Of a stretch of 64,000 bases of DNA, positions 1 through 64,000 are shown piece after piece; within the stretch, counting starts at the first letter, position 1, and every line of letters starts with the position of its first letter. The notes under the pieces are model-generated. The model worked only from the letters and a program-made list of their open reading frames with translations, was not told the origin of the DNA and ran no database searches. The position numbers were made by a program, and so were the translations under genes. The stretch lies in assembly GCA_965285935.1 (NCBI GenBank), contig OZ260662.1, positions 58,900,001 to 58,964,000 of the forward strand, given 5' to 3'. This DNA comes from Ophelia neglecta. Its lineage: Eukaryota.

Positions 1-97
1 TTGCTGTAACTAGACAATGCCAAGATGCGCAAAACTCGTTAAGTCATGATTGATGTGTGAGTGCCTGTAACTTTTGTCAAAATAATTTAAATAAACT

Positions 98-622
98 TGG
101 TGCATGGTAAGGATGAATATCCGAAACAGGTGTAAATAGAATTGCTTTATTCCAAGCTATCGACTGCTTCAGCCTTCTTCAGGGATTACAAATCTTCTAA
201 TGTCAAAATATTGAAAATATCGATAAAAGTTGATAATTATACACGTAGGAAATTACGTCAAATTATTGCGTCATAGAAAGGCACGTGCGTAAATGCGGCA
301 AGATAGTAGATAGGCCATGCAAACACAATACCAGCATAGAGAACTGTACAATATATATAGATATGAATGTAAAATGAATCAAATATTGTCTTTTACTAGA
401 TTCAAGTAGCGAAAATGCGTGCTTAATGCCTCTCCACGATAAGCTCCCAGGATATCTTAAATATGTTTGACATTAGAAGATTGGTAATCCCCGAAGAAGG
501 CTGAAGCAGCCGATAGCTTGGAATAAAGCAATTCTATTTACACCTGTTTCGGATCTTCATCCTTACCATGCACCATTTTTAGTACAGGTGTGCACAGCAG
601 ACCTCTACTTCTACTTTTATTG
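98..622. mobile_element. Penelope-like family A short insertion: inverted 3' part/pLTR (minus, ~98-450) plus direct pLTR with tail (plus, ~455-622)
   Basis: Both arms match the family A 3' end seen at 2020-2405. Flanked by a direct repeat AATAAACTTG at 90-99 and 623-632 (putative TSD). An inverted pLTR without the tail is typical PLE architecture. Confidence 0.8.
151..186 (-). ncRNA. Minimal hammerhead-like ribozyme, family A
   Basis: Reverse complement reads TCC-CTGAAGA-A-GGCTG-AAG-CAGTC-GATAGCTT-GGA. Confidence 0.6.
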
Positions 623-1304
623 AATAAACTTGCTACTACTACTGAAATTACAAAACGCTATTGACCAAGCTAGTTGGTGTCTGTAATTCATTAAAAAGGT
701 AAGAGGCCTAAATTGACTTTGTCTGGCCATGAACTATTGACTTTTGGGTGAAATCTGAGAATACTACAAATAAAAAATGACTAAGCACTCAAAACTTCTT
801 AAATAACCGACTATAATGTTCTATGGAAAGAGAATAAAAAAAATGTATGGTGCAATTCCAAAGAGCTTTTCTGTTAAGATATTAACCTATATTATCAAGG
901 TGAAATTGGCAAAAAAAAAATGACCAAAAAATGTATGAAACACTTCGCATTTCCAAGTGCAGGTAGTGATACCTTGTTTACCATATAGTTCTAAGTTTGG
1001 ACCACATGTTTATATCTAATATTGCTCCGGTTAAATTGAGCAGGGAACTAACTAGCATGTGGATCTTGCCTGGGTCCTGTTACAAAATATACGTTTGTGA
1101 GATTCCCCTAGGGTTTAAAGTGTGTACTAGCAGACCAATTCTAAGTAATGTGTGGCATGCAAATTTGTGAAGCAGTAAAAGTCAATTCGAAGAAATAATA
1201 ATTTAGAAAGTCCACACTAAGACCAGATTAATTAGTTCTATAGGTAATATACACGATAAGTTAGACTGGAATGTTCAGTTGATCAAAGGTAGATATAATA
1301 CCAC

Positions 1305-1730
1305 TATTTGATTTATCCTTATATATATAAGGATAAATCAAATAAGACTAAAGATGAAATCCAATTTGCGATATTTCGTCCATCTGGACTTCTTCAGGCG
1401 TTTATTTCCATTCCAGTTCTTTATGTATACATGACGTATATTGCGTCACCCGGTGTCCCGTGCATGTGTGACAACCGGATTCACGGGAAAATCATGACAC
1501 CTGATGTCAGACCGAGTCCTACCATGCCGGTGTTTTTATATCTACTTTTATTGAAATTAACACTTCTTTATATGTTTTGATTAAATGTTTAGATATATAT
1601 AACCTTGGTGTCTATAGCAACCATGTCTGTGTGCTTATTGTAACCTTTGAGGCTATATATACCGTGAAAACTATATCAATGTATCTCTTGAATGTGAGTG
1701 TTTTATGGCGTCATGATTTTCCTGACATGT
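1305..1730. mobile_element. Diverged Penelope-like family C relative: inverted pLTR (minus, ~1305-1490) joined to a plus-strand 3'UTR
   Basis: Similar to the family C 3' ends at 58671-59110 and 62930-63385, in both orientations. Confidence 0.7.
1368..1399 (-). ncRNA. Minimal hammerhead ribozyme, family C
   Basis: Reverse complement reads GC-CTGAAGA-A-GTCC-AGAT-GGAC-GAAATATC-GC: canonical core with palindromic ATAT helix III. Confidence 0.75.
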
Positions 1731-1857
1731 TCATAAATATTTGTCGTAACAAACTGAAGAAGACCGTGAAAGATGGATGCCTTCTAACAAACACTACGCA
1801 AGAAGAAGAGACGCTATCATATGTCTGAAACATCGTGATGATATTGTTATCAAATCT
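1730..1857 (+). pseudogene. Penelope-like ORF N-terminal fragment
   Basis: With one frameshift reads ...TNTTQEE/RDAIICLKHRDDIVIK, resembling the PLE pre-RT motif NLTxEExxALxxLxxxxDIVIK(PADKG). Confidence 0.5.
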
Positions 1858-2271
1858 AAGCATTACCTAAATCTTAGTGAGGTTCTCCATGGCCATAATT
1901 ATAATTTACCATCAATCATTGTACATCTTCATTTTGCTATGGTCGAATAAATATATCTGAATCTGAATCAGGGATTACAAATCTTCTAGGACCAAGAAGT
2001 TATCGGACTCTTGGGAGCTTATCGTGGAGAGGCATTGAACACGCATTTTCGCTACGTGAATCTAGTAAAAGACCATATTTGATTCATTTTACATTCATAT
2101 TTATATATATTGTACAGTACTCTATGCTGGTATTTTGTTTGCATGGCCTATCTACTATCTTGCCGCATTTACGCACGTGCCTTTCTATGACGCAATAATT
2201 TGACGTAATTTCCTACGTGAATATCAACATTTATCGATATTTTAAATATTTTGACATTAGAAGATTTGTAA

Positions 2272-2306
2272 TCCCTGAAGAAGGCTGAAGCAGCCGATAG
2301 CTTGGA
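2272..2306 (+). ncRNA. Minimal hammerhead-like ribozyme, family A (CUGAAGA intact)
   Basis: TCC-CTGAAGA-A-GGCTG-AAG-CAGCC-GATAGCTT-GGA. Confidence 0.65.
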
Positions 2307-2403
2307 ATAAAGCAATTCTATTTACACCTGTTTCGGATCTTCATCCTTACCATGCACCATTTTTAGTACAGGTGTGCACAGCAGACATCTACTTCTACTT
2401 TTA

Positions 2404-3040
2404 TTGGCACTCCATGTGGTGGAGATTATTCTAATCTTTTTGTAGACTGGGAGGAGGAAAACATCAGAAACGAATACCTTGGAAGACAACCTGAACTCCT
2501 CAAACGCTATGTCAATGACAATTGTGGAGCAACTACTATGCCTATGGAATAGCTCAAGAAGTATTTGAAATTTGTCAACAGCCACAATGAGAACATCAAA
2601 TACACCTTCATCACATGTGAAGAGGCCATCCCTATGATGGACACAACGCTTTACGTAAAGGACCGAAAAATTGAATCCACCATCTATTACAAGGGAACAG
2701 ACAGCCACTCCTACCTCAAATTTGATTCTGAACACCCGAATAGCTTGAAGAAGAGTATTCCCTACTCGTAATTCTTAAGACTAAGAAGAACAGTGTCAAG
2801 CAATGCAGATTTCCAAGCAAGAGCCCAGGAAATGAAGCTTTTCTTTCTGAATAGAAATTACCCACATCGAATCGTGTCAGATGGATTGAGAAAAACCAGC
2901 TCTTAAGTCAGAGAGGATCTCCTAAAGGATAAGCCAAGACAGAACTATGAAAAAGACCTTTTAACTTTTCCTATTACCTACAACAGCATCATCCGTAAGA
3001 TTGTAAAATCAGTACTAACCTACTACATCATTCTCCAGAA
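2404..3040 (+). pseudogene. Penelope family A reverse transcriptase fragment (5'-truncated, with stops); repeated every 2078 bp
   Basis: IGTPCGGDYSNLFV...KRYVND...YYKGTDSHSYL...KKSIPYS*FLRLRR, collinear with the family B RT at 15912-17238. Confidence 0.85.
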
Positions 3041-3473
3041 AGACTGGTCGAGAGATTAATCAATGATCCGAGTAACGTAAAAAATTCAACGAAAATTGCC
3101 AGACATTTTGATGAAACTGGTCATAGCGCTGATGACGTGTGAGAGGGGGCAATTTGTTCCGTCGATGACAAGGAAGGATCGCTTCACCAAGGAGCAAGAA
3201 GTTATCGGACTCCTGGGAGCTTATCGTGGAGAGGCATTGAGCACGCATTTTCGCTACTTGAATCTAGTAAAAGACAATATTTGATTCATTTTACATTCAT
3301 ATCTATATATATTGTACAGTTCTCTATGCTGGTATTGTGTTTGCATGGCCTATCTACTATCTTGCCGCATTTACGCACGTGCCTTTCTATGACGCAATAA
3401 TTTGACGTAATTTTCTACGTGTATATCAACTTTTATCGATATTTTCAATATTTTGACATTAGAAGATTTGTAA

Positions 3474-3508
3474 TCCCTGAAGAAGGCTGAAGCAGCCGAT
3501 AGCTTGGA
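3474..3508 (+). ncRNA. Minimal hammerhead-like ribozyme, family A (intact CUGAAGA); further copies at 5552, 7630, 9708, 11785, 12578, 61073 and 60106 (GACA variant)
   Basis: Same motif as at 2272. Confidence 0.65.
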
Positions 3509-3699
3509 ATAAAGCAATTCTATTTACACCTGTTTCGGATCTTCATCCTTAACATGCACCAAATCAGATAAAAGTTTCTACAAACAACTCAGCAAGGAAG
3601 ATATTAGGACTCATCAACTACACCATTCTCCAGAAAGACCCTCTTGTCGGTAAAGCCTTTCAAATTAAACCCTAAATCGCCTACCGACGAGGCCCAATA

Positions 3700-4195
3700 A
3701 TTGGCAAAGCAGTGATCAACACCTAAATTCACCAAAGCACAGACGACGACATCAAAGGCACCTTCCCATGCAAAACATGCTTTCATACCAACTCAAACCC
3801 TCTCATAAATGGACCGAAAGGACATATTACAGCTAAAGAACGTTTCTCGTGTGAATCGAAAGCAGTTGTGTACGCCATATCTTGTGAGCTATGTGGCCAA
3901 ATTTACATTGGCGAGACTGTTCGGCCCCTAGCAGACAGATTCGCCCAACAACGCAATCAGGTCGAGAGATTAATCAATGATCCGAGTAACGTAAAAAAAT
4001 CAACGAAAATTGCCAGACATTTTGCTGAACCTGGTCATAGCGCTGATGACATGAGAGTGGGGCAATTTGTACCGTCGATGACAGGAAGGATCGCTTCACC
4101 AAGGAGCAAGAAGTTATCGGACTCCTGGGAGCTGATCGTGGAGAGGCATTTAGCACGCATTTTCGCTACGTGAATCTAGTAAAAGACAATATTTG
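3700..4195 (+). pseudogene. Penelope family A GIY-YIG endonuclease fragment; repeated in the array and at 12.0-13.9 kb and 59.1-60.9 kb
   Basis: FSCESKAVVYAISCELCGQIYIGETxRxxADRFAQ...IARHF, preceded by a Cys-rich linker (PCDTPCKTC in the 12866 and 59228 copies). Confidence 0.85.
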
Positions 4196-4349
4196 ATTCA
4201 TTTTACATTCATATCTATATATATTGTATAGTACTTTATGCTGGTATTACGCACGTGCCTTTCTATGACGTAATAATTTGACGTAATTTCCTACGTGTAT
4301 ATCAACATTTATCGATATTTTAAATATTTTGACATTAGAAGATTTGTAA

Positions 4350-4384
4350 TCCCCGAAGAAGGCTGAAGCAGCCGATAGCTTGGA
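4350..4384 (+). ncRNA. Family A hammerhead with mutated core (CCGAAGA); also at 488, 6428, 8506 and 10583
   Basis: U4 to C change relative to CUGAAGA, otherwise identical. Confidence 0.55.
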
Positions 4385-7300
4385 ATAAAGCAATTCTATT
4401 TACACCTGTTTCGGATCTTCATCCTTACCATGCACCATTTTTAGTACAGGTGTGCACAGCAGACATCTACTTCTACTTTTATTGGCACTCCATGTGGTGG
4501 AGATTATTCTAATCTTTTTGTAGACTGGGAGGAGGAAAACATCAGAAACGAATACCTTGGAAGACAACCTGAACTCCTCAAACGCTATGTCAATGACAAT
4601 TGTGGAGCAACTACTATGCCTATGGAATAGCTCAAGAAGTATTTGAAATTTGTCAACAGCCACAATGAGAACATCAAATACACCTTCATCACATGTGAAG
4701 AGGCCATCCCTATGATGGACACAACGCTTTACGTAAAGGACCGAAAAATTGAATCCACCATCTATTACAAGGGAACAGACAGCCACTCCTACCTCAAATT
4801 TGATTCTGAACACCCGAATAGCTTGAAGAAGAGTATTCCCTACTCGTAATTCTTAAGACTAAGAAGAATAGTGTCAAGCAATGCAGATTTCCAAGCAAGA
4901 GCCCAGGAAATGAAGCTTTTCTTTCTGAATAGAAATTACCCACATCGAATCGTGTCAGATGGATTGAGAAAAGCCAGCTCTTAAGTCAGAGAGGATCTCC
5001 TAAAGGATAAGCCAAGACAGAACTATGAAAAAGACCTTTTAACTTTTCCTATTACCTACAACAGCATCATCCGTAAGATTGTAAAATCAGTACTAACCTA
5101 CTACATCATTCTCCAGAAAGACTGGTCGAGAGATTAATCAATGATCCGAGTAACGTAAAAAATTCAACGAAAATTGCCAGACATTTTGATGAAACTGGTC
5201 ATAGCGCTGATGACGTGTGAGAGGGGGCAATTTGTTCCGTCGATGACAAGGAAGGATCGCTTCACCAAGGAGCAAGAAGTTATCGGACTCCTGGGAGCTT
5301 ATCGTGGAGAGGCATTGAGCACGCATTTTCGCTACTTGAATCTAGTAAAAGACAATATTTGATTCATTTTACATTCATATCTATATATATTGTACAGTTC
5401 TCTATGCTGGTATTGTGTTTGCATGGCCTATCTACTATCTTGCCGCATTTACGCACGTGCCTTTCTATGACGCAATAATTTGACGTAATTTTCTACGTGT
5501 ATATCAACTTTTATCGATATTTTCAATATTTTGACATTAGAAGATTTGTAATCCCTGAAGAAGGCTGAAGCAGCCGATAGCTTGGAATAAAGCAATTCTA
5601 TTTACACCTGTTTCGGATCTTCATCCTTAACATGCACCAAATCAGATAAAAGTTTCTACAAACAACTCAGCAAGGAAGATATTAGGACTCATCAACTACA
5701 CCATTCTCCAGAAAGACCCTCTTGTCGGTAAAGCCTTTCAAATTAAACCCTAAATCGCCTACCGACGAGGCCCAATAATTGGCAAAGCAGTGATCAACAC
5801 CTAAATTCACCAAAGCACAGACGACGACATCAAAGGCACCTTCCCATGCAAAACATGCTTTCATACCAACTCAAACCCTCTCATAAATGGACCGAAAGGA
5901 CATATTACAGCTAAAGAACGTTTCTCGTGTGAATCGAAAGCAGTTGTGTACGCCATATCTTGTGAGCTATGTGGCCAAATTTACATTGGCGAGACTGTTC
6001 GGCCCCTAGCAGACAGATTCGCCCAACAACGCAATCAGGTCGAGAGATTAATCAATGATCCGAGTAACGTAAAAAAATCAACGAAAATTGCCAGACATTT
6101 TGCTGAACCTGGTCATAGCGCTGATGACATGAGAGTGGGGCAATTTGTACCGTCGATGACAGGAAGGATCGCTTCACCAAGGAGCAAGAAGTTATCGGAC
6201 TCCTGGGAGCTGATCGTGGAGAGGCATTTAGCACGCATTTTCGCTACGTGAATCTAGTAAAAGACAATATTTGATTCATTTTACATTCATATCTATATAT
6301 ATTGTATAGTACTTTATGCTGGTATTACGCACGTGCCTTTCTATGACGTAATAATTTGACGTAATTTCCTACGTGAATATCAACATTTATCGATATTTTA
6401 AATATTTTGACATTAGAAGATTTGTAATCCCCGAAGAAGGCTGAAGCAGCCGATAGCTTGGAATAAAGCAATTCTATTTACACCTGTTTCGGATCTTCAT
6501 CCTTACCATGCACCATTTTTAGTACAGGTGTGCACAGCAGACATCTACTTCTACTTTTATTGGCACTCCATGTGGTGGAGATTATTCTAATCTTTTTGTA
6601 GACTGGGAGGAGGAAAACATCAGAAACGAATACCTTGGAAGACAACCTGAACTCCTCAAACGCTATGTCAATGACAATTGTGGAGCAACTACTATGCCTA
6701 TGGAATAGCTCAAGAAGTATTTGAAATTTGTCAACAGCCACAATGAGAACATCTAATACACCTTCATCACATGTGAAGAGGCCATCCCTATGATGGACAC
6801 AACGCTTTACGTAAAGGACCGAAAAATTGAATCCACCATCTATTACAAGGGAACAGACAGCCACTCCTACCTCAAATTTGATTCTGAACACCCGAATAGC
6901 TTGAAGAAGAGTATTCCCTACTCGTAATTCTTAAGATGAAGAAGAATAGTGTCAAGGAATGCAGATTTCCAAGCAAGAGCCCAGGAAATGAAGCTTTTCT
7001 TTCTGAATAGAAATTACCCACATCGAATCGTGTCAGATGGATTGAGAAAAGCCAGCTCTTAAGTCAGAGAGGATCTCCTAAAGGATAAGCCAAGACAGAA
7101 CTATGAAAAAGACCTTTTAACTTTTCCTATTACCTACAACAGCATCATCCGTAAGATTGTAAAATCAGTACTAACCTACTACATCATTCTCCAGAAAGAC
7201 TGGTCGAGAGATTAATCAATGATCCGAGTAACGTAAAAAATTCAACGAAAATTGCCAGACATTTTGATGAAACTGGTCATAGCGCTGATGACGTGTGAGA

Positions 7301-10300
7301 GGGGGCAATTTGCTCCGTCGATGACAAGGAAGGATCGCTTCACCAAGGAGCAAGAAGTTATCGGACTCCTGGGAGCTTATCGTGGAGAGGCATTGAGCAC
7401 GCATTTTCGCTACTTGAATCTAGTAAAAGACAATATTTGATTCATTTTACATTCATATCTATATATATTGTACAGTTCTCTATGCTGGTATTGTGTTTGC
7501 ATGGCCTATCTACTATCTTGCCGCATTTACGCACGTGCCTTTCTATGACGCAATAATTTGACGTAATTTTCTACGTGTATATCAACTTTTATCGATATTT
7601 TCAATATTTTGACATTAGAAGATTTGTAATCCCTGAAGAAGGCTGAAGCAGCCGATAGCTTGGAATAAAGCAATTCTATTTACACATGTTTCGGATCTTC
7701 ATCCTTAACATGCACCAAATCAGATAAAAGTTTCTACAAACAACTCAGCAAGGAAGATATTAGGACTCATCAACTACACCATTCTCCAGAAAGACCCTCT
7801 TGTCGGTAAAGCCTTTCAAATTAAACCCTAAATCGCCTACCGACGAGGCCCAATAATTGGCAAAGCAGTGATCAACACCTAAATTCACCAAAGCACAGAC
7901 GACGACATCAAAGGCACCTTCCCATGCAAAACATGCTTTCATACCAACTCAAACCCTCTCATAAATGGACCGAAAGGACATATTACAGCTAAAGAACGTT
8001 TCTCGTGTGAATCGAAAGCAGTTGTGTACGCCATATCTTGTGAGCTATGTGGCCAAATTTACATTGGCGAGACTGTTCGGCCCCTAGCAGACAGATTCGC
8101 CCAACAACGCAATCAGGTCGAGAGATTAATCAATGATCCGAGTAACGTAAAAAAATCAACGAAAATTGCCAGACATTTTGCTGAACCTGGTCATAGCGCT
8201 GATGACATGAGAGTGGGGCAATTTGTACCGTCGATGACAGGAAGGATCGCTTCACCAAGGAGCAAGAAGTTATCGGACTCCTGGGAGCTGATCGTGGAGA
8301 GGCATTTAGCACGCATTTTCGCTACGTGAATCTAGTAAAAGACAATATTTGATTCATTTTACATTCATATCTATATATATTGTGTAGTACTTTATGCTGG
8401 TATTACGCACGTGCCTTTCTATGACGTAATAATTTGACGTAATTTCCTACGTGTATATCAACATTTATCGATATTTTAAATATTTTGACATTAGAAGATT
8501 TGTTATCCCCGAAGAAGGCTGAAGCAGCCGATAGCTTGGAATAAAGCAATTCTATTTACACCTGTTTCGGATCTTCATCCTTACCATGCACCATTTTTAG
8601 TACAGGTGTGCACAGCAGACATCTACTTCTACTTTTATTGGCACTCCATGTGGTGGAGATTATTCTAATCTTTTTGTAGACTGGGAGGAGGAAAACATCA
8701 GAAACGAATACCTTGGAAGACAACCTGAACTCCTCAAACGCTATGTCAATGACAATTGTGGAGCAACTACTATGCCTATGGAATAGCTCAAGAAGTATTT
8801 GAAATTTGTCAACAGCCACAATGAGAACATCAAATACACCTTCATCACATGTGAAGAGGCCATCCCTATGATGGACACAACGCTTTACGTAAAGGACCGA
8901 AAAATTGAATCCACCATCTATTACAAGGGAACAGACAGCCACTCCTACCTCAAATTTGATTCTGAACACCCGAATAGCTTGAAGAAGAGTATTCCCTACT
9001 CGTAATTCTTAAGATGAAGAAGAATAGTGTCAAGCAATGCAGATTTCCAAGCAAGAGCCCAGGAAATGAAGCTTTTCTTTCTGAATAGAAATTACCCACA
9101 TCGAATCGTGTCAGATGGATTGAGAAAAGTCAGCTCTTAAGTCAGAGAGGATCTTCTAAAGGATAAGCCAAGACAGAACTATGAAAAAGACCTTTTAACT
9201 TTTCCTATTACCTACAACAGCATCATCCGTAAGATTGTAAAATCAGTACTAACCTACTACATCATTCTCCAGAAAGACTGGTCGAGAGATTAATCAATGA
9301 TCCGAGTAACGTAAAAAATTCAACGAAAATTGCCAGACATTTTGATGAAACTGGTCATAGCGCTGATGACGTGTGAGAGGGGGCGATTTGATCCGTCGAT
9401 GACAAGGAAGGATCGCTTCACCAAGGAGCAAGAAGTTATCGGACTCCTGGGAGCTTATCGTGGAGAGGCATTGAGCACGCATTTTCGCTACTTGAATCTA
9501 GTAAAAGACAATATTTGATTCATTTTACATTCCTATCTATATATATTGTACAGTTCTCTATGCTGGTATTGTGTTTGCATGGCCTATCTACTATCTTGCC
9601 GCATTTACGCACGTGCCTTTCTATGACGCAATAATTTGACGTAATTTTCTACGTGTATATCAACTTTTATCGATATTTTCAATATTTTGACATTAGAAGA
9701 TTTGTAATCCCTGAAGAAGGCTGAAGCAGCCGATAGCTTGGAATAAAGCAATTCTATTTACACCTGTTTCGGATCTTCATCCTTAACATGCACCAAATCA
9801 GATAAAAGTTTCTACAAACAACTCAGCAAGGAAGATATTAGGACTCATCAACTACACCATTCTCCAGAAAGACCCTCTTGTCGGTAAAGCCTTTCAAATT
9901 AAACCCTAAATCGCCTACCGACGAGGCCCAATAATTGGCAAAGCAGTGATCAACACCTAAATTCACCAAAGCACAGACGACGACATCAAAGGCACCTTCC
10001 CATGCAAAACATGCTTTCATACCAACTCAAACCCTCTCATAAATGGACCGAAAGGACATATTACAGCTAAAGAACGTTTCTCGTGTGAATCGAAAGCAGT
10101 TGTGTACGCCATATCTTGTGAGCTATGTGGCCAAATTTACATTGGCGAGACTGTTCGGCCCAAGCAGACAGATTCGCCCAACAACGCAATCAGGTCGAGA
10201 GATTAATCAATGATCCGAGTAACGTAAAAAAATCAACGAAAATTGCCAGACATATTGCTGAACCTGGTCATAGCGCTTATGACATGAGAGTGGGGCAATT

Positions 10301-13071
10301 TGTACCGTCGATGACAGGAAGGATCGCTTCACCAAGGAGCAAGAAGTTATCGGACTCCTGGGAGCTGATCGTGGAGAGGCATTTAGCACGCATTTTCGCT
10401 ACGTGAATCTAGTAAAAGACAATATTTGATTCATTTTACATTCATATCAATATATATTGTACAGTACTTTATGCTGGTATTACGCACGTGCCTTTCTATG
10501 ACGTAATAATTTGACGTAATTTCCTACGTGTATATCAACATTTATCGATATTTTAAATATTTTGACATTAGAAGATTTGTAATCCCCGAAGAAGGCTGAA
10601 GCAGCCGATAGCTTGGAATAAAGCAATTCTATTTACACCTGTTTCGGATCTTCATCCTTACCATGCACCATTTTTAGTACAGGTGTGCACAGCAGACATC
10701 TACTTCTACTTTTATTGGCACCCCATGTGGTGGAGATTATTCTAATCTTTTTGTAGACTGGGAGGAGGAAAACATCAGAAACGAATACCTTGGAAGACAA
10801 CCTGAACTCCTCAAACGCTATGTCAATGACAATTGTGGAGCAACTACTATGCCTATGGAATAGCTCAAGAAGTATTTGAAATTTGTCAACAGCCACAATG
10901 AGAACATCAAATACACCTTCATCACATGTGAAGAGGCCATCCCTATGATGGACACAACGCTTTACGTAAAGGACCGAAAAATTGAATCCACCATCTATTA
11001 CAAGGGAACAGACAGCCACTCCTACCTCAAATTTGATTCTGAACACCCGAATAGCTTGAAGAAGAGTATTCCCTACTCGTAATTCTTAAGACTAAGAAGA
11101 ATAGTGTCAAGCAATGCAGATTTCCAAGCAAGAGCCCAGGAAATGAAGCTTTTCTTTCTGAATAGAAATTACCCACATCGAATCGTGTCAGATGGATTGA
11201 GAAAAGCCAGCTCTTAAGTCAGAGAGGATCTCCTAAAGGATAAGCCAAGACAGAACTATGAAAAAGACCTTTTAACTTTTCCTATTACCTACAACAGCAT
11301 CATCCGTAAGATTGTAAAATCAGTACTAACCTACTACATCATTCTCCAGAAAGACTGGTCGAGAGATTAATCAATGATCCGAGTAACGTAAAAAATTCAA
11401 CGAAAATTGCCAGACATTTTGATGAAACTGGTCATAGCGCTGATGACGTGTGAGAGGGGGCAATTTGTTCCGTCGATGACAAGGAAGGATCGCTTCACCA
11501 AGGAGCAAGAAGTTATCGGACTCCTGGGAGCTTATCGTGGAGAGGCATTGAGCACGCATTTTCGCTACTTGAATCTAGTAAAAGACAATATTTGATTCAT
11601 TTTACATTCATATCTATATATATTGTACAGTTCTCTATGCTGGTATTGTGTTTGCATGGCCTATCTACTATCTTGCCGCATTTACGCACGTGCCTTTCTA
11701 TGACGCAATAATTTGACGTAATTTTCTACGTGTATATCAACTTTTATCGATATTTTCAATATTTTGACATTAGAAGATTTGTAATCCCTGAAGAAGGCTG
11801 AAGCAGCCGATAGCTTGGAATAAAGCAATTCTATTTACACCTGTTTCGGATCTTCATCCTTAACATGCACCAAATCAGATAAAAGTTTCTACAAACAACT
11901 CAGCAAGGAAGATATTAGGACTCATCAACTACACCATTCTCCAGAAAGACCCTCTTGTCGGTTAAGCCTTTCAAATTAAACCCTAAATCGCCTACCGACG
12001 AGGCCCAATAATTGGCAAAGCAGTGATCAACACCTAAATTCACCAAAGCACAGACGACGACATCAAAGGCACCTTCCCATGCAAAACATGCTTTCATACC
12101 AACTCAAACCCTCTCATAAATGGACCGAAAGGACATATTACAGCTAAAGAACGTTTCTCGTGCGAATCGAAAGCAGTTGTGTACGCTATATCTTGTGAAC
12201 TATGTGGCCAAATTTACATTGGCGAGACTGGTCGGCGCCAAGCAGACAGGTTCGCCCAACATTGCAATCTGGTCGAGAGATTAATCAATGATCCGAATAA
12301 GGTAAAAAAATTCAACGAAAATTGCCAGATATTTTGCTGAACCTGGTCAAAGCACTGATGACGTGAGAGTTGTGGCAATTTGTACCGTCGATGACAGGAA
12401 GGATGGCTTCAGTAGTAAAGTATAAATCCTGAGCTTTCCCTGTGTCGCTTCACCAAGGAGCAAGTAGTTATCGGACATTTGGAAGCTTATCGTGAAGAGG
12501 CATTGAACACGCATTTCGCTACGTGAATGTAGTAAAACGCAAAATATTTAACTCATTTTACATTAGAAGATTTGTAATCCCTGAAGAAGGCTGAAGCAGC
12601 CGATAGCTTGGAAGAAAGCAATTTTATTTACACCTGTTTCGTATATTCAACCATGCACCAAATCAGATACAAGTTCCTACAAACAACTCAGCAAGGACTA
12701 TATTGGGACTCATCAACTACACCATTCTCCAGAAAGACCCTCTTGTCGGTAAAGCCTGTCAAATTAAACCCACAATCGACTACCGACGAGGCCCAACAAT
12801 TGGCAAAGCAGAGATCAACACCTAAATTCATCAGATAACAGACTATGACATCAAAGGCACCTTTCCCTGTGACACACCATGCAAAACATGCTTCCATACC
12901 AACTCAAGCCCCCTCATTAATGGACCGAAAGGACATATTACAGCTAAAGAACGTTTCTCGTGTGAATCGAAAGCAGTTGTGTACGCTATATCTTGTGAGC
13001 TATGTGGCCAAATTTACATTGGCGAGACTGGTCGGCGCCAAGCAGACAGGTTCGCCCAACTTTGCAATGTG

Positions 13072-13697
13072 TATATCAAGAGCACTTATCTATGTCATTG
13101 AGTGTCATAAGTGCGGACACATCTATGTTGGAGAAACTGGACGAAGATTGGGAGATCGTTTCGTGGAACACAGACTGTCAGTCATAAAAAAAGATCAATC
13201 AAAGGCTGTTGGAGAACACTTCTCTTCCAATGGACACAACGTAGAAGACATGAAAGTTTGTGGCCTACTCAGTGTGGTGGACATTAACAGAAGAAAACTC
13301 CTGGAACAAAAAATAATCGGCAAACTGGGATGCTTACAGGGACTCGGAGGCATGTATATTGACTTTAATTTTATGAGTGTTAATTAGTGCCTTTTCGTTC
13401 ATTTTGGACAACTGTACTCACTTTCCTGACGTTTTTGGTTCTCTGCATTATTAATCTGGTACTTTTTGTTTTGTTTCTTCTACTATTTTCTCTTTCATTT
13501 GTCATTTACCGCATTTTGTCGCGAGTTTCTATGTTTGACGTCATTAACGACGTAATTTGGTTTTTGACGTCATTTCCTATAACATTTTTTTGAATTTGCT
13601 CATTTAGATTTTTTGTACCTTGAGGAAGGCTGCATCAGCCGAAACGTCGGTCTATTAAAGTTTTAACACCCGTTGGACATCTTTTTACTTCATTTTA
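13072..13697 (+). mobile_element. Penelope family B, 5'-truncated (GIY-YIG + 3'UTR + pLTR, no tail)
   Basis: CISRALIYVIECHKCGHIYVGETGRRLGDRFVEH...; TSD TTTGCAATGTG at 13061-13071 and 13698-13708. Confidence 0.9.
13617..13651 (+). ncRNA. Minimal hammerhead ribozyme, family B; also at 17401(+), 59590(+), 15447(-), 59527(-), and mutated at 61425(-)
   Basis: ACC-TTGAGGA-A-GGCTG-CAT-CAGCC-GAAACGTC-GGT: helix I ACC/GGT, 5-bp helix II, palindromic ACGT helix III, GUC cleavage triplet. Confidence 0.75.
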
Positions 13698-13937
13698 TTT
13701 GCAATGTGGTCGAGAGATTAATCAATGATCCGAATAAGGTAAAAAATTCAACGAAAATTGCGAGATATTTTGCTGAACCTGGTCATAGCGCTGATGACAT
13801 GCGAGTGGGGGCTATTTGTACCATCGATGACAGGAAGGATGGCTTCAGTATTAAAATATAAATCCTGAGGTTTCCCTGTGTCGCTTCACCAAGGAGCAAG
13901 AAGTTATCGGACTCTTGGGAGCTTATCGTGGAGAGGC

Positions 13938-14403
13938 CAAAAAATTCTTGGAAAATCCCTGAGTTCACTCCTGTGTCTCCGCTAATGTTTTATATGGAAT
14001 TACATGCATTACATGTGGCAAACTTTATATTGGAGAAACCACGCGCCGCCTTTCAGATAGAAGAGAGATATATGTAGGTTCTCTGTGCACCACCTAATTA
14101 TGCAATAAAATGAAATAAAAAGATGTCCAACGGGTGTTAAAACTTTAATAGACCGACGTTTCGGCTGATGCAGAAAGATTTCGAGAACATCTCAGGGACA
14201 TTAGAAAGTCGATAAGAGCCTCACCGGTCGCCCAACATTTCACCAGCACAGGACATTCCATCGATGATGTTAGCATAACTGTGCTTAAACAATGTGCTAA
14301 TGATATTGACAGAAAAGCCCTCGAAATGAGGCTAATCCATAAACTTGGTACCCTTGACCCTCATGGTATGAATTTAGACTTCACATACAAGGTTTGAATA
14401 CCA
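13938..14403 (+). mobile_element. Penelope family C, 5' half (GIY-YIG) of the copy split by the DIRS element
   Basis: CVSANVLYGITCITCGKLYIGETTRRLSDRFREH...HGMN; collinear with the uninterrupted copy at 62668-62931. Confidence 0.9.
14060..14170 (-). mobile_element. Family B tail plus partial pLTR mini-insertion within the family C GIY-YIG
   Basis: Matches 15355-15465. Imperfect TSD CAGATAGA/CAGAAAGA; empty site visible at ~62723-62730. Confidence 0.8.
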
Positions 14404-14476
14404 AATTCTATCTCACCTCCCCAGTCTACGTCACTCTAGTAATCACACGAAGATCACAGCAGCTGAGCATCATCAT
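14404..14476 (+). repeat. DIRS left terminus / left ITR
   Basis: 14404-14448 is complementary to ICR 58341-58385; 14440-14476 is complementary to 58555-58591. Confidence 0.9.
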
Positions 14477-15354
14477 TACACAGTTAGCTCTTGAGCAGTG
14501 CACATGTGTGGACCAGTGCTCCGTTAGTGAAATCTCAACTACGTGGCCCAAGGAGGACTTTTCACTGTAGGATAACTTTCTTGTGTTTGTATCACCTGTT
14601 TTGTGTTGAATTCTGTTCCTCCCCTACTTTGCAATGGCTACTATTACTGAGCCTGTATTGCTCAACCCAAATGAGATTGAGCAGCATCCCAATGAAATGA
14701 TGGGCATGCTGGCCAACCTGACTGGCTCCCTTGACAAGATGACCGGCTTTATGGAAAAGCTGGGCAAGGCCTATGAGTCCCTTGCAGCCCCCAAAAAATA
14801 GAGCCAGAACAGAGTTGGCGTTAGGTAACAATAGCGATCAACATTTGGATGATGCTATACTTAAGGACGAGGAAGACTTAAACAGTCTACTCTCCCATGA
14901 TAACCCCTCTGAACCTCAACCTGTTCTTATGGATTGTGAGGAAAAAGAAAATGAGGGCGATGATGGGGATATAGATGTCTTAAATGACATTTGTGATGAA
15001 TTAGAAATGTCTGAAAAAATTTTCATCAAACGTCTCAGAAAAACTTGCTAAAATCGTAAATGCAAGATTTGACAGGAAATTGTCATTTGATCTCCTCAAG
15101 GAGAAGCTTGATAAACACCACCGGCCTAAAAATGGTGAGAAAATGTTAGTGCCTACATTAAATGAAGAGGTAAAGTCATCGATTAATCTGTTGCAGAACA
15201 AAAGAGATCAAAGGCTGGCCCATCTGCAAAAGGCTGTAGTAAACTCAGCTCTAGCGGTCACCACTATGACACAGATGGCCCTCTCTGGCAAAAAAGAATC
15301 CCAGTCCGTTGATTGGGAGAAACTTGTCATTGCTGGCACAGATGCTATAGCTAT

Positions 15355-17482
15355 GAAGAGAGATATATGTAGGTTCTCTGTGCACACCCTAATTATGCAA
15401 TAAAATGAAGTAAAAAGATGTCCAACGGGTGTTAAAACTTTAATAGACCGACGTTTCGGCTGATGCAGCCTTCCTCAAGGTACAAAAAATCTAAATGAGC
15501 AAATTCAAAAAAAATGTTATAGGAAATGACGTCAAAAACCAAATTACGTCGTTAATGACGTCAAACATAGAAACTCGCGACAAAATGCGGTAAATGACAA
15601 ATGAAAGGGAAAATAGTAGAAGGAACATAACAAAAAGTACCAGATTAATAATGCAGAGAACCAAAAACGTCAGGAAAGTGAGTACAGTTGTCCAAAATGA
15701 ACGAAAAGGCACTAATTAACACTCATAAAATTAAAGTCAATATTCATGCCTCCGAGTCCCTGTAAGCATCCCAGTTTGCCGATTATTTTTTGTTCCAGGA
15801 GTTTTCTTCTGTTAATGTCCACCACACTGAGTAGGCCACAAACTTTCATGTCTTCTACGTTGTGTCCATTGGAAGAGAAGTGTTCTCCAACAGCCTTTGA
15901 TTGATCTTTTTTTATGACTGACAGTCTGTGTTCCACGAAACGATCTCCCAATCTTCGTCCAGTTTCACCAACATAGATGTGTTCGCACTTATGACACTCA
16001 ATGACATAGATAAGTGCTCTTGATATACAGGTAAATTTGTCCTTGATGTTAAAAAGTCCTTTTGGTCCCTGTATACTTTTTGCTGGTTAACATAAGAGCA
16101 AGTATAGCAACGGGGTCTACCACAGGAAAAAGTGCCGGCTTCTGGATGGGACGGCTTGGTGTTGGCATGGACTAACATATCTCTTAGGTTACTACCCCTT
16201 TTGTAGGCGACCAAGGGGCGTGATTGGAATACGTTGTGGAGTTCTTCGTCCTCTGAAAGAATAGAAAAGTTCCTCTGTATTATCTTCGCGACCTTCTTAT
16301 TGATCTCGTTGTGGATTATAGGGAATGTTAATGGTAGCTTGTTCTTATCATTTGGTGTTTGTAGTATTTCTTCCCTTGAGAATTTTTCGGCTCTCCTCAA
16401 TCCTTTCATGATGATCTTCCTGGGGTATCCCCGCTGTTGAAAAAAGTCTATCATGTTCCTTGCTTCTCCTTGGAACTGTTCTTCTCTAGAGCATATCTTC
16501 CTCAGGCGCAGAAATTGAGAATATGGAATGCTGTTTTTGCATGCCACTGGATGGTCAGATTCATATAGTAGGTATGAATGAGTATCCGAGTCTTTATAGA
16601 AAATTCCCGAGTGTATTTGATCTTTTTCAATTGATAAAATAGTGTCCAGCATATTAACAGTCTTGTCCGATATCACTGCTACGTATTCTATGTGGGGGTT
16701 ATGCATGTTGACGTAAGATACATATTTCTCTAGGTCTTCTCGGCTCATTGACGTCGCTCCGAAAATGTCGTCTATGTAGCGCTTCTGGAGCTCTGGTTTA
16801 GGACCTTGATACGAAAGGTTAATTTTTTCTTCCTCGTGACCGATAAACAAACAGGCGTACTCTGACCCGAAGCAAGTTCCCATCATGGTTCCTCCAATTT
16901 GAGTGTAGAAGTCTCCTTCAAACTGGAAACAGTTGACCGTAAGGACCAGTTCTGCGAGACGTAGAATAGTAGCTGTGCTTATATTTCTCTGAGATGTGGG
17001 ATCCCTTTGGTCGAGGAAGTGTTTGAGAGCTAAAAGTCCATCACTATTGGGTATGTTAGTGTAGAGGCTCTTGATATCCATAGTGAAAAGCAAGTTGTTA
17101 TTGTCTGTTGGGAAGCGAAACGGCTTGGTGATATTCAAGAGATGGTTGGTGTCTTTGATGAAAGAAGGCAATTCTTGAACAATTGGTTTCAAGAGTTCAC
17201 TCAAATATTTAGAAATCAAATATGTAGGACACGAAATACTGGTACTTTTTGTTATGTTCCTTCTACTATTTTCTCTTTCATTTGTCATTTACCGCATTTT
17301 GTCGCGAGTTTCTATGTTTGACGTCATTAACGACGTAATTTGGTTTTTGACGTCATTTCCTATAACATTTTTTTTGAATTTGCTCATTTAGATTTTTTGT
17401 ACCTTGAGGAAGGCTGCATCAGCCGAAACGTCGGTCTATTAAAGTTTTAACACCCGTTGGACATCTTTTTACTTCATTTTAT
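15355..17482 (-). mobile_element. Penelope family B, 5'-truncated, with inverted upstream pLTR
   Basis: Tail+pLTR+3'UTR at 15355-15711, ORF to ~17238, inverted pLTR ~17238-17482; TSD TGCTATAGCTATG at 15343-15355 and 17483-17495. Confidence 0.93.
15712..17238 (-). pseudogene. Penelope-like RT + GIY-YIG polyprotein (Neptune-like), one frameshift near 16080
   Basis: MDIKSLYTNIP, QIGGTMMG, RYIDDIF, YKDSDTHSYL, CGRPRCYTC, then IYVIECHKC..IYVGET in the other frame. Confidence 0.92.
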
Positions 17483-18000
17483 TGCTATAGCTATGTTGGG
17501 GCATGTAACTAATGAGCTATGCCCACATAGAAAATACCAGCTAAAGCCTGCCCTTAGCCCCGAATACCAGCACCTCTGTAATCAGAGTACAGAAGTAACT
17601 TCACTCTTGTTTGGTGACAACCTGAACAAAGCCATGGCTGATGCAAAACAGGTGGCCAAGCTGGGAAAAAAGGCAACAGGCCAAGGACAGCAGTCAAAAA
17701 ACTGGCAGGGCAAGAACCGGCAGAAATGGAACCCAAATTTCAACAGGCACAAAAACAAAAACAGGTCCAACCAATACAGAGGACACAAACCCAACAATGC
17801 CAGCTCAAGCGGCCAGTACAAACAGAAGGGCCAATAGTCGAGGTAAGGACTAATCATGCTTGTAATTGGACCTACTGGTGTTTTATGGCATCAGTTGATC
17901 TGAAAGATGCATACTATTCTGTCCCTATTGCAGAAGAACATCAAAAGTATCTCAAATTTGAGTGGGAAGGACAATTCTTCCAATACACCGTTTTTCCAAA

Positions 18001-21000
18001 TAGTCTGGGCAGATTCTGGGAAAATGTGTATATTTAAAGTGGTGGAGGCATTTCATGTTTACGGCTGGCAAACATCATTTTTAGATGTATTTTTACATTC
18101 TTAATCGATCTAGAGGGTTTGCCAGAGTCAATTTTCAGCCGTTAACTCACAAACGTGATAAATCCAAAATGGCCGCCACCGAAATATGAAAACCTTATTT
18201 TTGTCATATCTTTGGAACAAAAAATGGTATAAACATAAATAAAGCATCATATTGTATGTTTTCAGGTACAAGGAATCCATTGAGACCATTATTAACGCTT
18301 TAATATTTCAAGAAATCAAGATATATACCATATTTGGGCAAAACATATCACCGACTGTGTCGAAAATGGTCATGTCTTTTATTCATATTGTTGATATCAG
18401 ACATGGTAAGAACATAAATGAAACATATTTTTTGTATGTTTTCAGGCACTAGATAGAAATCCATTAAGACTGCCATTTAGCAAGTAAATTTATATTGCCC
18501 ACCATTGGACTTTTTTTACTATTATACCTGTTCAAATAAGCATTGATTGGTTGTGGGCATATGACCAACTCACCAGAAATGTTAATTACGATCAACCCAA
18601 ATGGTTGTACTGATTGACCTTGTGCTTGTTCCTTTTTTGTTGTTGTATGCAGTTGTTTTTTGTAATTTGTTTTATATGTAACACATTTCATTTTAACAAC
18701 TTTGAAACAAATGTTCCCGTTTCTCAAGGAAGATGGAGATGTCATTTATTACATTGGGAATGATTTGTATTGGACACATATTTGTCATTGTGTAATTTTA
18801 GTAACAAAATAAATGTTGTTCCATTTAATGTTCCGGGAATATGTCATGTAAATGTGACTACAACTGAACCTCATGTGCGCCTGTACCATAAAGGCATCTG
18901 TCTTTGTTTGAGCATTTAATTTGTACCAATGGATTCAGATCAAGCATCAAGGAAGCGGGGATTGCTAATAGATTATGGCTAGCCTAAACATTCTTTTATA
19001 GAGCGCGGTTTAGTCGGCTTAAATTGTCATTACACTGTGACAGCTCCATGCTCTCAAGACGGATTCACAATAGGCCTACCAAAGAATGTACAGGTCTGTT
19101 TTCCGACTAAAGAGGTCACCGTAGTATGAACACCAACTGGGCAACAGCGGTTTGGGCGGAAGTCAGGGAATATCAAAATCGGAAGCTCCTGTCTCAACAA
19201 GTTGTTTGTGTGAGCTTTGCTTATTTGAGCAGATGTGTACACCGGAAGTAGTACATATATAGGTCAGAGGGGATACTCTAGTACTTGGAAGTTTGTAGAT
19301 AGTCAGGTAGGAACTTAAGCTCAGTAGTATACATTATATATTAAATACTAGACTGGTTATAAAAGCAATATTACAACATGCCGGGCAACATGCCTTTCTT
19401 AAAGATAGCTTCAGAGCATACAATATTAAAAGATTTTACAATGTTCATTTCGCATTTCAGCTGGTACACTCTCATTTTTATCATTATACATAAGGGGGAG
19501 AGGCCTCGGTAGTGCCAGACTGAATGGCTTCTGAAATATTGCTTCAAGAGGCTTGTGATCTGTGTGTATTGTTACTGAGCGGCCAAATACATATATATGC
19601 ATAGTTTCTCATAAGCATGGAGTAAAGCAAGTAGTTCTCTCTCAATATTGGTCCCTTTTCTTTGGAGGTCAACGACTTACGTTAAAACTGGACCGTTTTC
19701 CTCTTTGAAGCAACACAGTGCCGAGTCCCTTGAGCGAAGCATCTGTTTCTATAGTAACTTGCAGGCCAGGGTCGAAGTGCACTAGTTTAGTGATCTCTGT
19801 TTTCACTTTCTGAGTCTTCTCGATCCCTGCTGCATCTCAGCTGTCCGTACATAGTGGACATCTTTCTTCAACAATCCCCTCGTGCTGAATGTCATCTGAG
19901 CCAGTTTGGGCATGAAGTTGGCCATGAAGTTGACCGAGCCAAGGAAACTCTATAGCTCCTGCTTGTTCTCTGGCGGCGACATTTCTTGGATGTCCTGGAC
20001 TTTGTCCAGGGCTGGTTTCACGCCATCAGTTGATATCATTCGGCCGAAGTAATCAATGCTGGTTTTCTCGATGCAGAATTTATTTGGGTTGAACCTGATA
20101 CCTGCGTTCTTGGTTCTACGTACAGTCTCAAATAGGTGGATTTCCTGCCTTTCTTCCGTAGAACCCTGTACCTTCACGTCATCGGCACAGCTTGTCCAAT
20201 TCCAGTTTGAATTTGTTCTGTGTATCAAGTGGAATAGCGCGGGGTGGAAGCTGCACTGGCTCGATATCAGGATTCACTTTAAGATGTGCTTCGCCCTCAA
20301 AAAGTCCCACAGAACCATCAAACATCTCTGGGAAAATGTTCATCAAGTCCTTCTGCGGGTCTCCTGTTATCTTGCCTAGTGGCAGGTATTCCTTCCCCTT
20401 ATGCTTAAGCGTGCTGTAATCTACCTCTGTCTCCTCTGTGGCATGCACAGCTTCTACTTCAGCATTGATGTTCCTCAATGTACATATTTCTGCAAAGGTG
20501 ATGAGTTTGAAATGGGTACAAAAATCTACACCAAGAATCAGTTCAGTGCCGAGTTCTGTGATTATAATGCTGATGTTGTGTGTGTGATCATAACACTTGA
20601 CCCTGGTAGTCAGTACCCCTTTAGCTAGTAAGTCTGTACCAGTAACACCTCGTAACTTCACCTGTGTCGGTTTCAAACAGTGTTCTCCAAGGTGGAAATC
20701 TTTTAGCATATGAAGTGGCATACAAGTGGCTCCTGTATCCAACTTTCCTGCGACATCACCTCTCGGGGTTGTCTCCACGATACCAATGTTAATTGTATTA
20801 TAAAAGTCATCGTCATCACTTTCACTACACAATGTGACAGCTCTAGTCTTCTGAGTTCTGTGGGTCCTTTTTCGAAGACAAGCTTTCTCGAAGTGCCCTT
20901 TTCGGAAACAGAAGTCGCATTCAGCTACATGGGCTGGGCTGTTCTCGCGAATGTGTTGTGATGCAGAGCAACATTTACATCTCCTGTCCCCCCTGCTATC

Positions 21001-22175
21001 TGTTCCTCTGTGATCGTGAAAGGATTCCGCTGGTGGTGTGTATAGAGTGTGCCTTTTCTGTCGGTTACCTCTTTGTTGTGGACGACGTGGCGGTTCGTGA
21101 GAGTATGAAGCGCTAACCTGTATTTCACTGATTTTTTTCATTGTGACATCAAGGGACTCAAACTGTCTGAGGAGACCCAGACATGTCTTGACTTATACAT
21201 CTTTGTTCTTCACCATAAGCTTTTTCTTGGCTTCAGTGTTGATACATCCATTTATCAGTTTGTCTGCAATCAAAAAGATAGATTCGGCTGGGAACGCAGC
21301 TGGTCTATGTAGCTCAACAAGGCGGCTATAGCAACTGTTAGTATTCTACTTTCTATTTAACATTGTAGAAATCTTCACGCGCTTGGTGATGAATGTCGGA
21401 ACATTTTGCCTGAATAAAGTCACTTAATGGTCCTTTATAGACAATAGTAATGGAAAACTGGTAGCTTTTTTGGTAGCTGCATTCCTGTTTAACATTTGTT
21501 TATAGTGGTCAATGAAAAATATACGTACATTTATGTAAATAGTATAGCCGCATCAGTTCTAGTAGTCTATACTCAGTATATCCCTCATTGGAATCATAAC
21601 ATAAAGATAAAATTAAGTTCCTTTTTCAAGTTAGTATATTAGATGCAACCACTAATAAAAATTTGCCCAAATATGGTGTATATCTTGATTTCTTGAAATA
21701 TTGAGGCCTTAATAATGGTCTCATTGGATTCCTTGTACCTGAAAACATACAAAATGATGCTTTATTTATGTTTATAACATTTTTTGTGCCGAAGATATGA
21801 CAAAAATTAGGTTTTCATATTTTGGTGGCGGCCATTTTGGATTTGCCCTAATATGACATCAATCTTGATTTCTCGGACTATTGAAGATTTATTAAAGGTC
21901 TCAATAGATTCCTTTTCACCTGAAAACATACAAAATGATGCTTTTTTTATGTTTCTATCATTTTTGGTGCCAAAGATATGACAAAAATTAGGTTTTCATA
22001 TTACAGTGGCGGCCATTTTGGATTTACCATGTTTGTGAGTTAACGGCTGAAAATTGAGTCCGGCATACCCCCTAGATCGATTAAGAATGCAAAAATACAT
22101 CTAAAAATGATGTTTGCCAGCCGTAAACATGAAATGCCTCCACCATTAACATTTTCTGAATACTGGCCTAGTCTA
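18001..22175. mobile_element. Non-autonomous TIR DNA transposon, Academ-like (TAG...CTA termini, 3-bp TSD AAA), inserted in the DIRS RT
   Basis: Long imperfect TIRs (18001-~18342 vs ~21662-22175, with ~180-bp subrepeats carrying CAAAATGGCCGCC). Removing it restores TTTCCAAACGGCC as in the other RT copies. Superfamily inferred from termini and TSD only. Confidence 0.7.
19500..21330 (-). mobile_element. Decayed Gypsy (Mag-like) LTR retrotransposon gag-pol remnant
   Basis: Tandem Zn knuckles (CKCC...H; CDFCFRKGHFEKAC), protease LDTGAT, RT ADDVKVQG...IDYFG, RNaseH ETDASLKGLG and TDHKPL; internal deletions; no LTR pair recognised. Confidence 0.8.
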
Positions 22176-22178
22176 AAA

Positions 22179-24345
22179 CGGCCTAAGAAGCTGTCCTCGA
22201 GATTTTACCAAGTTGCTTAAGCCAGCTTATGCCGAATTACGCCGGCAAGCGAATCAATCTGTGGCATATATGGAAGACTCATTTTTACAAGGTGAGCAAA
22301 AGGCTGACTGCCAGTTAAACGTGCTTCACACAGCTGAGATGATCTCATCCCTCGGTTTTATTATACACCCTGAAAAATCAGTACTTGTCCCAACTCAGAT
22401 AATTGAGTTCCTGGGCTTCCTGTTGGACTCAATCAACATGGTAGTAAAACTGACCCCACACAAAGCTACTGTTGTAAAACAGGCATGTGAACATCTCATG
22501 TCAAAGAATCTTCCCACAATTAGGGAAGTTTGTGTGGTTATAGGCAAATTAGTGGCTAGCTTTCCTGGAGTACTAATGGGACCACTTCACTATAGAACAA
22601 TAGAGACTGACAAAACTGCAGCTTTGAAGCTAAACAAGGGGAACTTTGATGCCACCATGACTTTATCACAAGGGGCCATTTCTGATTTGCAGTGGTGGAC
22701 TCAGCATGTTGAAACTGCTTTCAAACCAATTTCTCATGGTGAACCAGATGTTGTTCTCACCACAGATGCAAGCCTTAAAGCCTAGGGTGCCTTTAATAAA
22801 ACCAACTCACATTCAGCCCAAGGGGAATGGTCAATTAATGAAGCATCGAGTCAAATCAATGTTCTAGAACTAAAAGCAGCTCTTTTCGAACTGAAATCTC
22901 TCAGTGCTGTCTTGACAAATAAGCACATCAGACTTATGGTTGATAACATGACTGCTGTGGCTTACATTAGAGAGATGGGTGGGTGCAAATCCCATGATTG
23001 TGATCTTATCAGCCTAGAAATCTGGCAGTGGGCTTCTAGAAGCCTGTTTCCAGAAGCCTGTGGATCAGTGTAGCCCGTATTGCTGGAAAAGACAACATTG
23101 AAGCTGATATATTATCCAGAAAGTTTGATCATGAAACAGAATGGATGTTAAACCCACAAATGTTTAGAAATGCAATCAATTTGTGCCAGTTATAACCTAA
23201 GATTGATCTCTTTGCCTTCTAGAATCAACTGTCAATTGCCTACTTTCTTAGCTTGGAAACCTCAGCCAAATGCTTTTGCAATTGATGCTTTCTCAATTAA
23301 TTGGTCATTACTTGATTTTTACGCTTTTCCGCCTTTCTCTGTCATTTCTTTGGTTATACTAAAAGTCTTACATGAGAAAGCAACAGGAATCATTGTTATT
23401 CCCTACTGGCCGACTCAGTAAAATGAAGTAAAAAGATGTCCAACGGGTGTTAAAACTTTAATAGACCGACGTTTCGGCTGATGCAGCCTTCCTCAAGGTA
23501 CAAAAAATCTAAAATGACTCAGGCCTGGTTCCCATCTGTCATACATCTGTTGTGTGATTTCCCAATTTTGCTTTCTAGGAGCCGGTCATTATTGACCCTG
23601 CCGAGCAATCCACACAAAACACATCTATTGCACAAGAAGCTAGATCTACTGATGTGCTACATATCGAGGCAAACATCCAAAGTCAGGGACTTTCAACAAC
23701 GGCTAGAAATCTCATTCAGGCATCATGGAGACCGTCCACGAAAAAACAATACATCCCCTACTTACGGCGGTGGGAAATTTATTGCCATCAGAGGAAAATC
23801 AATAAAATTAAAAGTTCTGTGACTGATGGAATTAATTAACTTGGCTGAACTTTATAATACCGGAATTGGATAAAGTGCTATCAGCACCGCTCGTTCGGCA
23901 CTATCAACAGTTCTGCCGACTGTGGACCGAATAAATTTTGGCAAAGACCCCAATGTGACAAGGCTTTTAAAAGGAGTCTTCAATAAAAGACCTTCTTTGC
24001 CAAGGTTTCCAGCAATTTTTGATGTCAACATCTTATGATTCATTTTAAAAATATACCACTTTACCTGATCCCACTCAAGGAACTTTCTACAAAATTAGTA
24101 ATGCCGCTCGCTCTATTAACTGGGCGTGTGCAGACTCTCGTGGCTATCAAAACGGACAAGCTAACTTGTAAACCTACAAAGTGTGTTATCACAATTGATT
24201 CCGTATTAAAAACATCGAAGCCAGGGCGGCACATCAAGCCTATTGAGCTTTTGGCCTTTGAGGATGAAACATTGTCCCCTGTAAAGCATTTACAGAAATA
24301 TCTTGATTCAACATCTTCACTAAGGGGGAATGAGACCAAACTATT
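22179..24345 (+). pseudogene. DIRS unit 0: RT 3' part (YMED), RNaseH, MT and truncated YR
   Basis: Continues from 17878-18000 across the TIR element; stop at 22785. Confidence 0.9.
23419..23515 (-). mobile_element. 97-bp hammerhead-only family B insertion in the DIRS MT domain; copies at 26157-26253, 40531-40627 and 43269-43365
   Basis: 7-bp TSD GACTCAG; empty site present in the other nine units. Confidence 0.92.
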
Positions 24346-24488
24346 GGTGATGAGGCTATTTTCAAGTTGAATGTTGATCAAATATTGCTGAATGCAATTA
24401 ACAGTGTAAAGAAGTTTAAGGCTGGCCGGCTTAAGCACTTTGTAAACAAGTGGTAATCTCTAACAACTGATAAAGAGATCATTCAAAT

Positions 24489-25763
24489 ATGGTCAAAGGC
24501 TACCATATTCCCTTTAATGCTTCCCCAATACAATTAAACCTGCCTAAGAAAACGGTTTTTTGTGCACGGGAAATGACTTTGATTACAAATGAAGTACAGT
24601 CACCTTTAGAAAAAGGGGTTATAGAGAAATGTAGCAGAGAACCTTGGGATTTTGTCTCTAACATTTTTACTAGGGAGAAAAAAGATGGTTCGAGTAGGAT
24701 TATCTTGAATGTTAAAAAACTGAACATGTATGTGGATCATACCCATTTCAAAATGAAGACGCTATTGACAGCAATAAGGTTAATGAAATCAGGATGTTTT
24801 ATGGCATCAATTGATCTGAAAGATGCATACTATTCTGTCCCTATTGCAGAAGAACATCAAAAGTATCTCAAATTTGAGTGGGAAGGACAATTCTTCCAAT
24901 ACACCGTTTTTCCAAACGGCCTAAGAAGCTGTCCTCGAGATTTTACCAAGTTGCTTAAGCCAGCTTATGCCGAATTACGCCGGCAAGCTAATCAATCTGT
25001 GGCATATATGGATGACTCATTTTTACAAGGTGAGCAAAAGGCTGACTGCCAGTTAAACGTGCTTCACACAGCTGAGATGATCTCATCCCTCGGTTTTATT
25101 ATACACCCTGAAAAATCAGTACTTGTCCCAACTCAGATAATTGAGTTCCTGGGCTTCCTGTTGGACTCAATCAACATGGTAGTAAAACTGACCCCACACA
25201 AAGCTACTGTTGTAAAACAGGCATGTGAACATCTCATGTCAAAGAATCTTCCCACAATTAGGGAAGTTTGTGTGGTTATAGGCAAATTAGTGGCTAGCTT
25301 TCCTGGAGTACTAATGGGACCACTTCATTATAGAACAATAGAGACTGACAAAACTGCAGCTTTGAAGCTAAACAAGGGGAACTTTGATGCCACCATGACT
25401 TTATCACAAGGGGCCATTTCTGATTTGCAGTGGTGGACTCAGCATGTTGAAACTGCTTTCAAACCAATTTCTCATGGTGAACCAGATGTTGTTCTCACCA
25501 CAGATGCAAGCCTTAAAGCCTGGGGTGCCTTTAATAAAACCAACTCACATTCAGCCCAAGGGGAATGGTCAATTAATGAAGCATCGAGTCATATCAATGT
25601 TCTAGAACTAAAAGCAGCTCTTTTCGAACTGAAATCTCTCAGTGCTGTCTTGACAAATAAGCACATCAGACTTATGGTTGATAACATGACTGCTGTGGCT
25701 TACATTAGAGAGATGGGTGGGTGCAAATCCCATGATTGTGATCTTATCAGCCTAGAAATCTGA
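24489..25763 (+). CDS. DIRS RT-RNaseH ORF, unit 1 (424 aa, C-terminally truncated)
   Basis: IDLKDAYYSVPI, PNGL, YMDD, EFLG, TTDAS, HINVLELKA, MVDN. Confidence 0.8.
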   Translation: MVKGYHIPFNASPIQLNLPKKTVFCAREMTLITNEVQSPLEKGVIEKCSREPWDFVSNIFTREKKDGSSRIILNVKKLNMYVDHTHFKMKTLLTAIRLMKSGCFMASIDLKDAYYSVPIAEEHQKYLKFEWEGQFFQYTVFPNGLRSCPRDFTKLLKPAYAELRRQANQSVAYMDDSFLQGEQKADCQLNVLHTAEMISSLGFIIHPEKSVLVPTQIIEFLGFLLDSINMVVKLTPHKATVVKQACEHLMSKNLPTIREVCVVIGKLVASFPGVLMGPLHYRTIETDKTAALKLNKGNFDATMTLSQGAISDLQWWTQHVETAFKPISHGEPDVVLTTDASLKAWGAFNKTNSHSAQGEWSINEASSHINVLELKAALFELKSLSAVLTNKHIRLMVDNMTAVAYIREMGGCKSHDCDLISLEI

Positions 25764-27230
25764 CAGTGGGCTTCTAGAAGCCTGTTTCTAGAAGCCTGTG
25801 GATCAGTGTAGCCCGTATTGCTGGAAAAGACAACATTGAAGCTGATATATTATCCAGAAAGTTTGATCATGAAACAGAATGGATGTTAAACCCACAAATG
25901 TTTAGAAATGCAATCAATTTGTGCCAGTTAGAACCTAAGATTGATCTCTTTGCCTTCTAGAATCAACTGTCAATTGCCTACTTTCTTAGCTTGGAAACCT
26001 CAGCCAAATGCTTTTGCAATTGATGCTTTCTCAATTAATTGGTCATTACTTGATTTTTACGCTTTTCCGCCTTTCTCTGTCATTTCTTTGGTTATACTAA
26101 AAGTCTTACATGAGAAAGCAACAGGAATACTTGTTATTCCCTACTGGCCGACTCAGTAAAATGAAGTAAAAAGATGTCCAACGGGTGTTAAAACTTTAAT
26201 AGACCGACGTTTCGGCTGATGCAGCCTTCCTCAAGGTACAAAAAATTTAAAATGACTCAGGCCTGGTTCCCATCTGTCATACATCTGTTGTGTGATTTCC
26301 CAATTTTGCTTTCTAGGAGCCGGTCATTATTGACCCTGCCGAGCAATCCACACAAAACACATCTATTGCACAAGAAGCTAGATCTACTACATGTGCTACA
26401 TATCGAGGCAAACATCCAAAGTCAGGGACTTTCAACAACGGCTAGAAATCTCATTCAGGCATCATGGAGACCGTCCACGAAAAAACAATACATCCCCTAC
26501 TTACGGCGGTGGGAAATTTATTGCCATCAGAGGAAAATCAATAAAATTAAAAGTTCTGTGACTGATGGAATTAATTAACTTGGCTGAACTTTATAATACC
26601 GGAATTGGATAAAGTGCTATCAGCACCGCTCGTTCGGCACTATCAACAGTTCTGCCGACTGTGGACCGAATAACTTTTGGCAAAGACCCCAATGTGACAA
26701 GGCTTTTAAAAGGAGTCTTCAATAAAAGACCTTCTTTGCCAAGGTTTTCAGCAATTTTTGATGTCAACATCTTATGATTCATTTTAAAAATATACCACTT
26801 TACCTGATCCCACTCAAGGAACTTTCTACAAAATTAGTGATGCTGCTCGCTCTATTAACTGGCCAGCGTGTGCAGACTCTCGTGGCTATCAAAACGGACA
26901 AGCTAACTTGTAAACCTACAAAGTGTGTTATCACAATTGATTCCGTATTAAAAACATCGAAGCCAGGGCGGCACATCAAGCCTATTGAGCTTTTGGCCTT
27001 TGAGGATGAAACATTGTCCCCTGTAAAGCATTTACAGAAATATCTTGATTCAACATCTTCACTTAGGGGGAATGAGACCAAACTATTGGTGATGAGGCTA
27101 TTTTCAAGTTGAATTTTGATCAAATATTGCTGAATGCAATTGACAGTGTAAAGAAGTTTAAGGCTGGCCGGCTTAAGCACTTTGTAAACAAGTGGTAATC
27201 TCTAACAACTGATAAAGAGATCATTCAAAT

Positions 27231-28553
27231 ATGGTCAAAGGCTACCATATTCCCTTTAATGCTTCCCCAATACAATTAAACCTCCCTAAGAAAACGGTTT
27301 TTTGTGCACGGGAAATGACTTTGATTACAAATGAAGTACAGTCACTTTTAGAAAAAGGGGTTATAGAGAAATGTAGCAGAGAACCTTGGGATTTTGTCTC
27401 TAACATTTTTACTAGGGAGAAAAAAGATGGTTCGAGTAGGATTATCTTGAATGTTAAAAAACTGAACATGTATGTGGATCATACCCATTTCAAAATGAAG
27501 ACGCTATTGACAGCAATAAGGTTAATGAAATCAGTATGTTTTATGGCATCAATTGATCTGAAAGATGCATACTATTCTGTCCCTATTGCAGAAGAACATC
27601 AAAAGAATCTCAAATTTGAGTGGGAAGGACAATTCTTCCAATACACCGTTTTTCCAAACGGCCTAAGAAGCTGTCCTCGAGATTTTACCAAGTTGCTTAA
27701 GCCAGCTTATGCCGAATTACGCCGGCAAGCGAATCAATCTGTGGCATATATGGATGACTCATTTTTACAAGGTGAGCAAAAGGCTGACTGCCAGTTAAAC
27801 GTGCTTCACACAGCTGAGATGATCTCATCCCTCGGTTTTATTATACACCCTGAAAAATCAGTACTTGTCCCAACTCAGATAATTGAGTTCCTGGGCTTCC
27901 TGTTGGACTCAATCAACATGGTAGTAAAACTGACCCCACACAAAGCTACTGTTGTAAAACAGGCATGTGAACATCTCATGTCAAAGAATCTTCCCACAAT
28001 TAGGGAAGTTTGTGTGGTTATAGGCAAATTAGTGGCTAGCTTTCCTGGAGTACTAATGGGACCACTTTACTATAGAACAATAGAGACTGACAAAACTGCA
28101 GCCTTGAAGCTAAACAAGGGGAACTTTGATGCCACCATGACTTTATCACAAGGGGCCATTTCTGATTTGCAGTGGTGGACTCAGCATGTTGAAACTGCTT
28201 TCAAACCAATTTCTCATGGTGAACCAGATGTTGTTCTCACCACAGATGCAAGCCTTAAAGCCTGGGGTGCCTTTAATAAAACCAACTCAAATTCAGCCCA
28301 AGGGGAATGGTCAATTAATGAAGCATCGAGTCATATCAATGTTCTAGAACTAAAAGCAGCTCTTTTCGAACTGAAATCTCTCAGTGCTGTCTTGACAAAT
28401 AAGCACATCAGACTTATGGTTGATAACATGACTGCTGTGGCTTACATTAGAGAGATGGGTGGGTGCAAATCCCATGATTGTGATCTTATCAGCCTAGAAA
28501 TCTGGCAGTGGGCTTCTAGAAGCCTGTTTCTAGAAGCCTGTGGATCAGTGTAG
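27231..28553 (+). CDS. DIRS RT-RNaseH ORF, unit 2 (440 aa)
   Basis: Same motifs as unit 1. Confidence 0.8.
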   Translation: MVKGYHIPFNASPIQLNLPKKTVFCAREMTLITNEVQSLLEKGVIEKCSREPWDFVSNIFTREKKDGSSRIILNVKKLNMYVDHTHFKMKTLLTAIRLMKSVCFMASIDLKDAYYSVPIAEEHQKNLKFEWEGQFFQYTVFPNGLRSCPRDFTKLLKPAYAELRRQANQSVAYMDDSFLQGEQKADCQLNVLHTAEMISSLGFIIHPEKSVLVPTQIIEFLGFLLDSINMVVKLTPHKATVVKQACEHLMSKNLPTIREVCVVIGKLVASFPGVLMGPLYYRTIETDKTAALKLNKGNFDATMTLSQGAISDLQWWTQHVETAFKPISHGEPDVVLTTDASLKAWGAFNKTNSNSAQGEWSINEASSHINVLELKAALFELKSLSAVLTNKHIRLMVDNMTAVAYIREMGGCKSHDCDLISLEIWQWASRSLFLEACGSV

Positions 28554-28682
28554 CCCGTATTGCTGGAAAAGACAACATTGAAGCTGATATATTATACAGA
28601 AAGTTTGATCATGAAACAGAATGGATGTTAAACCCACAAATGTTTAGAAATGCAATCAATTTGTGCCAGTTAGAACCTAAGA

Positions 28683-29060
28683 TTGATCTCTTTGCCTTCT
28701 AGAATCAACTGTCAATTGCCTACTTTCTTAGCTTGGAAACCTCAGCCAAATGCTTCTGCAATTGATGCTTTCTCAATTAATTGGTCATTACTTGATTTTT
28801 ACGCTTTTCCGCCTTTCTCTGTCATTTCTTTGGTTATACTAAAAGTCTTACATGAGAAAGCAACAGGAATCATTGTTATTCCCTACTGGCCGACTCAGGC
28901 CTGGTTCCCATCTGTCATACATCTGTTGTGTGATTTCCCAATTTTGCTTTCTAGGAGCCGGTCATTATTGACCCTGCCGAGCAATCCACACAAAACACAT
29001 CTATTGCACAATAAGCTAGATCTACTGATGTGCTACATATCGAGGCAAACATCCAAAGTC
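28683..29060 (+). pseudogene. DIRS N6-adenine methyltransferase-like domain (present in every unit, out of frame with RT)
   Basis: (I)DLF/xSRINCQLP...IDAFSINW...YAFPPF...IPYWPTQAWFP, the typical DIRS MT motif set. Confidence 0.8.
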
Positions 29061-29155
29061 AGGGACTTTCAACAACGGCTAGAAATCTCATTCAGGCATC
29101 ATGGAGACCGTCCACGAAAAAACAATACATCCCCTACTTACGGCGGTGGGAAATT

Positions 29156-29978
29156 TATTGCCATCAGAGGAAAATCAATAAAATTAAAAGTTCTGTGACT
29201 GATGGAATTAATTAACTTGGCTGAACTTTATAATACCGGAATTGGATAAAGTGCTATCAGCACCGCTCGTTCGGCACTATCAACAGTTCTGCCGACTGTG
29301 GACCGAATAAATTTTGGCAAAGACCCCAATGTGACAAGGCTTTTAAAAGGAGTCTTCAATAAAAGACCTTCTTTGCCAAGGTTTTCAGCAATTTTTGATG
29401 TCAACATCTTATGATTCATTTTAAAAATATATTGCCATCAGAGGAAAATCAATAAAATTAAAAGTTCTGTGACTGATGGAATTAATTAACTTGGCTGAAC
29501 TTTATAATACCGGAATTGGATAAAGTGCTATCAGCACCGCTCGTTCGGCACTATCAACAGTTCTGCCGACTGTGGACCGAATAAATTTTGGCAAAGACCC
29601 CAATGTGACAAGGCTTTTAAAAGGAGTCTTCAATAAAAGACCTTCTTTGCCAAGGTTTTCAGCAATTTTTGATGTCAACATCTTATGATTCATTTTAAAA
29701 ATATATTGCCATCAGAGGAAAATCAATAAAATTAAAAGTTCTGTGACTGATGGAATTAATTAACTTGGCTGAACTTTATAATACCGGAATTGGATAAAGT
29801 GCTATCAGCACCGCTCGTTCGGCACTATCAACAGTTCTGCCGACTGTGGACCGAATAAATTTTGGCAAAGACCCCAATGTGACAAGGCTTTTAAAAGGAG
29901 TCTTCAATAAAAGACCTTCTTTGCCAAGGTTTTCAGCAATTTTTGATGTCAACATCTTATGATTCATTTTAAAAATAT
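29156..29978 (+). repeat. 274-bp sub-duplication of the YR N-terminal region (3 copies in unit 2; 2 copies in units 3, 4, 8 and 9)
   Basis: Minus-strand 63-aa ORFs at 29228, 29502 and 29776; junction AAAAATA-TATTGCC. Confidence 0.95.
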
Positions 29979-30412
29979 ACCACTTTACCTGATCCCACTC
30001 AAGGAACTTTCTACAAAATTAGTAATGCCGCTCGCTCTATTAACTGGGCGTGTGCAGACTCTCGTGGCTATCAAAACGGACAAGCTAACTTGTAAACCTA
30101 CAAAGTGTGTTATCACAATTGATTCCGTATTAAAAACATCGAAGCCAGGGCGGCACATCAAGCCTATTGAGCTTTTGGCCTTTGAGGATGAAACATTGTC
30201 CCCTGTAAAGCATTTACAGAAATATCTTGATTCAACATCTTCACTAAGGGGGAATGAGACCAAACTATTGGTGATGAGGCTATTTTCAAGTTGAATGTTG
30301 ATCAAATATTGCTGAATGCAATTAACAGTGTAAAGAAGTTTAAGGCTGGCCGGCTTAAGCACTTTGTAAACAAGTGGTAATCTCTAACAACTGATAAAGA
30401 GATCATTCAAAT

Positions 30413-31736
30413 ATGGTCAAAGGCTACCATATTCCCTTTAATGCTTCCCCAATACAATTAAACCTGCCTAAGAAAACGGTTTTTTGTGCACGGGAAATGA
30501 CTTTGATTACAAATGAAGTACAGTCACCTTTAGAAAAAGGGGTTATAGAGAAATGTAGCAGAGAACCTTGGGATTTTGTCTCTAACATTTTTACTAGGGA
30601 GAAAAAAGATGGTTCGAGTAGGATTATCTTGAATGTTAAAAAACTGAACATGTATGTGGATCATACCCATTTCAAAATGAAGACGCTATTGACAGCAATA
30701 AGGTTAATGAAATCAGGATGTTTTATGGCATCAATTGATCTGAAAGATGCATACTATTCTGTCCCTATTGCAGAAGAACATCAAAAGTATCTCAAATTTG
30801 AGTGGGAAGGACAATTCTTCCAATACACCGTTTTTCCAAACGGCCTAAGAAGCTGTCCTCGAGATTTTACCAAGTTGCTTAAGCCAGCTTATGCCGAATT
30901 ACGCCGGCAAGCTAATCAATCTGTGGCATATATGGATGACTCATTTTTACAAGGTGAGCAAAAAGGCTGACTGCCAGTTAAACGTGCTTCACACAGCTGA
31001 GATGATCTCATCCCTCGGTTTTATTATACACCCTGAAAAATCAGTACTTGTCCCAACTCAGATAATTGAGTTCCTGGGCTTCCTGTTGGACTCAATCAAC
31101 ATGGTAGTAAAACTGACCCCACACAAAGCTACTGTTGTAAAACAGGCATGTGAACATCTCATGTCAAAGAATCTTCCCACAATTAGGGAAGTTTGTGTGG
31201 TTATAGGCAAATTAGTGGCTAGCTTTCCTGGAGTACTAATGGGACCACTTCACTATAGAACAATAGAGACTGACAAAACTGCAGCTTTGAAGCTAAACAA
31301 GGGGAACTTTGATGCCACCATGACTTTATCACAAGGGGCCATTTCTGATTTGCAGTGGTGGACTCAGCATGTTGAAACTGCTTTCAAACCAATTTCTCAT
31401 GGTGAACCAGATGTTGTTCTCACCACAGATGCAAGCCTTAAAGCCTGGGGTGCCTTTAATAAAACCAACTCAAATTCAGCCCAAGGGGAATGGTCAATTA
31501 ATGAAGCATCGAGTCATATCAATGTTCTAGAACTAAAAGCAGCTCTTTTCGAACTGAAATCTCTCAGTGCTGTCTTGACAAATAAGCACATCAGACTTAT
31601 GGTTGATAACATGACTGCTGTGGCTTACATTAGAGAGATGGGTGGGTGCAAATCCCATGATTGTGATCTTATCAGCCTAGAAATCTGGCAGTGGGCTTCT
31701 AGAAGCCTGTTTCTAGAAGCCTGTGGATCAGTGTAG
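30413..31736 (+). pseudogene. DIRS RT-RNaseH, unit 3 (+1 frameshift near 30961)
   Basis: Split ORFs 30413-30970 and 30891-31736. Confidence 0.8.
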
Positions 31737-33321
31737 CCCGTATTGCTGGAAAAGACAACATTGAAGCTGATATATTATCCAGAAAGTTTGATCATGAAAC
31801 AGAATGGATGTTAAACCCACAAATGTTTAGAAATGCAATCAATTTGTGCCAGTTAGAACCTAAGATTGATCTCTTTGCCTTCTAGAATCAACTGTCAATT
31901 GCCTACTTTCTTAGCTTGGAAACCTCAGCCAAATGCTTCTGCAATTGATGCTTTCTCAATTAATTGGTCATTACTTGATTTTTACGCTTTTCCGCCTTTC
32001 TCTGTCATTTCTTTGGTTATACTAAAAGTCTTACATGAGAAAGCAACAGGAATCATTGTTATTCCCTACTGGCCGACTCAGGCCTGGTTCCCATCTGTCA
32101 TACATCTGTTGTGTGATTTCCCAATTTTGCTTTCTAGGAGCCGGTCATTATTGACCCTGCCGAGCAATCCACACAAAACACATCTATTGCACAAGAAGCT
32201 AGATCTACTGATGTGCTACATATCGAGGCAAACATCCAAAGTCAGGGACTTTCAACAACGGCTAGAAATCTCATTCAGGCATCATGGAGACCGTCCACGA
32301 AAAAACAATACATCCCCTACTTACGGCGGTGGGAAATTTATTGCCATCAGAGGAAAATCAATAAAATTAAAAGTTCTGTGACTGATGGAATTAATTAACT
32401 TGGCTGAACTTTATAATACCGGAATTGGATAAAGTGCTATCAGCACCGCTCGTTCGGCACTATCAACAGTTCTGCCGACTGTGGACCGAATAAATTTTGG
32501 CAAAGACCCCAATGTGACAAGGCTTTTAAAAGGAGTCTTCAATAAAAGACCTTCTTTGCCAAGGTTTTCAGCAATTTTTGATGTCAACATCTTATGATTC
32601 ATTTTAAAAATATATTGCCATCAGAGGAAAATCAATAAAATTAAAAGTTCTGTGACTGATGGAATTAATTAACTTGGCTGAACTTTATAATACCGGAATT
32701 GGATAAAGTGCTATCAGCACCGCTCGTTCGGCACTATCAACAGTTCTGCCGACTGTGGACCGAATAAATTTTGGCAAAGACCCCAATGTGACAAGGCTTT
32801 TAAAAGGAGTCTTCAATAAAAGACCTTCTTTGCCAAGGTTTTCAGCAATTTTTGATGTCAACATCTTATGATTCATTTTAAAAATATACCACTTTACCTG
32901 ATCCCACTCAAGGAACTTTCTACAAAATTAGTAATGCCGCTCGCTCTATTAACTGGGCGTGTGCAGACTCTCGTGGCTATCAAAACGGACAAGCTAACTT
33001 GTAAACCTACAAAGTGTGTTATCACAATTGATTCCGTATTAAAAACATCGAAGCCAGGGCGGCACATCAAGCCTATTGAGCTTTTGGCCTTTGAGGATGA
33101 AACATTGTCCCCTGTAAAGCATTTACAGAAATATCTTGATTCAACATCTTCACTAAGGGGGAATGAGACCAAACTATTGGTGATGAGGCTATTTTCAAGT
33201 TGAATGTTGATCAAATATTGCTGAATGCAATTAACAGTGTAAAGAAGTTTAAGGCTGGCCGGCTTAAGCACTTTGTAAACAAGTGGTAATCTCTAACAAC
33301 TGATAAAGAGATCATTCAAAT

Positions 33322-34644
33322 ATGGTCAAAGGCTACCATATTCCCTTTAATGCTTCCCCAATACAATTAAACCTGCCTAAGAAAACGGTTTTTTGTGCAC
33401 GGGAAATGACTTTGATTACAAATGAAGTACAGTCACCTTTAGAAAAAGGGGTTATAGAGAAATGTAGCAGAGAACCTTGGGATTTTGTCTCTAACATTTT
33501 TACTAGGGAGAAAAAAGATGGTTCGAGTAGGATTATCTTGAATGTTAAAAAACTGAACATGTATGTGGATCATACCCATTTCAAAATGAAGACGCTATTG
33601 ACAGCAATAAGGTTAATGAAATCAGGATGTTTTATGGCATCAATTGATCTGAAAGATGCATACTATTCTGTCCCTATTGCAGAAGAACATCAAAAGTATC
33701 TCAAATTTGAGTGGGAAGGACAATTCTTCCAATACACCGTTTTTCCAAACGGCCTAAGAAGCTGTCCTCGAGATTTTACCAAGTTGCTTAAGCCAGCTTA
33801 TGCCGAATTACGCCGGCAAGCTAATCAATCTGTGGCATATATGGATGACTCATTTTTACAAGGTGAGCAAAAGGCTGACTGCCAGTTAAACGTGCTTCAC
33901 ACAGCTGAGATGATCTCATCCCTCGGTTTTATTATACACCCTGAAAAATCAGTACTTGTCCCAACTCAGATAATTGAGTTCCTGGGCTTCCTGTTGGACT
34001 CAATCAACATGGTAGTAAAACTGACCCCACACAAAGCTACTGTTGTAAAACAGGCATGTGAACATCTCATGTCAAAGAATCTTCCCACAATTAGGGAAGT
34101 TTGTGTGGTTATAGGCAAATTAGTGGCTAGCTTTCCTGGAGTACTAATGGGACCACTTCACTATAGAACAATAGAGACTGACAAAACTGCAGCTTTGAAG
34201 CTAAACAAGGGGAACTTTGATGCCACCATGACTTTATCACAAGGGGCCATTTCTGATTTGCAGTGGTGGACTCAGCATGTTGAAACTGCTTTCAAACCAA
34301 TTTCTCATGGTGAACCAGATGTTGTTCTCACCACAGATGCAAGCCTTAAAGCCTGGGGTGCCTTTAATAAAACCAACTCAAATTCAGCCCAAGGGGAATG
34401 GTCAATTAATGAAGCATCGAGTCATATCAATGTTCTAGAACTAAAAGCAGCTCTTTTCGAACTGAAATCTCTCAGTGCTGTCTTGACAAATAAGCACATC
34501 AGACTTATGGTTGATAACATGACTGCTGTGGCTTACATTAGAGAGATGGGTGGGTGCAAATCCCATGATTGTGATCTTATCAGCCTAGAAATCTGGCAGT
34601 GGGCTTCTAGAAGCCTGTTTCTAGAAGCCTGTGGATCAGTGTAG
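33322..34644 (+). CDS. DIRS RT-RNaseH ORF, unit 4
   Basis: Same motifs as unit 1. Confidence 0.8.
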   Translation: MVKGYHIPFNASPIQLNLPKKTVFCAREMTLITNEVQSPLEKGVIEKCSREPWDFVSNIFTREKKDGSSRIILNVKKLNMYVDHTHFKMKTLLTAIRLMKSGCFMASIDLKDAYYSVPIAEEHQKYLKFEWEGQFFQYTVFPNGLRSCPRDFTKLLKPAYAELRRQANQSVAYMDDSFLQGEQKADCQLNVLHTAEMISSLGFIIHPEKSVLVPTQIIEFLGFLLDSINMVVKLTPHKATVVKQACEHLMSKNLPTIREVCVVIGKLVASFPGVLMGPLHYRTIETDKTAALKLNKGNFDATMTLSQGAISDLQWWTQHVETAFKPISHGEPDVVLTTDASLKAWGAFNKTNSNSAQGEWSINEASSHINVLELKAALFELKSLSAVLTNKHIRLMVDNMTAVAYIREMGGCKSHDCDLISLEIWQWASRSLFLEACGSV

Positions 34645-36312
34645 CCCGTATTGCTGGAAAAGACAACATTGAAGCTGATATATTATCCAGAAAGTTTGAT
34701 CATGAAACAGAATGGATGTTAAACCCACAAATGTTTAGAAATGCAATCAATTTGTGCCAGTTAGAACCTAAGATTGATCTCTTTGCCTTCTAGAATCAAC
34801 TGTCAATTGCCTACTTTCTTAGCTTGGAAACCTCAGCCAAATGCTTCTGCAATTGATGCTTTCTCAATTAATTGGTCATTACTTGATTTTTACGCTTTTC
34901 CGCCTTTCTCTGTCATTTCTTTGGTTATACTAAAAGTCTTACATGAGAAAGCAACAGGAATCATTGTTATTCCCTACTGGCCGACTCAGGCCTGGTTCCC
35001 ATCTGTCATACATCTGTTGTGTGATTTCCCAATTTTGCTTTCTAGGAGCCGGTCATTATTGACCCTGCCGAGCAATCCACACAAAACACATCTATTGCAC
35101 AAGAAGCTAGATCTACTGATGTGCTACATATCGAGGCAAACATCCAAAGTCAGGGACTTTCAACAACGGCTAGAAATCTCATTCAGGCATCATGGAGACC
35201 GTCCACGAAAAAACAATACATCCCCTACTTACGGCGGTGGGAAATTTATTGCCATCAGAGGAAAATCAATAAAATTAAAAGTTCTGTGACTGATGGAATT
35301 AATTAACTTGGCTGAACTTTATAATACCGGAATTGGATAAAGTGCTATCAGCACCGCTCGTTCGGCACTATCAACAGTTCTGCCGACTGTGGACCGAATA
35401 AATTTTGGCAAAGACCCCAATGTGACAAGGCTTTTAAAAGGAGTCTTCAATAAAAGACCTTCTTTGCCAAGGTTTTCAGCAATTTTTGATGTCAACATCT
35501 TATGATTCATTTTAAAAATATATTGCCATCAGAGGAAAATCAATAAAATTAAAAGTTCTGTGACTGATGGAATTAATTAACTTGGCTGAACTTTATAATA
35601 CCGGAATTGGATAAAGTGCTATCAGCACCGCTCGTTCGGCACTATCAACAGTTCTGCCGACTGTGGACCGAATAAATTTTGGCAAAGACCCCAATGTGAC
35701 AAGGCTTTTAAAAGGAGTCTTCAATAAAAGACCTTCTTTGCCAAGGTTTTCAGCAATTTTTGATGTCAACATCTTATGATTCATTTTAAAAATATACCAC
35801 TTTACCTGATCCCACTCAAGGAACTTTCTACAAAATTAGTAATGCTGCTCGCTCTATTAACTGGGCGTGTGCAGACTCTCGTGGCTATCAAAACGGACAA
35901 GCTAACTTGTAAACCTACAAAGTGTGTTATCACAATTGATTCCGTATTAAAAACATCGAAGCCAGGGCGGCACATCAAGCCTATTGAGCTTTTGGCCTTT
36001 GAGGATGAAACATTGTCCCCTGTAAAGCATTTACAGAAATATCTTGATTCAACATCTTCACTAAGGGGGAATGAGACCAAACTATTGGTGATGAGGCTAT
36101 TTTCAAGTTGAATGTTGATCAAATATTGCTGAATGCAATTAACAGTGTAAAGAAGTTTAAGGCTGGCCGGCTTAAGCACTTTGTAAACAAGTGGTAATCT
36201 CTAACAACTGATAAAGAGATCATTCAAATATGGTCAAAGGCTACCATATTCCCTTTAATGCTTCCCCAATACAATTAAACCTGCCTAAGAAAACGGTTTT
36301 TGTGCACGGGAA

Positions 36313-37503
36313 ATGACTTTGATTACAAATGAAGTACAGTCACCTTTAGAAAAAGGGGTTATAGAGAAATGTAGCAGAGAACCTTGGGATTTTGTCTCTA
36401 ACATTTTTACTAGGGAGAAAAAAGATGGTTCGAGTAGGATTATCTTGAATGTTAAAAAACTGAACATGTATGTGGATCATACCCATTTCAAAATGAAGAC
36501 GCTATTGACAGCAATAAGGTTAATGAAATCAGGATGTTTTATGGCATCAATTGATCTGAAAGATGCATACTATTCTGTCCCTATTGCAGAAGAACATCAA
36601 AAGTATCTCAAATTTGAGTGGGAAGGACAATTCTTCCAATACACCGTTTTTCCAAACGGCCTAAGAAGCTGTCCTCGAGATTTTACCAAGTTGCTTAAGC
36701 CAGCTTATGCCGAATTACGCCGGCAAGCTAATCAATCTGTGGCATATATGGATGACTCATTTTTACAAGGTGAGCAAAAGGCTGACTGCCAGTTAAACGT
36801 GCTTCACACAGCTGAGATGATCTCATCCCTCGGTTTTATTATACACCCTGAAAAATCAGTACTTGTCCCAACTCAGATAATTGAGTTCCTGGGCTTCCTG
36901 TTGGACTCAATCAACATGGTAGTAAAACTGACCCCACACAAAGCTACTGTTGTAAAACAGGCATGTGAACATCTCATGTCAAAGAATCTTCCCACAATTA
37001 GGGAAGTTTGTGTGGTTATAGGCAAATTAGTGGCTAGCTTTCCTGGAGTACTAATGGGACCACTTCACTATAGAACAATAGAGACTGACAAAACTGCAGC
37101 TTTGAAGCTAAACAAGGGGAACTTTGATGCCACCATGACTTTATCACAAGGGGCCATTTCTGATTTGCAGTGGTGGACTCAGCATGTTGAAACTGCTTTC
37201 AAACCAATTTCTCATGGTAAACCAGATGTTGTTCTCACCACAGATGCAAGCCTTAAAGCCTGGGGTGCCTTTAATAAAACCAACTCACATTCAGCCCAAG
37301 GGGAATGGTCAATTAATGAAGCATCGAGTCATATCAATGTTCTAGAACTAAAAGCAGCTCTTTTCGAACTGAAATCTCTCAGTGCTGTCTTGACAAATAA
37401 GCACATCAGACTTATGGTTGATAACATGACTGCTGTGGCTTACATTAGAGAGATGGGTGGGTGCAAATCCCATGATTGTGATCTTATCAGCCTAGAAATC
37501 TGA
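36313..37503 (+). CDS. DIRS RT-RNaseH ORF, unit 5 (5' frameshift)
   Basis: Same motifs as unit 1. Confidence 0.75.
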   Translation: MTLITNEVQSPLEKGVIEKCSREPWDFVSNIFTREKKDGSSRIILNVKKLNMYVDHTHFKMKTLLTAIRLMKSGCFMASIDLKDAYYSVPIAEEHQKYLKFEWEGQFFQYTVFPNGLRSCPRDFTKLLKPAYAELRRQANQSVAYMDDSFLQGEQKADCQLNVLHTAEMISSLGFIIHPEKSVLVPTQIIEFLGFLLDSINMVVKLTPHKATVVKQACEHLMSKNLPTIREVCVVIGKLVASFPGVLMGPLHYRTIETDKTAALKLNKGNFDATMTLSQGAISDLQWWTQHVETAFKPISHGKPDVVLTTDASLKAWGAFNKTNSHSAQGEWSINEASSHINVLELKAALFELKSLSAVLTNKHIRLMVDNMTAVAYIREMGGCKSHDCDLISLEI

Positions 37504-38862
37504 CAGTGGGCTTCTAGAAGCCTGTTTCTAGAAGCCTGTGGATCAGTGTAGCCCGTATTGCTGGAAAAGACAACATTGAAGCTGATATATTATCCAGAAA
37601 GTTTGATCATGAAACAGAATGGATGTTAAACCCACAAATGTTTAGAAATGCAATCAATTTGTGCCAGTTAGAACCTAAGATTGATCTCTTTGCCTTCTAG
37701 AATCAACTGTCAATTGCCTACTTTCTTAGCTTGGAAACCTCAGCCAAATGCTTTTGCAATTGATGCTTTCTCAATTAATTGGTCATTACTTGATTTTTAC
37801 GCTTTTCCGCCTTTCTCTGTCATTTCTTTGGTTATACTAAAAGTCTTACATGAGAAAGCAACAGGAATCATTGTTATTCCCTACTGGCCGACTCAGGCCT
37901 GGTTCCCATCTGTCATACATCTGTTGTGTGATTTCCCAATTTTGCTTTCTAGGAGCCGGTCATTATTGACCCTGCCGAGCAATCCACACAAAACACATCT
38001 ATTGCAAAAGAAGCTAGATCTACTGATGTGCTACATATCGAGGCAAACATCCAAAGTCAGGGACTTTCAACAACGGCTAGAAATCTCATTCAGGCATCAT
38101 GGAGACCGTCCACGAAAAAACAATACATCCCCTACTTACGGCGGTGGGAAATTTATTGCCATCAGAGGAAAATCAATAAAATTAAAAGTTCTGTGACTGA
38201 TGGAATTAATTAACTTGGCTGAACTTTATAATACCGGAATTGGATAAAGTGCTATCAGCACCGCTCGTTCGGCACTATAAACAGTTCTGCCGACTGTGGA
38301 CCGAATAAATTTTGGCAAAGACCCCAATGTGACAAGGCTTTTAAAAGGAGTCTTCAATAAAAGACCTTCTTTGCCAAGGTTTTCAGCAATTTTTGATGTC
38401 AACATCTTATGATTCATTTTAAAAATATACCACTTTACCTGATCCCACTCAAGGAACTTTCTACAAAATTAGTAATGCCGCTCGCTCTATTAACTGGGCG
38501 TGTGCAGACTCTCGTGGCTATCAAAACGGACAAGCTAACTTGTAAACCTACAAAGTGTGTTATCACAATTGATTCCGTATTAAAAACATCGAAGCCAGGG
38601 CGGCACATCAAGCCTATTGAGCTTTTGGCCTTTGAGGATGAAACATTGTCCCCTGTAAAGCATTTACAGAAATATCTTGATTCAACATCTTCACTAAGGG
38701 GGAATGAGACCAAACTATTGGTGATGAGGCTATTTTCAAGTTGAATGTTGATCAAATATTGCTGAATGCAATTAACAGTGTAAAGAAGTTTAAGGCTGGC
38801 CGGCTTAAGCACTTTGTAAACAAGTGGTAATCTCTAACAACTGATAAAGAGATCATTCAAAT

Positions 38863-40137
38863 ATGGTCAAAGGCTACCATATTCCCTTTAATGCTTCCCC
38901 AATACAATTAAACCTGCCTAAGAAAACGGTTTTTTGTGCACGGGAAATGACTTTGATTACAAATGAAGTACAGTCACCTTTAGAAAAAGGGGTTATAGAG
39001 AAATGTAGCAGAGAACCTTGGGATTTTGTCTCTAACATTTTTACTAGGGAGAAAAAAGATGGTTCGAGTAGGATTATCTTGAATGTTAAAAAACTGAACA
39101 TGTATGTGGATCATACCCATTTCAAAATGAAGACGCTATTGACAGCAATAAGGTTAATGAAATCAGGATGTTTTATGGCATCAATTGATCTGAAAGATGC
39201 ATACTATTCTGTCCCTATTGCAGAAGAACATCAAAAGTATCTCAAATTTGAGTGGGAAGGACAATTCTTCCAATACACCGTTTTTCCAAACGGCCTAAGA
39301 AGCTGTCCTCGAGATTTTACCAAGTTGCTTAAGCCAGCTTATGCCGAATTACGCCGGCAAGCTAATCAATCTGTGGCATATATGGATGACTCATTTTTAC
39401 AAGGTGAGCAAAAGGCTGACTGCCAGTTAAACGTGCTTCACACAGCTGAGATGATCTCATCCCTCGGTTTTATTATACACCCTGAAAAATCAGTACTTGT
39501 CCCAACTCAGATAATTGAGTTCCTGGGCTTCCTGTTGGACTCAATCAACATGGTAGTAAAACTGACCCCACACAAAGCTACTGTTGTAAAACAGGCATGT
39601 GAACATCTCATGTCAAAGAATCTTCCCACAATTAGGGAAGTTTGTGTGGTTATAGGCAAATTAGTGGCTAGCTTTCCTGGAGTACTAATGGGACCACTTC
39701 ACTATAGAACAATAGAGACTGACAAAACTGCAGCTTTGAAGCTAAACAAGGGGAACTTTGATGCCACCATGACTTTATCACAAGGGGCCATTTCTGATTT
39801 GCAGTGGTGGACTCAGCATGTTGAAACTGCTTTCAAACCAATTTCTCATGGTAAACCAGATGTTGTTCTCACCACAGATGCAAGCCTTAAAGCCTGGGGT
39901 GCCTTTAATAAAACCAACTCACATTCAGCCCAAGGGGAATGGTCAATTAATGAAGCATCGAGTCATATCAATGTTCTAGAACTAAAAGCAGCTCTTTTCG
40001 AACTGAAATCTCTCAGTGCTGTCTTGACAAATAAGCACATCAGACTTATGGTTGATAACATGACTGCTGTGGCTTACATTAGAGAGATGGGTGGGTGCAA
40101 ATCCCATGATTGTGATCTTATCAGCCTAGAAATCTGA
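38863..40137 (+). CDS. DIRS RT-RNaseH ORF, unit 6
   Basis: Same motifs as unit 1. Confidence 0.8.
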   Translation: MVKGYHIPFNASPIQLNLPKKTVFCAREMTLITNEVQSPLEKGVIEKCSREPWDFVSNIFTREKKDGSSRIILNVKKLNMYVDHTHFKMKTLLTAIRLMKSGCFMASIDLKDAYYSVPIAEEHQKYLKFEWEGQFFQYTVFPNGLRSCPRDFTKLLKPAYAELRRQANQSVAYMDDSFLQGEQKADCQLNVLHTAEMISSLGFIIHPEKSVLVPTQIIEFLGFLLDSINMVVKLTPHKATVVKQACEHLMSKNLPTIREVCVVIGKLVASFPGVLMGPLHYRTIETDKTAALKLNKGNFDATMTLSQGAISDLQWWTQHVETAFKPISHGKPDVVLTTDASLKAWGAFNKTNSHSAQGEWSINEASSHINVLELKAALFELKSLSAVLTNKHIRLMVDNMTAVAYIREMGGCKSHDCDLISLEI

Positions 40138-41600
40138 CAGTGGGCTTCTAGAAGCCTGTTTCTAGAAGCCTGTGGATCAGTGTAGCCCGTATTGCTGGAA
40201 AAGACAACATTGAGGCTGATATATTATCCAGAAAGTTTGATCATGAAACAGAATGGATGTTAAACCCACAAATGTTTAGAAATGCAATCAATTTGTGCCA
40301 GTTAGAACCTAAGATTGATCTCTTTGCCTTCTAGAATCAACTGTCAATTGCCTACTTTCTTAGCTTGGAAACCTCAGCCAAATGCTTTTGCAATTGATGC
40401 TTTCTCAATTAATTGGTCATTACTTGATTTTTACGCTTTTCCGCCTTTCTCTGTCATTTCTTTGGTTATACTAAAAGTCTTACATGAGAAAGCAACAGGA
40501 ATCATTGTTATTCCCTACTGGCCGACTCAGTAAAATGAAGTAAATAGATGTCCAACGGGTGTTAAAACTTTAATAGACCGACGTTTCGGCTGATGCAGCC
40601 TTCCTCAAGGTACAAAAAATCTAAAATGACTCAGGCCTGGTTCCCATCTGTCATACATCTGTTGTGTGATTTCCCAATTTTGCTTTCTAGGAGCCGGTCA
40701 TTATTGACCCTGCCGAGCAATCCACACAAAACACATCTATTGCACAAGAAGCTAGATCTACTGATGTGCTACATATCGAGGCAAACATCCAAAGTCAGGG
40801 ACTTTCAACAACGGCTAGAAATCTCATTCAGGCATCATGGAGACCGTCCACGAAAAAACAATACATCCCCTACTTACGGCGGTGGGAAATTTATTGCCAT
40901 CAGAGGAAAATCAATAAAGTTAAAAGTTCTGTGACTGATGGAATTAATTAACTTGGCTGAACTTTATAATACCGGAATTGGATAAAGTGCTATCAGCACC
41001 GCTCGTTCGGCACTATCAACAGTTCTGCCGACTGTGGACCGAATAAATTTTGGCAAAGACCCCAATGTGACAAGGCTTTTAAAAGGAGTCTTCAATAAAA
41101 GACCTTCTTTGCCAAGGTTTTCAGCAATTTTTGATGTCAACATCTTATGATTCATTTTAAAAATATACCACTTTACCTGATCCCACTCAAGGAACTTTCT
41201 ACAAAATTAGTAATGCCGCTCGCTCTATTAACTGGGCGTGTGCAGACTCTCGTGGCTATCAAAACGGACAAGCTAACTTGTAAACCTACAAAGTGTGTTA
41301 TCACAATTGATTCCGTATTAAAAACATCGAAGCCAGGGCGGCACATCAAGCCTATTGAGCTTTTGGCCTTTGAGGATGAAACATTGTCCCCTGTAAAGCA
41401 TTTACAGAAATATCTTGATTCAACATCTTTACTAAGGGGGAATGAGACCAAACTATTGGTGATGAGGCTATTTTCAAGTTGAATGTTGATCAAATATTGC
41501 TGAATGCAATTAACAGTGTAAAGAAGTTTAAGGCTGGCCGGCTTAAGCACTTTGTAAACAAGTGGTAATCTCTAACAACTGATAAAGAGATCATTCAAAT

Positions 41601-42875
41601 ATGGTCAAAGGCTACCATATTCCCTTTAATGCTTCCCCAATACAATTAAACCTGCCTAAGAAAACGGTTTTTTGTGCACGGGAAATGACTTTGATTACAA
41701 ATGAAGTACAGTCACCTTTAGAAAAAGGGGTTATAGAGAAATGTAGCAGAGAACCTTGGGATTTTGTCTCTAACATTTTTACTAGGGAGAAAAAAGATGG
41801 TTCGAGTAGGATTATCTTGAATGTTAAAAAACTGAACATGTATGTGGATCATACCCATTTCAAAATGAAGACGCTATTGACAGCAATAAGGTTAATGAAA
41901 TCAGGATGTTTTATGGCATCAATTGATCTGAAAGATGCATACTATTCTGTCCCTATTGCAGAAGAACATCAAAAGTATCTCAAATTTGAGTGGGAAGGAC
42001 AATTCTTCCAATACACCGTTTTTCCAAACGGCCTAAGAAGCTGTCCTCGAGATTTTACCAAGTTGCTTAAGCCAGCTTATGCCGAATTACGCCGGCAAGC
42101 TAATCAATCTGTGGCATATATGGATGACTCATTTTTACAAGGTGAGCAAAAGGCTGACTGCCAGTTAAACGTGCTTCACACAGCTGAGATGATCTCATCC
42201 CTCGGTTTTATTATACACCCTGAAAAATCAGTACTTGTCCCAACTCAGATAATTGAGTTCCTGGGCTTCCTGTTGGACTCAATCAACATGGTAGTAAAAC
42301 TGACCCCACACAAAGCTACTGTTGTAAAACAGGCATGTGAACATCTCATGTCAAAGAATCTTCCCACAATTAGGGAAGTTTGTGTGGTTATAGGCAAATT
42401 AGTGGCTAGCTTTCCTGGAGTACTAATGGGACCACTTCACTATAGAACAATAGAGACTGACAAAACTGCAGCTTTGAAGCTAAACAAGGGGAACTTTGAT
42501 GCCACCATGACTTTATCACAAGGGGCCATTTCTGATTTGCAGTGGTGGACTCAGCATGTTGAAACTGCTTTCAAACCAATTTCTCATGGTAAACCAGATG
42601 TTGTTCTCACCACAGATGCAAGCCTTAAAGCCTGGGGTGCCTTTAATAAAACCAACTCACATTCAGCCCAAGGGGAATGGTCAATTAATGAAGCATCGAG
42701 TCATATCAATGTTCTAGAACTAAAAGCAGCTCTTTTCGAACTGAAATCTCTCAGTGCTGTCTTGACAAATAAGCACATCAGACTTATGGTTGATAACATG
42801 ACTGCTGTGGCTTACATTAGAGAGATGGGTGGGTGCAAATCCCATGATTGTGATCTTATCAGCCTAGAAATCTGA
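41601..42875 (+). CDS. DIRS RT-RNaseH ORF, unit 7
   Basis: Same motifs as unit 1. Confidence 0.8.
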   Translation: MVKGYHIPFNASPIQLNLPKKTVFCAREMTLITNEVQSPLEKGVIEKCSREPWDFVSNIFTREKKDGSSRIILNVKKLNMYVDHTHFKMKTLLTAIRLMKSGCFMASIDLKDAYYSVPIAEEHQKYLKFEWEGQFFQYTVFPNGLRSCPRDFTKLLKPAYAELRRQANQSVAYMDDSFLQGEQKADCQLNVLHTAEMISSLGFIIHPEKSVLVPTQIIEFLGFLLDSINMVVKLTPHKATVVKQACEHLMSKNLPTIREVCVVIGKLVASFPGVLMGPLHYRTIETDKTAALKLNKGNFDATMTLSQGAISDLQWWTQHVETAFKPISHGKPDVVLTTDASLKAWGAFNKTNSHSAQGEWSINEASSHINVLELKAALFELKSLSAVLTNKHIRLMVDNMTAVAYIREMGGCKSHDCDLISLEI

Positions 42876-44341
42876 CAGTGGGCTTCTAGAAGCCTGTTTC
42901 TAGAAGCCTGTGGATCAGTGTAGCCCGTATTGCTGGAAAAGACAACATTGAAGCTGATATATTATCCAGAAAGTTTGATCATGAAACAGAATGGATGTTA
43001 AACCCACAAATGTTTAGAAATGCAATCAATTTGTGCCAGTTAGAACCTAAGATTGATCTCTTTGCCTTCTAGAATCAACTGTCAATTGCCTACTTTCTTA
43101 GCTTGGAAACCTCAGCCAAATGCTTTTGCAATTGATGCTTTCTCAATTAATTGGTCATTACTTGATTTTTACGCTTTTCCGCCTTTCTCTGTCATTTCTT
43201 TGGTTATACTAAAAGTCTTACATGAGAAAGAAACAGGAATCATTGTTATTCCCTACTGGCCGACTCAGTAAAATGAAGTAAATAGATGTCCAACGGGTGT
43301 TAAAACTTTAATAGACCGACGTTTCGGCTGATGCAGCCTTCCTCAAGGTACAAAAAATCTAAAATGACTCAGGCCTGGTTCCCATCTGTCATACATCTGT
43401 TGTGTGATTTCCCAATTTTGCTTTCTAGGAGCCGGTCATTATTGACCCTGCCGAGCAATCCACACAAAACACATCTATTGCACAAGAAGCTAGATCTACT
43501 GATGTGCTACATATCGAGGCAAACATCCAAAGTCAGGGACTTTCAACAACGGCTAGAAATCTCATTCAGGCATCATGGAGACCGTCCACGAAAAAACAAT
43601 ACATCCCCTACTTACGGCGGTGGGAAATTTATTGCCATCAGAGGAAAATCAATAAAATTAAAAGTTCTGTGACTGATGGAATTAATTAACTTGGCTGAAC
43701 TTTATAATACCGGAATTGGATAAAGTGCTATCAGCACCGCTCGTTCGGCACTATCAACAGTTCTGCCGACTGTGGACCGAATAACTTTTGGCAAAGACCC
43801 CAATGTGACAAGGCTTTTAAAAGGAGTCTTCAATAAAAGACCTTCTTTGCCAAGGTTTTCAGCAATTTTTGATGTCAACATCTTATGATTCATTTTAAAA
43901 ATATACCACTTTACCTGATCCCACTCAAGGAACTTTCTACAAAATTAGTGATGCTGCTCGCTCTATTAACTGGCCAGCGTGTGCAGACTCTCGTGGCTAT
44001 CAAAACGGACAAGCTAACTTGTAAACCTACAAAGTGTGTTATCACAATTGATTCCGTATTAAAAACATCGAAGCCAGGGCGGCACATCAAGCCTATTGAG
44101 CTTTTGGCCTTTGAGGATGAAACATTGTCCCCTGTAAAGCATTTACAGAAATATCTTGATTCAACATCTTCACTAAGGGGGAATGAGACCAAACTATTGG
44201 TGATGAGGCTATTTTCAAGTTGAATGTTGATCAAATATTGCTGAATGCAATTGACAGTGTAAAGAAGTTTAAGGCTGGCCGGCTTAAGCACTTTGTAAAC
44301 AAGTGGTAATCTCTAACAACTGATAAAGAGATCATTCAAAT

Positions 44342-45664
44342 ATGGTCAAAGGCTACCATATTCCCTCTAATGCTTCCCCAATACAATTAAACCTGCCTAA
44401 GAAAACGGTTTTTTGTGCACGGGAAATGACTTTGATTACAAATGAAGTACAGTCACTTTTAGAAAAAGGGGTTATAGAGAAATGTAGCAGAGAACCTTGG
44501 GATTTTGTCTCTAGCATTTTTACTAGGGAGAAAAAAGATGGTTCGAGTAGGATTATCTTGAATGTTAAAAAACTGAACATGTATGTGGATCATACCCATT
44601 TCAAAATGAAGACGCTATTGACAGCAATAAGGTTAATGAAATCAGTATGTTTTATGGCATCAATTGATCTGAAAGATAAATACTATTCTGTCCCTATTGC
44701 AGAAGAACATCAAAAGAATCTCAAATTTGAGTGGGAAGGACAATTCTTCCAATACACCGTTTTTCCAAACGGCCTAAGAAGCTGTCCTCGAGATTTTACC
44801 AAGTTGCTTAAGCCAGCTTATGCCGAATTACGCCGGCAAGCGAATCAATCTGTGGCATATATGGATGACTCATTTTTACAAGGTGAGCAAAAGGCTGACT
44901 GCCAGTTAAACGTGCTTCACACAGCTGAGATGATCTCATCCCTCGGTTTTATTATACACCCTGAAAAATCAGTACTTGTCCCAACTCAGATAATTGAGTT
45001 CCTGGGCTTCCTGTTGGACTCAATCAACATGGTAGTAAAACTGACCCCACACAAAGCTACTGTTGTAAAACAGGCATGTGAACATCTCATGTCAAAGAAT
45101 CTTCCCACAATTAGGGAAGTTTGTGTGGTTATAGGCAAATTAGTGGCTAGCTTTCCTGGAGTACTAATGGGACCACTTCACTATAGAACAATAGAGACTG
45201 ACAAAACTGCAGCCTTGAAGCTAAACAAGGGGAACTTTGATGCCACCATGACTTTATCACAAGGGGCCATTTCTGATTTGCAGTGGTGGACTCAGCATGT
45301 TGAAACTGCTTTCAAACCAATTTCTCATGGTGAACCAGATGTTGTTCTCACCACAGATGCAAGCCTTAAAGCCTGGGGTGCCTTTAATAAAACCAACTCA
45401 AATTCAGCCCAAGGGGAATGGTCAATTAATGAAGCATCGAGTCATATCAATGTTCTAGAACTAAAAGCAGCTCTTTTCGAACTGAAATCTCTCAGTGCTG
45501 TCTTGACAAATAAGCACATCAGACTTATGGTTGATAACATGACTGCTGTGGCTTACATTAGAGAGATGGGTGGGTGCAAATCCCATGATTGTGATCTTAT
45601 CAGCCTAGAAATCTGGCAGTGGGCTTCTAGAAGCCTGTTTCTAGAAGCCTGTGGATCAGTGTAG
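44342..45664 (+). CDS. DIRS RT-RNaseH ORF, unit 8
   Basis: Same motifs, with DLKDKYY variant. Confidence 0.8.
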   Translation: MVKGYHIPSNASPIQLNLPKKTVFCAREMTLITNEVQSLLEKGVIEKCSREPWDFVSSIFTREKKDGSSRIILNVKKLNMYVDHTHFKMKTLLTAIRLMKSVCFMASIDLKDKYYSVPIAEEHQKNLKFEWEGQFFQYTVFPNGLRSCPRDFTKLLKPAYAELRRQANQSVAYMDDSFLQGEQKADCQLNVLHTAEMISSLGFIIHPEKSVLVPTQIIEFLGFLLDSINMVVKLTPHKATVVKQACEHLMSKNLPTIREVCVVIGKLVASFPGVLMGPLHYRTIETDKTAALKLNKGNFDATMTLSQGAISDLQWWTQHVETAFKPISHGEPDVVLTTDASLKAWGAFNKTNSNSAQGEWSINEASSHINVLELKAALFELKSLSAVLTNKHIRLMVDNMTAVAYIREMGGCKSHDCDLISLEIWQWASRSLFLEACGSV

Positions 45665-47248
45665 CCCGTATTGCTGGAAAAGACAACATTGAAGCTGATA
45701 TATTATCCAGAAAGTTTGATCATGAAACATAATGGATGTTAAACCCACAAATGTTTAGAAATGCAATCAATTTGTGCCAGTTAGAACCTAAGATTGATCT
45801 CTTTGCCTTCTAGAATCAACTGTCAATTGCCTACTTTCTTAGCTTGGAAACCTCAGCCAAATGCTTCTGCAATTGATGCTTTCTCAATTAATTGGTCATT
45901 ACTTGATTTTTACGCTTTTCCGCCTTTCTCTGTCATTTCTTTGGTTATACTAAAAGTCTTACATGAGAAAGCAACAGGAATCATTGTTATTCCCTACTGG
46001 CCGACTCAGGCCTGGTTCCCATCTGTCATACATGTGTTGTGTGATTTCCCAATTTTGCTTTCTAGGAGCCGGTCATTATTGACCCTGCCGAGCAATCCAC
46101 ACAAAACACATCTATTGCACAAGAAGCTAGATCTACTGATGTGCTACATATCGAGGCAAACATCCAAAGTCAGGGACTTTCAACAACGGCTAGAAATCTC
46201 ATTCAGGCATCATGGAGACCGTCCACGAAAAAACAATACATCCCCTACTTACGGCGGTGGGAAATTTATTGCCATCAGAGGAAAATCAATAAAATTAAAA
46301 GTTCTGTGACTGATGGAATTAATTAACTTGGCTGAACTTTATAATACCGGAATTGGATAAAGTGCTATCAGCACCGCTCGTTCGGCACTATCAACAGTTC
46401 TGCCGACTGTGGACCGAATAAATTTTGGCAAAGACCCCAATGTGACAAGGCTTTTAAAAGGAGTCTCAATAAAAGACCTTCTTTGCCAAGGTTTTCAGCA
46501 ATTTTTCATGTCAACATCTTATGATTCATTTTAAAAATATATTGCCATCAGAGGAAAATCAATAAAATTAAAAGTTCTGTGACTGATGGAATTAATTAAC
46601 TTGGCTGAACTTTATAATACCGGAATTGGATAAAGTGCTATCAGCACCGCTCGTTCGGCACTATCAACAGTTCTGCCGACTGTGGACCGAATAAATTTTG
46701 GCAAAGACCCCAATGTGACAAGGCTTTTAAAAGGAGTCTTCAATAAAAGACCTTCTTTGCCAAGGTTTTCAGCAATTTTTGATGTCAACATCTTATGATT
46801 CATTTTAAAAATATACCACTTTACCTGATCCCACTCAAGGAACTTTCTACAAAATTAGTAATGCCGCTCGCTCTATTAACTGGGCGTGTGCAGACTCTCG
46901 TGGCTATCAAAACGGACAAGCTAACTTGTAAACCTACAAAGTGTGTTATCACAATTGATTCCGTATTAAAAACATCGAAGCCAGGGCGGCACATCAAGCC
47001 TATTGAGCTTTTGGCCTTTGAGGATGAAACATTGTCCCCTGTAAAGCATTTACAGAAATATCTTGATTCAACATCTTCACTAAGGGGGAATGAGACCAAA
47101 CTATTGGTGATGAGGCTATTTTCAAGTTGAATGTTGATCAAATATTGCTGAATGCAATTAACAGTGTAAAGAAGTTTAAGGCTGGCCGGCTTAAGCACTT
47201 TGTAAACAAGTGGTAATCTCTAACAACTGATAAAGAGATCATTCAAAT

Positions 47249-48571
47249 ATGGTCAAAGACTACCATATTCCCTTTAATGCTTCCCCAATACAATTAAACC
47301 TGCCTACGAAAACGGTTTTTTGTGCACGGGAAATGACTTTGATTACAAATGAAGTACAGTCACCTTTAGAAAAAGGGGTTATAGAGAAATGTAGCAGAGA
47401 ACCTTGGGATTTTGTCTCTAACATTTTTACTAGGGAGAAAAAAGATGGTTCGAGTAGGATTATCTTGAATGTTAAAAAACTGAACATGTATGTGGATCAT
47501 ACCCATTTCAAAATGAAGACGCTATTGACAGCAATAAGGTTAATGAAATCAGGATGTTTTATGGCATCAATTGATCTGAAAGATGCATACTATTCTGTCC
47601 CTATTGCAGAAGAACATCAAAAGAATCTCAAATTTGAGTGGGAAGGACAATTCTTCCAATACACCGTTTTTCCAAACGGCCTAAGAAGCTGTCCTCGAGA
47701 TTTTACCAAGTTGCTTAAGCCAGCTTATGCCGAATTACGCCGGCAAGCGAATCAATCTGTGGCATATATGGATGACTCATTTTTACAAGGTGAGCAAAAG
47801 GCTGACTGCCAGTTAAACGTGCTTCACACAGCTGAGATGATCTCATCCCTCGGTTTTATTATACACCCTGAAAAATCAGTACTTGTCCCAACTCAGATAA
47901 TTGAGTTCCTGGGCTTCCTGTTGGACTCAATCAACATGGTAGTAAAACTGACCCCACACAAAGCTACTGTTGTAAAACAGGCATGTGAACATCTCATGTC
48001 AAAGAATCTTCCCACAATTAGGGAAGTTTGTGTGGTTATAGGCAAATTAGTGGCTAGCTTTCCTGGAGTACTAATGGGACCACTTCACTATAGAACAATA
48101 GAGACTGACAAAACTGCAGCCTTGAAGCTAAACAAGGGGAACTTTGATGCCACCATGACTTTATCACAAGGGGCCATTTCTGATTTGCAGTGGTGGACTC
48201 AGCATGTTGAAACTGCTTTCAAACCAATTTCTCATGGTGAACCAGATGTTGTTCTCACCACAGATGCAAGCCTTAAAGCCTGGGGTGCCTTTAATAAAAC
48301 CAACTCAAATTCAGCCCAAGGGGAATGGTCAATTAATGAAGCATCGAGTCATATCAATGTTCTAGAACTAAAAGCAGCTCTTTTCGAACTGAAATCTCTC
48401 AGTGCTGTCTTGACAAATAAGCACATCAGACTTATGGTTGATAACATGACTGCTGTGGCTTACATTAGAGAGATGGGTGGGTGCAAATCCCATGATTGTG
48501 ATCTTATCAGCCTAGAAATCTGGCAGTGGGCTTCTAGAAGCCTGTTTCTAGAAGCCTGTGGATCAGTGTAG
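47249..48571 (+). CDS. DIRS RT-RNaseH ORF, unit 9
   Basis: Same motifs as unit 1. Confidence 0.8.
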   Translation: MVKDYHIPFNASPIQLNLPTKTVFCAREMTLITNEVQSPLEKGVIEKCSREPWDFVSNIFTREKKDGSSRIILNVKKLNMYVDHTHFKMKTLLTAIRLMKSGCFMASIDLKDAYYSVPIAEEHQKNLKFEWEGQFFQYTVFPNGLRSCPRDFTKLLKPAYAELRRQANQSVAYMDDSFLQGEQKADCQLNVLHTAEMISSLGFIIHPEKSVLVPTQIIEFLGFLLDSINMVVKLTPHKATVVKQACEHLMSKNLPTIREVCVVIGKLVASFPGVLMGPLHYRTIETDKTAALKLNKGNFDATMTLSQGAISDLQWWTQHVETAFKPISHGEPDVVLTTDASLKAWGAFNKTNSNSAQGEWSINEASSHINVLELKAALFELKSLSAVLTNKHIRLMVDNMTAVAYIREMGGCKSHDCDLISLEIWQWASRSLFLEACGSV

Positions 48572-50155
48572 CCCGTATTGCTGGAAAAGACAACATTGAA
48601 GCTGATATATTATCCAGAAAGTTTGATCATGAAACATAATGGATGTTAAACCCACAAATGTTTAGAAATGCAATCAATTTGTGCCAGTTAGAACCTAAGA
48701 TTGATCTCTTTGCCTTCTAGAATCAACTGTCAATTGCCTACTTTCTTAGCTTGGAAACCTCAGCCAAATGCTTCTGCAATTGATGCTTTCTCAATTAATT
48801 GGTCATTACTTGATTTTTACGCTTTTCCGCCTTTCTCTGTCATTTCTTTGGTTATACTAAAAGTCTTACATGAGAAAGCAACAGGAATCATTGTTATTCC
48901 CTACTGGCCGACTCAGGCCTGGTTCCCATCTGTCATACATGTGTTGTGTGATTTCCCAATTTTGCTTTCTAGGAGCCGGTCATTATTGACCCTGCCGAGC
49001 AATCCACACAAAACACATCTATTGCACAAGAAGCTAGATCTACTGATGTGCTACATATCGAGGCAAACATCCAAAGTCAGGGACTTTCAACAACGGCTAG
49101 AAATCTCATTCAGGCATCATGGAGACCGTCCACGAAAAAACAATACATCCCCTACTTACGGCGGTGGGAAATTTATTGCCATCAGAGGAAAATCAATAAA
49201 ATTAAAAGTTCTGTGACTGATGGAATTAATTAACTTGGCTGAACTTTATAATACCGGAATTGGATAAAGTGCTATCAGCACCGCTCGTTCGGCACTATCA
49301 ACAGTTCTGCCGACTGTGGACCGAATAAATTTTGGCAAAGACCCCAATGTGACAAGGCTTTTAAAAGGAGTCTCAATAAAAGACCTTCTTTGCCAAGGTT
49401 TTCAGCAATTTTTCATGTCAACATCTTATGATTCATTTTAAAAATATATTGCCATCAGAGGAAAATCAATAAAATTAAAAGTTCTGTGACTGATGGAATT
49501 AATTAACTTGGCTGAACTTTATAATACCGGAATTGGATAAAGTGCTATCAGCACCGCTCGTTCGGCACTATCAACAGTTCTGCCGACTGTGGACCGAATA
49601 AATTTTGGCAAAGACCCCAATGTGACAAGGCTTTTAAAAGGAGTCTTCAATAAAAGACCTTCTTTGCCAAGGTTTTCAGCAATTTTTGATGTCAACATCT
49701 TATGATTCATTTTAAAAATATACCACTTTACCTGATCCCACTCAAGGAACTTTCTACAAAATTAGTAATGCCGCTCGCTCTATTAACTGGGCGTGTGCAG
49801 ACTCTCGTGGCTATCAAAACGGACAAGCTAACTTGTAAACCTACAAAGTGTGTTATCACAATTGATTCCGTATTAAAAACATCGAAGCCAGGGCGGCACA
49901 TCAAGCCTATTGAGCTTTTGGCCTTTGAGGATGAAACATTGTCCCCTGTAAAGCATTTACAGAAATATCTTGATTCAACATCTTCACTAAGGGGGAATGA
50001 GACCAAACTATTGGTGATGAGGCTATTTTCAAGTTGAATGTTGATCAAATATTGCTGAATGCAATTAACAGTGTAAAGAAGTTTAAGGCTGGCCGGCTTA
50101 AGCACTTTGTAAACAAGTGGTAATCTCTGACAACTGATAAAGAGATCATTCAAAT

Positions 50156-51479
50156 ATGGTCAAAGGCTACCATATTCCCTTTAATGCTTCCCCAATACAA
50201 TTAAACCTGCCTACGAAAACGGTTTTTTGTGCACGGGAAATGACTTTGATTACAAATGAAGTACAGTCACCTTTAGAAAAAGGGGTTATAGAGAAATGTA
50301 GCAGAGAACCTTGGGATTTTGTCTCTAACATTTTTACTAGGGAGAAAAAAGATGGTTCGAGTAGGATTATCTTGAATGTTAAAAAACTGAACATGTATGT
50401 GGATCATACCCATTTCAAAATGAAGACGCTATTGACAGCAATAAGGTTAATGAAATCAGGATGTTTTATGGCATCAATTGATCTGAAAGATGCATACTAT
50501 TCTGTCCCTATTGCAGAAGAACATCAAAAGTATCTCAAATTTGAGTGGGAAGGACAATTCTTCCAATACACCGTTTTTCCAAACGGCCTAAGAAGCTGTC
50601 CTCGAGATTTTACCAAGTTGCTTCAGCCAGCTTATGCCGAATTACGCCGGCAAGCTAATCAATCTGTGGCATATATGGATGACTCATTTTTACAAGGTGA
50701 GCAAAAGGCTGACTGCCAGTTAAACGTGCTTCACACAGCTGAGATGATCTCATCCCTCGGTTTTATTATACACCCTGAAAAATCAGTACTTGTCCCAACT
50801 CAGATAATTGAGTTCCTGGGCTTCCTGTTGGACTCAATCAACATGGTAGTAAAACTGACCCCACACAAAGCTACTGTTGTAAAACAGGCATGTGAACATC
50901 TCATGTCAAAGAATCTTCCCACAATTAGGGAAGTTTGTGTGGTTATAGGCAAATTAGTGGCTAGCTTTCCTGGAGTACTAATGGGACCACTTCACTATAG
51001 AACAATAGAGACTGACAAAACTGCACCTTTGAAGCTAAACAAGGGGAACTTTGATGCCACCATGACTTTATCACAAGGGGCCATTTCTGATTTGCAGTGG
51101 TGGACTCAGCATGTTGAAACTGCTTTCAAACCAATTTCTCATGGTGAACCAGATGTTGTTCTCACCACAGATGCAAGCCTTAAAGCCTGGGAGTGCCTTT
51201 AATAAAACCAACTCAAATTCAGCCCAAGGGGAATGGTCAATTAATGAAGCATCGAGTCATATCAATGTTCTAGAACTAAAAGCAGCTCTTTTCGAACTGA
51301 AATGTCTCAGTGCTGTCTTGACAAATAAGCACATCAGACTTATGGTTGATAACATGACTGCTGTGGCTTACATTAGAGAGATGGGTGGGTGCAAATCCCA
51401 TGATTGTGATCTTATCAGCCTAGAAATCTGGCAGTGGGCTTCTAGAATCCTGTTTCTAGAAGCCTGTGGATCAGTGTAG
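50156..51479 (+). pseudogene. DIRS RT-RNaseH, unit 10 (frameshift near 51192)
   Basis: Split ORFs 50156-51202 and 51111-51479. Confidence 0.8.
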
Positions 51480-52793
51480 CCCGTATTGCTGGAAAATACA
51501 ACATTGAAGCTGATATATTATCCAGAAAGTTTGATCATGAAACAGAATGGATGTTAAACCCACAAATGTTTAGAAATGCAATCAATTTGTGCCAGTTAGA
51601 ACCTAAGATTGATCTCTTTGCCTTCTAGAATCAACTGTCAATTGCCTACTTTCTTAGCTTGGAAACCTCAGCCAAATGCTTCTGCAATTGATGCTTTCTC
51701 AATTAATTGGTCATTACTTGATTTTTACGCTTTTCCGCCTTTCTCTGTCATTTCTTTGGTTATACTAAAAGTCTTACATGAGAAAGCAACAGGAATCATT
51801 GTTATTCCCTACTGGCCGACTCAGGCCTGGTTCCCATCTGTCATACATCTGTTGTGTGATTTCCCAATTTTGCTTTCTAGGAGCCGGTCATTATTGACCC
51901 TGCCGAGCAATCCACACAAAACACATCTATTGCACAAGAAGCTAGATCTACTGATGTGCTACATATCGAGGCAAACATCCAAAGTCAGGGACTTTCAACA
52001 ACGGCTAGAAATCTCATTCAGGCATCATGGAGACCGTCCACGAAAAAACAATACATCCCCTACTTACGGCGGTGGGAAATTTATTGCCATCAGAGGAAAA
52101 TCAATAAAATTAAAAGTTCTGTGACTGATGGAATTAATTAACTTGGCTGAACTTTATAATACCGGAATTGGATAAAGTGCTATCAGCACCGCTCGTTCGG
52201 CACTATCAACAGTTCTGCCGACTGTGGACCGAATAACTTTTGGCAAAGACCCCAATGTGACAAGGCTTTTAAAAGGAGTCTTCAATAAAAGACCTTCTTT
52301 GCCAAGGTTTTCAGCAATTTTTGATGTCAACATCTTATGATTCATTTTAAAAATATACCACTTTACCTGATCCCACTCAAGGAACTTTCTACAAAATTAG
52401 TGATGCTGCTCGCTCTATTAACTGGCCAGCGTGTGCAGACTCTCGTGGCTATCAAAACGGACAAGCTAACTTGTAAATCTACAAAGTGTGTTATCACAAT
52501 TGATTCCGTATTAAAAACATCGAAGCCAGGGCGGCACATCAAGCCTATTGAGCTTTTGGCCTTTGAGGATGAAACATTGTCCCCTGTAAAGCATTTACAG
52601 AAATATCTTGATTCAACATCTTCACTAAGGGGGAATGAGACCAAACTATTGGTGATGAGGCTATTTTCAAGTTGAATGTTGATCAAATATTGCTGAATGC
52701 AATTAACAGTGTAAAGAAGTTTAAGGCTGGCCGGCTTAAGCACTTTGTAAACAAGTGGTAATCTCTAACAACTGATAAAGAGATCATTCAAAT

Positions 52794-54116
52794 ATGGTCA
52801 AAGGCTACCATATTCCCTTTAATGCTTCCCCAATACAATTAAACCTGCCTAAGAAAAAGGTTTTTTGTGCACGGGAAATGACTTTGATTACAAATGAAGT
52901 ACAGTCACCTTTAGAAAAAGGGGTTATAGAGAAATGTAGCAGAGAACCTTGGGATTTTGTCTCTAACATTTCTACTAGGGAGAAAAAAGATGGTTCGAGT
53001 AGGATTATCTTGAATGTTAAAAAACTGAACATGTATGTGGATCATACCCATTTCAAAATGAAGACGCTATTGACAGCAATAAGGTTAATGAAATCAGGAT
53101 GTTTTATGGCATCAATTGATCTGAAAGATGCATACTATTCTGTCCCTATTGCAGAAGAACATCAAAAGTATCTCAAATTTGAGTGGGAAGGACAATTCTT
53201 CCAATACACCGTTTTTCCAAACGGCCTAAGAAGCTGTCCTCGAGATTTTACCAAGTTGCTTAAGCCAGCTTATGCCGAATTACGCCGGCTAGCGAATCAA
53301 TCTGTGGCATATATGGATGACTCATTTTTACAAGGTGAGCAAAAGGCTGACTGCCAGTTAAACGTGCTTCACACAGCTGAAATGATCTCATCCCTCGGTT
53401 TTATTATACACCCTGAAAAATCAGTACTTGTCCCAACTCAGATAATTGAGTTCCTGGGCTTCCTGTTGGACTCAATCAACATGGTAGTAAAACTGACCCC
53501 ACACAAAGCTACTGTTGTAAAACAGGCATGTGAACATCTCATGTCAAAGAATCTTCCCACAATTAGGGAAGTTTGTGTGGTTATAGGCAAATTAGTGGCT
53601 AGCTTTCCTGGAGTACTAATGGGACCACTTCACTATAGAACAATAGAGACTGACAAAACTGCACCTTTGAAGCTAAACAAGGGGAACTTTGATGCCACCA
53701 TGACTTTATCACAAGGGGCCATTTCTGATTTGCAGTGGTGGACTCAGCATGTTGAAACTGCTTTCAAACCAATTTCTCATGGTGAACCAGATGTTGTTCT
53801 CACCACAGATGCAAGCCTTAAAGCCTGGGGTGCCTTTAATAAAACCAACTCACATTCAGCCCAAGGGGAATGGTCAATTAATGAAGCATCGAGTCATATC
53901 AATGTTCTAGAACTAAAAGCAGCTCTTTTCGAACTGAAATCTCTCAGTGCTGTCTTGACAAATAAGCACATCAGACTTATGGTTGATAACATGACTGCTG
54001 TGGCTTACATTAGAGAGATGGGTGGGTGCAAATCCCATGATTGTGATCTTATCAGCCTAGAAATCTGGCAGTGGGCTTCTAGAAGCCTGTTTCTAGAAGC
54101 CTGTGGATCAGTGTAG
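52794..54116 (+). CDS. DIRS RT-RNaseH ORF, unit 11
   Basis: Same motifs as unit 1. Confidence 0.8.
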   Translation: MVKGYHIPFNASPIQLNLPKKKVFCAREMTLITNEVQSPLEKGVIEKCSREPWDFVSNISTREKKDGSSRIILNVKKLNMYVDHTHFKMKTLLTAIRLMKSGCFMASIDLKDAYYSVPIAEEHQKYLKFEWEGQFFQYTVFPNGLRSCPRDFTKLLKPAYAELRRLANQSVAYMDDSFLQGEQKADCQLNVLHTAEMISSLGFIIHPEKSVLVPTQIIEFLGFLLDSINMVVKLTPHKATVVKQACEHLMSKNLPTIREVCVVIGKLVASFPGVLMGPLHYRTIETDKTAPLKLNKGNFDATMTLSQGAISDLQWWTQHVETAFKPISHGEPDVVLTTDASLKAWGAFNKTNSHSAQGEWSINEASSHINVLELKAALFELKSLSAVLTNKHIRLMVDNMTAVAYIREMGGCKSHDCDLISLEIWQWASRSLFLEACGSV

Positions 54117-55415
54117 CCTGTATTGCTGGAAAAGACAACATTGAAGCTGATATATTATCCAGAAAGTTTGATCATGAAACAGAATGGATGTTAAACCCAC
54201 AAATGTTTAGAAATGCAATCAATTTGTGCCAGTTAGAACCTAAGATTGTTCTCTTTGCCTTCTAGAATCAACTGTCAATTGCCTACTTTCTTAGCTTGGA
54301 AACCTCAGCCAAATGCTTTTGCAATTGATGCTTTCTCAATTAATTGGTCATTACTTGATTTTTACGCTTTTCCGCCTTTCTCTGTCATTTCTTTGGTTAT
54401 ACTAAAAGTCTTACATGAGAAAGCAACAGGAATCATTGTTATTCCCTACTGGCCGACTCAGGCCTGGTTCCCATCTGTCATACATCTGTTGTGTGATTTC
54501 CCAATTTTGCTTTCTAGGAGCCGGTCATTATTGACCCTGCCGAGCAATCCACACAAAACACATCTATTGCACAAGAAGCTAGATCTACTGATGTGCTACA
54601 TATCGAGGCAAACATCCAAAGTCAGGGACTTTCAACAACGGCTAGAAATCTCATTCAGGCATCATGGAGACCGTCCACGAAAAAACAATACATCCCCTAC
54701 TTACGGCGGTGGGAAATTTATTGCCATCAGAGGAAAATCAATAAAATTAAAAGTTCTGTGACTGATGGAATTAATTAACTTGGCTGAACTTTATAATACC
54801 GGAATTGGATAAAGTGCTATCAGCACCGCTCGTTCGGCACTATCAACAGTTCTGCCGACTGTGGACCGAATAACTTTTGGCAAAGACCCCAATGTGACAA
54901 GGCTTTTAAAAGGAGTCTTCAATAAAAGACCTTCTTTGCCAAGGTTTTCAGCAATTTTTGATGTCAACATCTTATGATTCATTTTAAAAATATACCACTT
55001 TACCTGATCCCACTCAAGGAACTTTCTACAAAATTAGTGATGCTGCTCGCTCTATTAACTGGCCAGCGTGTGCAGACTCTCGTGGCTATCAAAACGGACA
55101 AGCTAACTTGTAAACCTACAAAGTGTGTTATCACAATTGATTCCGTATTAAAAACATCGAAGCCAGGGCGGCACATCAAGCCTATTGAGCTTTTGGCCTT
55201 TGAGGATGAAACATTGTCCCCTGTAAAGCATTTACAGAAACATCTTCACTAATGGGGAATGAGACCAAACTATTGGTGATGAGGCTATTTTCAAGTTGAA
55301 TGTTGATCAAATATTGCTGAATGCAATTGACAGTGTAAAGAAGTTTAAGGCTGGCCGGCTTAAGCACTTTGTAAACAAGTGGTAATCTCTAACAACTGAT
55401 AAAGAGATCATTCAA

Positions 55416-56714
55416 ATGGTCAAAGGCTACCATATTCCCTTTAATGCTTCCCCAATACAATTAAACCTGCCTAAGAAAACGGTTTTTTGTGCACGGGAAA
55501 TGACTTTGATTACAAATGAAGTACAGTCACTTTAGAAAAAGGGGTTATAGAGAAATGTAGAAGAGAACCTTGGGATTTTGTCTCTAACATTTTTACTAGG
55601 GAGAAAAAAGATGTTTCGAGTAGGATTATCTTGAATGTTAAAAAACTGAACATGTATGTGGATCATACCCATTTCAAAATGAAGACGCTATTGACAGCAA
55701 TAAGGTTAATGCAATCAGGATGTTTTATGGCATCAATTGATCTGAAAGATGCATACTATTCTGTCCCTATTGCAGAAGAACATCAAAAGTATCTCAAATT
55801 TGAGTGGGAAGGACAATTCTTCCAATACACCGTTTTTCCAAACGGCCTAAGAAGCTGTCCTCGAGATTTTACCAAGTTGCTTAAAGCCAGCTTATGCCGA
55901 ATTACGCCGGCAAGCGAATCAATCTGTGGCATATATGGATGACTCATTTTTACAAGGTGAGCAAAAGGCTGACTGCCAGTTAAACGTGCTTCACACAGCT
56001 GAGATGATCTCATCCCTCGGTTTTATTATACACCCTGAAAAATCAGTACTTGTCCCAACTCAGATAATTGAGTTCCTGGGCTTCCTGTTGGACTCAATCA
56101 ACATGGTTGTAAAACTGACCCCACACAAAGCTACTGTTGTAAAACAGGCATGTGAACATCTCATGTCAAAGAATCTTCCCACAATTAGGGAAGTTTGTGT
56201 GGTTATAGGCAAATTAGTGGCTAGCTTTCCTGGAGTACTAATGGGACCACTTCACTATAGAACAATAGAGACTGACAAAACTGCAGCTTTGAAGCTAAAC
56301 AAGGGGAACTTTGATGCTACCATGACTTTATCACAAGGGGCCATTTCTGATTTGCAGTGGTGGACTCAGCATGTTGAAACTGCTTTCAAACCAATTTCTC
56401 ATGGTGAACCAGATGTTGTTCTCACCACAGATGCAAGCCTTAAAGCCTGGGGTGCCTTTAATAAAACCAACTCACATTCAGCCCAAGGGGAATGGTCAAT
56501 TAATGAAGCATCGAGTCATATCAATGTTCTAGAACTAAAAGCAGCTCTTTTCGAACTGAAATCTCTCAGTGCTGTCATGACAAATAAGCACATCAGACTT
56601 ATGGTTGATAACATTACTGCTGTGGCTTACATTAGAGAGATGGGTGGGTGCAAATCCCATGATTGTGATCTTATCAGCCTAGAAATTCTTTTAGAAGCCT
56701 GTGGATCAGTGTAG
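55416..56714 (+). pseudogene. DIRS RT-RNaseH, unit 12 (most diverged, several frameshifts)
   Basis: Split ORFs 55631-55942 and 55926-56714. Confidence 0.8.
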
Positions 56715-57184
56715 CCCGTATTGCTGGAAAAGACAACATTGAAGCTGATATATTATCCAGAAAGTTTGATCATGAAACAGAATGGATGTTAAACCCACAA
56801 ATGTTTAGAAATGCAATCAATTTGTGCCAGTTAGAACCTAAGATTGATCTCTTTGCCTTCTAGAATCAACTGTCAATTGCCTACTTTCTTAGCTTGGAAA
56901 CCTCAGCCAAATGCTTTTGCAATTGATGCTTTCTCTATTAATTGGTCATTACTTGATTTTTACGCTTTTCCGCCTTTCTCTGTCATTTCTTTGGTTATAC
57001 TAAAAGTCTTACATGAGAAAGCAACAGGAATCATTGTTATTCCCTACTGGCCGACTCAGGCCTGGTTCCCATCTGTCATACATCTGTTGTGTGATTTCCC
57101 AATTTTGCTTTCTAGGAGCCGGTCATTATTGACCCTGCCGAGCAATCCACACAAAACACATCTATTGCACAAGAAGCTAGATCT

Positions 57185-58128
57185 CACGAGGCAAACATCC
57201 AAAGTCAGGGACTTTCAACAACGGCTAGAATTCTTATTCAGGCATCATGGAGACCGTCCACGAAAAAAACAATACATCCCCTACTTACGGCGGTGGGAAA
57301 TTTATAGCCATCAGAGGAAAATCAATAAAATTAAAAGTTCTGTGACTGATGGAATTAATTAACTTGGCTGAACTTTATAATACCGCTCGTTCGGCACTAT
57401 CAACAGTTCTGCCGACTGTGGACCGAATAACTTTTGGCAAAGACCCCAATGTGACAAGGCTTTTAAAAGGAGTCTTCAATAAAAGACCTTCTTTGCCAAG
57501 GTTTTCAACAATTTTTGATGTCAACATCTTATGATTCATTCTAAAAATATACCACTTTGCCTGATCCCACTCAAGGAACTTTCTACAAAATTAGTGATGC
57601 TGCTCGCTCTATTAACTGGCCAGCGTGTGCAGACTCTCGTGGCTATCAAAACGGACAAGCTAACTTGTAAACCTACAAAGTGTGTTATCACAATTGATTC
57701 CGTATTAAAAACATCGAAGCCAGGGCGGCACATCAAGCCTATTGAGCTTTTGGCCTTTGAGGATGAAACATTGTCCCCTGTAAAGCATTTACAGAAATAT
57801 CTTGATTCAACATCTTCACTAAGGGGGAATGAGACCCAACTATTTATAAGTCACTGTAAGCCACATTTGCCAGTTAAAATTGACACTATCCGCAGATGGA
57901 TTGTTTCTATCATGGCTGAAGCCGGAATAGACACTAATGTGTATTCAGCCCATAGCAGCCGAGCTGCTAGCACGTCTAAAGCAGCAAAACATGGGGTTGC
58001 CAGTTGACTCAATCCTGTCCTGTGTAGGCTGGAGTAAAGCAACAACTTTTGCAAAGTTTTATCATAAAGACATAACTGTCAGTCCTGAAAATACACTAAG
58101 CTCCCATATTTTAAATGGGTGTTATTGA
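57185..58128 (+). pseudogene. DIRS tyrosine recombinase; the only copy with the catalytic C-terminus (frameshifted)
   Basis: LALLTGQRVQ (R), KTSKPG (K), AHSSRAAS (HxxR), GWSKATTFAKFYHK (W, Y). Confidence 0.9.
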
Positions 58129-58340
58129 ATGTCGATTGCTTTTTGGATATCATTTTTTCCTTCATATAAGAGGTGTATTACACTTAGTTTACATGATAAA
58201 CAGATTGCTTATTGATAGTTGATATATACAAGCTCTTTACCCTTATTTAAGTTTGTGTTGTTGTTCTTATCAAATAACGTTAAATTTTTGGCATTGAATG
58301 CTCTGGTACACCTCATGCTAACCTTAGCTTTCAAATCTTT

Positions 58341-58470
58341 GTGTAATTACTAGAGTGACGTATACTGGGGAGGTGGGATAGAATTACAAAATTAAACGAG
58401 ACTTACCTGTAAGTCGAAGTTTGATTGGGATTCTATCGAATCTCCTCAGTCAGGAACGAGTAATCACACG
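58341..58470 (+). repeat. DIRS internal complementary region (ICR)
   Basis: 5' half is complementary to the left end and 3' half to the right extension 58582-58670; the halves overlap at AATT 58382-58385. Confidence 0.92.
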
Positions 58471-58554
58471 CCCTCCCTGTGAGTTCCCCTACCCAGGTAG
58501 ATTACTTGTTCCTGACCATAAAATTTTAAGGTTAACATTCGGTCCTTTTCAATC

Positions 58555-58670
58555 ATGATGATGCTCAACTGCTGTGATCTTCGTGTGATTATTCGTTCCT
58601 GACTGAGGAGATTCGTTAGAATCCCAATCAAACTTCGACTTACAGGTAAGTCTCGTATAATTTTGTAATT
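58555..58670 (+). repeat. DIRS right ITR and right extension
   Basis: ATGATGATGCTCAACTGCTGTGATCTTCGTGTGATTA is the reverse complement of 14440-14476 with 1 mismatch. Confidence 0.92.
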
Positions 58671-59115
58671 ATTTGTTCTTGTGTTTAGATTACTTCGGCC
58701 GCATAAGTATATGGCATGATTTTTCTATATTCCTGATGTCTGACTGTTTCCCACCGGGCCGGTGTTTTCGTTTCTGTTTTTGTTTAAAATAACACTCCTT
58801 TCTATGTTTCTATTAATTGTTTTATGTATATCTTTACCTTGGTTTCTATGGTAACCATGTCTGTGTGCTAATTGTAACCTTTGAAGCTATATATACCGTG
58901 ATTACTACATCAATGTATCTCTTGAATGTGAGTGTTTTTTGTTGCCTTGATTTGTCTGTGATCCGTTTGCCAATTATGCACGTGATACCGGGTGATGCAA
59001 TGTGCGTCATGTATACATTTAGAACTTGAATTGAAATAAACGCCTGAAGAAGTCCAGATGGACGAAATATCGCAAATTGGATTTTATCTGTGTCTTATTT
59101 AATTTTTCTCTATAA
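58671..59115 (+). mobile_element. Penelope family C, 3' half (3'UTR + pLTR) of the DIRS-split copy
   Basis: Collinear with 62932-63375. Confidence 0.9.
59042..59073 (+). ncRNA. Minimal hammerhead ribozyme, family C
   Basis: GC-CTGAAGA-A-GTCC-AGAT-GGAC-GAAATATC-GC. Confidence 0.75.
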
Positions 59116-59127
59116 ATGACAATAATC

Positions 59128-61205
59128 ACAAACCCACAATCGCCTACCGACGAGGCCCAACAATTGGCAAAGCAGAGATCAACACCTTAATTCACCAGAG
59201 CACAGTCGATGACATCAAAGGCACCTTCCCCTGTGACACACCATGCCAAACATGCTTTCATACCAACCCAAACCCTCTCATAAATGGACCGAAAGGGCAT
59301 ATTACAGCTAAAGAACGTTTCTCGTGTGAATCGAAAGCAGTTATGTACGCCATATCTTGTGAGCTATGTGGCCAAATTTACATTGGCGAGACTGGTCAGC
59401 GCCTAGCAGACAGATTCGCCCAACATCGCAATCTGAAGAGAGATATATGTAGGTTCTCTGTGCACACCCTAATTATGCAATAAAATGAAGTAAAAAGATG
59501 TCCAACGGGTGTTAAAACTTTAATAGACCGACGTTTCGGCTGATGCAGCCTTCCTCAAGGTACAAAAAAGGCTCATTTTGATTTTTTGTACCTTGAGGAA
59601 GGCTGCATCAGCCGAAACGTCGGTCTATTAAAGTTTTAACACCCGTTGGACATCTTTTTACTTCATTTTATCGCAATCTGGTCGAGAGATTAATCAATGA
59701 TCCGAGTAGCGTAAAAAATTCAACGAAAATGCCAGACATTTTGCTGAACCTGGACATAGCACTGATGACGTGAGAGTGGGGGCAATTTGTACCGTCGATG
59801 ACAAGGAAGGATCGCTTCACAAAGGAGCAAGAAGTTATCGGACTCCTGGGAGCTTATCGTGGAGAGGCATTAAGCACGCTTTTTCGCTACGTGAATCTAG
59901 TAAAAGACAATATTTGATTCATTTTACATTCATATCTATATATATTGTACAGTAATCTATGCTGGTATTGTGTTTGCATGGCCTATCTGCTATCTTGCCG
60001 CATTTACGCACGTGCCTTTCTATGACGCAATAATTTGACGTAATTTCCTACGTGTATATCAACATTTATCGATATTTTAAATATTTTGACATTAGAAATT
60101 TGTAATCCCTGAAGAAGGCTGAAGCAGCCGACAGCTTGGAATAAAGCAATTCTATTTACACCTGTTTCGGATCTTCATCCTTACCATGCACCATATCAAA
60201 TACAAGTTCCTACAAACAACTCAGCAAGGACTATACTAGGACTCATCAACTACGCCATTCTCCAGAAAGACCCTCTTGTCGGTAAAGCCTTTCAAATTAA
60301 ACCCACAATCGCCTACCGACGAGGCCCAACAATTGGCAAAGCAGAGATCAACACCTAAATTCACCAGAGCACAGACCATGACATCAAAGGCACCTTCCCC
60401 TGTGACACACCATGCAAAACATGCTTCCATACCAATTCAAGGCCTCTCATTAATGGACCGAAAGGACATATTACAGCTAAAGAACGTTTCTCGTGTGAAT
60501 CGAAAGCAGTTGCTTACGCCATATCTTGTGAGCTATGTGGCCAAATTTACATTGGCGAGACTGGTCGGCGCCAAGCAGACAGATTCGCCCAACATCGCAA
60601 TCTGGTCGAGAGATTAATCAATGATCCATGTAAGCTAAAAAATTCAACGAAAATTGCCAGACATTTTGCTGAACCTGGTCATAGCGCTGAAGACATGAGA
60701 GTGGGGGCAATTTATACCGTCGATGACAGGAAGGATCGCTTCAGTAGTTAAATATAAATCCTGAGCTTTCCCTGTGTCGCTTCACCAAGGAGCAAGAAGT
60801 TTTCGGACTCTTGGGAGCTTATCGTGGAGAGGCATTAAGCACGCTTTTTCGCTACGTGAATCTAGTAAAAGACAATATTTGATTCATTTTACATTCATAT
60901 CTATATATATTGTACGGTAATCTATGCTGGTATTGTGTTTGCATGGCCTATCTACTATCTTGCCGCATTTACTCACGTGCCTTTCTATGACGCAATAATT
61001 TGACGTAATTTCCTACGTGTATATCAACATTAATCGTTATTTTAAATATTTTTGACATTAGAAGATTTGTAATCCCTGAAGAAGGCTGAAGCAGCCGATA
61101 GCTTGGAATAAAGCAATTCTATTTACACCTGTTTCGTATCTTCATCCTTACCATGCACCATTTTTAGTACAGGTGTGCACAGCAGACATCTTCTTCTTCT
61201 TTTAT
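59128..61205 (+). mobile_element. Two tandem family A internally deleted copies ending in pLTR+tail
   Basis: Same organisation as 3550-4480; hammerheads at 60106 and 61073. Confidence 0.85.
59435..59671. mobile_element. Family B mini-element: tail+pLTR (minus) and inverted pLTR (plus), forming a 90-bp inverted repeat
   Basis: Arms 59480-59569 and 59582-59671; TSD ATCGCAATCTG at 59425-59435 and 59670-59680. Confidence 0.9.
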
Positions 61206-61376
61206 AAGGTCATTGCTCTTTTTTTTTATATTGCTATTTTACTTAGATATTTCCCAATTGAAATACGGAAAAGGTGCTATAATAGTATAGCCCTTTTTGG
61301 CTGCACCCATACTTTGCTACATAATCACAAAAATGTGTTGCAAAAAGCCCTTTAACTACAAAGACCCCTTTGTTGT

Positions 61377-61493
61377 AATAAAATGAAGTAAAAAGTTGTC
61401 CAACGGGTCTTTTAACTTTAATAGACCGACGTTTCGGCTGATGCAGCCTTCCACAAGGTACAAAAAAAAATGTTTATTTTGATTTTTTTGTAA
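61377..61493 (-). mobile_element. Diverged family B pLTR fragment
   Basis: Matches 15399-15490 with several substitutions, including the hammerhead core (TTGTGGA). Confidence 0.75.
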
Positions 61494-61779
61494 CTATAGG
61501 GAGGCCGTGTCATATTAGAGTATATGTTTGAATTCAAAAACCATCCTTTTTTAACTAGTGAAAAGAACAACAGGAAAACATTGTTCAAGTGTGCACAAGA
61601 TAGATAACATTGCAATAAATTTCCCTTTATTTCAAATTTACTAGCTTTAGTAGATGAAACATCTATGTCAGCCTTTTTGCCATCATCATCTATCTCACGA
61701 AACCGTTAATATAGCCTATGCTCAAAAGGTATGCAGAAGTTTAACTCCTTACAAATTAATCTATATCTTCTACGTCTTG

Positions 61780-62440
61780 TTCAGGAAGTAAATCTCTAAC
61801 ACCCTCCCTCCTCTGTGGTGATGTATTGATAGAACACATGGTGTTGACTTTTTATAACACCTTTCCGGCAAAGCTGCATCAGGTCCTGTATCTTTTGAAC
61901 ACTCACGGGAATTGTAGCTGAATACAAGTGTTCTGGGACCTGAATTTCTCGTTTGGCAACAAAGACGAATACTCTTGAAGTCCGGTATTGTGAAGTCATA
62001 CTTGAGTTGGACAACATACGGGTTATCTTGCTCGTATCTAATCCATTTTCTAAGTAGCGTTTGGTTGGTGTCTTTACGACAGTCATGAGACTCCATGGCA
62101 GGAAATGATCGGATATGATCAGTTACTATCAACCTCTGTCTATCAGAAACTTTGTTTCCTGGACTATGTCTACCGCGCTGGTCACTCATAACTGTGCCAC
62201 TCTCACTCTCTTGGCGCTTTTTCATTGCAAAGTAAACTATTTTTTTTCCCAATATCTAGTACCCAAAAAGAATTCTTTCCAAACCCTACATTTCACACCA
62301 ACAACTCGGACATAATACTGCCTTATATTTTGGCGTCTGGCTGCTTTGTCACAATCACCACTTGACTGGGTAACATATTTAGTAATGAAATCACGTTGTC
62401 TTTCCTAATTTGCTAAGGCCCAATATTTATTGAATATAGA
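61780..62440 (-). pseudogene. DNA transposase remnant, Sola1-like
   Basis: DQRGRH...HIRSFPAMESHDCRKDT..YL and a C-terminal IPVSVQKIQDLMQLC...HHVFYQ resemble Sola1-type transposases; the central DDE region appears deleted. Confidence 0.5.
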
Positions 62441-62667
62441 TTGACCCGTAAACGGGTCAATGTCATTACAAAGGAATTTGCAATTACAAGCAGCTTGTCT
62501 GACACCTCTAGCAGGGACTGTTTTTCCGGCTTGACCACATTGTCGATGAGGTTTCTCTTTACTTGCATCCCAGAGTTGATTTTTGTTTTACTTTCCTTTT
62601 ATACCTTCCCTGTCATTTTCAACCTCTACTAGCCTTATCTTGTTCTTGGTGCTTCCTGTTCCATCAA

Positions 62668-63385
62668 ATTAGATGCATTACATGTGGCAAACTTTATATT
62701 GGAGAAACCAAGCGCCGCCTTTCAGATAGATTTCGAGAACATCTCAGGGACATTAGAAAGTCGATAAGAGCCTTATCGGTCGTCCAACATTTCACCAGCA
62801 CAGGACATAACTGTGCTTAAACAATGTGCTAATGATATTGACAGAAAAGCCCTCGAAATGAGGCTAATCCATAAACCTTGACCCTCATGGTATGAATTTA
62901 GACTTCACATACAAGGTTTGAATACCAAATTATTTGTTCTTGTGTTTAGATTACTTCGGCCGCATGTCGAGTATATGGCATGATTTTTCTATATTTCTGA
63001 TATCTGACTGTTTCCCACCGGGCCGGTGTTTTCGTTTTTGTTTTTGTTGAAAATAACACTTCTTTCTATGTTTTTATTAATTGTTTGTGTATATATTTAC
63101 CTTGGTTTCTATGGCAACCTTGTCCGTGTGCTAATTGTAACTTTTGAGGCTATATATAACGTGATTACTACATCAATGTATCCCTTGAATGTGAGTGTTT
63201 TTGTTGCCTTGATTTTCCTGTGATCCGGTTGCCACTTATGCACGTTACACCGGGTGACGCAATGTGCGTCATGTATACATTCAGAACTGGAATTGAAATA
63301 AACGCCTGAAGAAGTCCAGATGGACGAAATATCGCAAATTGGATTTTATCTGTGTCTTATTTAATTTATCCTTATATATAATTTT
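62668..63385 (+). mobile_element. Penelope family C, 5'-truncated, uninterrupted (contains the empty sites for the DIRS and the 14060 family B insert)
   Basis: IRCITCGKLYIGETKRRLSDRFREH, followed by 3'UTR and pLTR. Confidence 0.9.
63304..63335 (+). ncRNA. Minimal hammerhead ribozyme, family C
   Basis: Same motif as at 59042. Confidence 0.75.
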
Positions 63386-63735
63386 TTAGTAATTTTCAGG
63401 TAAAATTTCAATAGTTGGGTATGTCTTGTTCGATGAATAAATTTTGACCTTTCTTCGCAATAAATTCGCAATGGCAGTTTGTACAACATTAAAGTGTTCC
63501 ATCAACCAGGTTGCCTGAGTCGCCACACTTGTTTCACAAACTCCTTTTAATTTATCCCACTCAGATACGGTTGGTAGAAGGAAAACTTCATGAGTATATG
63601 GGAACAAATTATTTTGCGGAGGAAAACTGATGCCAACAGGGTAACCTCGAGTTGCCTCACAGTTGCCTCGAACATGCAATTTCCATCTTGTGGAATCCTG
63701 ACTAGCTTTAAGTTATTTTTCTTCAGAAGTTCCAA
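63386..63735 (-). pseudogene. OTU-like cysteine protease fragment
   Basis: VRIPQDGNCMFEA...LRKIICSHI...YQPYL, then after a frameshift AIANLLRRKVKIYSS; cut off at the family C copy. Confidence 0.55.
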
Positions 63736-64000
63736 TAAACGGTTTCTATGATATTTTTCTCCATTTTGCTGCGCTAAATATTCTTATAAACTTTGTTGTT
63801 TTGTTCTGTTCCACTCTGGTACGAAAACTGGATCTTTGATGTCATTATCTTCTTCGCTGCTGGATGTTTGTTCATATTTTCTCTTTTTTGTCACTTTTCT
63901 TCGTTGGCGTCTGTAGATGGTGAAATCATACAAGTTCTTGTTCAATATGCTTATTATGTGATTTTTGTACTTGCGTTTATATGTCTATAATATGGGTAAA

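Follow-up and report, generated by a model that had tools for sequence, protein, structure and literature searches.

The window, a 64,000-nt stretch of Ophelia neglecta DNA, contains copies of three Penelope-like families, A, B and C, together with DIRS-like elements (Table 1). By its sequence features, family B is a Penelope-like retrotransposon. The EN+ Penelope layout of an RT followed by a C-terminal GIY-YIG endonuclease is seen in an intact 976-aa ORF of A and in a 646-aa part of the B ORF. Both ORFs carry the DKG, YV/IDD and GIY-YIG motifs, and family C is known in pieces only. A and B also have pLTRs with tandem or inverted copies and a tail at one end. All three endonuclease domains have a CxxC before YIG/YVG and histidines downstream, and upstream of the GIY-YIG lies the CX2-5CxxC linker typical of Neptune and Nematis (GTFPCDRPCKTC in A, GTFSCGRPRCYTC in B, GTFPCNRSRCLTC in C). 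The Pfam GIY-YIG model PF01541 matched the B copy in DIRS gag (E=7.8e-5) and, weakly, the A endonuclease (0.046), and the RT part of B had no Pfam match. A TGAnGA-stem-GAAA core, a candidate minimal hammerhead, was seen by eye in B; Rfam gave no hammerhead match in 11700-17600. The arginine of the DRF motif is putatively catalytic, by comparison with I-TevI and a published list of GIY-YIG residues. A PDB sequence search with the B endonuclease gave no real match.

Table 1. Elements, insertions and target sites in the window (window coordinates).
Feature	Position	Strand	Remarks
Tandem array of family A fragments	1988..12564	+	period ~2078 bp
Host family A copy 1 (pLTR end, linker, GIY-YIG)	12547..13937	+	interrupted by B insert 1
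Left TSD, site 1, TTTGCAATGTG	13061..13071	+	in family A GIY-YIG code; context AAC-N11-GTC
Family B insert 1	13072..13697	+	5'-truncated: endonuclease 3' part, 3' UTR, pLTR; ends at RNA start site I (...TTCATTTTA)
Right TSD, site 1, TTTGCAATGTG	13698..13708	+	
Family B insert 3 (one inverted arm), within the family C GIY-YIG code (RRLSD/RFREH)	14061..14173	-	ends at tail site II
Family B insert in DIRS gag	15343..17495	.	13-nt duplication at 15343/17483
Tandem array of DIRS-like fragments (RT, RNase H, tyrosine recombinase)	22176..58670	+	
Family B pLTR insert in DIRS, downstream of RNase H	23412..23522	-	7-nt duplication at 23412/23516
Left TSD, site 2, ATCGCAATCTG	59425..59435	+	H-R-N-L codons of family A
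Family B insert 2	59436..59669	.	inverted arm (59436-59569, minus; ends at tail site II) joined to forward arm (59571-59669; ends at site I)
Right TSD, site 2, ATCGCAATCTG	59670..59680	+	
Family A pLTR end joined to A hot spot H1	60189..60210	+	KQLSDTSSY codons, AAC-N12-GTT
Empty family A site	60594..60604	+	control

Two of the B inserts interrupt the endonuclease gene of family A at the same site, for which the window also holds unfilled copies at 12261 and 60594. The first-pass annotation had placed both at DRFAQ-H-R-N-L. The positions are indeed homologous, but the site-1 host translates as DRFAQ-L-C-N-V. A third insertion at this site, on contig C9, has an identical duplication with B in the opposite orientation, and is itself found in two copies.

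The B insertions at 13072 and 59436 are real and independent, because the two differ in target allele, insert structure and host copy, which bears out the earlier claims that the two events were separate and that the targets, TTTGCAATGTG and ATCGCAATCTG, already differed before insertion. Upstream of the insertion, the two hosts differ at 20 of 285 bases. In a phylogenetic tree, the site-1 host is the sister of the empty A copy with site 60594 and not of the site-2 host (support 95/91), and common descent of the two inserts was rejected on this basis. None of 43 empty A copies reads TTTGCAATGTG, and two private substitutions are present in both duplication copies at site 1. B insert 1 and the B copy at 15399-16029 share 98.9% identity. 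An in-frame A-B chimera at site 1 was rejected, as the B part lies in another frame than the A endonuclease.

The remaining B insertions described in the first-pass annotation were found as well. Insert 3, reported near the homologous position in family C, lies 18-22 nt upstream of it (codon count from the sequence) and has an imperfect duplication (CAGATAG / CAGAAAG). The empty counterpart of this family C site is at 62723; the empty site is also present in three contig runs of one sample. Both insertions into DIRS, one in gag and the other in the region that had been called MT, have duplications. The gag insert consists of a long inverted arm (15356-17240), which contains RT and GIY-YIG and ends at site II, and a short forward arm ending at site I. 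The insert at 23412 recurs at 26157, 40531 and 43269 through tandem duplication and represents one event. The junction of the A pLTR with H1 recurs at 12656 and in the 2078-bp array.

Across the genome, we collected 78 B insertion events, 58 in the islands described below and 20 outside of them. The searches detect young copies only. Events were merged by hand, and sites 1 and 2, initially pooled as one event automatically, were split by hand. Three of the 13 independent B-into-A events hit the A site. In 100,000 coverage-weighted simulations, clusters of at least three arose in 0.3% and clusters of at least five never, so the three insertions at one A site are beyond chance. The hottest B target, H1, lies in the RT-side region of A, outside the endonuclease. 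H1 was hit five times on five chromosomes, with seven of 14 copies filled, five of them independently.

The targets of B show a bipartite palindrome, RAC-N11/12-GTY, supporting the sequence preference suggested earlier. Among the 26 two-ended events, C stands at -1 in 20 and a purine at -3 in 25, and the duplication is 11-13 nt long in 22. We trained the motif on 21 non-A sites, excluding the event with a 7-nt duplication and four A sites. Its fitted score of 5.5 exceeded those of all 300 random sets (mean 2.7). With this model, the A site ranked 4 of 6176 and H1 ranked 20. The 3110-nt A monomer has only six strict matches, which include the A site and H1, and the sole strict match in family C is also struck by B. 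The relaxed form RNC-N11/12-GNY occurs at 16/26 events, as opposed to 5.6% by chance, while the strict form occurs in only seven of 26, four of them A hot spots. Among held-out data, the far half-site was enriched in 22 one-ended tail junctions (P=5e-5), and one-ended site-I junctions showed no motif enrichment (n=17, P=0.36). Two held-out sites, A2040 and B2633, scored poorly. No two-ended B target was a microsatellite (0/26). That family A has the same motif was rejected, as its own 10 two-ended targets barely exceeded random scores under the B model (P=0.14). An additive motif model gives the A site 4.4% of hits (at least three of 13: P=0.018) and H1 only 0.7% (at least five of 13: P=3e-8). 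The model thus falls short of the hot spots, and therefore another determinant exists.

The 3' ends of A and B inserts fall into two sharp classes about 46 nt apart, and the pairing of these ends is strict. All 19 listed pairs from two-ended B inserts (18 of them independent) combine a strand begun at RNA site I with a strand begun at tail site II, and the same pairing was found in 10/10 two-ended A inserts. Folding of the B pLTR-tail RNA was no better than that of shuffled sequences (z=-0.07). The target motif and the strict pairing of ends suggest a mechanism in which a dimeric (paired) GIY-YIG enzyme would nick both strands just 5' of GTY, leaving 3' overhangs of 11-12 nt. One overhang may prime reverse transcription at start I and the second at start II, which lies about 46 nt further downstream; the two cDNAs would then be joined head to head. 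Island chromatin, likely containing CENP-A, would set the region and the motif the base. In the related element PAc, both strands are cut and extended, there are two RNA start sites, and a dimer is predicted (PMC11167929).

Families A, B and C are nearly confined to one island of 60-180 kb on each of seven chromosome-scale contigs. These contigs make up 97% of the assembly, and one island on each would have P ~0.005 if islands were placed by length. Islands hold 82 of 94 exact B matches and 77 of 84 family A matches, the other seven A matches lying within 1 Mb; all 26 family C matches are in islands or within 2 Mb. Of the B events, 15/78 are far from any island. All islands are interstitial (relative positions 0.17-0.82), and host-like ORFs occur within about 20 kb of some. 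A satellite of ~0.9/1.4 kb forms arrays adjoining four of the seven islands (contigs C1, C2, C7 and C8) among the matches listed; 8, 6 and 5 probes met no such array next to the islands of C5, C9 and C12, respectively. From this layout, the seven islands are likely centromeres. We consider it unlikely that they are instead piRNA-cluster-like or low-recombination graveyards that tolerate insertions. Such graveyards would fit the three islands whose probes met no adjoining satellite array and the DIRS family of the islands, which also has dispersed copies (near-exact copies only, found with an imperfect search pattern). They do not account for exactly one interstitial island per chromosome-scale contig or for the almost complete restriction of A and C to the islands and the 1-2 Mb around them. 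The islands also contain young intact copies, other GIY-YIG families are scattered genome-wide, and the layout resembles that of Drosophila centromere islands (PMC6516634).

Considering that A carries RAC-N11/12-GTY at the reused site and that A and B share one island per chromosome, which is likely why the site was reused, we think it probable that B landed there three times through the preference of its endonuclease for this motif and co-residence in a likely centromeric island. The first-pass annotation had raised possible element-on-element targeting at the conserved Arg helix. Under such targeting, B would have evolved to cut the code of the catalytic helix in rival Penelope endonucleases and so disable them. 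We find this very improbable and already largely refuted, even though one A endonuclease site was struck three times and insertions fall in the endonuclease code of four families (A, B, C and one more). Against the island composition, B insertions in GIY-YIG code are not significantly enriched (10/58 island events versus 7.1 expected, P=0.17), nor within family A alone (5/13 events versus 27% of coverage, P=0.26); a lack of enrichment is the outcome that the first-pass annotation had named as refuting its proposal. The share of endonuclease hits among insertions in Penelope coding DNA, 10/23 against an expected 30-33%, is a small excess (P=0.12-0.20), and 35/58 island events lie outside such DNA. 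The top hot spot is in the RT-side region of A, B strikes its own endonuclease three times, and the remaining endonuclease insertions are spread across the domain rather than gathered at the conserved Arg helix. The C site has its position but little sequence in common with the A site, and the insertion there is within chance (the chance that one in seven other endonuclease hits falls within 25 nt is ~0.56). Outside the islands, none of the 20 B events struck GIY-YIG code, or Penelope code of any kind, despite the genome-wide dispersal of other GIY-YIG families. It is somewhat less implausible, though still improbable, that microhomology alone is responsible, with random cuts and insertions surviving only where the cut end pairs with the B RNA start (ATTGCA-like). 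Insert ends do overlap the B RNA by 1-4 nt, with means of 1.9 nt for end I (n=23) and 2.5 nt for end II (n=16) where chance predicts 0.3-0.4 nt, and the first six letters of both window duplications resemble ATTGCA. However, the strongest signals, at -1 and -3, lie outside the duplication, beyond the reach of RNA pairing at end I; duplications keep to 11-13 nt in 22 of the 26 events, and one site was used in both orientations. Of the earlier proposal that priming at the pLTR end explains site choice, a contribution from short pairing to the RNA start thus stands, with the bipartite motif and island co-residence as the main causes. Finally, one or two ancestral events could have been spread between islands by duplication, gene conversion or retrotransposed chimeric A-B transcripts. 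Tandem and inverted duplications are abundant in the islands, the C9 insertion is present twice, and the eight A copies of the window form one local clade with mosaic variants in the tree. Nevertheless, we hold this to be extremely improbable, since orientations are opposite, arm lengths and junction letters differ, and the H1 hosts on contigs C1 and C9 are identical to their empty neighbours yet 6/208 bases apart. For 13072 and 59436 it is already refuted, as the private substitutions are in both site-1 duplication copies and the hosts are not sisters.

Several features of B have counterparts in known systems. PAc, a Poseidon element of Anolis carolinensis (Frangieh et al. 2024, PMC11167929), likewise has an RT followed by a C-terminal GIY-YIG, and its tail is delimited by two internal RT start sites. 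It cuts and extends both target strands and is predicted to be a dimer, as is proposed for B. It differs in preferring AT-rich DNA (5'-ATT) rather than a bipartite motif, and in starting without target homology whereas B inserts show short RNA overlaps; in the genomic inserts of B, unlike PAc, the two starts are assigned fixedly to the two strands. EN+ Neptune/Nematis-type elements (Craig et al. 2021, PMC8557442; Arkhipova et al. 2013, PMC3846280) resemble B in their pLTRs, inverted 5'-truncated copy, one-ended tail and duplications (8-10 bp in Adineta), and all three families here in the CX2-5CxxC linker and CCHH motif. Their tails are 30-40 nt long as compared with ~46 nt here. These papers tie the linker to a microsatellite bias (hypothesised for Neptune in PMC8557442), whereas B inserts into complex DNA that carries a palindromic motif. 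The Neptune and Nematis passages of both papers mention neither hot-spot reuse nor centromere confinement.

The islands are comparable to the centromere islands of Drosophila with G2/Jockey-3 (Chang et al. 2019, PMC6516634), where each chromosome likewise has one island of nested retroelements and one family is common to all islands. Satellite arrays flank the Drosophila islands and adjoin four of the seven here. In Drosophila, the common element is a LINE and CENP-A has been mapped; here, three Penelope-like families are involved and the centromeres are putative. A centromere atlas (bioRxiv 10.64898/2026.09.17.752431) also describes chromosomes that each have a single cluster, where young insertions are nested in both orientations and transposon mosaics form tandem arrays. 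Its clusters are larger than the islands here, the worked examples consulted are all LTR elements, and Penelope is mentioned solely among the rarer invaders of satellite arrays in chordates. Among the titles and abstracts searched, in mainly non-subscription literature, none describes a bipartite target motif for a Penelope element or centromere islands in which Penelope elements dominate.

By the accounts cited here, target choice and processing by Penelope-like elements are still undefined in the literature. The B inserts offer a testable model, in which the palindromic target has two half-sites, the cuts are staggered by 11-12 nt and each strand has its own fixed RNA start. Two strand-specific RNA starts would explain why an inverted pLTR has a tail at one end only. 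We give an even chance to the full picture, in which centromeres sit on islands of three Penelope-like families and B integrates as a sequence-selective dimer that cuts both strands at RAC-N11/12-GTY, uses two fixed RNA starts and is nearly site-specific at the A hot spots. Judging by the same data, the likely centromeres are marked by Penelope-like families and not by LTR elements or LINEs.

The window, at C2:58.90-58.96 Mb of the assembly, is a nest of the Penelope-like families A, B and C, which carry a reverse transcriptase (RT), a GIY-YIG endonuclease and pLTRs, together with a DIRS-like element. The two B insertions that the first-pass annotation had placed in A's endonuclease gene are present as claimed, each with an 11-nt duplication. 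Insert 1 is a forward, 5'-truncated B copy, and insert 2 combines a forward arm with an inverted arm carrying the tail. The coding context given there for both sites, DRFAQ-H-R-N with the insertion before L, needs one correction: the site-1 host codes L-C-N-V instead of H-R-N-L. A further B insert, in family C, sits close to the homologous position as described, some 20 nt on its upstream side, and such closeness is within chance (probability 0.56). The truncation point near insert 1 recurs within one base, in the endonuclease gene, in an unrelated B insert on contig C7, perhaps because synthesis tends to stop there or because the template was short.

The homologous target of inserts 1 and 2 (the A site) was surveyed in 48 A copies from B-rich regions and outlying B copies across the assembly. 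It is retained in 47 and filled in four. Over the 285 bases compared upstream, the hosts of inserts 1 and 2 show 20 differences; the host of insert 1 groups as sister of an empty A copy (support 95/91). A third A-site insertion, on contig C9, has the same duplication and B in reverse orientation. Because the hosts differ, none of the 43 empty copies reads like site 1 and the C9 hit has B reversed, the A site has received three independent B insertions; the independence proposed for the window pair, and the annotation's observation, are thus confirmed. Three hits at one site occurred in 0.3% of coverage-weighted simulations of the 13 independent B-into-A events.

Features of the window and of the assembly (C numbers denote chromosome-scale contigs)
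Feature	Position	Detail
Site 1 duplication, 11 nt	window 13061 / 13698	flanks B insert 1
Site 2 duplication, 11 nt	window 59425 / 59670	flanks B insert 2
B insert in family C	window 14061-14173	single inverted arm, imperfect 7-nt duplication
Shared 5'-truncation point	window 13070; C7:97170863	
Third A-site insertion	C9:59805465-59805613	one nearby duplicate
Hot spot H1	A monomer 1059-1070	window junctions 12656, 60189
Site in B's 3' UTR	C9:59827688; C5:38446013-38446266	hit by both A and B, same or adjacent position
Intact A frame	C9:59824577-59827686	976 codons, between identical pLTRs
Further Penelope-like families	C5:38420754-38421339; C7:37545126-37549400; C8:70444710-70445400	also hit by B
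DIRS tandem array, 36 kb	window 22176-58670	units 2.7-2.9 kb, 274-bp sub-repeats
LTR-retrotransposon fragment	window 19400-21400, minus strand	gag, protease, RT pieces
Short inverted repeats of another element	window 18040-18452, 21661-22145	flank the LTR-retrotransposon fragment
GIY-YIG family, 1197-codon open frame	C8:12.037-12.052 Mb; C5:50.09-50.11 Mb	tandem arrays far from islands
Satellite arrays	C1:74.673-74.823 Mb; C2:59.08-59.30+ Mb; C7:37.35-37.51 Mb; C8:70.527-70.80+ Mb	

The annotation had attributed this recurrence to a sequence or structure preference of B that happens to hit the conserved Arg helix of other Penelope endonucleases, possibly as element-on-element targeting. The sequences examined yielded 122 B ends, of which a script counted 100 as distinct; merging by hand gave 58 events in the cores of seven B-rich islands and 20 outside. 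Ten of the 58 fall in GIY-YIG code versus 7.1 expected from composition (P=0.17; P=0.19 with tandem copies collapsed), as do five of 13 events within family A, where this code makes up 27% of coverage (P=0.26). Outside the islands, Penelope code is hit by none of the 20 events, although other GIY-YIG families are dispersed in the genome. Endonuclease targeting is therefore not supported, and the hottest B site, H1, lies elsewhere, in the RT-side region of A (KQLSDTSSY codons). It is filled in seven of 14 A copies by five events on five chromosomes, with distinct hosts, both orientations and differing junction letters; A's own pLTR end is likewise joined at this position.

B instead has a bipartite target motif, RAC-N11/12-GTY, seen in 26 hand-picked two-ended events. 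Duplications measure 11-13 nt in 22 of them; position -1 is C in 20 and position -3 a purine in 25, and the opposite flank mirrors this pattern. The loose form fits 16 events versus 5.6% by chance and the strict form seven versus 0.5%; A holds six strict matches, including the A site and H1. A symmetric model fitted on the 21 non-A events scored above all 300 random sets and ranked the A site fourth and H1 20th among 6176 candidate cut pairs. Held-out support is mixed: one-ended tail junctions carry the signal (n=22, P=5e-5), while one-ended site-I junctions do not (n=17, P=0.36). The model raises the A site about 80-fold, and three hits there still have P=0.018; it does not account for H1, where filling is far above its prediction (P=3e-8). 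Microhomology priming, the annotation's alternative, holds in part. Overlaps between target and B RNA are on average 1.9 nt long at one end and 2.5 nt at the other, versus 0.3-0.4 by chance, so pairing helps, but it cannot yield signal outside the duplication. A's two-ended targets often have GAT, AAT or GTT just before them, which suggests that A uses a half-site related to, yet different from, that of B.

In both A and B the 3' ends fall into two sharp classes separated by about 46 nt, and inverted two-ended inserts pair end I with end II (the tail end) in all 19 listed B pairs (18 independent) and all ten of A. For a related element, cleavage and extension of both strands have been demonstrated in vitro, along with two RNA start sites, and it is predicted to form a dimer (PMC11167929). 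A dimeric B enzyme may make paired nicks 5' of GTY, which would leave 3' overhangs of 11-12 nt; one strand would be primed at site I and the other at site II, and the two products joined head to head. Inverted pLTRs, a one-sided tail and 8-10 bp duplications were already described for Penelope-like elements (PMC8557442, PMC3846280), as were two RT starts (PMC11167929). Our search of the accessible literature found no report of a bipartite Penelope target motif, of repeated single-site use or of three families confined to one island per chromosome.

The islands also hold at least two more Penelope-like families. The intact A copy is a candidate for recent activity, and candidates exist for B too. 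DIRS termini are enriched in islands, not confined to them (five of 11 places seen), and the decayed LTR-retrotransposon fragment interrupts DIRS in the window.

Within the seven loci, about 0.64 Mb in total, lie 82 of 94 exact B pLTR matches, a roughly 1000-fold concentration. They also hold 77 of 84 A matches, the rest being <1 Mb away, and all 26 C matches lie inside them or at most 2 Mb away, with C8 carrying none. There is one locus on each of seven contigs making up 97% of the assembly (P ~0.005 by length). One satellite family (983 exact matches of one word; unit ~895 bp, with variants of 1390-1412 bp on C1 and C2) is shared by four of the islands, those of C1, C2, C7 and C8, which it adjoins in arrays of at least 150 kb. 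Probes near the islands of C5, C9 and C12 showed no such array, and none of the 94 B matches lies inside the array stretches examined. The layout resembles Drosophila centromere islands as outlined in PMC6516634 and the transposon-cluster state of a centromere atlas, whose examples, in the text available, are LTR elements (bioRxiv 10.64898/2026.09.17.752431). The seven islands are probably centromeres, and the joint residence of A, B and C in them accounts for B's frequent encounters with the other two families.

What the first reader, a model, noticed from the sequence alone, without database searches (positions are those of the whole stretch)
14404..58670. A single DIRS1 element whose coding interior has become a 33-kb macrosatellite while its termini stayed single-copy
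Seen: one left end, one gag, one ICR/right end, but 13 RT copies (unit 0 plus 12 head-to-tail repeats). Each repeat runs from just 5' of the RT (FKAGRLKHFVNKW) through RNaseH and MT to mid-YR, and only the last copy keeps the YR HxxR...Y terminus. The junction is identical in every unit and resembles a short microhomology (YR CAACTATT vs the ORF2 5' sequence ACCTACTGGTG still visible at ~17871-17881). Inference: one microhomology-mediated duplication seeded an expansion by unequal exchange or rolling-circle replication, i.e. a satellite being born inside a YR retrotransposon. Eight of the 12 units keep a single open 396-440 aa RT(YMDD)-RNaseH frame, but nearly all share disablements (14-bp duplication before the last RNaseH Asp, stops in YR), so function is not shown.
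Basis: partly seen in the sequence, partly recalled or inferred. Interest (0 to 1): 0.8.

Follow-up and report, generated by a model that had tools for sequence, protein, structure and literature searches.

The report
Tandem array born inside one DIRS retrotransposon
One dead copy of a tyrosine-recombinase (DIRS-type) retrotransposon has had its reverse-transcriptase-to-half-recombinase interior repeated head to tail 12 extra times; it is a clean example of the already known way that transposons turn into satellite DNA, and nothing shows the array has a function.

Summary
Window 14404-58670 is one DIRS1-type insertion. An empty-site paralogue at 62723-63367 joins both flanks across a single AATT. 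It has one left end and gag, one YR C-terminus/ICR/right end, 12 copies of reference segment L007 3914-4361 and 13 of 4362-6537.

All 12 junctions share an exact 18-mer that is contiguous nowhere else in the 762-Mb assembly. About 9 dispersed copies of the family keep its two halves 2.54 kb apart. So the unit is not a mobile element.

Units differ by 0.03-1.4%, and the edge units are the most divergent. A single 97-bp insertion with a 7-bp TSD sits in U00, U01, U06 and U07. A nested 274-bp repeat has 1-3 copies. U02 groups with U08/U09. Together these show growth by unit and multi-unit DNA duplication.

Array-specific changes are neutral (N:S 46:14 and 21:5, against 3.65:1 sites) and include fixed stops. 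About 1.6% of the 2.0-2.25% locus-specific divergence is shared by all units. A dead copy was therefore amplified late, or the units were homogenised.

New here: unit 0 lacks 443 bp, and that breakpoint lies 2-4 bp from the junction breakpoint. This suggests one two-jump template-switch seed.

Reads could not be consulted, so assembly inflation is untested. This is a new member of a known kind, of modest interest.

The parts
14404..15355 (+). DIRS left terminus (begins AATT; the first 51 nt are complementary to the ICR) and the first part of gag. Single copy.
   Evidence: Matches L007 2506-3534 at 94-96% and occurs once in the window. The terminus/ICR complementarity is seen in the reference copy.
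15356..17482 (-). Later insertion of a Penelope-like element (RT ORF 15912-17288, GIY-YIG tail 15712-15951), flanked by a 12-bp target duplication (15344-15355 and 17483-17494).
   Evidence: The ORFs are. A near-identical plus-strand paralogue at 12845-13387 gives a GIY-YIG Pfam hit just under Pfam's cut-off (22.1 against 22.6 bits), and the inverted match 13070-13703 / 16029-15396 links the two.
17483..17881 (+). Second part of gag, running on into the natural sequence just upstream of ORF2. It ends at the unit-0 deletion joint (GGTG|TTTT).
   Evidence: Matches L007 3522-3918 at 97.7%. The joint sequence is, and the joint is unique in the genome.
17882..18000 (+). Unit 0, first piece (RT motif region). 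Unit 0 lacks L007 3919-4361 (443 bp).
18001..22175 (.). Foreign 4175-bp insertion that splits unit 0. It has long imperfect terminal inverted repeats (18040-18342 against 21662-22145, with 181-bp sub-repeats). Inside is a minus-strand ORF pair that reads like an LTR-retroelement gag-protease-RT fragment (19950-21141); that family call is by eye only.
   Evidence: The inverted repeats are and the ORFs. Pfam found no family in the 320-aa ORF.
22176..24345 (+). Unit 0, second piece (RT C-terminal part, RNase H, MT, and the YR N-terminal half up to the junction). It carries the 97-bp insert at 23419-23515.
24346..55274 (+). Units U01-U11, complete head-to-tail units corresponding to L007 3914-6537.
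- Starts: 24346, 27088, 30270, 33179, 36087, 38720, 41458, 44199, 47106, 50013, 52651.
- Lengths: 2742, 3182, 2909, 2908, 2633, 2738, 2741, 2907, 2907, 2638, 2624.
- 97-bp insert: U01, U06, U07.
- 274-bp sub-repeat: x3 in U02; x2 in U03, U04, U08, U09.
55275..57844 (+). Unit U12, the last and most divergent unit (1.0-1.4% from the others, with private deletions of 24, 16 and 27 alignment columns). It runs without a junction into the rest of the element.
57845..58670 (+). Single-copy right part: the YR C-terminal half (HSSR and the FYH tyrosine, frameshifted between them), the ICR (about 58335-58470) and the right terminus (58582-58670, ending AATT).
62723..63367 (+). Paralogous empty target site. 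Homologues of the left flank (86%) and the right flank (93%) are contiguous across a single AATT at about 62928-62931.

Best explanation
One DIRS1-type YR retrotransposon, about 4.86 kb, integrated at an AATT in a repeated target. It decayed there as a dead copy. One illegitimate template-switch event then joined mid-YR (L007 6537) back to the spacer between ORF1 and ORF2 (L007 3914).

The tandem duplicate then expanded to 13 RT-bearing units (about 33 kb) by host DNA processes. These are unequal sister-chromatid or homologue exchange and replication slippage, acting on single units and on blocks of several units, with partial homogenisation. The element's termini, gag and ICR lay outside the repeated segment and stayed single copy.

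I also infer that the seed was one event with two jumps: 3918 to 4362, then 6537 back to 3914. That would give a first unit lacking 443 bp, plus the junction, in a single step. Unequal exchange between the two copies of 4362-6537 then produces exactly the structure seen.

Shown here: the anatomy, the single insertion, the uniqueness of the junction, growth by DNA-level block duplication, and neutral evolution. Inferred: the two-jump seed, the late timing, and which host process did the work.
For: Single insertion:
- The empty-site paralogue joins both flanks across one AATT.
- The reference copy has the ITR/ICR geometry of DIRS1.

Copy counts of the reference pieces in the window are 1, 12, 13 and 1.

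The junction is an exact 18-mer, present 12 times. It is contiguous only here in 762 Mb; its halves lie 2.54 kb apart in about 9 dispersed copies.

The array is monophyletic (100/100), with U12 as sister to the rest and U02 grouping with U08/U09 (97/89).

DNA-level growth:
- One 97-bp insertion with the same 7-bp TSD is found in U00, U01, U06 and U07.
- The 274-bp sub-repeat has 1-3 copies, in the pattern ins, ins, x3, x2, x2, x1 | ins, ins, x2, x2, x1.
- Shared SNV blocks support the same groupings.
- The edge units are the most divergent.

Neutrality: within ORF2, polymorphic changes are 46 N: 14 S and fixed changes 21 N: 5 S, against a site ratio of 3.65: 1. There are fixed stops in ORF2 (L007 4023) and ORF3 (L007 6061).

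Timing: locus-derived divergence is 1.76-2.15% in the single-copy parts and 2.0-2.25% per unit, of which 1.6% is shared by all units.

Two-jump seed:
- The deletion joint in U00 (GGTG|TTTT) lies 2-4 bp from the junction breakpoint (ACT|GGTG), and that joint is unique in the genome.
- The sites where U00 and the middle units are derived while U12 is ancestral all lie in the right half of the unit. That is what a B1-left/B0-right recombinant founder would give.
Against: - Copy number and the block duplication therefore rest on the assembly alone.
- The units' common ancestor is not the age of the array. Concerted evolution could mimic late amplification.
- The breakpoint coincidence (roughly p = 0.002-0.01 under uniform breakpoints) could be chance, or a local fragile site hit twice. 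A modest hairpin ends at L007 ~3915 (z -2.5, 4 of 200 shuffles).
- The higher-order pattern in SNVs is only partial. Mean divergence at a 6-unit offset is 0.44%, against about 0.5% overall.
- Only about 4-5 sites bear on the recombinant-founder idea.
Confidence: 0.8

Rival explanations
1. Assembly artefact. The true locus has fewer units. For example, two haplotype versions of a 6-7 unit array were concatenated, or the assembler over-expanded a repeat.
For: The array has two similar blocks, U00-U05 and U06-U10, with 7.5 kb at 99.5% identity at an offset of 17112. No read evidence could be obtained.
Against: Every unit has its own combination of SNVs and indels: 52 of 71 polymorphic derived sites are singletons (the full variant table is). 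The blocks differ in structure (x3 against x2 sub-repeats, 6 units against 5). Collapse is the usual artefact in arrays, not expansion. No second contig in the 223-contig assembly carries the junction. Even under this rival, an array of 6 or more units remains.
Confidence: 0.1
2. The seed was made by the element's own reverse transcriptase. Template switching during cDNA synthesis produced an internally duplicated and deleted copy, which then integrated. Host recombination only expanded it afterwards.
For: Two jumps are anchored within 4 bp of each other, at the 3' foot of a predicted hairpin in the ORF1-ORF2 spacer. From general knowledge, retroviral-type RTs are known to make microhomology-guided deletions and duplications.
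Against: All units share about 1.6% locus-specific, neutral-looking changes, including stops. This points to duplication after a long residence as a dead copy, unless homogenisation erased the history. No other copy in the genome carries either joint.
Confidence: 0.1
3. Extrachromosomal circle route. A 2.6-kb circle of L007 3914-6537, closed at the junction, was amplified by rolling-circle replication, and the concatemer recombined back into the resident copy.
For: It would also give identical junctions. Many variants are singletons, a partly star-like pattern.
Against: It explains neither the truncated unit 0 nor the block-wise sharing of the 97-bp insert and the 274-bp copy number. Those need later DNA-level duplications in any case. 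U12 and U00 are graded in divergence as array edges should be.
Confidence: 0.07
4. The 2.6-kb unit is an independent non-autonomous mobile element that inserted repeatedly. Alternatively, whole DIRS circles integrated in tandem by the tyrosine recombinase.
For: From general knowledge, DIRS elements integrate through circles, and site-specific recombinases can build tandem multimers.
Against: The junction is internal (mid-YR to the ORF1-ORF2 spacer), not right end to left end. The units lack the termini, gag and ICR. The junction occurs nowhere else in the genome. There are no TSDs or AATT joints at the unit borders.
Confidence: 0.02

Closest known systems
CRM1TR / CRM4TR, tandem repeats derived from maize centromeric Ty3/gypsy retrotransposons (Sharma et al. 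2013, PMC3648361)
   Same: The tandem repeat is made entirely of part of one retrotransposon family. It was initiated by illegitimate recombination and then amplified and homogenised locally. Later heterologous TE insertions serve as time markers.
   Different: The maize units come from the LTR and UTR, which are non-coding. Here the unit is the coding interior (RT, RNase H, MT and half of YR) of a DIRS element. The parent element's own ends, and an empty-site paralogue, are still visible around the array.
TE tandem dimers expanding into arrays in Drosophila: hobo x16, and the R1 and Bari1 arrays (McGurk and Barbash 2018, PMC5932611)
   Same: A young array of low copy number (about 13-16 units) made of a transposon, seen as an intermediate between a TE and a satellite. 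It expands by unequal exchange.
   Different: Those dimers arise from double insertion of whole elements, so their junctions are end to end. Here the seed is an internal rearrangement with non-terminal breakpoints, so no transposition step is needed for tandem formation.
D4Z4 macrosatellite with the DUX4 retrogene ORF in each 3.3-kb unit (my own knowledge; DUX4 is described as a retrogene in PMC3836709)
   Same: A kilobase-scale macrosatellite in which each unit carries an ORF of retro-origin, and only the last unit is followed by the complete 3' context.
   Different: D4Z4 is old, conserved and functional. This array evolves neutrally and carries fixed stops, and expression could not be tested.
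Canonical DIRS1-type elements (ITRs plus an ICR; RT, RNase H, MT and YR)
   Same: The parent element and its approximately 9 dispersed relatives have the full DIRS1 architecture.
   Different: This copy is 44 kb long. It holds 13 RT segments and three kinds of foreign insert: a Penelope-like element, a TIR element and four copies of a 97-bp insert. It is not a functional element.

Membership tests
DIRS1-type YR retrotransposon (order DIRS) | Reverse transcriptase with an RNase H and a DIRS-type methyltransferase-like domain in ORF2 | tested here: met
   RVT_1 scores E 1e-17 in the units and 8e-17 in the intact copy. Atlas neighbours at 0.98-0.99 carry RVT_1, RT_RNaseH and Dam. The RNase H and MT assignments rest on those neighbours, not on a direct Pfam hit.
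DIRS1-type YR retrotransposon (order DIRS) | A tyrosine recombinase instead of a DDE integrase or an endonuclease | tested here: met
   Phage_integrase scores E 1.7e-11, with a weak SAM-like N-terminal domain, in ORF3 of L007. HSSR and the FYH tyrosine are present in the last copy in the window.
DIRS1-type YR retrotransposon (order DIRS) | Inverted terminal repeats, plus an internal complementary region that matches the joined right and left ends | tested here: met
   In L007 the left 51 nt and the right 89 nt are 100% complementary to the adjacent internal stretches 7028-7078 and 7075-7163, which overlap by AATT. A further 39-nt terminal inverted repeat is present. The same pieces are present once each in the window.
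DIRS1-type YR retrotransposon (order DIRS) | Integration without a long TSD, at a short core shared with the circle junction | tested here: met
   AATT stands at both ends of the element, and there is a single AATT in the empty-site paralogue.
Macrosatellite / TE-derived satellite | Head-to-tail units of 1 kb or more, with one junction shared by all units | tested here: met
   There are 12 identical junctions and the period is 2.57-3.18 kb.
Macrosatellite / TE-derived satellite | Concerted evolution: units are more alike to each other than to dispersed relatives, the edge units are more divergent, and there is higher-order structure | tested here: met
   Divergence is 0.03-1.4% within the array and 2.6-3.0% to the dispersed copies. 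U12 and U00 are the most divergent. The array is monophyletic. Structural variants are shared in blocks.
Macrosatellite / TE-derived satellite | Copy number that really exists in the DNA and varies among individuals | not testable with these tools
No second assembly of the species was available.
Independent non-autonomous mobile element | Copies with the same borders at unrelated loci | tested here: not met
   The junction is contiguous only in this array. Everywhere else its halves are 2.54 kb apart, inside ordinary copies.

The most novel reading that the evidence does not exclude
The birth event of the array is preserved at base-pair resolution. One replicative accident with two template switches, anchored at the foot of a hairpin in the ORF1-ORF2 spacer, went 3918 to 4362 and then 6537 back to 3914. 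It created the truncated first unit and the junction together. A C-to-A change 7 bp from the breakpoint, present in all 12 junction copies but not in the natural copy in U12, may be a scar of error-prone synthesis. If so, this locus records in full the steps from insertion, through decay and a complex seed, to unequal-exchange expansion for a nascent satellite.
Probability: 0.35. Interest if true: 0.5.

Novelty: new member of a known kind. Interest (0 to 1): 0.4.

Why it matters
Many satellites are known to descend from transposons, but the first steps are rarely seen. At this locus the steps can be read in order:
- the parent element's two ends;
- an empty-site paralogue;
- the seed junction, and a probable second breakpoint from the same event;
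- later inserts that act as markers of which units were copied from which.

The array holds more RT segments (13) than all dispersed copies of the family together (about 9). Copy-number or 'TE activity' estimates based on RT hits would therefore be inflated by a single dead locus.

In my four literature searches I found no paper describing an internal coding array in a DIRS element. The general phenomenon is established, however, and nothing here points to a function.

Tried and rejected
- The look-up of encoding contigs with the junction-spanning 111-aa ORF found nothing on record. The tool says records of the window's own genome may be left out, so this is uninformative.
- Rfam found no family at gathering threshold anywhere in the window, and none at E up to 1 in the 97-bp insert.
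- Folding around the two breakpoints gave only a modest hairpin at the ORF1-ORF2 spacer (z -2.5) and nothing at the YR breakpoint (z -0.3). I treat this as a hint only.
- Literature. Four searches found general precedents for TE-derived tandem repeats but no DIRS interior array. Two candidate papers mention DIRS only in passing, and a third has no DIRS array.
- Selection on the ORFs is rejected, because N:S matches the neutral site ratio.
- An independent mobile unit and YR-mediated tandem integration are rejected on junction position and genome-wide uniqueness.
All comparisons used the natural copies.
- The organism was not identified.
Full report
**What is there**

A self-comparison of the window shows a head-to-tail array from 22176 to 57844. 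The period is 2.57-3.18 kb and unit identity is 96-99.97%.

The units carry ORFs of 396-440 aa with a YMDD reverse transcriptase in nine of 12 units. Pfam RVT_1 scores E 1e-17.

**The parent family**

The junction probe led to dispersed copies elsewhere in the assembly. The assembly (G000) is 762 Mb, and the window is C2:58900001-58964000. I fetched six of these copies.

The copy in L007 (2506-7363, 4858 bp) looks intact:
- ORF1 is 293 aa.
- ORF2 is 691 aa, with RVT_1. Its atlas neighbours carry RVT_1, RT_RNaseH and Dam.
- ORF3 is 325 aa, with Phage_integrase.

Its left 51 nt and right 89 nt are perfectly complementary to two adjacent internal stretches that overlap by AATT, and there is a further terminal inverted repeat. 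This is the ITR-plus-ICR architecture of DIRS1. The family assignment is sound.

**Anatomy of the window copy**

I blasted the reference pieces against the window.

| Reference piece (L007) | Matches in window | Window coordinates |
|---|---|---|
| Left end and gag | 1 | 14404-15355 and 17483-17875 |
| 3914-4361 ('A') | 12 | one per unit, U01-U12 |
| 4362-6537 ('B') | 13 | one per unit, U00-U12 |
| 6538-7363 (YR C-terminus, ICR, right end) | 1 | 57845-58670 |

The break in YR falls at about residue 231 of 325, inside the catalytic domain. HSSR and the FYH tyrosine lie only beyond 57844. Even there they are separated by a frameshift.

The gag is split by a 2127-bp minus-strand Penelope-like element with a 12-bp target duplication. 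Unit 0 is split by a 4175-bp element with long terminal inverted repeats.

**It is one insertion**

The left flank (to 14403) and the right flank (from 58671) have homologues that lie side by side at 62723-63367 in the same window. They are joined across a single AATT. The filled site has AATT at both ends of the element. The 44-kb stretch is therefore bounded by the two ends of one integration event.

**The junction is unique**

A 181-bp probe across the junction is contiguous only in the 12 array copies. Everywhere else its two halves lie 2.54 kb apart, in normal order, inside about 9 dispersed copies:
- chromosome-scale contig C1, two copies;
- C2, at 46.7 Mb;
- C5, three copies;
- C7;
- C9, two copies.

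The unit is therefore not a mobile element in its own right. The array holds more RT segments than the rest of the family put together.

**How the array grew**

The units differ in structure.

| Variant | Units |
|---|---|
| 97-bp insert with the same 7-bp TSD | U00, U01, U06, U07 |
| 274-bp sub-repeat (L007 5969-6243), x3 | U02 |
| 274-bp sub-repeat, x2 | U03, U04, U08, U09 |
| 274-bp sub-repeat, x1 | all other units, and all dispersed copies |

The 97-bp insert is a single insertion event, so its presence in two separated pairs of units requires copying of DNA blocks after the array already existed.

Shared SNVs tell the same story: U02 with U08 and U09, U05 with U06 and U07, and U01 with U07. 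In an ML tree:
- the array is monophyletic (100/100);
- U12 is sister to all the others (95/90);
- U02/U08/U09 form a clade (97/89);
- U05/U06 form a clade with weaker support (92/91).

Divergence among units is 0.03-1.4%. The edge units U12 and U00 are the most divergent. Divergence to the dispersed copies is 2.6-3.0%.

This is the signature of unequal exchange and slippage with partial homogenisation. It is not the signature of a single burst.

**No sign of function**

I polarised changes with three dispersed copies and classified them in the frame of the intact ORF2.
- Array-polymorphic derived changes are 46 non-synonymous or stop against 14 synonymous.
- Array-fixed changes are 21 against 5.
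- The ratio of non-synonymous to synonymous sites is 3.65 to 1.

So dN/dS is about 0.9 for the polymorphic changes and about 1.15 for the fixed ones.

There are fixed stops at ORF2 codon 30 and in ORF3. A net +11-bp duplication frameshifts ORF2 in U00-U11. The long open RT-RNase H frames simply reflect the array's youth.

**Timing**

I used five dispersed copies plus a more distant one to define the ancestral state.

| Part of the window element | Derived substitutions |
|---|---|
| Left end and gag (single copy) | 1.76% |
| Right part (single copy) | 2.15% |
| Each unit, total | 2.0-2.25% |
| Shared by all units | 1.6% |

About three quarters of the locus's decay thus predates the common ancestor of the units. 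The simplest reading is that a long-dead copy was amplified late. Concerted evolution could give the same picture, so this remains an inference.

**The seed**

The junction joins the YR sequence ending AACTATT to the spacer sequence beginning GGTGATGAGG. In the natural spacer, GGTG is preceded by CCTACT, so the microhomology is only 4 of 5 bases.

Unit 0 keeps the natural gag-to-spacer continuity up to GGTG. It then jumps to L007 4362, which deletes 443 bp at a TG microhomology. This joint is unique in the genome.

The deletion's left breakpoint and the junction's landing point are 2-4 bp apart. Under uniform breakpoints that is a coincidence of roughly 0.2-1%.

One event with two template switches explains both: copy to 3918, skip to 4362, copy to 6537, then return to 3914. 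That gives gag-B-J-A-B-right end. Unequal exchange between the two B copies then yields exactly the observed series: a truncated first unit followed by complete A+B units.

Two further observations are consistent with this:
- The few sites where U00 and the middle units are derived but U12 is ancestral all lie in the right half of B. These are the +11-bp duplication and L007 positions 5341, 5344, 6200 and 6530.
- A modest hairpin ends at L007 ~3915.

Whether the switching polymerase was the host's or the element's RT cannot be decided. The shared neutral decay favours a host, post-integration event.

**What could not be done**

Long-read tiling and depth are the decisive checks against an assembly artefact, and they are missing.

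Internal evidence argues against an artefact, but it does not replace reads:
- every unit has its own combination of variants;
- no second contig carries the junction.

**Comparison with what is known**

Retrotransposon-derived tandem repeats are established:
- CRM1TR and CRM4TR in maize, initiated by illegitimate recombination (PMC3648361);
- TE dimers that expand into arrays in Drosophila (PMC5932611).

In my literature searches I found no description of a DIRS coding interior turned into an array inside its own intact termini.

The window also holds a second array, of a 2078-bp Penelope-related unit. Earlier notes list many satellites in this genome. Tandem amplification therefore seems common here.

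**Verdict**

The feature is real, well resolved and instructive, but it is a new member of a known kind. Interest is 0.4.

Noticed in passing
window 2169-12411 (related copies at 12555-13068 and 59678-60895): A second macrosatellite: 4.9 head-to-tail copies of a 2078-bp unit at about 99% identity. It is followed by a 180-aa ORF with a weak GIY-YIG hit (12845-13387). The array region sampled (1-6400) has no ORF of 110 aa or more on the repeat's own strand. It looks like a decayed Penelope-like array.
   Followed up: partly
window 23419-23515, 26157-26253, 40531-40627, 43269-43365: A 97-bp insert with a 7-bp TSD (GACTCAG) in four units. It is 96-97% identical to sequences at the ends of the Penelope-like copies in the window (for example 14103-14173 and about 17414-17489). 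It is probably an extremely truncated Penelope-like insertion. Rfam finds no hammerhead in it, even at E up to 1.
   Followed up: partly
window 15356-17482 (minus strand): A Penelope-like element inserted into the DIRS gag with a 12-bp target duplication (GCTATAGCTATG). It has an open 458-aa RT ORF, and its GIY-YIG part is in a separate frame. It is 98.7% identical over 635 bp to the plus-strand copy at 13070-13703.
   Followed up: partly
window 18001-22175: A 4.2-kb element with imperfect terminal inverted repeats of 230-480 bp, built partly of 181-bp sub-repeats. It encloses a minus-strand ORF pair that reads like an LTR-retroelement gag-protease-RT fragment; Pfam found no family in the 320-aa ORF. 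It is a foldback or TIR-type insertion into unit 0, possibly with a 3-bp TSD (AAA).
   Followed up: partly
window 62723-63367 against 14171-14403 and 58671-59105: The DIRS target is itself a repeated sequence, and an unoccupied paralogue lies 4 kb downstream. AATT is the shared core at the empty site, at both element ends and at the overlap in the ICR.
   Followed up: yes
L008 and L009 (C9:59.80 and 59.82 Mb); C5:38.44-38.46 Mb: Two full DIRS copies lie 16.4 kb apart on C9. They differ by only 0.19% in the unit-equivalent segment (L007 3914-6537), and both have 80-82% matches to window 14169-14411 about 1.1 kb upstream; they are probably a segmental duplication. Three copies cluster within 20 kb on C5, in mixed orientation. 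L007 has all three ORFs open; L009 has ORF2 and ORF3 open but ORF1 split into 229 and 114 aa.
   Followed up: no
L007 3862-3915 (equivalent to window ~17825-17878 and to the start of each unit): A predicted hairpin whose 3' foot coincides with both rearrangement breakpoints (DNA fold z -2.5; 4 of 200 shuffles fold as well).
   Followed up: partly

Follow-up and report, generated by a model that had tools for sequence, protein, structure and literature searches.

Introduction

The closest described systems are Penelope-like elements and the short hammerhead sequences derived from them. For the Poseidon element PAc of Anolis carolinensis the available text of PMC11167929 reports that reverse transcription starts internally at two sites, without homology to the target, and that the tail is the sequence between them. 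According to the same text the enzyme favours AT-rich DNA, cleavage is dispensable in vitro, and no cut ends are found in RNA-seq. The Penelope promoter and start site lie within the pLTR (PMC2377424, as far as its available part goes), and initiator-like TCACT and ACATT have been noted in rotifer pLTRs (available part of PMC3846280). In metazoans, minimal hammerhead motifs occur mostly as single units and have been put down to truncated elements (PMC4209133, in the part available). Both solo pLTRs and isolated hammerhead motifs left by truncated elements have thus been published before. As a variant of the catalytic core, U3-A8 is a known active covariation (available part of PMC3088659).

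Here, we present a 97-bp piece of a pLTR located in a window of 64,000 nucleotides from Ophelia neglecta (assembly GCA_965285935.1, contig OZ260662.1, positions 58,900,001 to 58,964,000). All coordinates without a contig label refer to this window. Three Penelope-like families, A, B and C, are distinguished; the insert belongs to family B.

Materials and Methods

Family B is numbered from the A of an initiator-like TCATTT (window position 15496), which is +1. The catalogue of end points was compiled from the DNA around 125 of 126 genome-wide matches to a 3'-end pattern and all 71 matches to a tail pattern. Every family B arm was mapped. Tandem and segmental duplicates were collapsed by hand, and junctions were called by hand with an uncertainty of 1-3 nt. 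Internal deletions at C2:58964318, C5:38421110 and C12:13119906 were not counted as 5' ends; those of family A at C7:37513469, C9:59798970 and, later, C5:38464734 were also left out. For the simulation counts C12:13255586, which has a non-standard 3' end, was omitted and the 5' end at C9:59772.7 was re-called from +56 to +48/+50. BLAST placed the copies with an extra T at +2 and one copy at -1; these were reset to +1 by hand. The boundaries of the Penelope-like islands were drawn after the matches had been seen. Contigs of public runs were also inspected over the pLTR, but the loose ends in them were not numerous enough to map end points independently.

The insert and its target site

The features of the target locus are as follows:

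22176-58120, plus strand: array of 13 partial DIRS-type units with broken frames, in which RT, tyrosine recombinase and MT-like stretches are discernible (profile matches; right boundary approximate)
23412-23418, plus strand: left copy of the target-site duplication GACTCAG (unduplicated at the 9 empty sites of the array; the empty junction also exists at 9 places elsewhere)
23419-23515, minus strand: 97-bp insert, family B pLTR +1 to +96 plus an extra T (sequence match to 15401-15495)
23516-23522, plus strand: right copy of the target-site duplication GACTCAG (sequence)
26157-26253, minus strand: insert copy in unit 1, one private change (array comparison)
40531-40627, minus strand: insert copy in unit 6, one change common to unit 7 (array comparison)
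43269-43365, minus strand: insert copy in unit 7 (array comparison)

The array is identified by matches to RVT_1 (E 1.1e-17) and Phage_integrase (E 2.1e-7); the stretch which carries the insert we take to be MT-like. The sites starting at 23412, 26150, 40524 and 43262, i.e., those of units 0, 1, 6 and 7, are filled. The remaining nine of 13 are empty and possess a single GACTCAG. Comparison of all 13 sites confirmed in this respect what a preliminary description, made from the letters alone, had stated: a 97-bp insert with a 7-bp duplication in four units. The probability of this 7-mer at a fixed place by chance is 4e-5. The first two bases of the right copy also match positions -2 and -1 of the element, and the 5' boundary of the insert is uncertain by 2 nt. 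A target duplication and a known empty site, the marks of a target-primed insertion, are both present.

The element sense is on the minus strand, hence antisense to the DIRS units. The sense strand has neither an ATG nor a tail. It consists of the family B pLTR from +1 to +96 with one extra T near the 5' end; read on the plus strand, its first 95 bases match positions 15401-15495 of a long family B copy by 100%. The first codon of the insert is TAA, which halts the MT-like frame after YWPTQ; in empty units the same frame continues as PTQAWFP. The orientation, the stop right after YWPTQ and the absence of an ORF and a tail had all been described correctly. A further possibility, that the insert inactivated a working DIRS gene, was rejected because in 13 of 13 units the frame already has a stop (DLFAF*) about 70 codons upstream of the insert site. 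The insert is inert debris inside a dead transposon array.

The filled junction has 4 matches in the 762-Mb assembly, all within the array of the window. The empty junction has 18, 9 of which are outside the array. The four copies are a single insertion event, as had been proposed. Contigs from three of three public runs, all of one sample, cross the empty DIRS site without a branch; the filled junction was not among the matches listed for these contigs, and contigs cannot prove absence. Segment 22176-29705 is repeated at 39288-46815 with 99.5% identity, and units 0-2 and 6-8 are parts of a 17.1-kb higher-order repeat. In about 1,350 flank positions empty unit 5 has 2 differences to filled units 6 and 7, whereas filled unit 0 has 7 differences to them. 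The higher-order repeat and these flank differences fit an insertion that probably spread among units by array duplication and exchange.

Two observations concern the surroundings. A 274-bp internal duplication (29151-29979) varies in copy number among the DIRS units (units 2, 3, 4, 8 and 9 too). On the minus strand, 19650-21300 is a broken stretch which by eye resembles gag-protease-RT of an LTR retrotransposon; a Pfam search with its 337-aa frame returned no family.

The source element

Family B is represented in the window by a long copy and several independent short copies:

15356-17243, minus strand: long 5'-truncated family B copy with RT, zinc-finger-like linker, frameshifted GIY-YIG, 3' pLTR and tail (GIY-YIG E 7.8e-5)
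17239-17482, plus strand: inverted tailless pLTR arm of the long copy (sequence)
15493-15498, minus strand: initiator-like TCATTT (sequence; 5'-end peak)
15356-15400, minus strand: tail of about 40 nt between two fixed 3' ends, +96/+98 and +138/+142 (end mapping)
59435-59675, no single strand assigned: independent head-to-head short insertion, its arms beginning at +8 and -4, one of them tailed and the other tailless (end mapping)
61374-61467, minus strand: independent short tailless copy, 5' end about +8, short fold-back (end mapping)
14060-14173, minus strand: independent short copy, +29 to tail (end mapping)

The long insertion (15356-17482) is bounded by a 13-bp duplication (15343-15355 and 17483-17495). 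Its frame 15912-17288 contains a YIDD motif. In the Atlas the nearest clusters to the RT frame are RT proteins with HTH_animal/RVT_1 (score 0.97); Pfam assigned no family to this frame, and a PDB sequence search with the RT had no match. The RT is followed by a C-terminal GIY-YIG domain, the match to which (E 7.8e-5) passes the cut-off. This order of domains is that of endonuclease-bearing Penelope-like elements; likewise, tandem or inverted pLTRs and an optional tail of 30-40 nt are present. Judged by sequence, the 97-bp insert is the end piece, i.e., the pLTR, of such an element. The linker carries CGRPRCYTC, a feature described in the available text of PMC8557442 for Neptune and Nematis. 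This points to a Neptune-type element (Neptune or Nematis by linker).

The full family B unit comprises 3,086 bp and is found in tandem at C8:70.46-70.48 Mb. At least six such units are lined up at C8:70463282-70481794, some with a U3-A8 core; in the unit which was translated the frames are broken. Penelope-like families are nested in one another's ORFs and pLTRs (window 12400-17500 and 59100-61200). Family B has inserted into family A and, at C8:70462648, into its own ORF.

3' ends

The 3' ends of family B gather at two fixed sites, +96/+98 and +138/+142, with the tail in between. By analogy this matches two internal reverse-transcription start points that bound the tail, as in the Anolis element. 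The insert of the window ends at +96, the proximal fixed end, without homology to the target. This end and the target duplication uphold the earlier claim that a Penelope-like enzyme carried out the integration. In a hand count of head-to-head insertions with both 3' ends, one arm is short (+94 to +102) and the other tailed (+130 to +143) in 18 of 18 cases, which suggests that a single reaction uses one start site for the first target strand and the other site for the second.

5' ends

After de-duplication 117 arms remain in the catalogue, and 52 of them extend beyond -70. At +1 to +3 begin 12 of the 117 arms and 9 of the 47 independent events; 0.9 are expected. In a simulation with 47 events and arm numbers kept, not one of 100,000 runs reached 9 events at +1 to +3. 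When the best 3-nt window anywhere is considered the simulated P is 0.0002. The peak is 3 nt wide, exceeds the background 13-fold and has its summit on the A of the initiator-like TCATTT. Clean solo inserts that begin at +1, reach the tail and are flanked by target duplications are located at C5:11149731 and C8:70462648. Another at C7:37522271 exists in three tandem copies, and no duplication was found there. The events at +1 also include arms of inverted pairs.

The preliminary description had considered the insert either an extreme truncation or a minimal ribozyme retroposon and had suggested that end points be plotted genome-wide. This was done, and the 5' ends are indeed not continuously distributed; they have a sharp peak exactly at the insert start. 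Ordinary random truncation is unlikely in view of this peak, and the second alternative does not gain support from it (see Discussion). Both ends of the insert recur in other independent insertions and likely mark the start of an RNA and the start of its copying. From these sequence patterns we conclude, with a probability of roughly 70%, that the insert is a complete run-off cDNA, extending from a putative internal priming site at +96 to the putative transcript 5' end at +1.

The extra T is absent in all 73 read-through copies and is present in 9 of 20 other rows, which represent three events. A threefold repeat of the terminal 7-8 nt is present at C5:38446150. An extra T and terminal repeats are expected when the enzyme reaches the physical end of its template and realigns. 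Stuttered junctions are also known from family A, and there the sequence begins anew at the corresponding base, -47 relative to the family A cut. Replication of the peak in this family is weak: 3 of 20 ends are at -48 to -44 (P 0.08), and the ends spread from -67 to -34. Family C has no start peak; the ends of its few short copies are located in the region of stem II.

At C5:38446013-38446266 two head-to-head +1 arms are joined via three terminal copies of 7-8 bases with a variable number of Ts. This junction looks as though a telomerase-related RT had realigned on its template several times.

The explanation which comes nearest to competing with a run-off cDNA is ordinary 5' truncation at a hot spot, i.e., the enzyme would stall or slip in a U-rich stretch upstream of the hammerhead, and no transcript end would be involved. 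U-runs favour slippage. The sequence just 3' of +1 is U-rich, ends are frequent over +5 to +35 (17 arms), five more arms end at +6 to +8, and those of family C cluster in stem II. Part of the +1 peak could therefore be due to a hot spot of slippage or to the AG at +5/+6. Yet this peak is only 3 nt wide and centred on the initiator A, whereas the longer U-runs at +8 to +13 and -17 to -11 are not peaked, and the repeated re-copying of terminal bases fits a physical template end. Hot-spot truncation as the cause of the 5' end is thus unlikely.

The predicted hammerhead

The insert contains one further feature:

23465-23499, minus strand: predicted minimal type I hammerhead (drawn by hand from motif geometry)

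The predicted structure has a 3-bp stem I, one unpaired A, a 5-bp stem II and a palindromic ACGU which replaces stem III. In the core, position 3 is a U opposite G8. The predicted cut lies between 23468 and 23467, with 48 nt of the insert before and 49 nt after it. The earlier designation of the insert as hammerhead-only goes too far: the hammerhead geometry is present, but the insert also includes a 16 nt leader and 46 nt past stem I.

An Rfam scan of the 64-kb window at gathering score yielded no hammerhead match. On folding of the insert neither strand beats shuffled sequences (z -0.04), and the minimum-energy fold is not a hammerhead; with the hammerhead stems forced the energy is -9.0 compared to -14.7 kcal/mol for the minimum. 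In a cofold of two cores a hammerhead dimer is not the minimum. Because Rfam is negative and the minimum-energy fold differs, the ribozyme call rests on motif geometry. This geometry, that of a minimal type I hammerhead in a pLTR, is shared by family B in the U3/G8 variant: among 90 cores U3 is combined with G8 in 78 and with A8 in 4. In the available parts of the literature on minimal hammerheads (PMC4209133, PMC3088659) no description of the U3-G8 core was found.

The hammerheads of the other families differ. Family A (window 61076-61104 and other copies) has a canonical C3-G8 core with GAUA instead of GAAA. The minimal core of family C (59045 region) is fully canonical.

A second peak at the predicted cut

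The 5' arms of 6 of 47 events are at +48 to +51; +48 is the first base past the predicted cut. P for this peak is 0.007 in a fixed window, 0.025 with a 7-nt window (6 of 47) and 0.46 scan-wide. In families A and C combined, 5 of 28 ends are at the cut compared to 2.0 expected (P 0.05); family C contributes 1 of 8 short ends. In a single case, at C5:38455193, +48 is the 3' end of a family B arm. A small hairpin closes at +50 and is a rival cause, since the enzyme could have stopped at this hairpin. None of the cut-site junctions is inside the ACGU palindrome, and the end at C12:13117130 is a plain target junction. Self-complementarity does not fully account for the second peak. The end pattern is a weak hint that the family B hammerhead may cleave in vivo. 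The insert of the window itself was probably templated by uncut RNA because it spans the predicted cut site.

A family A junction at C7:37514020-37514260 (minus strand), again a single case, joins the presumed RNA start to a piece with the predicted cut as its end; it looks as though the 5' cleavage fragment had served the enzyme as a new template after a jump.

One may read the short insertions as a fossil map of germ-line RNA. The peaks would mark the transcript start and the hammerhead cut, the minimal U3-G8 hammerhead would cleave in vivo, cut and uncut RNAs would both be copied to their physical ends, and ends would be realigned in a telomerase-like manner. We advance this broader proposal, drawn from the insertions themselves, tentatively and with somewhat more doubt than belief.

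Penelope-like islands

One island of Penelope-like elements of 65-183 kb is present on each of the 7 large contigs, which make up 97% of the assembly (positions in Mb):

C1:74.83-74.90
C2:58.85-58.98 (holds the window)
C5:38.42-38.50
C7:37.51-37.59
C8:70.44-70.51
C9:59.76-59.87
C12:13.08-13.26

For the three Penelope-like families, 108 of 125, 80 of 83 and 21 of 25 pattern matches are inside the islands, i.e., in 0.1% of the genome. In the islands which were fetched no short satellite was found. As there is one island per chromosome, the distribution suggests that the islands may be centromeres built from, or targeted by, Penelope-like elements. A literature listing contained no case of centromeres of Penelope-like elements. 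At 1988-12564 the window has an array of about five 2,078-bp units composed of nested family A pieces.

Discussion

How might the insert have originated? A tandem copy of family B would be transcribed from the initiator-like motif in the upstream pLTR, starting at +1. The 5' end of this RNA would be located about 47 nt before the predicted cut, and its first 140 nt would hold the hammerhead and both priming sites. Reverse transcription would start at +96/+98 or +138/+142, a mechanism which is borrowed from the Anolis element. At the DIRS array the enzyme would nick the plus strand after GACTCAG; its template would be an uncut RNA, and it would prime at +96 within the 5'-most pLTR. Priming there, and not at the pLTR after the ORF, would leave only 96 or about 138 nt before run-off. 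Having copied 96 nt the enzyme would run off the template, slip once, which would add the extra T, and join the second nick 7 nt away. A single event would later have reached four of 13 units through array duplication and exchange. Everything that lies downstream of the priming site is missing from the inserted piece, which is therefore predicted not to move again. Two further points count against this run-off model. The target is GC-rich at the insert of the window, different from the preference of the Anolis enzyme, and the mechanism is taken from a Poseidon-clade element whereas family B looks Neptune-type.

The preliminary description had also envisaged a minimal non-autonomous retroposon, retrozyme- or SINE-like, which would have its own master copy and be moved in trans by a Penelope enzyme. 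Such an element would have fixed 5' and 3' ends, as is the case here, and the extra T is common to three events. Further, Penelope promoters are partly internal (available part of PMC2377424), and pLTR-derived retrozymes down to 51 bp have been reported (available text of bioRxiv 10.64898/2026.07.22.740005). However, at least two consecutive short tandem hammerhead units, which characterize a retrozyme, were not seen: in 125 of 126 matches examined the unit is nowhere repeated head to tail, and a tandem-repeat scan of regions >20 kb revealed no short-period array of a 97-bp unit. Nor are there the many dispersed copies from a short master that a SINE-like family would leave; the window harbours the single clean solo from +1 to +96. 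The short family B copies carry alleles which they share with long copies and have no private sequence in common. Even the copies with the extra T differ at a tail site, and both alleles also exist in long copies (11 and 3 rows). The ends are off the cut site, unlike those of a ribozyme-released monomer. Lastly, the Anolis element requires sequence downstream of the priming site (PMC11167929, available text), and the insert has none. On the sequence evidence a separate retrozyme- or SINE-like family is not supported, and we consider this origin improbable.

Could splicing have set the 5' end? In cis or in trans it would have to use the AG at +5/+6, which together with a pyrimidine-rich stretch immediately precedes stem I of the hammerhead. 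A precedent is the Drosophila virilis Penelope intron, which ends at the 5' end of helix I (available part of PMC4209133), and five arms start at +6 to +8. But the main peak at +1 to +3 is upstream of the AG, and the +6 to +8 arms lack a common upstream exon or leader, which makes splicing very improbable. Recombination or a repair patch at the DNA level from a nearby pLTR, without reverse transcription, might be invoked with the long family B copy only 8 kb off and with Adineta solo pLTRs without duplications, which were put down to recombination or deletion (available part of PMC3846280), but it is largely refuted by the end pattern and hardly credible given the perfect 7-bp duplication, the 3' end at a fixed priming site without target homology and the absence of the extra T from all 73 read-through copies.

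The value of the insert as a run-off cDNA is that of one point on a map of Penelope copying. Family B is young and has about 125 nearly identical ends, so the copying route and cutting in vivo may be read from DNA. From the end map a start site can be predicted with single-base precision, as can two priming sites and a candidate product of the cut. Further, it offers a simple origin for many single hammerhead motifs in animal genomes: they may be run-off copies of a transcript 5' end and not a separate family. A literature search of main texts, with few subscription papers covered, found no prior description of a class of start-site run-off inserts.

How does family B compare with the known systems? 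With the animal non-LTR retrozymes (bioRxiv 10.64898/2026.07.22.740005, available text) the insert has in common that it is short, non-coding, pLTR-derived and carries a type I hammerhead. Those are defined by at least two consecutive hammerhead units, whereas here 2.7 kb of the host array separate one hammerhead from the next. The minimal hammerheads of metazoan Penelope-like elements (PMC4209133, in the part available) share the short stem I, the unpaired base before stem II, the palindromic remnant of stem III and the U3-A8 variant; they differ from family B, in which U3 with G8 prevails (78 of 90 cores).

In Adineta vaga (PMC3846280, available part) the pLTRs of Penelope elements with an endonuclease agree with family B in their inverted arms, the optional tail on one arm, the target duplications, the initiator-like motif and the occurrence of solo pLTRs. 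Several solos of Adineta vaga, however, have no duplications and were ascribed to recombination, whereas the solo in the window has a duplication and a 5' end which recurs at one base.

PAc of Anolis carolinensis (PMC11167929, available text) has, like family B, tandem units and a hammerhead in the pLTR, in family B a predicted one; probably common to both are two internal start points which bound the tail, initiation without target homology and, as template, uncut RNA. In contrast, the linker of family B looks Neptune-type and the target is GC-rich. The ORF of family B appears to start after the tail, judged from broken frames, whereas that of PAc starts inside the hammerhead. Finally, no PAc reads start at the cut in the text available, whereas 6 of 47 family B insertion events have an arm within 4 nt of it.

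Follow-up and report, generated by a model that had tools for sequence, protein, structure and literature searches.

Polar integration junctions of DIRS1-like retrotransposons in Ophelia neglecta point to a crossover in or beside a TT dinucleotide

Introduction

A DIRS1-like retrotransposon of Ophelia neglecta carries the same four letters, AATT, at its left end, at its right end, at the internal junction of its two ends, and in an empty copy of its target. Is AATT a core that element and target must share for recombination to occur, a true target-site duplication (TSD), or a coincidence of the target that was used? The locus lies in a window of 64,000 nt, which is the whole stretch of DNA analyzed (contig OZ260662.1, positions 58,900,001 to 58,964,000), and coordinates below are window positions unless another locus or contig is named.

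In the published model of DIRS integration (PMC3266345, cited here and below, like the other articles, from the portions available), ICRs overlap at a 3-bp circular junction, recombination takes place with an identical genomic triplet, no TSD is formed, and ATT is the commonest end. The first-pass annotation of this locus had proposed that one AATT was contributed by a circle and the other by the target, which is this same model (PMC3266345; PMC7192593) and not a new one. As of the available text of PMC7192593, the specificity of the DIRS recombinase was without experimental study. A literature search, with key subscription papers outside its reach, returned no paper that maps the crossover or connects DIRS integration with single-strand exchange of the integron type. 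Target-site analyses may already be contained in the papers of Goodwin and Poulter from 2001/2004 and of Cappello from 1985.

Anatomy of the element

The element at 14404..58670 (plus strand) is an ordinary member of a DIRS1-like family that has decayed and grown to 44,267 bp. Young sister copies recovered by genome search are about 4.85 kb long, and the window element aligns collinearly with a 4858-bp sister copy from the first to the last base, at 89-98% identity per piece. Because the pieces between the two ends are collinear with this sister, both ends belong to one element. The alignment is broken by a Penelope-like insertion, a 444-bp deletion, a second insertion of 4.2 kb, and 13 tandem pol-to-YR copies. 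The first of the nested insertions (15356..17482) is flanked by a 13-bp target duplication (15343-15355 and 17483-17495) and owes its Penelope label to repeat matches; its ORF has no Pfam match. The second (18001..22175) appears as a gap in the sister-copy alignment, contains a fragment that looks by eye like an LTR retrotransposon, and likewise has no Pfam match.

A reverse transcriptase is found in both the window and a sister copy (RVT_1, E 1e-17, above the Pfam cut-off), and a YIDD motif is present. In place of an integrase there is a tyrosine recombinase (YR), matched by PF00589 (Phage_integrase) above the Pfam cut-off and carrying an HSTR motif in a sister copy; its comparison with PDB sequences gave no match to any solved recombinase. 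After the reverse transcriptase, the translation holds motif-like words that may mark RNase H and a methyltransferase, and only a weak Pfam match (PCIF1_WW, E 0.16) falls there. A 376-aa 5' ORF in one sister copy is a gag candidate with no Pfam match. An Rfam search over 57000-64000 gave no matches at E 0.1.

The left terminus (14404..14454, plus strand) is complementary to the 5' part of the ICR at 47 of 51 positions, and the left conserved ITR (14440..14476, plus strand) is inverted relative to 58555-58591 at 97% identity. The right terminus (58555..58670, plus strand) comprises the conserved ITR, the divergent ITR, and a right extension that reaches 58670, and it matches the ICR at 86 of 89 positions. 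The ICR itself (58335..58470, plus strand), an inverted copy of the right end, AATT, and the left end, starts slightly farther out than first annotated. It is complementary to both outer ends, which overlap at the short junction, with 0 mismatches in a young copy.

Described DIRS1-like elements (Piednoel et al. 2011, PMC3266345; Malicki et al. 2020, PMC7192593) share the ITRs, right extension, two-end ICR, gag/pol/YR layout (with gag a candidate here), ATT-type ends, lack of a TSD, and length of about 4.85 kb. By our own comparison, the terminus sizes of the window element are near those that Table 3 of PMC3266345 gives for molluscs and annelids. Unlike the published elements, as far as the available text describes them, those studied here do not need a target equal to the 3-bp junction and have polar junctions, and the window copy contains a 13-unit internal array.

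Filled ends and an empty target

The junctions at this locus read as first annotated. The reverse complement of the ICR joins the right end to the left end as ...TTTTGT-AATT-CTATC, with the core at 58382-58385. The filled right end reads TTTTGT-AATT-ATTTGTTC (core 58667-58670), and the filled left end reads GAATACCA-AATT-CTATC, its core (14404-14407) lying 44 kb upstream and beyond the coordinates that the annotation had covered. An unoccupied paralogue (62908..62951, plus strand; core 62928-62931) reads GAATACCA-AATT-ATTTGTTC. What had been called a circle junction is here the ICR, an internal template; no physical circle was seen.

A 12-mer at the empty site is weak evidence by itself (2 matches vs 0.74 expected). 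A chance match is excluded because the flanks align over long distances: both join into the empty paralogue, at 86% over 237 nt upstream including indels and at 92% over 450 nt downstream, with no difference between filled site and paralogue in the 48 nt directly before the core. Two further empty paralogues just beyond the window also have AATT, for three of three in total. Such an empty site is a paralogous repeat copy and not an allelic pre-insertion site. The upstream flank (13940..14403, plus strand), which aligns to 62667-62927, is the 3' end of the Penelope-like repeat that served as target. One of its frames resembles what we take to be the end of a GIY-YIG ORF, and a weak GIY-YIG Pfam match, below the curated cut-off, lies near this flank at 12839-13384.

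Sampled ends and target preference

Ends were sampled from the window family and from further DIRS families with the same right-end motif and AATT junction (TATT in one variant); the main families are less than about 70% alike and are pooled in the counts, which draw on the best-scoring candidates in one assembly and are lower bounds and samples, not a census. Duplicated flanks were merged and ICR or internal look-alikes dropped before counting. This removed 8 of 63 left rows to leave 55, with L314 then restored to give 56, and 2 of 35 right rows to leave 33. Six extra right ends enter the pair count and not the 33. The right end of L103, which has a 4-nt insertion, was re-registered, and L102, an inverted left end, was kept out of the pairs.

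AATT is the commonest left end, yet most left ends are something else. The 56 left ends comprise 20 AATT, 13 AGTT, 7 TATT, 7 GATT, 3 CATT, 3 GGTT, and 3 others. By their last three bases, 37 are ATT and 16 are GTT, and the expectation that the family favors AATT or ATT sites therefore holds for about two thirds of them and fails for the GTT class. Among the 33 right ends there are 27 AATT, 2 TATT, and one each of AAAT, AAGT, AGTT, and AATA; AATT and TATT occur together in one additional merged right-end row. Base 1 departs from A in 21 of 55 left ends vs 2 of 33 right ends (p=0.0009), and G occupies base 2 in 15 of 55 vs 1 of 33 (p=0.004). Of the 33 right cores, 32 are followed directly by A or T (p=6e-6), and 27 have C or T one base farther on (p=1e-4). 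Taken together, the target preference is approximately N-R-T-T-W-Y. Targets also have AA six bases upstream of TT in 15 of 56 cases against an 11% background (p=0.001), a weak signal that was picked post hoc over 20 positions.

Read literally, the first-pass proposal makes AATT a 4-bp crossover core that is required in the target as well. This holds at the window locus and for three further family copies whose empty paralogues are mostly AATT, and AATT accounts for 20 of 56 left ends vs about 1% of window positions. It conflicts with the 36 left ends that are not AATT, with the use of empty AGTT and GATT targets, and with a joint at which only two letters, TT, are ambiguous. We therefore judge an obligatory core of this kind very unlikely: it is refuted as a strict rule and remains only as a preference.

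Junction polarity and the lack of a TSD

The window locus alone is also compatible with a true 4-bp TSD from a staggered cut, as is copy L120, which has AGTT on both sides. The asymmetric copies lead us to reject this reading, which we regard as next to impossible. One young copy inserted in a repeat has AGTT on the left and AATT on the right, with AGTT in six of six empty paralogues; a second has GATT on the left and AATT on the right, with GATT in two of two. A TSD would place the target on both sides, and the absence of these AGTT and GATT targets from the right ends means that no duplication took place. Sixteen two-ended copies have a left end unlike the junction, and just 1 of the 16 repeats that 4-mer on the right. 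The earlier claims that there is no true TSD, and that element and target each supply one side, are thus supported, the first by asymmetric ends with matching empty sites and the second wherever the target was not AATT.

The division is polar. In 29 two-ended copies, bases 1-2 match the junction on both sides in 13, differ on the left only in 14, on the right only in none, and on both sides in 2, and the 14:0 ratio of left-only to right-only departures has p=1.2e-4. The left bases 1-2 come from the target and the right bases 1-2 from the element, and a single product class of junction is present among the sampled copies. AATT flanks the window element on both sides only by coincidence, the target having been AATT; the first two bases of the element's left junction (14404..14407, plus strand) would be target-derived, given the polarity of the sister copies.

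Three copies are misfits. L120 is an old copy with AGTT at both ends, L067 is decayed and has AGTT/TATT ends with AATT empty sites, and L304 has G at junction base 2 in the ICR and left end. In L304 (590-600) the right end has A at this base, and the G shared by ICR and left end may reflect gene conversion between them. The left end GACT of L184 has candidate empty paralogues that are 75-80% alike and mixed, and the right end AAGT of L069 has a single-copy flank. A joint that skips the insertion on contig C9 may stem from paralogous empty repeats and is not counted as an allelic empty site.

Position of the crossover

The 14 left-only and 0 right-only departures place the crossover 3' of base 2. 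After TT, left ends run into the element and right ends into the flank, which places it 5' of base 5. Our own sample bounds the crossover only between these two bases, and departures at bases 3-4 show no asymmetry, with 3 among 55 left ends and 3 among 33 right ends. At a contig joint across an AGTT insertion, exactly two letters, TT, are ambiguous, and the core shared by element and target is TT at most. The crossover lies in or at the edge of TT, and likely at R/TT, where the slash marks the cut.

The R/TT placement draws on one case and on Table 3 of PMC3266345. The case is L071, an older right end AAAT whose closest empty paralogue (93%) is AAAT, while five others aligning at the same point differ. 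In Table 3, 10 of 28 elements have unequal ends. With the two rows that have 2-bp junctions omitted, the eight unequal-end elements with 3-bp junctions include seven that depart on the right only, at triplet base 2 or 3, and one that departs on the left only, at base 1. By our reading, all eight fit a cut between triplet bases 1 and 2, or N/TT (crude p=0.008); the available section on this table makes no remark on such a pattern.

How many strands are exchanged?

We consider it probable that integration proceeds without a TSD and with one crossover inside TT or at its edge, likely at R/TT, and likely by one YR strand exchange on antisense cDNA that is followed by replication. A more specific proposal, which we hold tentatively and at somewhat less than even confidence, is that DIRS elements integrate much as integron cassettes do. 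The joined ends of the antisense cDNA would fold into an attC-like hairpin, only that strand would be swapped at R/TT, and replication would complete the process, with no double-stranded circle needed. From the comparisons below, we infer that an integron-like single strand exchange would be the best account of DIRS integration.

In this scheme the ICR would restore both ends of the antisense cDNA and join them. Once joined, they would form a double-stranded site within a single strand, either as a fold-back hairpin or as the ICR paired with the junction. The recombinase would cut the antisense strand at AA/T and swap it with the bottom strand of the target, and the resulting Holliday junction would be resolved by replication. 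If the substrate is the hairpin, the divergent ITR would be its stem, and the right extension would supply an inner helix and loop.

The textbook route, which is the published model (PMC3266345; PMC7192593, as available), instead uses a double-stranded circle and two strand exchanges over a very short overlap, namely TT or the NTT triplet, and we view it as possible though less probable. Mismatches outside the short overlap would either never become heteroduplex or be repaired in one direction. This route also yields no TSD and one side per partner, an overlap of 2 bp or less would fit all 14 polar cases, and the AGTT on both sides of L120 could be heteroduplex repair. Its rule of an identical 3-bp triplet, which belongs to the integration model and is not a structural criterion for DIRS1 elements, breaks in 16 of 56 left ends, which have GTT vs the ATT junction. 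Overlaps of 6-8 bp are usual for tyrosine recombinases. Two staggered exchanges over such an overlap between unlike cores should give mixed junctions, and these were seen in 0 of 14 cases. Double-stranded circles went undetected in PMC7192593, where, in the text available, DIRS-1 cDNA is described as single-stranded, antisense, and mostly linear, with a circle junction that could not be amplified. In contigs from three public runs of one sample, no right-to-left (circle) joint was listed, nor was an RNA data set with the junction; neither result carries weight for or against a circle.

Likeness to integrons

Integrons recombine a folded bottom strand and tolerate a change of the middle base (PMC3458562; PMC5027507; PMC2811028). 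They cleave the strand opposite G/TT (PMC2811028) and resolve by replication (PMC3458562), and for insertion at GWT (attG), homogeneous junctions have been taken as proof of a single cleavage (10.1101/2022.09.11.507474). The available accounts of IntI x attC recombination resemble DIRS integration only in how the reaction works: a tyrosine recombinase, a short R-T-T-like target, and one homogeneous junction class. The 14:0 polarity agrees with a single strand exchange. Unlike integrons, DIRS elements are eukaryotic retroelements with a cDNA substrate, and the DIRS junction lacks the RYYYAAC/GTTRRRY boxes of attC, having in common only AA followed by a pyrimidine. A point against integron-like exchange concerns the first triplet base, where integrons require identity (PMC2811028, as available) but 16 of 56 left ends have G opposite the element's A.

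A predicted imperfect hairpin on the ICR strand (58370..58445, plus strand) is identical in sequence to the antisense strand of the junction between the two joined ends. Like attC in the descriptions available, it would be strand-biased, with two helices and an unpaired spacer. The antisense junction is predicted to fold at -10.9 kcal/mol (z -3.4) vs -7.5 (z -2.0) for its complement, and in eight of eight variants the ICR strand is predicted to fold better than the complement. Across nine variants, pairing holds in 97% of cells, both partners have changed in 7 of 14 outer-stem pairs, and the inner 6-bp helix, which begins 8 nt from the inferred cut, is nearly invariant. In a shuffle test of 500, the count of pairs changed on both sides was reached by 106 and the covariation score by 0, for a structure derived from the same sequences that were used for the covariation. 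The known "divergent ITR" constraint would also lead one to expect covariation in the stem, which does not have to reflect a recombination hairpin. Moreover, a perfect duplex of ICR and junction would out-compete the hairpin, and is a rival substrate that would also favor one exchange.

Five loci from other DIRS families (L104, L109, L110, L116, and L304), whose bodies are less than about 70% alike, have a near-identical 45-nt right extension. Such similarity across families suggests that the extension may be a common recombinase binding site.

Genomic setting

The window element sits in a repeat, and clusters of that repeat contain several family copies; the family could conceivably be specific for this position in the Penelope-like sequence. 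We find this highly improbable: among 63 left and 35 right rows there is no second insertion at the same nucleotide, and the flanks are unrelated. The insertion bias is regional and not site-specific.

Among the best 40 of 52 candidates scored, the Penelope-like repeat is gathered into essentially a single cluster on each of seven large contigs (in Mb, C1:74.83-74.88, C2:58.90-58.97, C5:38.44-38.46, C7:37.52-37.58, C8:70.45-70.49, C9:59.77-59.83, and C12:13.12-13.17). About 7 of 18 loci of the window family lie inside these clusters by hand count, or 5 of 16 without the query-flank cluster. The clusters are possibly centromeric regions with regional targeting or retention. Dictyostelium DIRS-1 shares the ICR design and also clusters in restricted chromosomal regions, which are centromeres in that organism (PMC7192593, as available); unlike in Dictyostelium, the clusters here are Penelope-rich regions and not arrays of the element itself.

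Several other structures were encountered. A 94-bp near-perfect inverted repeat of the Penelope-like terminus lies at 59476-59675 and has no Rfam match. Two solo mini-elements consist of a left and a right terminus with intact junctions, one of 132 bp at L074:521-652 (TATT/AATT) and one of about 160 bp at L314:9482-9642 (AGTT/AATT), and are likely products of fold-back deletion at the ITR. The right ends of L061 (C7:109.94 Mb) and L073 (C1:20.865 Mb) have the same flank, by eye a region like an LTR-retrotransposon integrase, through either duplication or a reused site.

The window element contains a tandem array (22176..58120, plus strand) of 13 units of 2.6-2.9 kb, each spanning RT, putative RNase H and MT, and partial YR, with RVT_1 and Phage_integrase matches. 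The 12 array junctions share a 5-nt near-microhomology. Units show 0-15 differences per 1.2 kb, and 274-bp sub-repeats and higher-order groups are present. A 97-bp piece resembling the Penelope terminus occurs in some units and was amplified with them (23419-23515, 26157-26253, 40531-40627, and 43269-43365). The unit junction is found in contigs of runs X1-X3, which come from one sample and possibly from the source of the assembly, at depths of 330/117/155 vs 59/24/58 for a contig at 61.4-62.7 kb. This presence at raised depth makes it likely that the array is real, and it is likely a satellite forming from the interior of a retrotransposon.

Implications

The footprint at this locus is itself a tidy example of the published model, and what is added is the mapping of crossover and polarity. 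A polar, single-class junction, together with a mismatch tolerated inside the supposed 3-bp identity, makes the cut site, the strand, and the substrate concrete enough to be tested. An integron-like route, if true, would explain the missing circles and would give the divergent ITR and the right extension a function. It would also extend folded single-strand tyrosine recombination to animal retrotransposons.
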